DNA of 53,490 bases from Selaginella moellendorffii (Eukaryota; Plantae; Lycopodiophyta), in contig NW_003314264.1 in the NCBI RefSeq assembly GCF_000143415.4, positions 210,693-264,182 of the forward strand. Reading direction: 5' to 3'. Below, piece by piece: positions 1-53,490 of the stretch; within the stretch, counting starts at the first letter, position 1, and each line of letters begins with the position of its first letter. A program made the position numbers and the translations under genes. Below the pieces are notes generated by a model that saw nothing but the letters and a program-made list of their open reading frames with translations, did no database searches and was not told where the DNA came from.

Positions 1-424
1 AGTTCCACACCATGCTAGCTGGTGGAGTACCCATATCCTCGTACTAGGCCACTGGTATTCTAAAATAGTGCTAAACTTTGTTTAGCTCCATTTTGCATGC
101 TGGTCCTAGCATTGGGATGTTGGATGCTCTAGGACTGTTCCAAGTCACTCTATACTCCTGTCCCTCCACTCCTTGGGTTATACACTCGGGAGCTACTTTG
201 TGCTTTAGTACTTTCACTCCTTGGCTCTATGTTTAGGAGTTTGGCTCCATTCCTTCGTTTAGTGGCCCAAGGCTCTAAAACTCAAGTTTCACTCTGCTGT
301 ACTTGGACATATGGCATATGGCACATGGCATATAACATATGGCATATAGAGGGTTTAAGTTCTACTTTGTTATTATCTATGGTAAATTAATATAGGATAA
401 AGGGTGAAAACCATGTATGCTACA
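1..424 (+). mobile_element. 3' part of a family-B LTR (5' LTR of a decayed gypsy element), cut by the window start
   Basis: Reverse complement of the B LTR at about 18835-19262, with many C>T/G>A changes; ends ...gctaca at 424 and is followed by a PBS. Confidence 0.85.
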
Positions 425-426
425 TT

Positions 427-437
427 TGGTATCAAAG
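427..437 (+). other. Primer-binding site (tRNA-iMet type)
   Basis: tggtatcaaag, 2 nt after the LTR end. Confidence 0.8.
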
Positions 438-439
438 AC

Positions 440-3400
440 AGAGATTTTGAAGTTTAAGCCGAAGACATACCTAGAGTGTAAGGAAGTAGCATAGGAAGTT
501 GCCTTTAGTCACTTGCTCTTGGAACAATATTAGCGGCCATATGGTGGTATCTCAGACAAGAATAAAAACTTTAGGAATAAACAAGGTGATTAGAAAAAAA
601 GGGTGGAAGGAAAGTTCTGCTCTGGAAGCTCATAAATAACGGTTAACAAAGGTGGTGGTTAGCAACCACCACTAGCTTCTTCTGGTCCTAGGCCCTTTGT
701 TCCTTTTATTGGTGGGTACAAGTAGTAGTAACTTGCAACACTTGCTCCTAGCGAAATGGATAGTGTGGGTTATTGCTTCCATTGTAGAGAGACAGGATAT
801 AAGTCCTTAGAATGTCCCAACAAGCATAAGACATGGTCTCATATTAATGTCATAAGGGAAGATAGTGGTGGTGAAGTTGAAGGGGTTAACGAGTTGGTTA
901 ATGCAGACTATAAGGAAGAGGAGGTCATTAGTTCCCTCAAGCTTTTCTCATAGTCAATACAAACATTGATCCATTGATGTATCTGGAATTCAAATCGGTG
1001 ATGGGGTTGATCCTAAACCGAAGGAGATATTGGAGTTGTTGGTGTGGAATCAAAATATCTTTCCAAAGCATTTGCTATCAGGGTTACCTCTTAGCCGTGA
1101 GGTTGATCATTGGATTAAGGTTATTTCGGGTTCTAAACCATCTACAAAGACTCTATATCACCTGAATGTCAAGGAGATGGCTGAACTCAAGAAGCAACTC
1201 ATGAAGCTTCTTGAAAAAGGTCATATCCAACCAAGTAAGTCACATTATAGAGAGCCGGTCGTTTTTGTTATGAAAAAGGATGCAACCATGAGGATGTGTA
1301 TTAATTATCAGGCTCTTAACAAGATCATGATCAAAAACAGTTATCCTTTATCTCGCATTGATGACTTATTTGACCAACTCTTAAAGGCTAAGTATTTTAT
1401 GTGACTTGATTTGTAGTCTAGGTATCATCAAATATAGGTGGTAGATCAAGATATGGAGAAGATAGCTTTTAAGACTTAGTACGAATCTTATGAGTTCCTT
1501 GTCATGTCATTTAGGTTATACAATACTCCAGCAATGTTCAGCATAATGATGGATAGAATATTTTGAGATTATTTAGATACATTTATTATCTTATATATTG
1601 ACAATGTTCTAGTATTTAGTGAAATATTGGAGGATCATTTGAAACACTTGGAGCTAGTGTTTTTGAAGTTGCATGAACACAAACTATATGTTAAAGAAAG
1701 TAAATGTGCTTTTGGACAATTGCACATGAACTTTCTTGGACATATAGTTGGTGGTGGCATAATTGAGGTGGATCCAAAGAAGGTGGAAGCAGTGAAGTCC
1801 TAAGAAGTCCTAACCACTATATCAAATGTTACTTTCTTGGTTTGATGGGATACTATTGCAACTTTGTTTGCAATTTTGCAAGAATTGCTCTTTTGTTAAC
1901 TAAATTAACAAAGAGTAGTATACCAATTCATTGGACACCAACTTGTCAACACGATTCCTATTCTCAGAATCCCAAATTTTGATAAACCCTTTGAAGTGCA
2001 TTGTGATGCATCTAGCTTTGTTATTAATGCTGTATTGCAGCAAGATTGTGACAAAGTGGTTGGTGTTACACTAAGGCAACATAGTTGTTTCATTGCGTTC
2101 TATTCCAAGAAATTGGATGAAACCTAATGAAGATGGCTAACGCATGAGAAAGAGATGTTTGTTATAGTGTCAGCATTGGAACACTGGAGACACTATTTGG
2201 ATGGACATACCAAGTTTTATACGGATAATAATATACTGAGCTACTTTGCTACACAGCCAAAGCTTATACCGAAGTAGACTCGTTGGAAAGAGAAGCTTGC
2301 TAGTTGATATTGAAATCATCTATAAACCTGGTAAAGGTGATATTATTCCGGATGCATTGAGTCGTCATGCTCAATTCTAGGTAATGTCAGCAATTAGTTT
2401 GGATTGGTTAGAAGACATTCAAGCTTCATATGGAAGTGATCTATTAGTGAAGGCAATCTTGCACCATGTGGAGTTGTCAAAGCAAGACCCTAGTAGTGAA
2501 GCAGTAAAAGTTACTAGTCATGCCAATACAAAACTTCACTTATCAATTTAGGATGGGCTTGTTTTCTATAAGGAAGAAAGATTATAGCTTCCCTCTAAGG
2601 ATCTACAATAGTTGTTTCTACATGAACATCATGATGTTCCGATAGCAAGACATGGTGGAAAATGAAAGACATGCTTCATTGAAAAAGGTATTTTTCTAGT
2701 CTGGTATGGAAGGTGATGTAGCAGATTATGTTCATTATTGCCCTATATGCCAGCAATGTAAGTGAATAACTGAGAAGTAGGAAGTTATAGTGCATTTCAG
2801 CACCAGCATGACCATTTCAAAGTGTGACACTTGACTTTATCACTTGCTTGCCAAAGTATAAAGGTTGTGATACTTTGATGGTGGTTGTTAACTGGTTGTT
2901 GAAGATTGCACACTTCATTCCAACTATGGAAATAGTGAATGCAAAGCAAGTAGCAAAGTTCTTTCTCCATGAAGTAGTACAGGTTTGTCGTCTTCTAGAA
3001 GAGATGATCTTAGATAGAGATTCAAGATTTACAGGGAATTTTTTGGGGCACACTATTCTAGTTATTTGATACCAAGTTGAAATTTAGTATAGCTTATCAT
3101 CCTTAAACTAATGGGCAAACCGAATGTGTGATAACTCAAGTTGAGGATTATCTGCGGTACTATGTCGTGGCAGATCAATGCGACTGGGTTAAGCATTTAG
3201 ACATAGTAGAAATCTGTTATAACAACACATTTCACAACATTATTGGCTATTCTCCATGGAAGATGCTGCAAGGGAATGCTTATGGGGTTTTTTAACAGAT
3301 TTTTATACCAAAACTAATGTTTGAAGTGTTGGTCCCAGCTGTTGAGACTTATGCAGAGTAGTTATGCCAAGGTTGGTCTAGAGCTACTAAGGCAATAGGC

Positions 3401-3889
3401 AAAGCTCAGGATAGGTATTCATGTGATAAGGATTAGCATTATCGGGATGTATTCTATCAAGTGAGAGATCAAGTATGGCTATCTTCCTGAAACTTGAATG
3501 TAAAGGGATCTTTATCTTGGAAGCTATTACCAAGATATGTTAGGCCCTATTAGGTATTGAAGCAAGTGGGTGATATATCCTATAAGTTGCATCTTTTGTA
3601 TGAGTTATCCCATGTACATGATGTGTTTCATGTCAGTTTACTGGTACTATATCATGCTGTTGTGGAATGCTCTATAGCTATTCATCCTCCATCAATGGTC
3701 ATTGATGGTGAACTTGAGTATGAAGTTAAAACTATCTTGGATTCTCAATTTTGGAGATGGGTCTGTATGAAGGAATATCTTGTTAAGTGGAAAGGTTACC
3801 CAACTTGTGAATCAACTTGGGAGCCTCTTAGGAATCTCATGCATGCTCGTGAGCTTGTCATGGAGTATGAGAATTGTAATAAAGATTAG
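440..3889 (+). pseudogene. Decayed Ty3/gypsy chromovirus gag-pol (CCHC knuckle, RT, RNase H, integrase, chromodomain)
   Basis: CFHCRETGYKSLECP knuckle; RT motifs [12 protein letters not shown] and [13 protein letters not shown]; integrase LDFITCLP; chromodomain EYEVKTILD..EYLVKWKGYP..TWEP. Many stops and frameshifts; most of gag and the protease appear deleted. Confidence 0.9.
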
Positions 3890-4277
3890 TTCTTATAAAT
3901 CCTATAATAAATCTTGCAAATCAATAAAGTAGTATATTTCTATAAATCAATGAAACAACTTAAACAACTTAATCTACAAGTTTATAATAGTTGTCTAAAT
4001 CTTTCCGACAAGGTTGATTTCTTGCTCAAGGGAGTTGGGCCTCTGGCTCTCTCCCTATATCCCTGCAGGCAGGGATGTATCATTGAGTATTGAGTCTAAT
4101 CCCTCAATATCACTACATGATAGTTTATTATATTTGCCAAACACCTTCATTATCATGTTTTATGTGTTAGTTATCCAAGTGCTATTTATGGTAAGTGCCT
4201 AGATCTGCTCAAGAGGCATATCTATGGAATGTAAAGAGTGTTTTAAACCCTATGGTGTTCCGGCTCTTGAATTCGCA

Positions 4278-4334
4278 ATCTATTTAGTAAGTTTCCACCC
4301 TTATCCCAAAGACTAACTCCTGATACTAAATGAG
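4278..4334 (+). repeat. Short family-B LTR remnant (possible truncated 3' LTR)
   Basis: agactaactcctgatactaaatgagg also occurs in the B-type LTR at about 42835-42860. Confidence 0.55.
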
Positions 4335-4335
4335 G

Positions 4336-4948
4336 CTAGGGAGGCTACTGCGGGCAGTGACAGAGGCACGGACAGTGGATAAATGGCTAGCAAGAAGGTT
4401 ACACGCTGGGGACTTTGTGGCAATTCAAAGGGAGGAGACGTCGGACGGCGAGCAGGTACCACTTGGTAAATGGACTCAGGCGTTCACGATGCCAACCCCA
4501 GCGTGGAATGTGGGGGAGATTGAGGTGTGGTTCGTGGCAGACCCAGACCAAAACCTTGGCAGGCCTTTTCGTGTAGTGAGAGGTGACACACTCCTCGATG
4601 TGGGTGCCACAGGTCACAGATGATGAAGTGAAAGGATGAATCCGGGTTCTAAGACAGATAGCAACTCAGATAGAGGTGGTAGAGTCACCTTTCTAGCTAG
4701 AAGGAGATGGACGGCTAGTATAGTGAAGGAAAGAGTTAATAGAAGACCTGGACTGGGACCCAGCAGCGTGGAGACGCGGGGCGAATGGCTTCTTCACTTA
4801 CGAGGTCAAGGATGTGCGGAATGGTTTGATGGTGAACAGGGAATTTGAGAGAGAAGAAATCCCACGACTATGGCAAAAGTGGATCGCACTAGGAGTGGAG
4901 GCGGACCAGGTGATTGACAACACTGTGGCATTCTGGAAACTACCGATC
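4336..4948 (+). pseudogene. Non-LTR (L1/Tx1-like) ORF2 C-terminal fragment, left half
   Basis: Reads ...FWKLPI up to the CGATC duplication and continues in frame at 38669 as QEKSKVTSWLVATNGLPV, a zf-RVT-type motif. Confidence 0.7.
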
Positions 4949-4972
4949 ATGCTCTATTTCGTTAAAGTGGGA
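4949..4972 (+). repeat. Left terminal inverted repeat
   Basis: atgctctatttcgttaaagtggga. Confidence 0.9.
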
Positions 4973-5608
4973 TTTATTCAGTAAAATGGGACTAGGTACA
5001 AATTTTCAAGTATTTGAAAATGACGTGAAATTATATGTTTTTTGTCTAGGGGCTAGACATATCTGGGGCATGGTGACTAGCGCGGTGACTTTGTGTCCAG
5101 ACTGAGTCCATTTGGTTGTATAATAAATCTCATTGTCAAGGTGAACAAGCCGAATCTGAAGCTAAAGAAGAGCGATGGCATGCGCGCACACACTATTTGT
5201 TTGTTCATTGAGCATGTGGTGAGCTTTCCAAGATGAACGTCATTCCTATTAGCCAGATATATAACTTAATGGTGAGAACATTTAGATATTATTCAATGTT
5301 ATCTTTTTCTAACGAATCTAATTGTGAAGGTGTAGCAAGAGGCATTGCTAGTCTGGAGAAGTCATTTAACTCATTTGACCCTTAGTGTATTTTCATGAAA
5401 CTAAATAACATTCATATTATTAAGGAATTTCTCTAGTACCTTTTTTTTACGATATAGAGGCTTGCATTTCTTTCAAAGGTGATTTAGTAAAAGGCCTGAG
5501 GGCACATGCCATTCTATTTCTCAGACCGGTATTAAGATATACTAGTGCAAAGGGAAAAAGGTATTTGGTGATCAAGTAAATGGCATGAGGGCACACGCCA
5601 TTATAAGC

Positions 5609-5881
5609 CTAAGCGCTAGTGGACACCTCCTTTTTGGTACTCTCAGCGGTACTATCATCCTTCTCCGGGTCAGTTGTTTTGCTTTGGATTGTTGTCTCTG
5701 ACGTTACTGGGGCGTTCTTGATAGTTGTTAATGTTGCTGTTTGTTCAGAAAAATGATCACCTAGAGTATAGTATGGGGAGTATGGAAGACTTATATATTC
5801 TACATCTTCACCTATCTCCTTCTCCGTCTCCTTTTCTGCCTCACTTACAGATTTTGTGCTTGCCATGAGAATGCTCTTCAC
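5609..5881 (-). CDS. Small Ser/Thr-rich ORF or terminal exon of unknown function, homologous to 48462-48707
   Basis: Shares SLP.SPYYT.G, KNAPVTSETTIQSK and DSTAEST with 48462-48707; both follow a tttag|ggt acceptor-like site. Confidence 0.55.
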   Translation of the reverse strand: MKSILMASTKSVSEAEKETEKEIGEDVEYISLPYSPYYTLGDHFSEQTATLTTIKNAPVTSETTIQSKTTDPEKDDSTAESTKKEVSTSA

Positions 5882-6579
5882 CCTAAAATATGGAGTTCGT
5901 TGTGTTATAAAAGGAAACTAACACACACGCTGCAAGGGAATGATGGTACATAAAGCACGTAAGCCCACAATATGGGTTTATGTGCCATTAATATGGGCCA
6001 CAAGCCATATTATTAGATTTATGCACGTGTGATTGGTAAATGCATATGTCACATCATCTTTGTTTTACCTCACACACTATATCAGGCCTAATGAACCATA
6101 TTACATGTGCGCACATGCTATATATATGGAGAAGTATTATGCAAGGATAGAAAAATTCAATGCATGATTGTGGAGAGCAATGGCATGAAGCCACATGCTA
6201 AATAACATTTTAGAGAAAGAATTAAAATAAAAACATGCAAACAGTACTGAGTGGACCAAGACTTAGAAGTGCACAATTGAATTAGGTATTTCTAATAAAT
6301 ATTTCACTCACCTCATATAGGAATGGCTACCACTCTCAAATGGCATTTCGCCTCATGCCATCACCTCGCAATTTGTTATAACAATCCGATGAATTCATAT
6401 TCGGCTTGTTCACCTTGAACTTTAAGTAAGATTTGCTAGAACAACTAAGAATTTATACTTGTTATTTGTATCATCTCACCTAGGAATGGCGTAAGGCCAC
6501 ATGCCATCATGCCTCCTCTGATTCAGATTCGGATTGTTCACCTTGAAATAAAATACATTAGAAACTTAGTAAAGGAATA

Positions 6580-9404
6580 TTAATGAATCTCACCTTGAAC
6601 CCGGGTTATGAATGCTCTTGCTGCATCTCTTGCATGGTCTGGCAAGGTGATGGTGGCACTCTCCTTCCGCATCCAACCATGCACAACATTATCCACCGAT
6701 ATGCTCATGCTGGGATCCCTTGGATTCAGCACCCATCTCTTTTCTAGGCAATCCTTCGTATATCCAGAATTTGGCTTGAACCACTCCACAGTTACATTGA
6801 AGGAGTTAGTTTCTGCGTCCTCCTCTGCATCAGTGATGCAGCGCCCCACCCATATCATTTGTTTTTTATTACTGGGTCTGACAAGCATGACCATTCCTTT
6901 GCAGACCTGTACTGGATTGAATGCTGAATCCGGCTTCTTGTTCCTCGGCCCACAATAGTGATCCTCAACATCGTTATCTGTCACTGCATTTCTAGAGGAC
7001 ATTGTTCCGCTACTATCTGGTGCTCTGGGTTCTGGCCAAAAGGACTCTTCCAATTCTTCATATACAACCGGCCCATTTTGGATAGCAGATATAATCTTCT
7101 CCCAGTATTCGAGCAAAGGCTTGCACCTCTTAAAATAGGATTCTCCACCAAACACCAACCCCCTCTTCCAGAAGGCAATATGCTGTCTAATCCCGGCCAC
7201 TATACTTTCCTGGTCTTTGAGTCCATCCGAGTGCATCGGCCGTGGGGAACCCTGAGGAATCATAGGTTCCCCAGTTATGGGATCTCTCTTGAAGAGTTCA
7301 ATGCCGTCCACTGGCAGCCACACTGTGTCCCATTCTCTCATCTTGTACCTCATCACTGGAGCACCGTCACGCATGCTGAAATGAAACTGAAGAGGCTTGG
7401 AGTGGCCAATCAGCGTTTTGGATCCGTCCCTGATGTAGCCTCTTACAAACCCTTAAAGTCTGGAACCTCTGTCACAAGTGCAGCTTCAACAGTGCCTTTG
7501 ATGCAATTTTGGAATTCATCGTAGAGTTGTGGGAGGGTGAGGACATTGGATCGCCGGAGGGACTCTGCCAGGTGACTGAACATGGCATCGATGTCTTCAT
7601 GAGTGTGCCCAACCATGAGAAAGCCAAGTGTAACTGTTTCAAATATGCCTTTGGCAACAAGCATCGCCAAGTACGCGAAGACGTACATGTTTTTGTTCTT
7701 ACTGCCAGCATTGTCTGTTTGGAGCAGAAGATGGGGTGGAAGGCCACATCGGCCGCAAGAACTTCCTTGAGATTCTGCTTCGTTTGGATGAGGCTGTGCA
7801 TTCACCGGGCGACCAGCCTCATCGGAATGGCATGAAGCCTCATGTGATAACCCTACAATCTGACGGCCAACATATTCACTGGGATGGCATGGGGCCCCAT
7901 GCGATACTGCAAGCCTTTGCTCCTCCTCCAGCTGAACCCTGTATGGGGTTCGATCGACAAGGGCCTTATGCAAGGGTTGGCCGTTCAGCTCAGTCTGCGC
8001 ACTTTGCAGAGACCTTAAGTGTTTTGCTAGGGACACAATCATCATGTTTGCACCCCCGCCACCCCATAGAGGTACAAAGAAGTTCCCATAATTCTGGGCA
8101 CCATGCCCATGAGCGATTATGCCAAACAGAGACACAGGCAGCTACATGGATGAAGAGATCGCCTTGGGGGCAGGATTGAGTCGAGGTAAGCACGTCTTTT
8201 TCTGGTCCATTTTGTCGTGGATGATGCAGAGGTAAGAGTCAGGTCTCTCCATGGAGAGAATCCTATTATGATAATATGCAGTCTTGCAGCTTCTCTGCTC
8301 GATGTTGTGGTCGAGCCACCTTCTAACCAACATCTCTCGCTCTTGAGCGATGCAAGAATTCTTCGACAAAGCCATTTTGATAGCAGTGCACTCGTCACAC
8401 TTTGAAAAGATGGAGTACTTTCCTATACTCACATCCCTGAACCTGTTGCTCCACAATCTACTAAATCTAGATTGGCTCAGCTTCCTGTAGCCATTACTCT
8501 GGAGTTCCCGATTCACATCTTCCAATATGGCCCCCTTGGTATACATGGAAGGGAGAACTCGTTGGGTGTTTTGAGTTCCATCTTCCAAGAGGCGGGTTTT
8601 ATGTGGTTGCTGCTCGCTATATGTCTCAACAAACTTCTTGAAGATTGCCTCTCTATATACAACATGACCCCTGGTTTTGTGAGTACCATCGTTCCCATGG
8701 ACTGCCTGTTGAACCCTTTGTTCCTCGAACTCAGTTTTGATTCTGTAGAATGTGGTTCGAGGGATTCCATAAATGATTCTCCATGCCTTCATGCAGACCA
8801 AACCCCTCTGGAAGACCATGCCCCCCACCTGATGTTTTGAAGCATCAACAGATGACCGTAATGCCTCATACACAAAATTGCGAGCTACCTTCCAGGATAA
8901 TGTCTTGTATCTTGCTCTCTCCTCTTCAATAGCATCCCAATCAGCATGTTGACAGCACCTCCTCTTGCAACAAGCAACTGTCGAGACCATTCGAACCTCC
9001 ATCGCCATTTTCTGCCTTTTCGGTTCGTTGCTCAGATCCCTTTGGCTGCGCTTTAGGAAGGTGTACTTTCTTTTCCCATGAAGAGATGTTCTGTCATCAG
9101 TTGTAGTGGTGTTTGATTGTGAATCCTTCACATTCTCAAACACTAAGTGCCTCAATTTCCACCGCACAATGCTTCCAATAGTCAGACTGTTTTCTTCTGT
9201 GTCAACAACCTCTAAAATCGCAACTCCAATATCATCCCAGCCCAATTCTTGATTAGCAACTGCATCTCTTGGATCGACAACTGTGGCTAAGCCCTCAGCT
9301 ACCACCTCCCCCTCGGGGTTGTTTAGAAACACCTTTGCCTGAATCCATGCAGCACGGTTCTTAAGATCCACGGAGGGAACATGCGTCGCACTTGCGGAGG
9401 CCAT
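6580..9404 (-). pseudogene. DDD-type transposase, DUF7869/Sola1-like; one nonsense codon and one frameshift
   Basis: Cys cluster CCKRRCC; FSKCDEC; putative catalytic Asp residues in CIIHDKMDQKK, LQTDNAGSKNKN and FLMVGHTHEDIDAMFS. In-frame TAG at 8142-8144; 1-bp frameshift near 7450 (DFKG/FVRGYIRDG..IGHSKPLQF) joins ORF 6580-7374. Confidence 0.8.
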
Positions 9405-9557
9405 TCTGAAAGTGCAGAAAAGAAGTTAAGACCATACAAAAAATAATTGGAGAATGGCCTAAATCATAACATACCAAACAACCTCAATAGCATGAGGCCA
9501 CATGCCATTATTCAAACATGCTATTGACACCCACGTGAAATTTCGCATTCACAAAAT

Positions 9558-9747
9558 TGGCATGAGGCCTCACGCTATCTTTGGCCCTTGCTAGCCTATA
9601 GCTATATTCCTTTTGCCTTGCTGCAACTGTATATATTTTTGTGTGCGTGATTAGTCACCCATACAAAAATATATACAGTTGCAGCAAGGCAAAAGGAATA
9701 TGGCAATAGGCTAGCAGGGGCCAAAGATGGCATGAGGCCTCATGCCA
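9558..9747. repeat. About 190-bp fold-back inverted repeat upstream of the transposase
   Basis: Arms of about 90 bp, nearly complementary (ttccttttgccttgctgcaactgtatatattttt / aaaaatatatacagttgcagcaaggcaaaaggaa); short loop near 9651; each end is a 22-bp palindrome copy. Confidence 0.9.
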
Positions 9748-9938
9748 TCTTGATATACTCACAGCTGCAGGCAAGTAAAAACATACATGACAATACGCTA
9801 GCCATGAAATTGCAAGGGCCCAAGATGGCATGTGGCCTCATGCCATTTCTAAATGTGGTCCTAAGCCATTCCATGGTGAACATACCAGGAAGCACAAGTG
9901 CCGAATATCAAGAGGAAGCGGTAGCCACACCAAAGACA

Positions 9939-10010
9939 GTGCCGCTCGCAACACCGCAACTACTCGTAGTGCCACTCGCAACACCGCAACTGCTCGTAGC
10001 GCCGCTCGCA
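9939..10010 (+). repeat. 30-bp tandem repeat, about 2.4 units
   Basis: Unit gtgccgctcgcaacaccgcaactactcgta. Confidence 0.8.
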
Positions 10011-10192
10011 CAAACTGCCACTTGCATAAACTGCCACTTGCAATGGCGCTCACAATGCCGCAACCGCTCGTAGACGCATAAACCACAGCTCACAACGCCG
10101 CTTACACAAGTAGCACTCACTGCACTCAGCGGAACCAAGAACACGGCGCACAAAAATGATAGACCTAGGAATGAGTTTGAGAATTCAAAAAT

Positions 10193-12128
10193 AACACACG
10201 CTTGAACGTCACATCAAATCCTCTGACAAACCAGATCTTATGACTCCTCTGACAAATTTCAAACTGAGTAGCTTCTAGACTTTGCTGTCGGAGGTTGAAC
10301 TTTGTCACATCATGTCCTTGCCTCGATCCAGCTGTGCCATGTCAGTGATTCAAACTTTGCCATGCCATGTCAGCGATCCGCGCCAAGATTATTTGCCGTG
10401 TAAAGGAATAATTATGCTGTGTGTGTACGTCCATTTATGGCAATATAAGGCCACATGCCATTCAAAGAATAATGCTAGTCGAGCATTTTTTGGTGCATTT
10501 TTGGGTTCAAAATTGCATGAGCCCACACACTATAAAGTTTACCTGTACCAAAAATAGAAACAGCTTTATTTACTTGGAAATTTAAGTGGTTAAGGCATTT
10601 TTAAACTTACAAACACATGCCCTACTTACATTCCTTTGGTTGCTTAAAATTCAAAAATATTATAAACCTTTCTTTTTGCATTTTCAATGTTTTCAATTAT
10701 GGTTTTTGATTTTCGCAGGACCAGCCTAGTAATCTATTTGCATCCCGTCATGTTTATAGCTAGCTTTCGTTTGTCCCCTTCGCTAGCCTGAGATACATCT
10801 GCTTGGCATCTGCCTCTTACAGCATTTGCCCAGAAAGGGCATCTTTCTTCACGCAGCATTTGCCACATGTTTAGGGTTTAGGGTTTAGCAATTCAGTAGC
10901 TTGATAAACATGCAAATACAGAACTTGATGCAAAATCCTTTGATATGTCACAATGCCCCTAGGACCATAAACACATTTCAATAGAGATGGTCCTTTCATT
11001 TCATAACTCTTTATATAGATCTTGGTGAAACCAGAGTTAGTGAAGTTAGTTTCCTGTAATCCCGCATCTGATTGTGATGTCCCTTTGCAGTGTCGATGGA
11101 AAGGTCAATGCACACCAAACTGTAAAATCTTGGAGCAAAATAACGGTCGGATCTATGCCAAATGCCTCTGAAAAATTGTAAGGCTCGTGTGGTCTCATGT
11201 GGTGTCCAATCGAGATGCTTCTTTGCAGGGTCATCAAGAAAGACATTGTATACCATTCTGTAAAATCTAGTTGCGATCTAACGGTCGGATCTCCAGAAAA
11301 CTCAAAAAAATCTTGCGCGTGTCAGAATATTCTAGGAATATACTCCTATGTGCCCCTGAAAATGGCATGCGGCCCCATGCCATTCAAGAGATAACGCTAG
11401 ATGACGCCGAGCATTTTTTGGTGCATTTTTTGGGATCAAAATTGCATGAGCCCACACGCTTGAACGTCACATCAAATCCTCTGACAAACTAGATCTTATA
11501 ATTCCTCTGACAAATTTCAAACTGAGTAGCTTCTAGACTTTGCTGTCGGACGTTGAACTTTGTCACATCATGTCCTTGCCTCGATCTAGCTGTGCCATGT
11601 CAGTGATTCGAACTTTGCCATGCCATGCCATATCAGCGATCCGCGCCAAGATTATTCGCCGTGTAACTGCTCGGCATCTGCCTCTTACAGCATTTGCCCA
11701 GAAAGGGCATCTTTCTTCACGCAGCATTTGCCACATGTTTAGGGTTTAGGGTTTAGCAATTCAGTAGCTTGATAAACATGCAAATACAGAACTTGATGCA
11801 AAATCCTTTGATATGTCACAATGCCCCTAGGACCATAAACACATTTCAATAGAGATGGTCCTTTCATTTCATAACTCCTTACGTAGATCTTGGTGAAACC
11901 AGAGTTAATGAAGTTGGTTTCTTGTGATCCCGCATCTGATTGTGATGTCCCTTTGCAGTGTCGATGGAAAGGTCAATGCACACCAAACTGTAGAATCTTG
12001 GAGCAAAATAACGGTCGGATATATGGCAAATGCTCCTAAAACATTGTAAGGCTCGTGTGGTCTCATGTGGTGTCCGATCGAGATGCTTCTTTGCAGGGTC
12101 ATCAAGAAGGACATTGTATACCATTCTT
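10193..12128 (+). repeat. Mosaic direct duplications in the intergenic region
   Basis: About 10193-10400 matches about 11452-11665; about 10799-11260 matches about 11667-12128; the latter pair each contain tttagggtttagggtttag. Confidence 0.85.
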
Positions 12129-12389
12129 TATTTAGCTGAACATCTGGCATTTTTGGAAATACAAGATGCTTTGGAATATCCAATCATGCATGGTATAAAT
12201 ATAGCGAGGGTATTAAATGATATCCCAATCATGATCTTTCTTTTGGATTTCACGTGCATGCAGTTTGAGGAATGATGACGTTGCGGATTTCTTTTGGATT
12301 TCACGTGCATGCATGCGCGCGGCGATCCAGAAATTAATGGTGGCGCCCAAGTCCGAGGAATGATGATGTTGCGGGATTACCAACCGTTG

Positions 12390-12700
12390 TGACATTTCGC
12401 GCGTGTGAGGTTAGGTTTTGCATTTTGCTTCGTACTCGCGCTCGCACACTCACGCTCGTATTGCGCTCCCACTCGCGATCACGCTCACATTCGCGCTCAT
12501 CTACCTTCTCTACAGGTTTCTCGTGTGCATTGGCGTCCACTCGCGCTTGCATCACACTCGCGCTCGCATCGCGCTCGCATCGCACTCGTGTGCATCGGCA
12601 TCCACTTCAAGACACACCCAGTTTGTAACTTCGCCGCCAACTCCGCCGCCCACTCCGCCACCCACACGCAGCCCACTTGGCATCCAGGGAGATTTTAGCG
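12390..12700. promoter_or_regulatory. CpG-rich low-complexity region, putative promoter or 5' end of the cargo gene
   Basis: Dense tcgcgc/cactcg repeats between the divergent transposase and cargo genes; position and composition only. Confidence 0.35.
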
Positions 12701-13033
12701 CCACTCTCCAACTGTAAGTGGCAGAGTAGCCTTGCTGCTACGATCCGCTGCACACACAGTGCACATTCGCCAGCGAGTCCGGCCTCGATTGTCACGCCTC
12801 CATTCGGCTTCAAATGGTAAGTCTTTTAGGCCAAGTAGAAAATGGCATGAGGCCACATGCCATTCAGTAGCAACATTGGCATGCACGGATTGGGCTCTCG
12901 AGTGCAGTCCGGTTACAAATGGCGTGTAGCCTCACGCTATCTTAGGATGCAGCCTCAAGACATCTGATGCAGTGGTGAATGGCGTGTGGCCTCACGTTAT
13001 TTCCAGCTGCTAGCTTTTCATCTGGCACTCTAA

Positions 13034-16000
13034 TTGTTGTGCATTTCTGAACAGGGGAGGAATTGCGTTCTTCTTCCAGCCACTGTCAATGTGGATGCAG
13101 AGAAGGGGGAGGAGCTCACTAGTTGGACTTTCGGGATGGAAGGCGAGGATCTGAGGCTGTACAACACAGATGGTGGGAGAAAAGAATGCATGGGGATCCT
13201 CATCCAAGTGACAGACACTCCATGCAGTTCCATGCAAGAATATGGACTGGCACTTGTGGTAGAGACAACGTCCGCCTTCAAGATCCACCTTGCACATCCT
13301 AGCGGCTTCCCGGAGGGGGGCAGCGGCTATGAGGAATTCCTAGAGGGAGCTAGGGAGAGGTTGTCCAGGAGGCCCACAATTTCAAAGACACTGCGGGTCT
13401 ATGAAGATCACATGGAATCCACGGACGTCAGCTACGGCGATGTTCAAAAACTATATTCCAAAATTGAGCCGTTGAGAGTGACTCCAGTTCGCGAAGCGAA
13501 GGGGAAGGGGGTTGATCTGGAAACTACCCCGAAGCAGAAAAGGGTGGTCAAGCTCAAGCCGACATCCGACTCTCCTGCTCCAAAAAATAAGCTACTCAGT
13601 GATGCCATTGCCTCAGGTTCGAACACTACACCCACCAAAAAGAAGAGCCGCAAAGAGCAGAAAGAGCAAGAAGAGGTAGCAAAAATTGTCGCAGATAATA
13701 GTACTTGTTACTATTCCAACAAAGTATATACAATCGACGTGAGCTGTATCGACATCCAAAGCAAATACAACCACAGGCTAGTATCTGATGAGTGGGTGGA
13801 GAAACTGAAGCAGAAGATGCTGGCAAGTCCAGTAACACCCAACATCGCAGACTTGATCCCCTACTACCGAACAATGAAGGGCGAGATGAGGTTTCCAGAC
13901 TTGATCAATAGGAAGGTGTTGGACGATCAGAACATCCGGTTCTATGCCATCTCCGGGCAGCATTCTAGCTTGGTGATGCACGAGATAGTTGTGGATATTA
14001 TGGTGGGCAAGGAGGTGAAGAAAGTCTTCAAGACAAGAGTTGTCCGCTTGATAAAAGGCAACTCGCCCCTCCGATCTATCATATACATCTCCCACGCGCA
14101 GAATGTCAAGCAAGAAACGTGCTACAAATCGGGTCTGCACGAGACATTGGCACGAACACGGAAGCTCTGGGTTCAACTGAAGAAACCACAAAAACCAGGA
14201 CAAGGACGTGCACTAGCAACTAGCGCCTGGCAGGTAAGCCTCGTTGCATGTGGCATAGCATGTGGCCTCACGCCATTTCCATTGTAGGAATTCTCGAGTC
14301 TTCTCTCGAAAACACTGGGGGTCAATGACACACTCAGCATCCATAACATTCTACTCGTGACAAAAGTTGTTTTTGACAAATGGGTAGATGTGCTGAGGAG
14401 GTACCATGACGGGGAGTTGCTAAACTCAATGGGTGTGGAGGACGGCCGGAAGCCCAATGATTTGAAGCTCAATGCCTTGCATTTCTCGCGGTCTCTAGAC
14501 GACGACGACCTTCTGACAGTGGCTAATGCTCTTCTATGTGGTGAGGTAGTCTTCAACAAGACCAAAATGACTCCCGGCCATATTGTGACATACGAGGACT
14601 TGTGTACGACTCTGAGAGCTCGTGCGCTATTGAAGGATTGGATCTTCGAGCAAGTGGCCGTGGAGAGGGTGAGCATCGACACCACGCAAGAGATGATGGA
14701 AGAGCTGGAGTTGTCAAATGAAGACATTGACGAGTACGTGAAGGGGGCCCCCAAGTTCATCGATCTGCTGCGGGATGCCACGAAAAGTAAAGCTGAGAAG
14801 TTGGATTAGTATCCAAATTTCATTAAGAGGGATGTCGACCGCCGGCTTCAGAAACAGCTCGACCCCACAGCAGAGGCCTATCGAGAACGTTACCGGGTAT
14901 ACGTGAATTCGGATGAGGATCAAAGGTGGAGGAGCATCGTTTCCCATGGAGATGAGCAGGTCAAGAACATCTTTTGTGTGATGGACTTCACAAACGAGGA
15001 GATCACTCATGAAGACGAAGTCAGCTCCATCATTGACTTAATGGTGGGACTTGCGGAGGTGGAATCTTCTGTCCACTATATGATCTATGACGAATGTCCG
15101 CATCTTCACACTCGCCCTTGTTAATGGTCCTGCAGCAGAGTGGGACTGGAGTGACTTCCCAGCTTCGTTCGACAAGGCCGATCGAATTGATCTGAGGGAG
15201 GTCAATTTACCCGTGCCTGAGGAACTGAAGACGGCTATGGAGCTTTCGAATCCAGAGAAAGATCCAGGTGCAGCATGGGAAATGCTCAGCTGGGTCTTCA
15301 ACGCAATAGCGGGTGGGTCACTTGCTTCCAACTCCAATGGCAAATGTGTTGTGGAGTACAACTGCGGCGGACTATTCTTTCGAGCCGCACTACTCAAGGG
15401 TGTCCCGTGTGTTGCGGTGACAAACTCCATTGAAGAGGTGACTTCAATGGAGCATATAATTACAGTTGCCAAAGAAAAACAGTATCTTCTCTGCGAACCT
15501 GGTGAGTACGCACTTTAAGTTTAAATGTTATCTCACAAGCTCTGTATGCAGGAGCGTGGCCACCCCCAGATGCTGAAACGGCGTTAACAGCTACTGTTGA
15601 AGATAACCATGTTGGGCCGAGCTCACAACCTGCACAAGGTAAGGTCACGTGAGGCCTCACGCCATTTTGATTATAGATCGTTGCGAATATTCAGACACAA
15701 GGACTGAAAAGCGCACTGGTGGTGCATCGAAGAAGGACAAACAGACAAGCAATAGGAAAAAAGGAGGTACAAATTATATTTGCAATGGCGTGTGGTCTCA
15801 TGCCATTCCTTGCAGGAGACACTTCTTCAAAGGCAAAATAGGCAAGCACCAGCCAAGCTCAAACTGACAGTGGTCATAAAAAGCGAAAGCACGTTGGACA
15901 GTCGTCGGGATTAGAGGCGTTTGATTCGAAAAGGAAGAAGGGCAACGAAAAGATGATAGGTAATGCCTCGCGGTTATGGCGTGTGTGCTCATGCCATTCA

Positions 16001-16073
16001 TTGCAGATCAAGGGCTGAGTGAAAGCAGCCAGTCACCACCTCCTGACTCAGATTCCTATGGCGGACTCCCCTT
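13034..16073 (+). pseudogene. Transposon cargo gene, 5' part: ParB/Srx-like domain plus degenerate beta-class MTase-like region; multi-exon
   Basis: ParB-like YNHRLVSDEWVEKLKQKM...FYAISGQHS; intron 14234-14287 joins the frames; in-frame TAG at 14807-14809; frameshift near 15080; EKDP...KCVVEYNCGG..FRAALLKGVPCVAV resembles the SAM-binding end of N6/N4 MTases. Further short introns from 15639, at 15767-15815 and at 15960-16006. True start not determined. Confidence 0.65.
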
Positions 16074-17249
16074 TGTAAACCACAAATTTTTCCTTTCCAA
16101 TTTGCCAGCTTATCTCGTCTATCCGACCAACTCTGCCTTGGCTTGTGCTAAGTTCCCTCGCCAAGGTTCCTGCCTATGGTACCAGCTCCTACTTGGTCCT
16201 ACTTGGTTTCAGCTACTCACTACACGAGCAATGGAGTGTTAGCCATCCATCTACGGATTCCCAAATCTCTCCTAATCCCCCTCCCCGGGTTAGACTGAAC
16301 TTAAGGTTCGGCTACACTCCCCGTAGGCACAAGCAGCCAAGCATACCAAGCCTCCAGATTCCTAACACCCCTTGGTACCACAAGACTTGATCATGGGACC
16401 CTCTAAATCCCAAGTCTTGGGTGCAGCACTTGCTTCGGGACGTCGGGGCGAAACACCGTGGCCTAATGGCCCGGTATGGGTACCTCTACCCCCCCCCCCC
16501 CCCCCCCAATTTCATTCCGAAGGGAAGGCCCAAGCCCCTAGGAAGGGGAGGACCAATGAGCCACAAGGTACTCAAGTGGGGCACCACTCCATATGAGCCG
16601 AGAGCACCGCAGTCGGTTTCCCTTTCGGGAATGGGAGCTGCTCTTGAGCACTTCCCTGGGTGGCCCCTCCGGCACCACTCAAGCCCATGCTCACTCCCAC
16701 CCAAGGCCCCTCGGCCCCAGTCTCAACCTCAAGTCAGTTTGGAAGCACCACTGGAGAGTTCCTTCAAGACTGGATTCTGGACCTCACTATCCCTACTATA
16801 CTTTTGGAACCCCCTGCAGCCCCCCCCCCCCTCCCCTGGGAGACGCACGCTTTGGGCTTTCACCCCTTGACCCGTATTAGTATTTGGACTTAGTCTCTAG
16901 CTCGATCTCGGACCCGATTTCGGATCCGACTTCGGATTTGGTCTCGGACTCGATCTCGAACTCGATCTCGGACCTGATCTCGGACCCGACCTCGGACTCG
17001 ACCTCGGACTCGGTCTCGGACCCGATTTCAGATCTGGGACTCCGTCTCGAACTCGGTCTCGAACTCGGACTCGAACTCGGTCCCCGAGTTGGTCTCGGAC
17101 TCGATTCCGGACTCTATCTCGAACTTGGTCCTAGAGTCGGTCTTGGACTCAATCTTCGACTTGGTCCCATCCGATGAACTCTTTGTCATTTTGGTCATGC
17201 ATTTGGGGTTCCTTTAGCCTACGACACCTCGGCGAGTTGGTTCCTTACA
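16074..17249 (-). repeat. 3' LTR of element A
   Basis: Matches 34874-35957; contains a hexamer-period array and C-runs. Confidence 0.95.
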
Positions 17250-17303
17250 ACTCCACCACCCATAGAAGAAGTTCGATGCCCACATCGAATGTCTCGTTTT
17301 ATC

Positions 17304-18834
17304 CTACGACTTGTTGACCATGTCTTCGGAGGCATCCCCCCACAATTCCTTCTCGTGGGCAGGCCACTTCCGTTGAGCCTTGTCCAGCTTCTTCGAGAAG
17401 AACGCTACCGGATGGTTGTCTTGCTTCAAAACCGCACCCAACGCAAAGTCCGAAGCATCCGTTTCTACCTCAAAGTCCTTACCAAAGTCTGGTAATGCCA
17501 ATACGAGAGCCTTCCTCAACTTCCCTTTGAGGTGGACGAATGCCGCCTCGCATTCCGCTGTCCACACCATCTTCTCTTTTCCTGTTTGGTCCGTTAAGGG
17601 CAGGGCTACTCTCGAATAGTGTCTGATAAACTTTCGATAGTAGTTGCATAGCCCCAGGAATGCCCTCAACTCATGTACGTTCGATGGTCGCTCCCATTCC
17701 TGGATCGCTTGGACCTTCTCCGGGTCCACCTTGAGCCCGTCCTGGCCCACCACATGCCCGAGAAACTTTACCTCTTGTTGAGCAAAGTCACATTTGCTCT
17801 CTTTAGCATACAGTTTGTGTTCCCTTAGTTTCTCAAACACCTTCGCCAAGTGTTCGGCATGGTCCTTTAGCGTCTCGCTATAGATCAGGATGTCGTCTAT
17901 ATAGACGACCACGAAGTGATCCAGATAGGGTACAAAGATGTGGTTCATTAGAGCCGAAAATGTTGCCGGTGCATTACATAGCCCGAAGGGCATCACCAGA
18001 AACTCAAAGCTCCCATACCTCGTTCGACAGGTTGTCTTCTCGACATCTTCCTCGGCTACCCTGATCTGGTAGTATCCTGACCTTAGGTCAATCCTCGAGA
18101 AGTATTTTGCCTTTCCCAACCTATCGAACAGGTCCTCAATCCTTGGCAAAGGGTACTTGTTCTTCTTTGTATACTTGTTGAGCAACCGGTAATCTATGCA
18201 CATGCGCATAGATCCATCTTTCTTTTTCACAAATAACACCGGCACCCCATATGGCAACTTGCTCAACCTAACATACCCTTTGTCCACCAACTCCTCTAGT
18301 TGGCACTTGAGCTCCTTGAGTTCTTTTTCGTTCAAACGATAAGGGGGACGAACCACTGCCTCAGCACCCTCGACCAGCTCAATCTTATGTTCTATCGGTC
18401 GTGCTGGGGGCAACCCCGCCGGTAGCTCCTCCGGCATGGTATCCTGGAATTGGTCCAACACCCGCTGGATCACTAAAGGTACTTCTTCCGTTCCTGTCTT
18501 TTTGTCACTCTTGACCGAGAGTAAGCACAAAAAGGCCGCCTTAGTTCCTTTAGTGAGTTGTCCTCTTGTGGAAACCAGGTTTAAGCAGGAATCTTTGGCC
18601 TTGCTTTGCCCTACCTTTAGATCTTGGGCCTCCACCTTAGATCTTCTTCCTTAGGCATTCGCCAGTACCACAAGGTTTTTACCTTGTCCATGCAGGGCTA
18701 CCACGAATCAATTGAACCAGTCCATTCCGAAGATCACGTCAAATCCCGCCATGTCCAATACGGTGAAATCCATATCCACCTTCCAAGTCCCCACTTTGAC
18801 TCTCGCTTGTCGAAGTACCTCATCGGTGCTTTGG
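17304..18834 (-). pseudogene. Element A pol fragment (protease end, RT, partial RNase H); integrase deleted
   Basis: [37 protein letters not shown]; near 17340 the sequence jumps from HEKEL straight into the 3' UTR seen at about 32843 in copy C. Confidence 0.92.
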
Positions 18835-21800
18835 TGTAGCACACGTGGTTTTGACCCTTTATCCTATGGTGATTTACCATAGGATAACACCACAAAGCGG
18901 AACCTAAACCCTCTTTGTGCCACGTGACAGATGCCACATGTCACATGCCACGTGTCCATGCCACGTGTCCATAGGAACTTGAGGTTCAGGGCCTTGGGCC
19001 ACTGAACGAAGGAACGGTGCCAAACTCCCAAGCGTGACGCCAAGGAGTGATGGAACCGAACCACGGAGCAACTCCCGAGCATACAGCCCAAGGAGCGAAG
19101 GGACAGGGGCCTGGAGCGACTTGGAACAGTCCTAGAGCAACTAGCATCCCAATGCTAGGACCAGCACGCAAAACGGAGCCAAACGGAGTCTGGCGCTATT
19201 TCGGCATACCGGTGGCCTAACGCGAGGACATGGGTACTCCACCAGCTAGCATGGAATGGAACTTGGGCTTAGACCCAAGCCGGACGCAGAACAAGGACAG
19301 GCACGCAAGCGGGAGCTAGACTATGCCTCAGGTTGGTCGGCCATGCCCGACCTACCCACTATCCCTACTATACATTTGGAACCCCCCATAGCCCCCCCCC
19401 CGCTTGAGGAACACATGCTTTGGGCTTTCACCCCAAGCCTCCCTTAGTATTAGGAGTTAGTCTCTGGGACAAACTCGAAACTTACTAAATATGGAATGTC
19501 CCTAGATTGTGAATTTGGACACGGGACGAACACCATTGTGTTCACAATGATCTCTACATTCCGTAGATATGCCAAATGAGCAAATCTAGACACTTTCCAT
19601 AAATAGCATCTGGGACAATTTGAGACTAACACAAAGGGCATGATAGCGAGGGTGTTTGGCAGACACGGTAAGCTATCATGTAGCGATATTGAGGGACCAA
19701 TCTCAATACGCGAGGGTTCTTGTCAAGCCAGTGCAAGACAGAGCAAAAGAGAACTAACAAGCCGGGCCGAGTATGCTCAGCTAAATAGACACTTAGGAAT
19801 TCCTTCCTTATGCTCATCCGGCCAAGTACAGATGCAAAGTCCAGTTTACTAACACTTGAACAAGAGGGGCTGATAAAGGGTCCAGCAATACCGACCTCCT
19901 ACCATCGTGGCAGTAAGGTAAGAGTGTCCGTAAGGACTGGTCGACAGGTAACTTTCGATACCCGAAGTCACATGCGCGACACTCTCCCCCCCCTAGGGAA
20001 GATCGACGTCCTAGTCGATGCATACTCCAGTCTAGAATACCGCCAAGGAAACAACTCCAGAAAAAGTTCACGGTACTCACACTATGTGAGAAATGCACCA
20101 ACTTAAATGAGTTAGGGGGCAACCTCTTTGTCTAACGCGGATGCGCTACCAGCTCAGACACCTTCCGGCCGTCGCCGACAAGGAAATGACCAACGGAGTC
20201 AGCCACCCCTGCTGCTCTGGGAGTCACCCAGCTTACAAAAGTGTGATATGCCCTGCCCGCAGGAACATAGAGAGAGAAGCCAGAGGCCCCTACCCTCCTA
20301 AGCAAAGAAACCAAACCCGTCGGTAAGGTTTAGATAGACTACTGTAAACAGGCAGTTAGAGTTGTTTACACGGTCACGCCCTTTCAACGGAATAAGGAAC
20401 ATCGATAAAGAGGCGGGTTATGTGACCAGTCGACAGTAGCTACCCCATGACTAGAGATTTCACCATGCACACGAAGTGCCGAAGCCAGTCTGCCCATTAC
20501 TGGCCCAAACTCAAAGATCAATAGATGGACAATATCAAAGTCATAGACAATGATATTTTAGAGATTTAATTATCAGGGAATAAAGCTTAGATTAGAACAC
20601 AAAAGTATTCCAAGTAAGTTATCATCCGATAAACTAGTATTACAGTATAGGAACCACCAAGATCACTATCATTGGAAAACATAGGATGCACCATCCAACA
20701 AAATTCAATAGCAAGTATATCATCAAGTAAACGCAATGATAAAACTTAACTACCGAAGATAGCAGACAGTAAGCCAACAACTTACGAGAGAGAACTCAAA
20801 GAACACAAAGTATCATTGACTAACAAGCACAATGCTCGCGAATGTATCACCCAAAGGAAATAACATCCAAATCTATCAAAACTAACTCGAGCAATAATCA
20901 ACAGAAGAGAATGAATGTGGGAAGACCAACAAACACTCATGCCTGCTAACTATCACAAAAGCCAATCTGAATAGATCCCAGCCAACAATACCAAGGAACT
21001 CAAGTTGCCTAAGCAAGTGTTAGCAACATCCTACTGATGTCTTAAACCCAAGAGACCAATCCAGAGCAAACCACAAAGAACATGTGGTATTGCAAAATGC
21101 CAAAAGCCATCAAAGAGAACAACCAACTATCATGAAAGATCGTCAATTAGCCCATCAATGTAGTGATGTATAATCATCGTTGAAGAAAGAATCTACCATC
21201 CCGAAGAATAGCAAATAATTCCAAACCAACAATAATCAAGCAAAACTTGTGATAAGGACAATCAACTACCCTAGATGATAGTCAATCATCACCAATGATT
21301 GCCAGATGCAAAAACTAACTTCAATCGAAGCTAATGAGCCAAAATGCCTTCCCCCAACAACTTCAAACAAATGGAACAATGAGCACAAAACTCAAGAACC
21401 AAAAGCTCGAAGAAGCCTATAACTAAGTCTTGCCTAATAATGATCACGAGTCTCATAGAAGCTAACTTCAATGCTAAAGAAGAAATCATGGTGCAACCCA
21501 CAATATCTTCCTCAACACATCCATAAGCTAAACTTCATAATGCCAAAGCTAATGAAGAGCATTTCCGCATCAATCCAAAAGCTAAGCATAACAAAGCTAT
21601 GCTTAACAAGTGATCATCAAACGATCCTCCATGAATCCATCTATAGCAAGACGTAACTCACTTCATAACAAGCTCAAAAAGAATCATTAATGATTGCTAT
21701 ATTCCGAACTCAAATCCAGCAAGGACTCAACATTCTAATATCGATCACTAACTCTTCTTCTCGTAGAGTTAGCATAGTCCACGACTAAATCACTTTTCAA

Positions 21801-24800
21801 GGAAAAGCTAAAGCTCAACCCTCTACTAAATAATCTCGTCTAGAACACAACTAACTCAACTTGCCACTCAGTTCGTTTGAACGTCAACACAGTTGCTAAC
21901 TAGCAAATGCACGAATGCCAACAACACAAAGCTATAGCCAAATCATCAACACTATATTCATCAAGACTAATGAAATTCAATATCAATCCTTGGAAGGATA
22001 TCTCATTTCACTCGAATCTCAATGTCAACAACATCAATGACAAGGCATCACTTTAATGCCATCAACATCAGGACAAAGCTAGAAGAAAGCAAGAGTGAAT
22101 CACCACTTGGAGCTTTCCAGCAACCAAGCTAACCAAAGTCAAAGATACTATACTTAGTATCGGAGACCAATCCTCTAACAATACTCAGTTACAGAGAACA
22201 CATCATCAAGGAGTGATTCACCACGTCCAAGACTCAATGAAATCCAACACTACGGACTAAATGTAACCAAATGATATCAATAGAGGTAAAGTCGACATGC
22301 CAACATGGAAAACCATGCAAGTCCAACAACACGATCCTCCGCAACACCATCCGGTCAAGCAAGCCCACCACTGCTAAATCATCATCGAGCAAAGCAAGTG
22401 TCAATGGTCTTTTTGACAAAGTCTACAAGTAATCACTAGTCGCAAATCAACTAACAATCGCCCTTCAACTTGCCTTCACAAGACCCGAACACTAACTCAT
22501 GTCATCGAGTTACATACTTGTCCAACATGAACATAATACCCCAGGTACGAGATAAAAGTTCATAGACAAGCACAAACTAAATGACCACTCGAATCCAACT
22601 CAACCGCAATAAGCTCACTAATGCATTTAGTCAATAGCTCTGAGCATGCCTTGAAGAGGCTAGCTATGTGATCAACACTTAGTCAAAACTAAAGTGAAGA
22701 CCATGAGATGGACTCATATCGGTACACAACCTCCTCATAGACAAAGCTATAGTACGGGTACCAACATCTCAACCTCAAACAACTAAGTTGGACATCACCA
22801 TCCTCAGCCAAGGTGCAGGGCCACCAAGACCAAGTCAAGATCAGTGAGAGCTCACTACTCTCATAGAGTCTAACGAAATGCAAGGTGCAAACTATCACCA
22901 AGCACAATGCTACAAAAGAAAGGCACAAGGGTCACCTTTCTTAGAAAAGCGCAACAGCCACTTTTCTACACCAACTCCAGACTCTATCCAACTCAATTGC
23001 TTTAGCCCCAAAAGTTAGCATCCCTTTCGGGCCACATCATACAAACTACCTACTAAGATCTAAGCCAACCGAAGTCAACTCCAACCCCTTCACTAGTTTG
23101 TACTGGCTTTCAAAAATGGAATGGTTTTCGAGCAAAGTGATCAATAGATCAGCCATTGGAAAAGTCTAAGAAAATTTGTGGAAAATTTTCCATTCTAGAG
23201 AAAGAATGACTCTCAATCCAGAATTGCAAACTTTCAAGACTCAACCAACTTCCTCCTACCAACAACTTCACATAGGTTCACTTCAACACCAATTCTCATG
23301 ACCCATAGTATGCTTAAGCCTCGAACATCTTTGCCCATCTAACCGATATCCAACACCGACATCCGCAAAGTGCTAAATGAATATCTAAAACTTGATCAAG
23401 AAGACCACATCTTCGGATATCCACATTGCACTAACACTCTTCTTCAATCACTTTCAAGATTCAATGTGAAGTCAAAACACTAACAAGAAAAATGACATGG
23501 AAAATCAAGCTCTAAGGAAAATTCCTCATCACTCGAATCAACAATGCCACTTCCACTAACACAAGTGCTAGCGATGTCAATGCATCAACCTCACACTTTC
23601 TCCATCCAATAATCTACTCCAAATGCTAACGGATCAATAGATGAGCTATAGCAAATGAATGCTACAACCCATTTCCAACACCTTATGGGCAAACCATCAA
23701 GGAAACAAGGTACCAACATAAGCTTAGCATAATGGACCACCATTGAGAATCCAGTCAAGGCTACTACAATGCTACTTCGTGCAAGTAGACTAGCTTCTCC
23801 ATCAACCACTTTGGGGTTGATCATCATTTAACCAAGCAACTTCGTAAACACATTGCTCATTATCACATGGATATGATATAAATCACAATGACTTGATCAT
23901 CAATTGAGTAACGCAATGAGCAAAGCTTATGTCATTACTTCAAATGTTTATGTGAGTATCAAATGCCAACTCGATTCGACAAAATGCAACATAAATGCCA
24001 CACTCCACCAATAGAGGTTTACGACACCAAATACCACCAACTTTTGTTCACAACACAGATAAGCTCATGCCACCCTCTTTCTGACCAAACTCAAAACTAA
24101 TCCAACACCAAGCTACTCAAGGAGCAATAGCAAGGTTCCCCGGAAAAGAATTTGAGCATTGCAACCCAAGTCTTCTAATAGCAAGCCTAGACAAAATGGA
24201 TTAGCGTTTCACTGCTATCCATCCCATAACTCATCATTGTAAGACCACCATCTCCAACATGCATCAAGATAGGGACTCTTGATTGCATAATGTGAATATG
24301 AGCAATGAGTCACACCTCGTTGCAAATCATCTCTCCAAGAAGAGAAGATGATTTACGTGTTTGATCCTTCGTCCCCGATGACTCTCTTTTCGGTCTCATC
24401 TTTGACCAAACCTCAAGCTTGCTTTCGCACTGCCTTTAGTTCAATCCAAGAAAAGTTTATGAGGGAGCACGGCAATGATTACTTGAACCAATAGACTATT
24501 CCCTACAGTCTTGATTGATCCACTTATAATCATGCCTAGGAAAGATCCACTAGTGCCACGCTAAACAGCTATGGACCAGCCTATTTGCCACTCATAGCAA
24601 ACCCAGGGAAAGTTGCTTTAACCTATGGTACAAGGAACAACTCATGGAACCACCGATAGGCTAACATTAATCCTGCCAACTCAAAGTGTAACCTTGAGTT
24701 GCTAATGTGCCTCACTCACGAGCCCAAGCGCAAACTCGTGCAACCGGAACAACTCAAATCCATCTTATGAGCCTAAGAGCAAGCTCACATACCTAAGGAA

Positions 24801-26076
24801 CGATTGCGAAGTCTTTGCACCAAAATGTGTACCCACTCGGATCATCGTTTTCATCTCTGCGTATGCAACGAGACTAGTTGCCCAATCTCATTGAATAGTA
24901 CTCGCTGAGACTCATCCTCTGATACCAAATGTAGCGCACGTGGTTTTGACCCTTTATCCTATGGTGATTTACCATAGGATAACACCACGAAGCGGAACCT
25001 AAACCCTCTTTGTGCCACGTGACAGATGCCACATGTCACATGCCACGTGTCCATGCCACGTGTCCATAGGAACTTGAGGTTCAGGGCCTTGGGCCACTGA
25101 ACGAAGGAACGGTGCCAAACTCCCAAGCGTGACGCCAAGGAGTGATGGAACCGAACCACGGAGCAACTCCCGAGCATACAGCCCAAGGAGCGAAGGGACA
25201 GGGGCCTGGAGCGACTTGGAACAGTCCTAGAGCAACTAGCATCCCAATGCTAGGACCAGCACGCAAAACAGAGCCAAACGGAGTCTGGCGCTATTTCGGC
25301 ATACCGGTGGCCTAACGCGAGGACATGGGTACTCCACCAGCTAGCATGGAATGGAACTTGGGCTTAGACCCAAGCCGGACGCAGAACAAGGACAGGCACG
25401 CAAGCGGGAGCTAGACTATGCCTCAGGTTGGTCGGCCATGCCCGACCTACCCACTATCCCTACTATACATTTGGAACCCCCCATAGCCCCCCCCCCCCTT
25501 GAGGAACACACGCTTTGGGCTTTCACCCCAAGCCTCCCTTAGTATTAGGAGTTAGTCTCTGGGACAAACTCGAAACTTACTAAATATGGAATGTCCCTAG
25601 ATTGTGAATTTGGACACGGGACGAACACCATTGTGTTCACAATGATCTCTACATTCCGTAGATATGCAAAATGAGCAAATCTAGACACTTTCCATAAATA
25701 GCATCTGGGACAATTTGAGACTAACACAAAGGGCATGATAGCGAGGGTGTTTGGCAGACACAGTAAGCTATCATGTAGCGATATTGAGGGACCAATCTCA
25801 ATACGCGAGGGTTCTTGTCAAGCCAGTGCAAGACAGAGCAAAAGAGAACTAACAAGCCGGGCCGAGTATGCTCAGCTAAATAGACACTTAGAAATTCCTT
25901 CCTTATGCTCATCCGGCCAAGTACAGATGCAAAGTCCAGTTTACTAACACTTGAACAAGAGGGGCTGATAAAGGGTCCAGCAATACCGACCTCCTACCAT
26001 CGTGGCAGTAAGGTAAGAGTGTCCGTAAGGACTGGTCGACAGGTAACTTTCGATACCCGAAGTCACATGCGCGACA
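18835..26076 (-). mobile_element. Non-autonomous LTR element B (LARD-like)
   Basis: Near-identical 1147-bp LTRs (18835-19981, 24930-26076); TSD TTTGG; PBS tggtatcagag at 24917-24927 (minus); PPT at 19982-19993 (minus); about 4.9 kb internal region with no long ORF. Confidence 0.93.
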
Positions 26077-26081
26077 TTTGG

Positions 26082-26758
26082 CTACCTTGAACAAACTCTA
26101 TAGTCCTTGGTTCGCCTAGCTGCTGCACCGTTAGTCCGGCTTGCCGGACTATGTCTGCAGCCACAAAATTATCCGAAGCACCCGTATCAATAAGTATTTT
26201 AACAAAGCTACCTCCGAGCTTCCCTCGGAGGGCTAGTAGATGTCGCGAACGACTCTCTACCAAAGTTGCTCGTGTAATGAGTAACTTTGAGTTAGGGACT
26301 GGATCACATACCTCAGTTTGGACTTCACCCGACTTGATGGCCATATTGGCTCTGGCCTTCTTTGGGGAGGGACATTCCCTCGAGAAGTGTCCCACTTCAC
26401 TGCAGTTGTAGCATACGTTGTTTCCCATGCTGCTATACGACTTGACCTTCTTATCCGTGGGTTTGTCTCTTTTCGCTTGACTCCCCAACGTACTCGCTCG
26501 CTGGGCACCGGATCTGCCTTTCCGGAACCCCGAGGACTCATTCTTAGAGAAACTCTTCTTGAATTTCCCTCTGCTAATTGTTCCCCTTGGTTTGGCCCCT
26601 TTGCTAAACGTGGATCCCAACCCCGTCATGTTCCCCTTTCGCAGGTTATCGTTGAAATGCACCTTGATGGCCGCATCCAACGCTTCCTTGTAGTTAGTCG
26701 GGTTCCACCGCATCACTTCACCGCGAGCCCAGGTTTGCATGCCCCATGTCCGTGACAA
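26082..26758 (-). pseudogene. Element A gag C-terminus (CCHC) and aspartic protease
   Basis: [15 protein letters not shown] and [11 protein letters not shown]; lies between insertions B and C. Confidence 0.9.
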
Positions 26759-27920
26759 GTATTTGTAAGGAACCGACTCCCCGAGATGTCGTAGGCTAAA
26801 GGATCCCCAAAAGCTTGACCGAAATGACAAAGAGTTCATCGGATGGGACCAAGTCGAGGATCGAGTCCAAGACCGACTCTAGGACCGAGTTCGAGATAGA
26901 GTCTGGAATCGAGTCCGAGACTGACTCGGGGACCGAGTTCGAGTCCGAGTTCGAGACCGAGTTCGAGACGGAGTCCGAGATCCGAAATCGGGTCCGAGAC
27001 CGAGTCCGAGGTCGAGTCCGAGGTCGGGTCCGAGATCAGGTCCGAGATCGAGTCCGAGATCGAGTCCGAGACCGAATCCGAAGTCGGATCCGAAATCGGG
27101 TCCGAGATCGAGCCAGAGACTAAGTCCAAATACTAATACGGGTCAAGGGGTGAAAGCCCAAAGCGTGCGTCTCCCAGGGGGGGGGGGGGCTGCAGGGGGT
27201 TCCAAAAGTATAGTAGGGATAGTGAGGTCCAGGAACCAGTTTTGAAGGGACTCTCCAGTTGGGCTTCGGCTTGAGGTTGAGGCTGGGACCGAGGGGCCTT
27301 GGGTGGGAGTGAGCATGGACTTGGCTGGTGCCGGAGGGGCCATCCAAGGAAGTGCTCAAGAGCAGCTCCCACTCCCGAAAGGGAAACCGACTGCGGTGCT
27401 CCCGGCTCATGTGGAGTGGTGCCCCACTTGAGTACCTTGTGGCTCATTGGTCCTCGCCCTTCCGGGGGCTTAGGCCTTCCCTTCGGGATGGAACAGGGGG
27501 GGTAGAGGTACCCATACCGGGCCGTTAGGCCACGGTGTTTCGCCCCGACGTCCCGAAGCAAGTGCTGCACCCAAGGCTTGGGATTTAGAGGGTCCCATGA
27601 TCAAGTCTTGTGGTACCAAGGGGTGTTAGGAACCTGGAGGCTTGGTGTGCTTGGCTGCTTGTGCCTGCGGGGAGTGTAGCCGAACCTTAAGTCCAGTCTA
27701 ACCCGGGGAGGGGGATTGGGAGAGATTTGGGAATCCGTAGATGGATGGCTAACACTCCGTTGCTCGTGCAATGCGTAGCTGAAACCAAGTAGGACCAAAT
27801 AGGAGCTGGTACCATAAGCGAGAACCTTGGCGAAGGAACTTAGCACAAGCCAAGGCAGAGTTGGTCGGATAGACGAGGTAAGCTGGCAAATTGGAAAGGA
27901 AAAATTTGTGGCTTACAATT

Positions 27921-28317
27921 TGGTATCGTAGCGGTCTCGGGTCCGACTCTGTTGGTTGGCTAAGGGAATCGCACCACATGTTGATTGACATCTGGCTGGT
28001 CCAGTTTGCTCCCGCTGGGCTCGACCCGAGGGGTAGGGTGTCAAGAGAGCGGGGCTCTCGGGAGAGCTGCGGCTCTCAGCTTCCGTTCACGAGGGCGTGA
28101 ACTTGTAGGGAAGTGTGGTGGATTTTAAGCAACCAAAGAGAACGACTTGAGAGACGGTCCATGGGGTTCAAATATAGAGGGAAAGGGCCCATGAACAAGA
28201 GTGCACCCCCTTTTCCAATCGGTTAAGGGTCTTGGGATATTTGGGGTTAAGCGTCCTTGGGTTTGAGTAGTACTGAGCTGGGTGACCTCCCGGGAAGTCC
28301 AAACTCAGGAGCTTACA
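27921..28317 (+). mobile_element. Cassandra-like TRIM unit (PBS, short internal domain, PPT, 5S-bearing LTR at 28039-28317) inside the leader of C
   Basis: PBS tggtatcg at 27921; PPT gaggggtaggg; TG..CA LTR; second PBS tggtatcggagc at 28320; the same module appears in canonical order at 40495-40812 (minus). Confidence 0.75.
28246..28300 (+). other. 5S rRNA-derived segment (internal pol III promoter region) within the TRIM LTR; not a full 5S gene
   Basis: gttaagcgtccttgggtttgagtagtactgagctgggtgacctcccgggaagtcc closely resembles the plant 5S A-box/IE/C-box region as recalled. Confidence 0.8.
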
Positions 28318-31300
28318 TTTGGTATCGGAGCCTCTTCCTCAGTTCTAGCGAAGGATAGAGGCGGATTGCTGGGAAATGATGAAGGCGAGGATCCGCGCAA
28401 CTTACGTTCCTCCGAATGCTACTCTACACCTAAGGGACGAGCTGAGTAGGCTGAAGCAGACCGGAACCATTCAGGAGGATACTTGTCACGGACATGGGGG
28501 ATATGGATGCGTTCCATGCCTTCATATCAGGTTTGCAAACCTGGGCTCACGGCGAAGTAATGCGGTGGAACCCGACCAACTACAAGGAAGCGTTGGATGC
28601 GGCCATCAAGGTGCATTTCAACGATAACCTGCGAAAGGGGAACACGACGGGGTCGGGATCCACATTTAGCAAAGGGGCCAAACAAAGGGGAACGTTTAGC
28701 AGAGGGAAATTCAAGAAGAGTTTCTCTAAGAATGAGTCCTCGGGGTTCCGGAAAGGCAGATCCGGTGGCCAGCGAGCGAGTACGTGGGGGAGTCAAGCGA
28801 AAAGAGACAAACCCATGGATAAGAAGGTCAAGTCATATAGCAGCATGGGAAACAACGTATGCTACAACTGCGGTGAAGTGGGACACTTCTCGAGGGAATG
28901 TCCCTACCCAAAGAAGGCCAGAGCCAATATGGCCATCAAGTCGGGTGAAGTCCAAAATGAGGTATGTGATCCAGTCCCTAACTCAAAGTTACTCATTACA
29001 CGAGCAACTTTGGTAGAGAGTCGTTCGCGACATCTACTAGCCCTCCGAGGGAAGCTCGGAGGTAGCTTTGTTAAGATCCTTATTGACACGGGTGCTTCGA
29101 ATAATTTTGTGGCTGCAGACATAGTCCGGCAAGCCGGACTAACGTTGCAGCGGCTAGGCGAACCAAGGACTATAGAGTTTGTTCAAGGTAGCCAAAGCAT
29201 CGATGAGGTACTTCGACAAGCGAGAGTCAAAGTGGGGACTTGGAAGGTGGACATGGATTTCACTGTGTTGGACATGGCGGGATTTGACGTGATCTTCGGA
29301 ATGGACTGGTTCAATCGATTCGTGGTAGCCCTGCATGGTCAAGGTAGAAACCTTGTGGTACTGGCGAATGCCCAAGGAAGAAGATCTAGGGTGGAGGCCC
29401 AAGATCTAAAGGTAGGGCAAAGCAAGGCTAAAGATTCTTGCTTAAACCTGGTGTCCACGAGAGGACAACTCACTAAAGGAACTAAGGCGGCCTTTTTGTG
29501 CTTACTCTCGGTGAAGAGTGACAAAAAGACAGGAATGGAAGAAGTACCTTTAGTGATCCAGCGGGTGTTGGACCAATTCCAGGATACCATGCCGGAGGAG
29601 CTACCGGCGGGGCTACCCCCAGCACGACCGATAGAACATAAGATTGAGCTGGTCGAGGGTGCTGAGGCAGTGGTTCGTCCCCCTTATCGTTTGAACGAAA
29701 AAGAACTCAAGGAGCTCAAGTGCCAACTAGAGGAGTTGGTGGACAAAGGGTATGTTAGGTTGAGCAAGTCGCCATATGGGGCGCCGGTGTTATTTGTGAA
29801 AAAGAAAGATGGATCTATGCGCATGTGCATAGACTACCGGTTGCTCAACAAGTATACAAAGAAGAACAAGTACCCTTTGCCAAGGATTGAGGACCTGTTC
29901 GATAGGTTGGGAAAGGCAAAATACTTCTCGAGGATTGACCTAAGGTCAGGATACTACCAGATCAGGGTAGCCGAGGAAGATGTCGAGAAGACAATCTGTC
30001 GAACTAGGTATGGGAGCTTTGAGTTTCTGGTGATGCCCTTCGGGCTATGTAATGCGCCGACAACGTTTTCGGCGCTAATAAACCACATCTTTGTACCCTA
30101 TCTGGATCACTTCGTGGTCGTCTATATCGACAACATCCTGATCTATAGCGAGACGCTAGAGGAGCATGCCGAACACTTGGCGAAGGTGTTTGAGAAACTA
30201 AGGGAACACAAGCTGTATGCTAAAGAGAGCAAATGTGACTTTGCTCAACAAGAGGTAAAGTTTCTCGGGCATGTGGTGGGCTAGGATGGGCTCAAGGTGG
30301 ACCCAGAGAAGGTCCAAGCGATCCAGGAATGGGAGCGACCATCGAACGTACATGAGTTGAGGGCATTCCTGGGGCTATGCAACTACTATCGAAAGTTTAT
30401 CAGACACTATTCGAGAGTAGCCCTGCCCTTAACGGACCAAACAGGAAAAGGGAAGATGGTGTGGACAGCGGAATGCGAGGCGGCATTCGTCCACCTCAAA
30501 GGGAAGTTGAGAAAGGCTCCCGTATTGGCATTACCAGACTTTGGTAAGGACTTTGAGGTAGAAACGGATGTTTCGGACTTTGCGTTGGGCGCAGTTTTGA
30601 AGCAAGACAACCATCCGGTAGCGTTCTTCTCGAAGAAGCTGGACAAGGCTCAACGGAAGTGGCCTGCCCACGAGAAGGAATTGTTTGCGGTGGTCAAGGC
30701 GCTCAAGGAGTGGCGACACTACCTTGGGAGACACTTCAAGGTTTACACGGACAATGTGGCAACGAAACACTTCTTGTCACAGCCCGACCTAAGAGGGAAA
30801 CAAGGTCGGTGGGCCAATGCCTTGGCCGAGTTTGATTGCGAAATTCTGTACAAGCCTGGGAAGAGCAACATCGTGGCGGATGCGCTAAGTCGGAAAGCAA
30901 GCTTGAAGTTGGCAATATCCAGCGCAATAGCAACCTTCTGGGACGATGTGCGGACAGCATATGAGAACGATGGTCTAGCATAGGAAGTGTTGCTGAGGAA
31001 TCTAGAGGCGCGGGAAGCTCACCAGAGAGGTGAGCTGCCAACGGAAGAGAAAACGGGCTATGCAGAACGCAACGGACTCATTTATTACAAGCAAACGAGG
31101 GTGTATATTCCAGAAGGGGAACTAAGGAAGGTGGCCTTAGAAGAGTGTCATGACGGACCTCTTGCGGGACACGGTGGAGTGCCCAAGACAATGGGCTTAC
31201 TCAAAAGGAAGTACCATTGGCCAGATATGGCTAAGGACGTCCAAGACTATGTAAAGACATGTCCAACATGTCAGCAGGTAAAAGCCGTGACTAAGGCTAG

Positions 31301-31635
31301 TGGGGGCTTGTTGCAAAGCATCCCAATTCCAAATCGCCCGTGGAAATGTCTTACGATGGACTTCATCACGGGACTCCCCCCAAGCGAGGGGTTTGATGCG
31401 ATATTCGTGGTGGTGGACCGATTTTTGAAAATGGCACACTTCATACCCACCACAACGGAGGTGGATGCGAAAGGTGTGGCAAAGCTGTTCTTCGAACAAG
31501 TGGTTCGAGTGCGGGGAAGACCGGAAGAGATCATCTCAGATCGAGATAAGATCTTCACCAGTAGGTTCTGGAGGACTCTCCTGGAACAGTATCGCACCAA
31601 GTTGAAATTCAGCACAGCCTATCACCCACAGACAG

Positions 31636-31680
31636 GTATGGGGTATTGAGTCAAGTGTTGGCACTAACACTTCTTGACAG
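31636..31680 (+). other. Spliceosomal intron 1 in integrase (45 bp)
   Basis: GTATGG..CACTAAC..TTGACAG; removal restores AYHPQTDGQMERVN; the intron holds an in-frame TGA. Confidence 0.85.
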
Positions 31681-32098
31681 ACGGACAAATGGAAAGGGTG
31701 AATAGGCAGCTGGAGGATTATTTGCGATGCTATGTCTCGGGAGACCAGACCGATTGGGTAAGTCATTTGGGACTTGCGGAAATGTGTTATAACAACTCAC
31801 CACATTTGACTATCGGGGTGAGTCCATGGGAAGTCATTAATGGGCGAGCTATTGAAGGTCCTATGGAACTCGGCGTGGCCGAGTATCATGGAGAGTTGCC
31901 CGCAGTGGAGGCATTCACGGCGGAAAGACTCAGCATTTGGAATCTAGTGAGGGATTCCTTGGAACGGGCTCAACAAAGGCAAACCAAATACGCGAACCAG
32001 AAGCGTCGGGATGTAGAGTTCCAAGCTGGGGAGAAGGTGTGGCTGAACACCAAGAACCTCAGACTACCAAGTGGGATCAGCCGAAAGTTGACCCAAAG

Positions 32099-32150
32099 GT
32101 AAAGATGCATGTATTCCTGTAAATGAATTGATCTTGAGTTCCTTAAGCAG
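32099..32150 (+). other. Spliceosomal intron 2 in the integrase GPY/F region (52 bp)
   Basis: GTAAAG..CCTTAAGCAG; removal gives KLTQRFARPYEIEARIGKVAYRL in frame. Confidence 0.85.
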
Positions 32151-34093
32151 GTTCGCGAGGCCTTACGAGATTGAGGCACGAATCGGTAAAGTGGCTTACC
32201 GACTCCGACTTCCTCGAGAGATGGGGAAGATGCACCCAGTGTTCCACGTGAACTTACTCAAGCCGTACTTTGAGGATCCACTTCGCAAGGACCAAGTGAG
32301 ACCTTTACCTAAGGTTATCCAAGGGGAAGAGGAATACGAAGTCGAGGCCATCCTCAATGCGCTCAAGAGCAAGCGACAAGGACGCGAGGTGAGAGAGTTC
32401 CATGTGAAGTGGAAAGGATTTCCACACTGCGAAGCAACATGGGAACCAAAGGAGAACCTAGCAAACGCGCGAGATCTAGTGGAGGAATTTCTGCAAGGCA
32501 GAACTCTATGTACTTATGCAAAGTTCAATTAAAAATATCAATTTGCAAAGTTGAGCAAGTGGCATATGTTGGGACCCGAAGGCGAGCGAAAGGTAAGCTA
32601 ATTAGCATGGGTTGGATAGGTCGACCAGGCGTAAGGCACTACGCCCGACTCCCCACAGGGATGTCGAATCCGTAGACGTATTCTATGGAGGTTGGGTTCG
32701 AGTCCCAAACCCCTAGTAAAGCAAGGCTGGGTTCAAGTCCCGACCCCATACTAGGGCGTGGTGAGGTGAGGAGTATAGGGACACCTATATTCCATTGTCA
32801 TGGGCTATTGGCCGGGGAGGCTAACTTAGGCACACCACTAAGTGGGGGGATGCCCCTGGAGACATGGTCAACAAGTCGTAGGATAAAATGAGATGTTCGA
32901 TGTGGGCATCGAACTTCTTCTATAGGTGGTAGAGTTGTAATGAACCGACTCCCCGAGATGTCGTAGGCTAAAGGATCCCCAAAAGCTTGACCGAAATGAC
33001 AAAGAGTTCATCGGATGGGACCAAGTCGAGGATCGTGTCCAAGACCGACTCTAGGACCGAGTTCGAGATAGAGTCCGGAATCGAGTCCGAGACCGACTCG
33101 GGGACCGAGTTCGAGTTTGAGTTCGAGACCGAGTTCGAGACGGAGTCCGAGATCCAAAATCGGGTCCGAGACCGAGTCCGATGTCGAGTCCGAGGTCGGG
33201 TCCAAGATCGGGTCCGAGATCGAGTCCGAGATCGAGTCCGAGACCGAATCCAAAGTCGGATCCGAAATCGGGTCCGAGATCGAGCTAGAGACTAAGTCCA
33301 AATACTAATACGGGTCAAGGGGTGAAAGCCCAAAGCGTGCGTCTCCCAGGGGGGGGGGGCTGCAGGGGGTTCCAAAAGTATAGTAGGGATAGTGAGGTCC
33401 AGGAACCAGTTTTGAAGGGACTCTCCAGTTGGGCTTCCAAACCGACTTGAGGTTGAGGCTGGGACCGAGGGGCCTTGGGTGGGAGTAAGCATGGACTTGG
33501 CTGGTGCCGGAGGGGCCATCCAAGGAAGTGCTCAAGAGCAGCTCCCACTCCCGAAAGGGAAACCGACTGCGGTGCTCCCGGCTCAGGTGGAGTGGTGCCC
33601 CACTTGAGTACCTTGTGGCTCATTGGTCCTCGCCCTTCCGGGGGCTTGGGCCTTCCCTTCAGGATGGAACAGGGGGGGCAGAGGTACCCATACCGGGCCG
33701 TTAGGCCACGGTGTTTCGCCCCGACGTCCCGAAGCAAGTGCTACACCCAAGGCTTGGGATTTAGAGGGTCCCATGATCAAGTCTTGTGGTACCAAGGGGT
33801 GTTAGGAATCTGGAGGCTTGGTGTGCTTGGCTGCTTGTGCCTGCGGGGAGTGTAGCCGAACCTTAAGTTCAGTCTAACCCGGGGAGGGGGATTGGGAGAG
33901 ATTTGGGAATCCGTAGATGGATGGCTAACACTCCGTTGCTCGTGCAGTGCATAGCTGAAACCAAGTAGGACCAAATAGGAGCTGGTACCATAGGCGAGAA
34001 CCTTGGCGAGGGAACTTAGCACAAGCCAAGGCAGAGTTGGTCGGATAGACGAGTTAAGCTGGCAAATTGGAAAGGAAAAATTTGTGCCCTACA

Positions 34094-34814
34094 GTATCCT
34101 CTTTGCCATAAACCCATTGACATACTCCTGAATGGTTTCGGTCTGCTTCAACCTACTCAGCTCGTCCCTTAGATGCAGAGTAGCATTTGGAGGAACGTAA
34201 GTTGCGCGGATCCTCGCCTTCATCATTTCCCAAGTGGCCACCGGTCCTTTGTTGGCCTCTGTCGTTCTCCACCAAGACTTGGCATTATCTACCAAGTATG
34301 GTTTTGCACATGGGACCTTCTCCGAGCTCGGTAATCGCAATGCTCGGAAGTAGTCCTCCATATCGTAAAACCAATCCTCCACCACCTTATAGTCGTTCAC
34401 TCCCTTGAAGACCGGTGGGGGCTTTGGCTTGTACTTGGGAACTGCCTGAGGGACTGATTCCACTTCGGTCTGTTCGACCTTGTCTGGTTTTGCCTCAGTC
34501 CCTGCCAAAGGGTCCGCACCTTCTGCGCTGCCAGCATCTGCAGTCTTTCGCTTTTTCTTCCGCTTCTCATCACGCTTTAGCTTGCGTACGAGAGTCTCCA
34601 GCAGGGCATTGGTCTGCGCCAATTGTCCTTCTAGAATGTCCAATCGAGCCTTGGACGACCGAACCTCACCACCAGACTCCTGTTTGGAAGTTGCCTCATT
34701 GGAGTCCTCCTCATGCAAGGATTCCTCATCCATTGCCTCCTGTTCGACCGGAGGCTCCAGCTCTGGAGGAGGTTCTGTCTCCGCCTGGGTTTGCTTACGT
34801 CCTGCCCTTGCCAT
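34094..34814 (-). pseudogene. Element A gag N-terminal part, interrupted by C
   Basis: Retrotransposon-gag motifs PPVFKG..VEDW..MEDYF, AKSWW and LKQTETIQEY; ATG at 34814, just downstream of the PBS. Confidence 0.9.
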
Positions 34815-34873
34815 CTCCCAGCAATCCGCCTCTATCCTTCACTAGAACTGAGGAAGAGGCTCCGATACCAAAT

Positions 34874-35957
34874 TGTAAACCACAAATTTTTCCTTTCCAA
34901 TTTGCCAGCTTACCTCGTCTATCCGACTAACTCTGCCTTGGCTTGTGCTAAGTTCCCTCGCCAAGGTTCCCGCCTATGGTACCAGCTCCTACTTGGTCCT
35001 ACTTGGTTTCAGCTACTCACTACACAAGCAACGGAGTGTTAGCCATCCATCTACGGATTCCCAAATCTCTCCCAATCCCCCTCCCCGGGTTAGACTGAAC
35101 TTAAGGTTCGGCTACACTCCCCACAGGCACAAGCAGCCAAGCATACCAAGCCTCCAGATTCCTAACACCCCTTGGTACCACAAGACTTGATCATGGGACC
35201 CTCTAAATCCCAAGTCTTGGGTGCAGCACTTGCTTTGGGACGTCGGGGCGAAACACCGTGGCCTAACGACCCGGTATGGGTACCTCTACCCCCCCCCCAC
35301 TTCCATCCCGAAGGGAAGGCCCAAGCCCCTAGGAAGGGTGAGGACCAATGAGCCACAAGGTACTCAAGTGGGGCACCACTTCACATGAGCCGGGAGCACC
35401 GCAGTCGGTTTCCCTTTCGGGAATGGGAGCTGCTCTTGAGCACTTCCTTGGGTGGCCCCTATGGCACCACTCAAGCCCATGCTCACTCCCACCCAAGGCC
35501 CCTTGGCCCCAGTCTCAACCTCTTGCACCCCTTGCAGCCCCCCCCCCCCCCCCCCCTGGGAGACGCACACTTTGGGCTTTCACCCCTTGACCCGTATTAG
35601 TATTTGGACTTGGTCTCTGGCTCGATCTCGGACCCGATTTCGGATCCAACTTCAGATTCGGTCTCGGACTCGATCTCGGACCCAATCTCAGACCTGACCT
35701 CAGACTCGACCTCGGACTCAGTCTCGGACCCGATTTCGGATCTCAGACTCCGTCTCGAACTTGGTCTCGAACTCGGACTCAAACTCGGTCCCTGAGTCAG
35801 TCTCGGACTCGATTCCGGACTCTATCTCGAACTCGGTCCTAGAGTCGGTCTTGGACTCGATCTTCGACTTGGTCCCATCCGATGAACTCTTTGTCATTTT
35901 GGTCATGCGTTTGGGGTTCCTTTAGCCTACGACACCTCGGCGAGTTGGTTCCTTACA
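34874..35957 (-). repeat. 5' LTR of element A
   Basis: Adjacent to the PBS; matches 16074-17249 with indels. Confidence 0.95.
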
Positions 35958-35962
35958 CCCTT

Positions 35963-38221
35963 CCCCAATCTCAATGGAGAGGTATAATGGATGAGGGATG
36001 CTTTTCAAGTTAGGGCCACGTTTTTCTCATCTCGTCATCTTCGAAGGGTGCAAGAATGTGCAGAAACCATGTTAAGACAGTCGGGTGAGGATACGGTCCT
36101 AGGTCACGCACTAAAACAGGCTATGGATGTCTTGTATTTTGAGATGGAGACTCGGCCAGATGATTTTCCCAAGATGGTCTTGGAAGAACAAGCCATCCAG
36201 CCTAAGCAGCCTATGGAAGAAATGCAGGAGGGGGATGAGGAGCCAGAGAAAGATAATGAGCAGGAAGAGCAGAAGGACGAAGAGGAGGACAAAGAAGAGG
36301 AGGACGAAGAAGAGGAGGACGAAGAGGACTTGGATGGTCCTCACAATGGTGACGATCACAATAACGACGACGACGATGATGACGACGATGGCCAGCCTGA
36401 GGTGGCCAAAGAGCAGCTGAGGAAGGTCATACAAGACAAACAATCAGGTAAATAATAGTACATCCATTCCTAACCTTTTACCATTTCTAACATTGTCCAT
36501 GTAGGTCGCAGAGTAAATGGTAAGTAGAGATTATTCAGTTGAATTAAGATACAAACTCTAGCCTTTAGTGATGAGGAAGGATAGTGCCAAGCAAGGGTCG
36601 AAACGTATGTCCAATCCTTCAGAATCAGCAGTGCGCCCAAGTGATATCAGTCCTAGTTCCTCAATAGCAGTTGATGGTAAATACAGTATAGTCGATTCAA
36701 TGTGCTAATGAGTTTGTTTTTAGTAGCCAGTAGGGAGGATACCATCTCAATCGAAGGGAGATATTTGGACATGCATATGGATCCGCTAGTGGACTCTACT
36801 TGCCTGCAAGAGTCATTAGAGCTGGTGGAGGCTACTATCTATATCAACGCCAAGCAAGCTGACCACGCTCCACTCGATGCTGCCCATACCACTGAGTCAA
36901 TCTTGTCCACGTATCCAACTGACGGTGACCAGGTGCCATTGGACCCGCATGAGGCCGCCCCAGCCGCCGAGCCGGTCGTATCCTCATTTCCAACGGACTC
37001 AACGTGTGCCCAATCGTCTGACTATGCGCCGTTGGAACCTCCCTACACCGCCCCTGCTGCCTGTTCGGTCATGTCCACTTTGCCAACGGAGGCACCAGTT
37101 GAAATGGCGTGTGATCACATGCCATCGGAACCACCCCATGCCACTGTTGAGCCAGTTGTACTAGAGTCTACAGCTGAAATGGCATGTGCTCACACGCCAT
37201 CGGATGTGATTGACCCCACATTGCAGAGGAGAGTATTTCCGCCCTTCACGTTTCCTCGACCAAAACCCTCTCAACGACCATCAGGAGCACCATTCGCTAA
37301 TATTGTAGATGGTAAAATTGACTTGTACCATTTTTTATGCTGACGCATTTCATTTCAGAGTCACGGCGAAGGTACTGTATCGTTTTTGATCTGAACGGTG
37401 TCCTTTTCTCCCATGAGCGTGGCTCGTCCTCGAATGTCACTACACCCTCCAAAGCCTGCGGTCGCAAGTTGGTCAAAAGAGACAGATTCACATTAATCAC
37501 ACGGGAGAAACTGCGGGATCTAATAATGACCATGCGACACTTAAAACAGAGGGCCGGGTTCAATTTTCAATTGGGAGTTTGGACATCCATGATGTGCCAC
37601 AATGCATTAACGTTGCTACAGATGATGCACGATCAGACGCGAGTAATATTACCATTTGACTTTCTCCTAATGTAGGAGGATTGCTTGACTATGGTCCATG
37701 TGAGGGGTAGCAAGCCCATCTTCGTCAAGCCAGAGGCTGTAGTGATGAACCGGACTGCTAGGTCAAGTGAAATCCTCATCATCGATGACTCACCGATTAA
37801 AACTGCAGCAAACACGCACACATATGCAGTGCACCCCATCTCTTGTAGTATGGAAACTAGGGAGAAGAAACCATATGTTCTGGGGGACCTTGCAAAACGG
37901 CTTGGAGCGATGGTGATAGAGAACCGGCCAGTCCAGAAGGTGGCTGCAGAAATCAACCAAATGGCAGATGGAATGGTATATCAGAAGCCATTTGATCAGA
38001 CAGACACCAGTCATCATTTATGGCATGTATATTGTCTAGCCAAGCACTATCCGCATCTCCATAATCTGCTCAACCGGATGGGTTCTTCGACCACTGAACA
38101 TGAGCGTGGACGTATTAGAGAAGAGATAGCATTACTATTGGGTTTAAATCCTGATAGTGTGGAGAGTGATGAAATTCCAAGATTATTGTATAGGCGTTGG
38201 AGGCAAAAAATAACAGTCTGA
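35963..38221 (+). pseudogene. Transposon cargo gene, 3' part: acidic/Pro-rich linker plus FCP1/NIF-type HAD phosphatase-like domain
   Basis: Removing A joins GGLPF|PNLNGEV*WMRDAF in frame; intron at about 37312-37358; CIVFDLNGVL, LGVWTSMM, FDFLLM*EDC (TAG likely from CAG) and ILIIDDSPIK match NIF-family HAD motifs. Confidence 0.7.
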
Positions 38222-38639
38222 GATGGCATGTATTTATTTTAAAATGTAACTTATTATGGCATGGGGTTCCATGCCATTGTATTAATATTAAAAGACAATT
38301 CTTTGAGAGGATTTGCATTATACTAGAAGTGTTACAACATGTTATTGGAAGTCTACGAAGTTGTTTTATTAATAAGGGGAAAGTAAAGATTGAATGGGGA
38401 CTTGGGCTCCACCTAGACTTAGAGCAACTGAGCCAATATTAAAAAGATGGAAAGAAATTGGATGACGATGACAAGGAGAAGAGAGAGGTGAAGCAGTGGC
38501 AGGGGGAGGAGAAGTGATTGAGTAGACATTTCCTTGTTTAAAATAAAATGGCATGTGCCTCAATGCAGTTGAATTTTGTTATATTTATATATTATATAAA
38601 GGTTTGGAAACCTTATTTTACAAGTGGGATAATGACAAT

Positions 38640-38663
38640 TCCCACTTTAACGAAATAGAGCTT
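38640..38663 (-). repeat. Right terminal inverted repeat
   Basis: tcccactttaacgaaatagagctt; its reverse complement matches the left TIR at 23/24. Confidence 0.9.
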
Positions 38664-38668
38664 CGATC

Positions 38669-39373
38669 CAGGAAAAATCAAAGGTAACCTCTTGGCTCGT
38701 GGCGACGAATGGGCTACCAGTGGGCCAGCGGTTTCAAGCGGAGAATGCTTGCAGGTGTTCGAAATGCGGGGAATTGGAGACGGTCACACACCTCCTCTGG
38801 GATTGTGACGTGGCCAAGGAGACGTGGCAGCAGGTAGCAAAAGCGACGAGGGAACTAGGAGACAAGCAAGACTTCAAAATTCGAGAAGGGGATGTCACCC
38901 AATGGTTTCCAGAGGCAAGGGGACCATGCACAGAAGCAGCTTGGCGGAAGATCGGGTGTTGGGGACACACAGGATGGGGCACCCGAGTTAGGTGGGATGC
39001 AGTAGGAGCCAAAGTTGGGACCACAGTGTGGGAGGCCCTTGGACGGGCGAGATGGGAGGTATGGCGGGCTTCTAGGGTACAAGCACTTTAGGAGGCTCGG
39101 AACCGCAACCACTTCGAAGGGTAGTGCGCTTGGATTTCAGCAATCATGGTGAATTGGTGGAGGCTCACACTGGCTGCTATCCGCTTGAGGGATACGCTGC
39201 TCCAGGAGCATAGGAAAAATAGGGAGGCACTCACAGCTTGGCGACGACTATGGACTCCGTGCTATGGAATTGAACACAAGGGGGAGGTCAAGTGGAAATG
39301 GAGACCTTTGGACATGGTAACAAAGGAGGCTCGACATGGCGATCTGGCACTGGATGCACTGCAGAGGCGATGA
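38669..39373 (+). pseudogene. LINE ORF2 C-terminal fragment, right half (zf-RVT)
   Basis: KVTSWLVATNGLPV...CSKCGELETVTHLLWDCDVAKETW. Confidence 0.8.
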
Positions 39374-40494
39374 CCACAGCAGCCACGATTGGAGGGCAGC
39401 AGTCACTATTAGGTGGAGAATTGCAGGATAGTGTAGTTGAGTGAACAGCGCTAAGGGATTCTTGTTTTTGAATCAGTCCCTAAGGGACTTGGAGAAATGT
39501 ACATACATGTTGCATCAACACTCCATGGCAAAGGGCAAAATCCTAAACCTAGAGATATGTCCTTTTAGGGGTGGAGACATAACATATCAACAACTAGCTC
39601 GCTAAAGAAAATGCAAAGCTTCACAGTGATATTCACATTTTGAAGGCAAAGCAGCCCATAGTAATGGAAGATGACAATGAAAGTGAACACGATGAGGAGA
39701 ATGACAATGATGAAGAGTTCCATTAGTGACTCAAAAAATTCAAGGTTGAACTTGCAGGAAATTCAGCGCCAACAAAGCCAACCAACACAATGGAGCAGTA
39801 GGAACCTTGAGATGAAACTCCGTTTAGTCATGGGAGAGTGAAGCACAGCAGATTAAACATACATTTAAGCATTTTCTTGATAGTTAGGATTATGACCTTG
39901 ACATTCATGGTTATGATCTTGATAATTAGGACTCATGAAGAAGTGGTGGTTGCCACCATGTAGGAGTAGTTGAGGGGGAGAGTTAGCACTTGACCCTTAT
40001 CCTTATCTCTATTGTATTTTAGTTTATCACTAATGCACATCCATTTACTTAAGACTCAGAGTATTCTAGTGATGTTAAGCCTATCCTTACTCATGACCAC
40101 TTGCATGAGCCTTGTTGGGGATTGAAGGTCTCATATTAGTTTCTAATTAACTAATGTGTTTAGTAGCTTATTCCAAGGCAAGAATTAATGTGCCAATGCA
40201 AAATAATAACATCGAAAGCCCTCTATTGTTCTACAACCATAGTAGCAGACCTATGTAGCTAGTCACAATCACAAGCCTAACTACACCAGAATTCTTCTAG
40301 TTTTCACTGATGGTAACTTTAGGTGTCTAAAGTGGGACCAAACACATGGAGCACTTGAATTGAGTGCAAGATTGGTATAGGATTAGACACATAGAGCATT
40401 TAAACCAAGTGCAAGGTCAGTGTGGTCGTGAGAACACACATGGGGGGGCTAGCAAGTACCTCAATGTAAGCTTTTAAATTTCAATTTATCCCAC

Positions 40495-40812
40495 CCTCTT
40501 GATACCCTACCCCTCGGGTTGAGCCTAGTTAGAGCAAATTAGATTTGCCAGATATCGATTAACATATGGTGTGATTCCCTTAGCTAACAAAAAGAGTCAA
40601 ATCTAAAACCCCTTTAATACCAAATATAAGCTCCTAAATTTAGACTTCTTAGGAAGTCACCCAACTTAGTATTACTCAAATCCAAGGATATTTAACCCCA
40701 AGTATCCAAAACCTTTAACCAATTGAAAAAGGGAGTGCACTCTTATTCATAGGTTCCTTCTATATTTGAACCTTTATAAATCATCTCTTAATTTATTTTT
40801 TTTGGTTGCTTA
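40495..40812 (-). mobile_element. Decayed Cassandra-like TRIM (LTR 3' part with 5S, PBS, internal domain, PPT, LTR start)
   Basis: Reverse complement matches 28127-28320 and then 27921-28047, with heavy C>T/G>A decay. Confidence 0.7.
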
Positions 40813-42308
40813 TATTCAAGTTAGGATAAGGACCTACAAAGGTTGTGAGTGAGACTCCTTCAAGTGGTAAAGGGCGTGATTAAGTGACTAAAGTAGAATG
40901 GAAACTTTAGTTGCTTACACCATATACTTGTCCAACGGAAAGTTAACACCTAACGTACAACATAAACTATCACAGATAAGTACGGATAAAATGACTACTT
41001 AAATTCAATCATATAGAAATAAGCCTTATTTATATGTATAGCTAATAGCTCTAAGTATAACCAAAGAGGCTAGCTAAGCATGATCAACATTCAGATCAAA
41101 TTAAAGTGAAGACTATAAGATAGACTTGTATAAGTACACAACCTCCTAATAAACAAGACTAATATCTCAATAGTAAAAACTAAGTTTGATATCATCATCC
41201 TTAGCCAAGGCATAAAGCTAAAAAAGACTAATTCAAGATCAGTGAGAGCTCATTACTCTCATAGAGTTTAACGAAATACAAGATGCAACTTACCACCAAG
41301 TATAATGTTATAATAGAAAAGTATAAGGGTCACCTTTTTAAAAAAGCACTATAGCCACTTTTCTATGCTAAATCTAAACTCTATTCAACCTAATTTCCTT
41401 AGCCCTAAAAGTCAATATTCTTTTTTAGGCCACATTATATAAATTATGTACTAAAGTCTAAACTAACTAAAGTCAACTCTATCTCCTTCACTAGTTTGTA
41501 ATGGCTTTTGAAAACAAAATTGTTTCCAAGCAAAATGATTAGCAAAAGAGCCATTGAAAAAGCTTAAGGAAACTATGGAAAATTTTTCATCCTAGAGAAA
41601 GAATAACTCTCAGTTTAAAATTACAAATTTCTAAGACTCAACCAACTTCCTTCTACTTACAACTTCATATAAGTTCATCCTAACACAAATTTTTATGACT
41701 TAAAAATATGCTTAAGTATGTAACATTATGCCTATATTTTTTATATCCAACATCGGCTAATGAATACCTAAATTTTGATCATGAAGAATATATCTTCAGA
41801 TGTCTATATATCTTTAGATGCCAACTCAAAGTGTAACTTTAAGTTACCAATATGCCTCAATCACAAGCCAAGCACAAACTTGTGCAAATGGTATATTTTA
41901 AATCCATCTTGTGAGCCCAAATGAAAGCTCATATAATATAATATGAAAAGGTAACTAAAATCCATACCCAAGGCAAAGCTATAACAACTAAATGTCTACC
42001 CATTCAGATCATTATTTTCATCTCTACATATGTAATATGACTAGTTTCCCAATTTCATTGAATAATCTTCTGATACCAAATATAGCACATGAATTTCACC
42101 CTTTATCTTATTGTGATTTACTATAGGATAACTATGGAGTGCAATGTAACAATTGGACATGTGGGCTAAAAATAATGGACCAAAACCTAAGTTCTAGGGC
42201 CTTGGGCCATTGACTGAAGGGACAGAACCAAACTTCCAAGTTACAACCAAGGAGGGAAGGAATTGAAGTGCAAAACAACTCTTGAGCATATAACCCAAGG
42301 AGTGAAGA
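40813..42308 (-). mobile_element. Old deleted family-B element fragment (internal region, PBS, partial LTR from 42081)
   Basis: Homologous to parts of 22500-23430 and 24675-25200; LTR cut at 42308 by the next element. Confidence 0.75.
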
Positions 42309-45300
42309 TGTTGCGAATGTGACTTCGGGTATCGAAAGTTACTTATCTACTAGTCCTTATGGACACTCTTTCCTTACTACCACGACGGCAAGAGGTCGGT
42401 ATTGCTGGACCCTTTATCAATCCTTCTTGTGCTAGTGGAGTTAACTAGGCATTTCGAGTGTACTTAAACCGGACAAGCATAAAGACAGAATTTCTATATG
42501 TTATTAGCTAAGCATACTTAGTTTGGTAAGGAGTTCCCGTCTCCTTATATCTTGTATCTTGCACTAGCTAGTGACAAGAACCCTCGCATATTGAAATTAG
42601 TCCCTTAATATCGCTACATGATTGCTTACCGTGTTTGCTAAACACCCTCGCTATCATGCCTTTTGTATTAGCCTCATTCTGGTTCGAAATGCTATTTATG
42701 GAAAGTGTCCAGATTTGCTCATTTGGCATATTTACGGAATGTAGAGATTGTCTTAAACACAATGGTGTGCATCCTGTGTCTAAATTCACAATCTAGGGAT
42801 ATTCTATATTTAATAAGTTTTGAGCTTGTCCTAGAGACTAACTCCTGATACTAAATGAGGTTTGGGGTGAAAGCCTAAAGTATGTGTTCCTCAAGGGGGG
42901 GGGGGGGGGGGGTTGGGGCTGTGGGGGGTTCCAAATGTATAATTGAATAGTGGGTAGGTTGGGCATGGCTAACCAACTTAAGGTATAGTCTAGCTCCTGT
43001 TTGCGTGCCTATCCTTGTTCTGCGTCTAGCTTGGGTCTAAGCCCAAGCTCCACACCATGCTAGCTGATGGAGTACCCATATCCTCGCGTTAGGCCACCAG
43101 TATCCTGAAATAGTGCTAGACTCTATTTGGCTCCATTTTGCATGTTGGCATTGGGATGCTAGATATTCTAGGACTGTTTTAAGTCACTTTGTGCTCCTAT
43201 CCCTTCGCTCTTTGGGCTGTATGCTCGGGAGTCATTTTGTGCTCCAGTGCCATTGCTCCTTGGCTCCATGTTTGGGAGTTTGGCATCGTTCCTTCATTCA
43301 GTGGCCCAAGGCCCTGAAACTCAAGTTCCACACCACTGTCCTTTGGACATATGGCATATAACATGTGGCATATAGAAGGTTTAGGTTTCACTTTGTGGTT
43401 ATTCTATGGTAATTTACCATAGGATAAAAGGTAAAAACCACATGTGCTACATTTAGTATCAGAAGATGAGTCTCAGCGAGTACTATCGAATGAGATTAGG
43501 CAACTAGTCTCATTGCATACATAGAGATGAAAACAATGATTCGAGTGGGTACACATTTGGGTGGTAAGACTTTGCATACGTTGGGTATGAAATTTGGTTA
43601 CCTTTTGTACTAGAATATATGAGTTTGCGCTTGGGCTCATAAGTTGGATGTAAGATGTTCCATTTGCATGAGTTTGTGCTTGAGCTCATGAGTGAGGCAC
43701 ATTAACAATTCAAGGTTACGCTTTGAGTTAGCAAAATTAATATTCGCCTATCAGTGGTTCCATGAGTTGTTCTCTGTACCATGGGTGAAAGTAAACCTTC
43801 TCTGGGTTTGCTATGAGTGGCAAATAGACTGGTCCATAGTTGTTTAGCACGGCACTAGTGGATCCTTCCTAGGCATGATTTTAAGTGAATCAATCAAGAC
43901 TGTAGGGATTAGTCTATTGGTTCAAGTAGTCATTACTGTGCTTTCTCATAAACTTCTCTTGGGTTGAATTGAAGGCAATGCAAAAGCAAGCTTGAGGTTT
44001 AGTCAAAGATGAAACCGAAAAGAGAGTCGTCAGGGACGAAGGATCAAACACATAAATCATCTTCTTTTCTTGGAGAGATGATTAGAAATGAGGTGTTAAC
44101 CCATTGCTCGTGTTCATAGTATGCAATCAAGAGTCCCTATCTTGATGCATGTTGGAAATGATAGTCTTACAAATAGTGAGTTGTGAGATGGATATCAATG
44201 AAGCGCTAAACCATTTTGTCTAGGCTTGCTATTGGAAGACTTGGGTTGCAATGCTTAATTTTTTTCCGGAGAACCTTGTTATTACTCCTTGAGTAGCTTA
44301 GTGTTGAATTAGTTTTGAGTTTGGTCGAAAAGAGAGTGGCATGAGCTTATCTGTGTTGTGAACAAAAGCTAGTGGTGTTAAGTGTTGTAAATCTTTATCG
44401 GTGGGGTGTGACATTTATGTTGCATTTATTCAAATCGAGTTAGCACTTGATACTCACATAAACCTTGTAATAGTGACATGGGCATTGCTCGTGGTGTTGC
44501 TCGATTGATGATCAAGTCATTGTGATTTTATATCATATCCATATGATAATGAATAATGTGTTTATGAAGTTTCTTGGGTAAACAATGATCAACTCCAAAG
44601 GTGGTTGATAGTGAAGTTAGTCTACTTACAAGTTGTAATATTGTAGTAGCTTTTGACTAAGTTCTTAATGGTGATCCATGATATGCTAAGCTGGTACCTT
44701 GTTTCCTTGAGGGTTTGCCCATGAGGTGTTTAAAAAAGGTTCTATCATTCATTTGCTATAGCTAGTCAATTGATCCATTAACACTTGGAGTAAATTGTTA
44801 GATGGAGAAGGTGTGTAGTTGAAGCATTGACATCGCTAGCACTTGTGTTAGTGGAAGTGGCATTGTTTCTTGAGCAATAAAAAATTCTTCTTAAACCTTG
44901 ATGTTCCATGTCATTTTTCTTGGTAGTGTTTTGGCTTTACATTGGATTTGGAAGGTGATTGAAGAAAAATGTTAGTGCAATATGAATATTTAAAGATTTA
45001 GTCTTTATGATTGAGTCTTGGATGTTCATTTTTCATTTTACGGATATCGGTGTTGGATGTCGGAAATATGGGCAAGATGTTTGATGCTTAAGCATACTAT
45101 GGGTTTTGGAAGTTGTTTGAGTTTTGGAAGTTTGCATTTTGAGACTAAAAGTCATTCTTTCTCTAGGATGGAAGATTTTTCACAAATTTTCTTAGGTTTT
45201 TCCAATGACTAATCTGTTGATCATTTTGCTTGAAAACCTTTCTATTTTCGAAAGTCAGTACAAACTAGTGAAGGGGTTGAAATTGACTTTAGTTGGCTTA

Positions 45301-45653
45301 AACATTAGTAAGTAGTATGTATGATACAACCCAAAAGGGATATTGACTTTTGAGGCTAAGGCAATTGAATTGGATAGAGTCTGGAGTTAGTGTAAAAAAG
45401 TGGCTGTTGCACTTTTCTCAAAAGATGACCCTTGTACCTTTCTTCTGTAGCGTTATGCTTAGTGGCAGATTGCACTTTGCATTTTGTTAAGACTCTATGA
45501 GAGTAGTGAGCTCTCACTGATCTTGACTTGGTCTTGGTAGATTTGCGTCTTGGCAGAGGATGGTGATGTCCAACTTAGTTGTTTAAGGTTGAGATGTTGG
45601 TACCCATACTATAGCTTTGTCTATGAGGAGCTTGTGTACCAATATGAGTCCAT
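42309..45653 (+). mobile_element. Family-B element: 5' LTR at 42309-43451 plus non-coding internal region, truncated by element D
   Basis: Reverse complement of B from 26076 down to about 22708; degenerate PBS tagtatcaga after the LTR. Confidence 0.88.
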
Positions 45654-48055
45654 TGTAAGGAACAACCTCCCCAAGGTGTCGTAGGCTAAAAGGATCCCCA
45701 AAAGCACGACCAAAATGATAAAGAGTTCATCGGATGGGACTGAGTCTGAGATCGAGTCCAAGACTGACTCTGAGACCGAGTTCGAGATAGAGTCTGGGAT
45801 GGAGTCTGAGGCCGACTTTGAGACCAAGTTTGAGACCAAGTTCGAGACGGAGTCTGAGATTTTAGATTGGGTCCGAGATCGAGTTCGAGGTCAAGTCTGA
45901 GATTGAGTTCGAGATCGGGTCTGAGGTCAAGTTCGAGATCGAGTCCGAATATTAATACAAGTCGAGGGGTGAAAGCCCAAAGCGTGTATCTCCCGGGGGG
46001 GGGGGGGGGGGGGCTACAGGGGGTTCCAAAAGTATATTACGGATAGTGAGGTGCAGGAACTAGTTTTGAAGGAATTCTCCTCTCAAAGAAGTTGGACAAG
46101 GCTCAGCAAAAGTGGCTTGCCCACGAGAAGGAATTATTTGTGGTGGTCAAGGCGCTCAAGGAGTGGTGACACTACTTTGCGAGGCACTTTAAAGTTTACA
46201 TAGATAATATGGCAACGAAACACTTCTTGTTACAACCCGACCTAAGAGGGAAACAAGGTTGGTGGGCCAATGCTTTGGCTGAGTTTGATTGTGAGATTCT
46301 GTATAAACTTGGGAAGAGCAACATCGTGGCAAATGCTCTAAGTCGAAAAGCAAGCTTGAAGTTGGCGATATCTAGCGCGACAGCAACCTTTTGGGACGAT
46401 ATACAGACAGCATATGAAAACAATGGTCTAGCACAAAAAGTGTTGCTGAGGAACCAAGAGGCATGAGAAGCTCATCAGAGAGGTGAGTTGCCAATGGAAA
46501 AGAAAACAGATTATATGAAACGCAATGGACTCATCTATTATAAACAAAGGAGAGTGTATATTCCAAAAGGGCAACTAAGGAAGGCAGCCTTAGAAGAGTG
46601 TCATGACGGACCTTTTGCGGGACACGGCAGAGTGCCCAAGATGATGGGTTTACTCAAGACGAAGTATCACTAGCCAGATATGGCTAAGGATATCCAAAAC
46701 TATGTAAAGATATGTCCAACATGTCAGCAAGTCAAAGCCGTGACTAAGGCTAGTGGGGGCTTGTTACAAAGCATCCCAATTCCAAATCGTCCTTAGAAAT
46801 GTCTTACGATGGACTTCATCACGAGACTCCCCCCAAGTGAGGGGTTTGATATGATATTCGTGGTGGTGGACCGATTTTCAAAGATGGCACATTTCATACC
46901 CACCACAACAGAAGTGGATACAGAAGGTGTGGCGAAACTATTCTTCAAATAAGTGGTTCCACTGTAGGGAAGGCTAGAATAGATTATCTCATATCAAAAT
47001 AAGATCTTCACTAGTAGGTTTTAGAGAACTCTCCTGGAATAATGTCGCACCAAGTTGAAATTCAACACAGTTTATCACCCATATATAGGTATTGGGTATT
47101 AAATCAAGTTTGATGGCACTAACACTTCTTGATAGACAGACAAACGAAAAGGGTGAATAGACAATTGGAGGATTATTTGCGATGCTATGTCTCGGGAGAC
47201 TAAACCGATTGGGTAAGTCATTTGGGACTTGCGGAAATGTGCTATAACAACTCACCATACTTGAGTATCGGGGTGAGTCCATGGGAAGTCATCAATGGGT
47301 GAGCTATTGAAGGTCCTATGGAACTCGGAATGGCCGAGTATCATGAAGAGTTACCTATAGTGGAGGCATTCACAGCAGAAAGACTCAACATTTAGAATCT
47401 AGTGAGGGATTCCTTGGAACGAGCTCAACAAAGGCAAACCAAGTATGTGAACAAGAAGTGCCAGGATGTAGAGTTCCAACCAGGGGAGAAGGTGTGGCTG
47501 AACACAAGGAACCTAAGGCTACCAAGTGGGATCAGCTGAAAGTTGACCCAAAGGTAAAAATGCATGTATTCCTAGAAATGAACTAATCTTAAGTTCCTTA
47601 AGTAGGTTCACAAGGCCTTACGAGATTGAGGCACGAATTAGTAAAGTGGCTTACTGCCTTCGACTTCCTCGAGAGATGGGAAAGATGCATTTAGTGTTCC
47701 ATGTGAACTTCATCAAGCTGTACTTTGAGGATCCACTTCGCAAGGACCAAGTGAGACCTCTACCTGAGAGGAAGAGGAATACGAAGTCGAGGCCATCCTC
47801 AATGCGCACAAGTGCAAGTGGCAAGGATGCGAGTTGAGGGAGTTCCATGTGAAGTGGAAAGGATTTCCACACTGTAAAGTAACATGGGAACCGGAGGAGA
47901 ACCTAGTGAACACACGAGATCTAGTGAAAGAATTTCTGCAAAGAAAAACTCTATGTACTGATACAAAGTTCAATTAAAAGTATCAATTGGTGAAGTTGAG
48001 CAATGGTATATGTTGGGACCCGAAGGCACGTTGAAGGTAAGCTAATTAGCATGGG
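45654..48055 (+). mobile_element. Old deleted A/C-family copy D (partial LTR, RNase H, integrase, chromodomain)
   Basis: LTR start tgtaagg at 45654; deletion jump near 46080 into RNase H; both introns retained (47089-47135, 47554-47605). Confidence 0.88.
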
Positions 48056-48461
48056 GATGGTCCAAAGTTGAGTTGAGCTCACGAGTTGAGCTCAATTCAG
48101 CTCAAGTTAATGCTAGTCAACATAGTCAACGATAAGTTTTATAAGGAAATATTAAGTCAGAAAAATGTTATTCTTTGGTGAACTTGAAATTTATGAATTT
48201 AAGTATCAATGGTTCAAAGAGATTTTTATTTTTTGAATCTTTCTAATACAGTTTATACAATTTCTAGAATTAGAAGTTCGTCTGAACCCATAGAAATTTT
48301 TGGGCTTTATTGGTCCTAAATAAAATGGGAACATTGAAGTTCGAATGAACCGGAAAATTTCTATTGTACATTTCAACATTTTAACATTTCAACAATTGAC
48401 CAGAAATATATAAATAATTCGAAACACTGATTCACTCGTTCATTCTTTAGGGTTTACAGAG

Positions 48462-48707
48462 ATGGGAAGCAAGGAAGACAAAAAATCTGTAAGTAGTTCT
48501 AGCATACAGAAATGTGAGAATGTGAATTTTGTTTCACTACCACAATCTCCATATTACACGCCTGGTCCTTATTACCCATCCGGGAATGTGGAGACCACTG
48601 TCACTATTGATAAAAATGCTCCTGTTACTTCCGAAACAACAATCCAGAGCAAGAGAAAAGAAGAAATGGACAGCACAGCGGAAAGCACTAATAAATCCAC
48701 TCTATGA
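48462..48707 (+). CDS. Small Ser/Thr-rich protein of unknown function, homologous to 5609-5881
   Basis: ATG-initiated 81-aa ORF sharing KNAPVTSETTIQSK and other blocks. Confidence 0.55.
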   Translation: MGSKEDKKSVSSSSIQKCENVNFVSLPQSPYYTPGPYYPSGNVETTVTIDKNAPVTSETTIQSKRKEEMDSTAESTNKSTL

Positions 48708-49148
48708 ACCTTTCAATGGCTTTTGTAATCCACTAAAATATTATAAAAAAATGTAAGTTTTTTTTATATATCTTATTCCTTTTGATATGTTTTGTCTATG
48801 CAAAGATATATGATGTAGACAAATCAAAGAATTAAATCTATATATGATTTTGGGATTGAAAGGTAATCTTGCAAAAAAGCATACTCGCGTGCCTGTGTAT
48901 ATTCGCTATTATTATATATGGCAAGCCAACTATATAAAATGAGGCTACATATTAATTATATGCTAGTTTTTAGCTTCTGAAACCCTATAGCCACTTGTTT
49001 CTCATAGTAGGTTGTAATTACTAAGACTGACAATTATCATTCACTATAGTGTCATGTCATAATAAAACATCATTCCCGAGATTGAAATATAGTATATTAA
49101 TGAGAGAATTCTTATTGCTAGGAAGTTTAATTCTTCTTGTGTATTGCA

Positions 49149-49703
49149 ATGGTTAAGAAGAAGTTTACTTTTGGTCCCGAAGGCCTTTCATATGAGTCTC
49201 CACCTCCATCTCCAATCTCAACCAATAATCCACCTTCACCTCTACGCAACAATCCTCCTTTTCATTTTGAGGGCTGTTGTGAAGCTCTTCCATTTGCGAC
49301 CTCGAGTGCAACTGAACAAAAACTCCTTCCTTATGATGTTGTTAAAAAAGTTGGATTGCCTCCAATGCTTCAAGAGCGATATCAATATTTTCTTCAAGAT
49401 CTTGCTCCAGACATGGCAGGGGAGCTTAATGTAGATACATATTATCTTCAGTGTCCTATATGCAACTTTTATTTAAACAAGACAGATGGTTGCATGGGTT
49501 TGGTAAATTTTATTGAGCATTGTCGCAAATGCCCAAGAGCGGGTTTGGAAGGTGTGCACGCGTGGATGTATAAGAAAATCAAGAAAGAATTAAAAACACA
49601 CAGCTATTATGATTTCATGGTGGAGAACAATATTCTATTGGTGAACACTGCATCAGTAAGTGCTGAATATGGGATATTTAGGCCACCCTTTAATGTAATG
49701 TGA
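49149..49703 (+). CDS. Zn-finger protein, paralog 1 (CxxC...H...H, zf-XS-like pattern)
   Basis: Intact ORF with strong protein-level similarity to 49962-50510 (SYESPPPSP, LQDLAPDM, YYLQCPIC, HC..CPR.G.EGVH.WMYKKIKKEL, SAEYGIFRP). Confidence 0.7.
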   Translation: MVKKKFTFGPEGLSYESPPPSPISTNNPPSPLRNNPPFHFEGCCEALPFATSSATEQKLLPYDVVKKVGLPPMLQERYQYFLQDLAPDMAGELNVDTYYLQCPICNFYLNKTDGCMGLVNFIEHCRKCPRAGLEGVHAWMYKKIKKELKTHSYYDFMVENNILLVNTASVSAEYGIFRPPFNVM

Positions 49704-49961
49704 AAGTCATGCATAGTTTTTTCAAAATGTTAATTCTTTATGAGTAAAGTGGAGAATTTTATATTTTCGAGAATGATATTATTCTAGCATGTATAAAGAT
49801 ATTATTATATATACAAGTGGTTCTGACACTGTTATAATTTTGAAGTCCCATTTTTGAGACTAACAATTTAAACTTTCAAGAACCCCTAGATCTTTTTTTA
49901 GTATAAATACCAACAAGGGATGCTTTCAACATTGAAATTTCAGTTTGTTTAGAGTGTAGGA

Positions 49962-50510
49962 ATGGCTAGGGAAAATGCTATTGCTACTCGCACTTGGCCC
50001 CCATGCATTTCATATGAGTCTCCACCTCCATCTCCAACTTCTACCAACATTCCACCGTTCCCTCCATACATCAATCGTTGTGAGGCTTTTTCTTTTGTAG
50101 CCCCAAGTGTGACTGAACAAGAGATCCCTCTTCCAGATAATGTTCTAGATGTTGCTACTAAAGATGGATTGCCTCATGTGCTTCAAGAGCGATGCCAGAT
50201 GTTTCTTCAAGATCTTGCTCCTGATATGGTTGAAACTTTTGAAAGAATGAACACATATTATCTCCAGTGTCCCATCTGCTACTTTTATTTAGATAAAACG
50301 GAAGGCTGTATGGGTCTAGAAACTTTTCTAGAACACTGTCACAACTGCCCAAGAACTGGTGTGGAAGGTGTGCATAAATGGATGTATAAGAAAATCAAGA
50401 AAGAGTTAAGAACACACAATAATTTTCATTTCATGGTGAGGAACAATATTCCGTTAGTAAATCCTACATCCACAAGTGCTGAATATGGTATTTTTAGGCC
50501 ATCCTACTGA
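49962..50510 (+). CDS. Zn-finger protein, paralog 2
   Basis: Intact 182-aa ORF; TATA-like tataaata at about 49902; paralogous to the upstream ORF. Confidence 0.72.
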   Translation: MARENAIATRTWPPCISYESPPPSPTSTNIPPFPPYINRCEAFSFVAPSVTEQEIPLPDNVLDVATKDGLPHVLQERCQMFLQDLAPDMVETFERMNTYYLQCPICYFYLDKTEGCMGLETFLEHCHNCPRTGVEGVHKWMYKKIKKELRTHNNFHFMVRNNIPLVNPTSTSAEYGIFRPSY

Positions 50511-50635
50511 AAATTCCAGCCTCTAATAATTCTTACACTATGATATTATTCATTCCCCCCCCCCCCACCTTTTTTTTATTAACAAAATTGTATTACCTAT
50601 AGATAATAAATTGATAATACTAGTAATTATGAAAT

Positions 50636-50767
50636 TTGACAGACTGACACTGTAACTTTGTCATCTCTGACACTGACACTGTCTCTGTCACTGACACTAT
50701 CACTGTTGCTATCTGCTACACTGACATTGTCAGTGTCACAATCATTATCACATTGACATGTGACACA
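50636..50767. repeat. Cluster of TGACA/TGTCA pentamers
   Basis: About a dozen tgaca/tgtca copies in both orientations between convergent genes. Confidence 0.7.
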
Positions 50768-50928
50768 TCTTTCTCATTGCATTCAATTGTCTTTTAATGT
50801 ATCATTAATAAATAGATTTTTCATACCACTCCTCAATTTACACATTGCATATGATGTGCCATGCATACCTAGGAAGACTTCTAGAAAACTAAATATATAT
50901 TATTTATAAGTTTTTAAAACATCATAAA

Positions 50929-51943
50929 TTACCTCCTAGAAGCAACTGATAGAGAAGGACGAAAACCTCGAAGACGGCGTTTGAAGAACTCATATTCTTC
51001 AATCGCAAACACCGATCTACCAGAGTCACGTGCTGCTTCGACCATCGAACCACTACCTGCTGTGCAATTGATGACAACACCCATAGTTGGGCAATAAAGC
51101 TCAAGTAGGACATGCATCGCCGATGGAGATCGGAACTGATACCCAGACAATGTGTTGCGGATGTCGTCGTCTATGAGATTTGGTATGATGTCAGTAAAGC
51201 TATCATACCCTGGCAAAACCCTTGCAGCACGCTCGCTATCACGAAAACCGTCATTTTCTTTTCTGCAAAACACATGGTAGGTCCACATCATAACCTGAAT
51301 AATAAAACTTTAGAGACAACCAAAACAGAAAATGATTTCTTACCTTCTCTGGCATGCCTAGGACACCTTTGGTCTCGACCCCAACACTATCCATGATGCA
51401 TCCGGAAGAGAACCTCTTGAAGTTGACTCGACTTGCATACCTCATAAGGCAGGACATCCAATGGGGGTCATTCGGGAGAATGAAGGCAACTTGACCGGTT
51501 GTGTGAAGGAGAATTGCTGCCAAAAGGAATGCATCCTTCAAGTGGTCTTTAGTCAGGTTGTTCCAGCTTGGGACATCACCATTAATGTCTGGAAGACCAT
51601 CTGGCATGTCAAAGAGCATGAAGTTTGTGCTCTTGAGCGGTCGCCTATGGATCTTCTGACAAAAGCGCTCCCACTTTTGCCGGATAGCCATATTCTCAGC
51701 ATCCTCCTCAAAAGATGCCATCAATGAACTATAGGAGCCAATAAAGATCCCAACTTCACCACGGCATGCCACTGGAGATACAGGGCAAATCTAGGGGGAG
51801 AAGACAAAGATAAGATGTGAATTTAAGAAAAATTTACATACCGTCATGTGGCGTGTGGTAGATGTAAGTTCCTCCAAGTCCTCTTCTCGAGCATCAAGAC
51901 GAGCTGGAATGAAGTTACTCCCGACAGTTTTTGCTGCAACCAT
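50929..51943 (-). CDS. Beta-class N4/N6 DNA-methyltransferase-like protein, spliced (exons 51943-51842, 51790-51344, 51294-50929)
   Basis: Motif IV-like FMLFDMPDG, then LLHTTGQVAFI, then FRSPSAMHVLLELYCPTMGVVINCTAGSGSMVEAARDSGRSVFAIE (motif X/I). Two phase-0 GT-AG introns of 51 and 49 bp keep the frame open. 5' end uncertain. Confidence 0.75.
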
Positions 51944-52607
51944 TTTGAGGAACTAAGAAAAGGAGAGAATTAAAAGAAATATACCTCGAGAAGTTCCTCG
52001 GTTACGGGGACGTCTTGGATGATCATCATCACTGTTGACTAATTCCTCCAGATGTGGATTTGCTCGCTTTCGTCGAGGTAGAACTTCTTGGACGTTCTGG
52101 TTCTCTTGCTCGACTTCGTCTCGAAGAATCTCGTTCTCACCGCCATCTTCACTCTGCTCGCCATTGGCACCAACAGGGTCGACATTCTCATGGCCATCAT
52201 CTTCGTCATCATTGTTGCCTCTTGCAGCCTCATGGTGGGTTGGTTCATAATCTGGCATCTCCAATTCCCAAGGACAAGCGCGCTTTATTGCTGCTGGAAA
52301 CTTCATTGTTGTCGGGTACATGCCTCCATCTCTCACACCATGCCTCAGGAGGCGTGTGCATACCGGTGTTTCGAGAGGAACACCTCTATATTGGAGATAC
52401 CTATAATAGAATATAAATTATTGAGTATAGTTGAGAAATTGTATGTTACCTAAAAGCCGCTCGACGCATGAAGTAAGGTTGGCCAAGTTCTTTATCAAAT
52501 GGAGTCGTGCTTGTGGCCTTCTTTGGCAGCCAGTCCTCTCCAAGTTTTGTAAGCTCAATGGTAACGCAGTCCTGGAAATGGAAGTTGCTCAAGATCATCC
52601 CTTACTT

Positions 52608-53490
52608 TTAAACTACTCCAATATCCTGCATCTCATCGTCATCTTCAACCTCATGATCTTCGACCTCACGATCTTCGACATCATCTCCATCTTCCTCTTC
52701 CTGTCCTGACTCAAGCTCGTCTTCAGGATGAGGAACTGTCTCTAGGACTTTGTAGCTTACAAACTTGTCGTAATCACGATCATTTTTGCAGGTTAACAAC
52801 CTGGTGTTGCAAGCCACAAAAACCAGATCCGCTGTCCTGTCCATGGTAAGTCTGTTCCTCTTTTTTGAAGAAACATGCTCGAAAGTACTGAACAATCTCT
52901 CCACCGAGGACGACGAGCATGCCTGACTTAGAACTCGAATGGCCAACTTCTGAAGAGCTGGAGTTTCATAACCATAGTCCTCCCACCAACGTACAGCTCC
53001 CCTCTTAGTGCGATCAGCCTTAGCATCATATGAGTTGAAAATGCCTCCTATCCTCCGGTAAGTTAAAAGCTCATCACGTATCACATCCCTCTCACTGGAT
53101 GTAAACATGGCCAGCAGATAAGCATTCCAGTCCTTCATGACCTCTCTGTTAGCATGCTTTTCATACTCCTGAAACTTGGGGTCCAACATGTACGCCACCG
53201 AGTGCATGAGCGAGTGATACTCATGCCACCTATTAGACATGATCTGATGAAGTTCCCTGTACCTGCCATAATCCGACTGTCCTTCCTCTAAACTTGCATC
53301 CAACCTGTTCATGCACTCATATATCTTTCCAATCGCAGGTATATCACCGTCCACAACACGAAGAAGCAGCATAACATCCTTGGACACCTCTAGCATGTCT
53401 TTAACCTGTTGCCAGAAACTGTCATCAAAAACCGTTGCATAACTGTCCCTTCCTGCTCTCGACTTCGACTCAGGCCTTGCTCTGTACGCA
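52608..53490 (-). CDS. hAT-family transposase C-terminal part with dimerization domain (5' end outside the window)
   Basis: HSVAYMLDP; WWEDYG.ETPALQKLAIRVLSQACSSSSVERLFSTF..SKKRNRL..DLVFV. Confidence 0.92.
   Translation of the reverse strand, partial: AYRARPESKSRAGRDSYATVFDDSFWQQVKDMLEVSKDVMLLLRVVDGDIPAIGKIYECMNRLDASLEEGQSDYGRYRELHQIMSNRWHEYHSLMHSVAYMLDPKFQEYEKHANREVMKDWNAYLLAMFTSSERDVIRDELLTYRRIGGIFNSYDAKADRTKRGAVRWWEDYGYETPALQKLAIRVLSQACSSSSVERLFSTFEHVSSKKRNRLTMDRTADLVFVACNTRLLTCKNDRDYDKFVSYKVLETVPHPEDELESGQEEEDGDDVEDREVEDHEVEDDDEMQDIGVV

Follow-up and report, generated by a model that had tools for sequence, protein, structure and literature searches.

The window analysed here, a stretch of 53,490 nucleotides from Selaginella moellendorffii (contig NW_003314264.1), contains a DNA transposon that splits the zf-RVT reading frame of a LINE, for which a Pfam match was obtained at 38651-39088. 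The element is bounded by terminal inverted repeats (TIRs) of 24 bp at 4949..4972 (plus strand) and 38640..38663 (minus strand), which pair with each other in the window sequence at 23 of 24 bases, and by a target-site duplication at 4944..4948 (plus strand) and 38664-38668. In this single insertion, the duplication reads best as 5 bp; for a length of 4 bp, one base at the right end would have to stay unpaired. Contigs of other copies diverge exactly before 4949, and in one sequencing run contigs start at 4949 with different flanks. A nest of Gypsy-type LTR retrotransposons (16074..35962, 19.9 kb), marked by its own 5-bp duplication (16069-16073 and 35958-35962), separates the left native arm (4949..16073) from the right native arm (35963..38663), so that the native element comprises 13.8 kb. 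Other copies of the family lack this nest, as contigs of all four sequencing runs pass from 16073 straight into the sequence at 35963. The left arm is almost fully represented in small assemblies from the sequencing runs, suggesting that the family has many copies. Judging by the stops and frameshifts in its genes, the copy in the window is dead, and 122 of the 173 places at which it differs from other copies (run X1) are C-to-T or G-to-A changes of the deamination type. This decay and a CpG observed/expected ratio that is practically equal in the element (0.64) and in the nested LTR elements (0.68) would count somewhat against a protection of the element from methylation, without being decisive. 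The CHG ratio of the element was 0.88 versus 0.66-0.69 in comparison, and when its non-coding sequence was taken alone the value fell to 0.73. Telobox repeats, retroelements of plant type and introns that are short and of the GT-AG class suggest a non-flowering land plant as host.

The transposase is encoded on the minus strand at 6509..9404, with one stop and one frameshift in the window copy and a short last exon that is predicted only. It matches DUF7869 (E 6.6e-37) and is laid out as an SH3-like N-domain, a Cys cluster, two predicted helix-turn-helix units, a DDD-type core and an SH3-like C-domain. Its relatives, which are 29-36% identical in sequence, have in common with it the motifs HDKMD, DN and GHTHEDID, which we take to be linked to the Sola1 group. 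By its DUF7869 transposase and these motifs, the element may be placed beside Sola1 and is referred to here as a Sola1-like DNA transposon. The structure of the transposase could be modelled only poorly (pLDDT 50), and no known fold matched the model significantly; a sequence search of the PDB returned only weak rows. Scans of viral contigs detected no relatives of the transposase or of the accessory protein described below.

Divergently from the transposase, a spliced accessory gene is predicted on the plus strand at 12814..38221. It is interrupted by the LTR nest, its exons are derived from splice signals only, and the model has 10 predicted introns, with one intron boundary uncertain by a base. 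In its structure model, the first conserved domain of the encoded protein (13697..14122, plus strand) has the ParB/sulfiredoxin fold of ParB, Noc and KorB, with matches to Noc (7ol9, E 7e-4), PadC (Z 9.8, rmsd 3.3, 100 aligned residues) and KorB (Z 9.1, rmsd 2.6, 94 aligned residues). In CTP-binding ParBs, the arginine patch reads GxxRxxA. This motif is absent from the accessory protein and its relatives, in which a near-invariant SGQH motif reads SGQHS or SGQHL in all 11 aligned sequences. Beyond the ParB fold, weak winged-helix or homeodomain rows (Z<4) were obtained from a model that is of low confidence after residue 170. A homodimer prediction of the ParB-like domain was uninformative (score 0.00), and two word-index searches for proteins similar to the ParB region matched 0 and 1 proteins. 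A helical region and an N6/N4 methyltransferase-like region follow at 14288..15501 (plus strand), with a frameshift or deletion at about 15089 and about 100 nt missing from the window copy further on. A methyltransferase-like fold is suggested through P0049, a homolog of the second half of the accessory gene, the Atlas model of which resembles N6_N4_Mtase and phage ParB_N+N6_N4 fusions with a modest TM by query of 0.36-0.41; feature scores were 0.83-0.84, and one of ten rows reached the bar for naming. N4/N6 DNA methyltransferases of the beta class have the catalytic motif (D/S/N)PP(Y/F). At the place judged by eye to be equivalent, the window sequence reads MDFTN and P0049 reads ADLRR, so that this part of the protein is probably dead as a methyltransferase. 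The gene ends with a NIF/FCP1-like HAD domain (37361..38221, plus strand; E 4.5e-6, 26.9 bits with a cut-off of 21.8), in which the second Asp of the DxDx motif is replaced by Asn.

Scattered along this element is a palindrome of the form ATGGCRTG-N6-CAYGCCAT. A direct scan gave 10 perfect copies and 26 copies when up to 3 mismatches were tolerated, whereas 40 sequences simulated from the native one by an order-3 Markov model contained 0-3. A symmetric position weight matrix (PWM) built from 27 sites returned 28 sites at a score of at least 10, every one of them within the native element (13,830 bp), and no match in the nested LTR elements (19,885 bp) or the flanks (19,775 bp), where none appeared even when the threshold was lowered to a score of 6; the circularity of this test concerns the native sites and leaves the site-free regions unaffected. 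The confinement to native transposon sequence that had been claimed in an earlier note on this DNA thus holds for the window. The note had counted about 25 copies, which are real, but sites 10512 and 11441 had been missed. Of its 26 coordinates, 25 are exact site starts with 0-3 mismatches each; the site assigned to 10441 exists as well, but begins at 10440 and has a broken left arm. It had further described the spacer as fixed in length and free in sequence. The former was borne out, as 16 of 17 arm pairs with at most 1 mismatch are separated by 6 bp (20 bp in the remaining one), whereas the latter is contradicted by the presence of G and C at spacer positions 2 and 5 in 22 of the 28 sites and of a central GC in 16. 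The outer spacer bases are mostly A or T. The site is therefore a 22-bp palindrome with two loose positions.

The sites extend over the whole body of the element, with a widest site-free gap of 1,603 bp, in agreement with the earlier claim that they are not limited to the subterminal regions. Seven lie in the left subterminal and transposase 3' region (5175, 5491, 5580, 6100, 6180, 6340 and 6486; 5175..6507), two within the transposase frame (7827..7905), eight in front of the transposase and in the spacer between the two genes (9487, 9557, 9727, 9825, 10440, 10512, 11362 and 11441; 9487..11462), seven in five of the ten introns that are predicted for the accessory gene (12842, 12919, 12979, 14255, 15644, 15785 and 15976; 12842..15997), two within a low-complexity, Pro/Ala/Glu-rich exon of the same gene (37104..37200) and two in the right subterminal region (38256..38569). 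Although 57% of the element is predicted to be coding, 24 of the 28 sites are outside the predicted coding sequence (p=3e-6). The two sites in the transposase frame fall into a length-variable loop of the catalytic core. The presence of introns within this loop was considered and rejected, because the frame is open there and relatives also have the loop.

Four of the site-bearing introns are only 47-56 nt long and are about half filled by the site; they are not longer than site-free introns (45-57 nt). In another copy of the family, an apparent extra site-bearing short intron was found near 15854, at a loose contig end (run X16). Such an arrangement, the intronic sites of relatives and a long fold-back of 190 bp at 9558-9747 would be compatible with RNA hairpins that aid the splicing of tiny introns, with DNA cruciforms or with the recruitment of a host factor. 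We regard this explanation as very unlikely. At the variable arm positions 6 and 17, the 28 sites have A-T 13 times, A-C 7 times, G-T 4 times, G-C 3 times and C-T once, without any covariation (Fisher p=1.0), and the outer spacer bases are able to pair in only 9 of 28 sites. The half-sites thus vary independently, which indicates that they are read separately and disfavours a hairpin. Within a family, moreover, the sequence itself is kept and not symmetry alone, and an RNA-family reading was rejected after no Rfam match was obtained in 4900-16100. A host factor would leave unexplained why about a dozen different palindrome words occur among related elements.

These words were found in a metagenome scan, which yielded 291 stretches with a confirmed related transposase; the best 80 of them were kept as loci. 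De novo discovery in each locus detected at least 3 copies of an own, imperfect palindrome of approximately 22 bp in 29 of these best 80, versus 0 of 80 Markov shuffles. The discovery was run with a G+C filter, as an unfiltered scan was swamped by AT-rich palindromes of AT-rich loci. Several of the 29 motif-bearing loci are near-duplicates or weak, leaving about a dozen distinct words, each known from this per-locus discovery. The word of the window element is not enriched in the relatives, with 12 scattered matches at up to 3 mismatches in 10 of 80 loci. The distribution of the words agrees with the clades in a tree of 81 transposases. Four loci with transposases that are 84-90% identical (L037, L047, L043 and L048) have related but different words, and the words of a pair with 80% identity (L042 and L067) are close but different. 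Of the 103 sites in 15 chosen loci, 84 are upstream and 17 downstream of the transposase, 2 in introns and 0 in transposase-aligned coding sequence. The highest site count found in a relative is 22. Element ends of the relatives were set by comparison between loci, as BLAST searches of the flanks for TIRs (about 40 loci) were mostly without result. One complete element of 5,356 bp (L074, 1349-6704) has TIRs and a 4-bp target-site duplication. It holds 8 sites, of which 2 fall into what looks like an intron region, and no second gene was found in it. The clade that is sister to the window element (L008, L010, L015 and L026; support 0.815) has a palindrome array upstream of the transposase and looks transposase-only, with a loosely placed left end. 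One locus, L061, has one word upstream and a different one downstream, so that an array need not belong to the adjoining transposase in every case.

Taking the relatives into account, it is most improbable that fold-back copying and local duplication multiplied a single palindrome as a neutral by-product without function. Some sites do lie within duplicated modules (10195-10531 and 11371-11666, and 9558-9747), and tandem arrays are frequent in the relatives. However, most sites have flanks that are unrelated to one another, single sites occur in tiny introns and protein loops, and palindromes of identical geometry but different sequence accompany transposases that are only 29-48% identical. 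A site for a dimeric protein, as the earlier note had proposed, fits the fixed spacer, the independent half-sites, the avoidance of coding sequence and the palindromes of the relatives, even though the free spacer that formed part of that proposal was wrong. From these sequence features, we consider it likely that the 28 palindromes are family-specific sites for a dimeric protein encoded by the element itself.

ParB, Noc and KorB bind palindromes, and the accessory protein, with its predicted ParB/Noc/KorB fold followed by an N6/N4 methyltransferase-like part, could load at the sites as dimer or clamp, spread, and mark or shield the element. The window element has both this gene and the highest number of sites, 28 versus at most 22 in the relatives. 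Similar ideas have been published for the Ectocarpus element Sola1-1 (PMC12477816) and for the Bostrychia Plavaka gene PAG3, which lies beside inverted-repeat arrays (bioRxiv 10.1101/2025.02.11.637652). We regard this function of the accessory protein as a serious alternative, but as the less likely one. The arginine patch of CTP-binding ParBs is replaced by SGQHS, the methyltransferase motif is apparently replaced as well, and palindromes are also present in relatives without a detected ParB gene, one complete element included. Profiles of the accessory gene recovered the window at 1e-75 or better, but none of the 80 loci gave a match with an E under 0.5. Most of these loci are short or decayed and may have a ParB gene in another part of the element or supplied in trans.

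Our tentative preference, held at slightly less than even confidence, is that the transposase reads the sites, ahead of the ParB protein. The transposase is the sole protein common to all palindrome carriers, and the complete relative with a transposase alone still has 8 sites. Each subunit of the transposase would recognise one half-site, through a DNA-binding module other than that used on the TIRs. Sites would be gained by local duplication and retained wherever coding constraint permits, and the word would drift along with the protein, so that each family would address its own copies only. The first-ranked purpose would be a coating of the element that maintains its transcription and prevents its silencing, by analogy to VANC, TnpA and the AtMu1c transposase. 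A role as internal enhancer in the assembly of the transpososome would be compatible with this. An analogy is phage Mu, in which an internal enhancer is read by a separate domain of the transposase. The ParB-methyltransferase-like gene would have an accessory role and may make use of the sites, which would exist without it as well. Several observations argue against the transposase as reader. The TIR and the palindrome have no half-site in common, so that a second specificity of the transposase has to be assumed, and the two helix-turn-helix units are nearly unchanged among four families with differing words. In a test for covariation with the motif across 12 loci, in which the L065 cluster was apparently out of register, no region of the transposase performed better than the whole protein; the best of 9 regions, HTH1, reached an uncorrected permutation p of 0.047. 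With respect to coating, AtMu1c and TnpA act at the termini and not along the body of their elements.

The element type, the two-gene design and the idea that ParB proteins bind inverted repeats are already known, the design from Ectocarpus Sola1-1 (PMC12477816). Sola1-1_Ec32 is a giant Sola1 element with a gene for a fusion of ParB-like and N4/N6 methyltransferase domains on the strand opposite to the transposase, for which the Physcomitrella Sola1-1 transposase is given as best match (PMC12477816). It has 21.5 kb, a 282-bp TIR and a 4-bp target-site duplication (PMC12477816), compared to 13.8 kb, 24 bp and 5 bp in the window element, which differs additionally by its NIF domain, the apparently dead methyltransferase and the 28 dispersed sites. 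Neither the passages nor the supplement row consulted on Sola1-1_Ec32 mention internal palindromes (PMC12477816). The giant Plavaka (EnSpm) elements of Bostrychia with PAG3 are similar in having an accessory gene with a ParB domain, for which inverted-repeat arrays were proposed as sites; however, they belong to another superfamily, their arrays lie in tandem by one gene and their ParB domain is fused to a 2OG-oxygenase (bioRxiv 10.1101/2025.02.11.637652). The sites of the window element are dispersed and occur also in relatives without a detected ParB gene. With bacterial ParB-parS, Noc-NBS and KorB operators, the element has in common a ParB fold and dispersed palindromes, but it is without ParA and the canonical arginine patch, and its ParB fold is followed by no more than weak winged-helix or homeodomain matches.

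VANDAL elements are comparable in that their family-specific motifs, located in introns and in non-coding sequence between genes and at the termini, evolve together with the element-encoded protein VANC (PMC5735166), and family-specific motifs in non-coding parts were likewise found in the window element and its relatives. In contrast, VANDALs are members of the Mutator superfamily with a 9-bp, non-palindromic motif in tandem repeats, and VANC is an accessory protein with demonstrated binding and demethylation (PMC5735166). No VANC homolog was noticed here. In TnpA/Spm and AtMu1c, the transposase or a derivative of it reads clustered family motifs via tandem HTH units, and in the case of AtMu1c the transposase by itself is able to hypomethylate cognate copies and activate them (bioRxiv 10.64898/2026.08.24.746577). 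Motifs and effect are terminal only in both systems, and the 10-bp TnpA motif is non-palindromic (bioRxiv 10.64898/2026.08.24.746577). We found no account of family-specific internal palindromes throughout a lineage of Sola-like elements, or in transposase-only members, in a literature search that left Repbase and most subscription papers outside.

Self-recognition and reactivation of silenced plant transposons are known for few systems (VANC, TnpA and AtMu1), and this lineage offers many natural pairs of motif and protein with sites that are long, symmetric and easily tested. The published guess of a binding of transposon ParB proteins to inverted repeats in their vicinity thereby becomes testable, and the complete transposase-only relative indicates that the repeats need no ParB gene in cis. 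In a more far-reaching scenario, which we regard as unlikely in its full form, the palindromes of this lineage would be a fast-evolving 22-bp 'self' code, placed in introns, spacers and tolerant loops and read by the own protein of each family to coat and de-silence its members; in giant members, a phage-derived ParB-methyltransferase-like clamp would load at the sites and slide along plant chromatin in a eukaryotic form of parS/ParB spreading. A reader, once confirmed, would open up a new supply of DNA-binding proteins with 22-bp sequence specificity for use on plant chromatin, and if the 'self' code were true, the lineage would provide a dozen natural protein-operator pairs for reading out the recognition code.

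On the 3' side of the transposase gene, some palindrome sites are part of a short module in which a splice acceptor is followed by a GEQxE-type mini-exon and then by the palindrome site. The module occurs three times in the window, at 5134-5196 (+), 6340-6425 (-) and 6486-6547 (-), and the presence of these copies, one of them inverted, suggests that palindrome sites multiplied by local duplication and inversion. Within the same region, a Ser/Thr/Glu-rich frame of 102 codons (5612-5917, -) with a splice acceptor upstream gave no match in a Pfam search; it may be a third small gene or belong to the transposase as an additional exon.

The intergenic spacer contains two duplicated blocks (10195-10403/11453-11666 and 10799-11262/11667-12130) with 94-96% identity between copies. 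It also has telobox-like repeats, located near 10870 and 11740, and repeats resembling them lie upstream of the transposase in the metagenome locus L047. Other family copies contain additional DNA at positions corresponding to 9396 (244 nt), 12750 (about 230 nt), 15089 (about 100 nt) and 15854 (about 120 nt), indicating that the window copy carries deletions, and the fold-back near 9560-9730 is built differently in them. At least three nested Gypsy-type elements occupy 16074-35957, with LTR pairs at 18835-19981/24930-26076 (99.3% identical) and 26763-27917/32935-34093 (96.9% identical).

Among the feature neighbours that the Atlas gives for the ParB-like domain (13664-14233) of the predicted accessory gene are unnamed clusters from molluscs and sponges, as well as a fungal cluster in which 31% of the members carry DUF3723, a Starship accessory family. 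Related transposases from metagenome loci (L001:1929-2230, L004, L008, L010, L018) have two SH3-like N-terminal domains in tandem, the first of which resembles the CACTA TnpA-associated domain, with a Transposase_23 match (E 0.043) below the cut-off and a precomputed DUF8039 annotation on the proteins P0004 and P0006.

When compared locus by locus, 14 metagenome relatives (L008, L012, L015, L016, L032, L040, L049, L055, L061, L070, L071, L074, L079 and L080) have the last 9-14 bases of their right end in common, while the window element ends in a different sequence. Since these loci belong to distant clades, the internal word can change while the element ends stay fixed.
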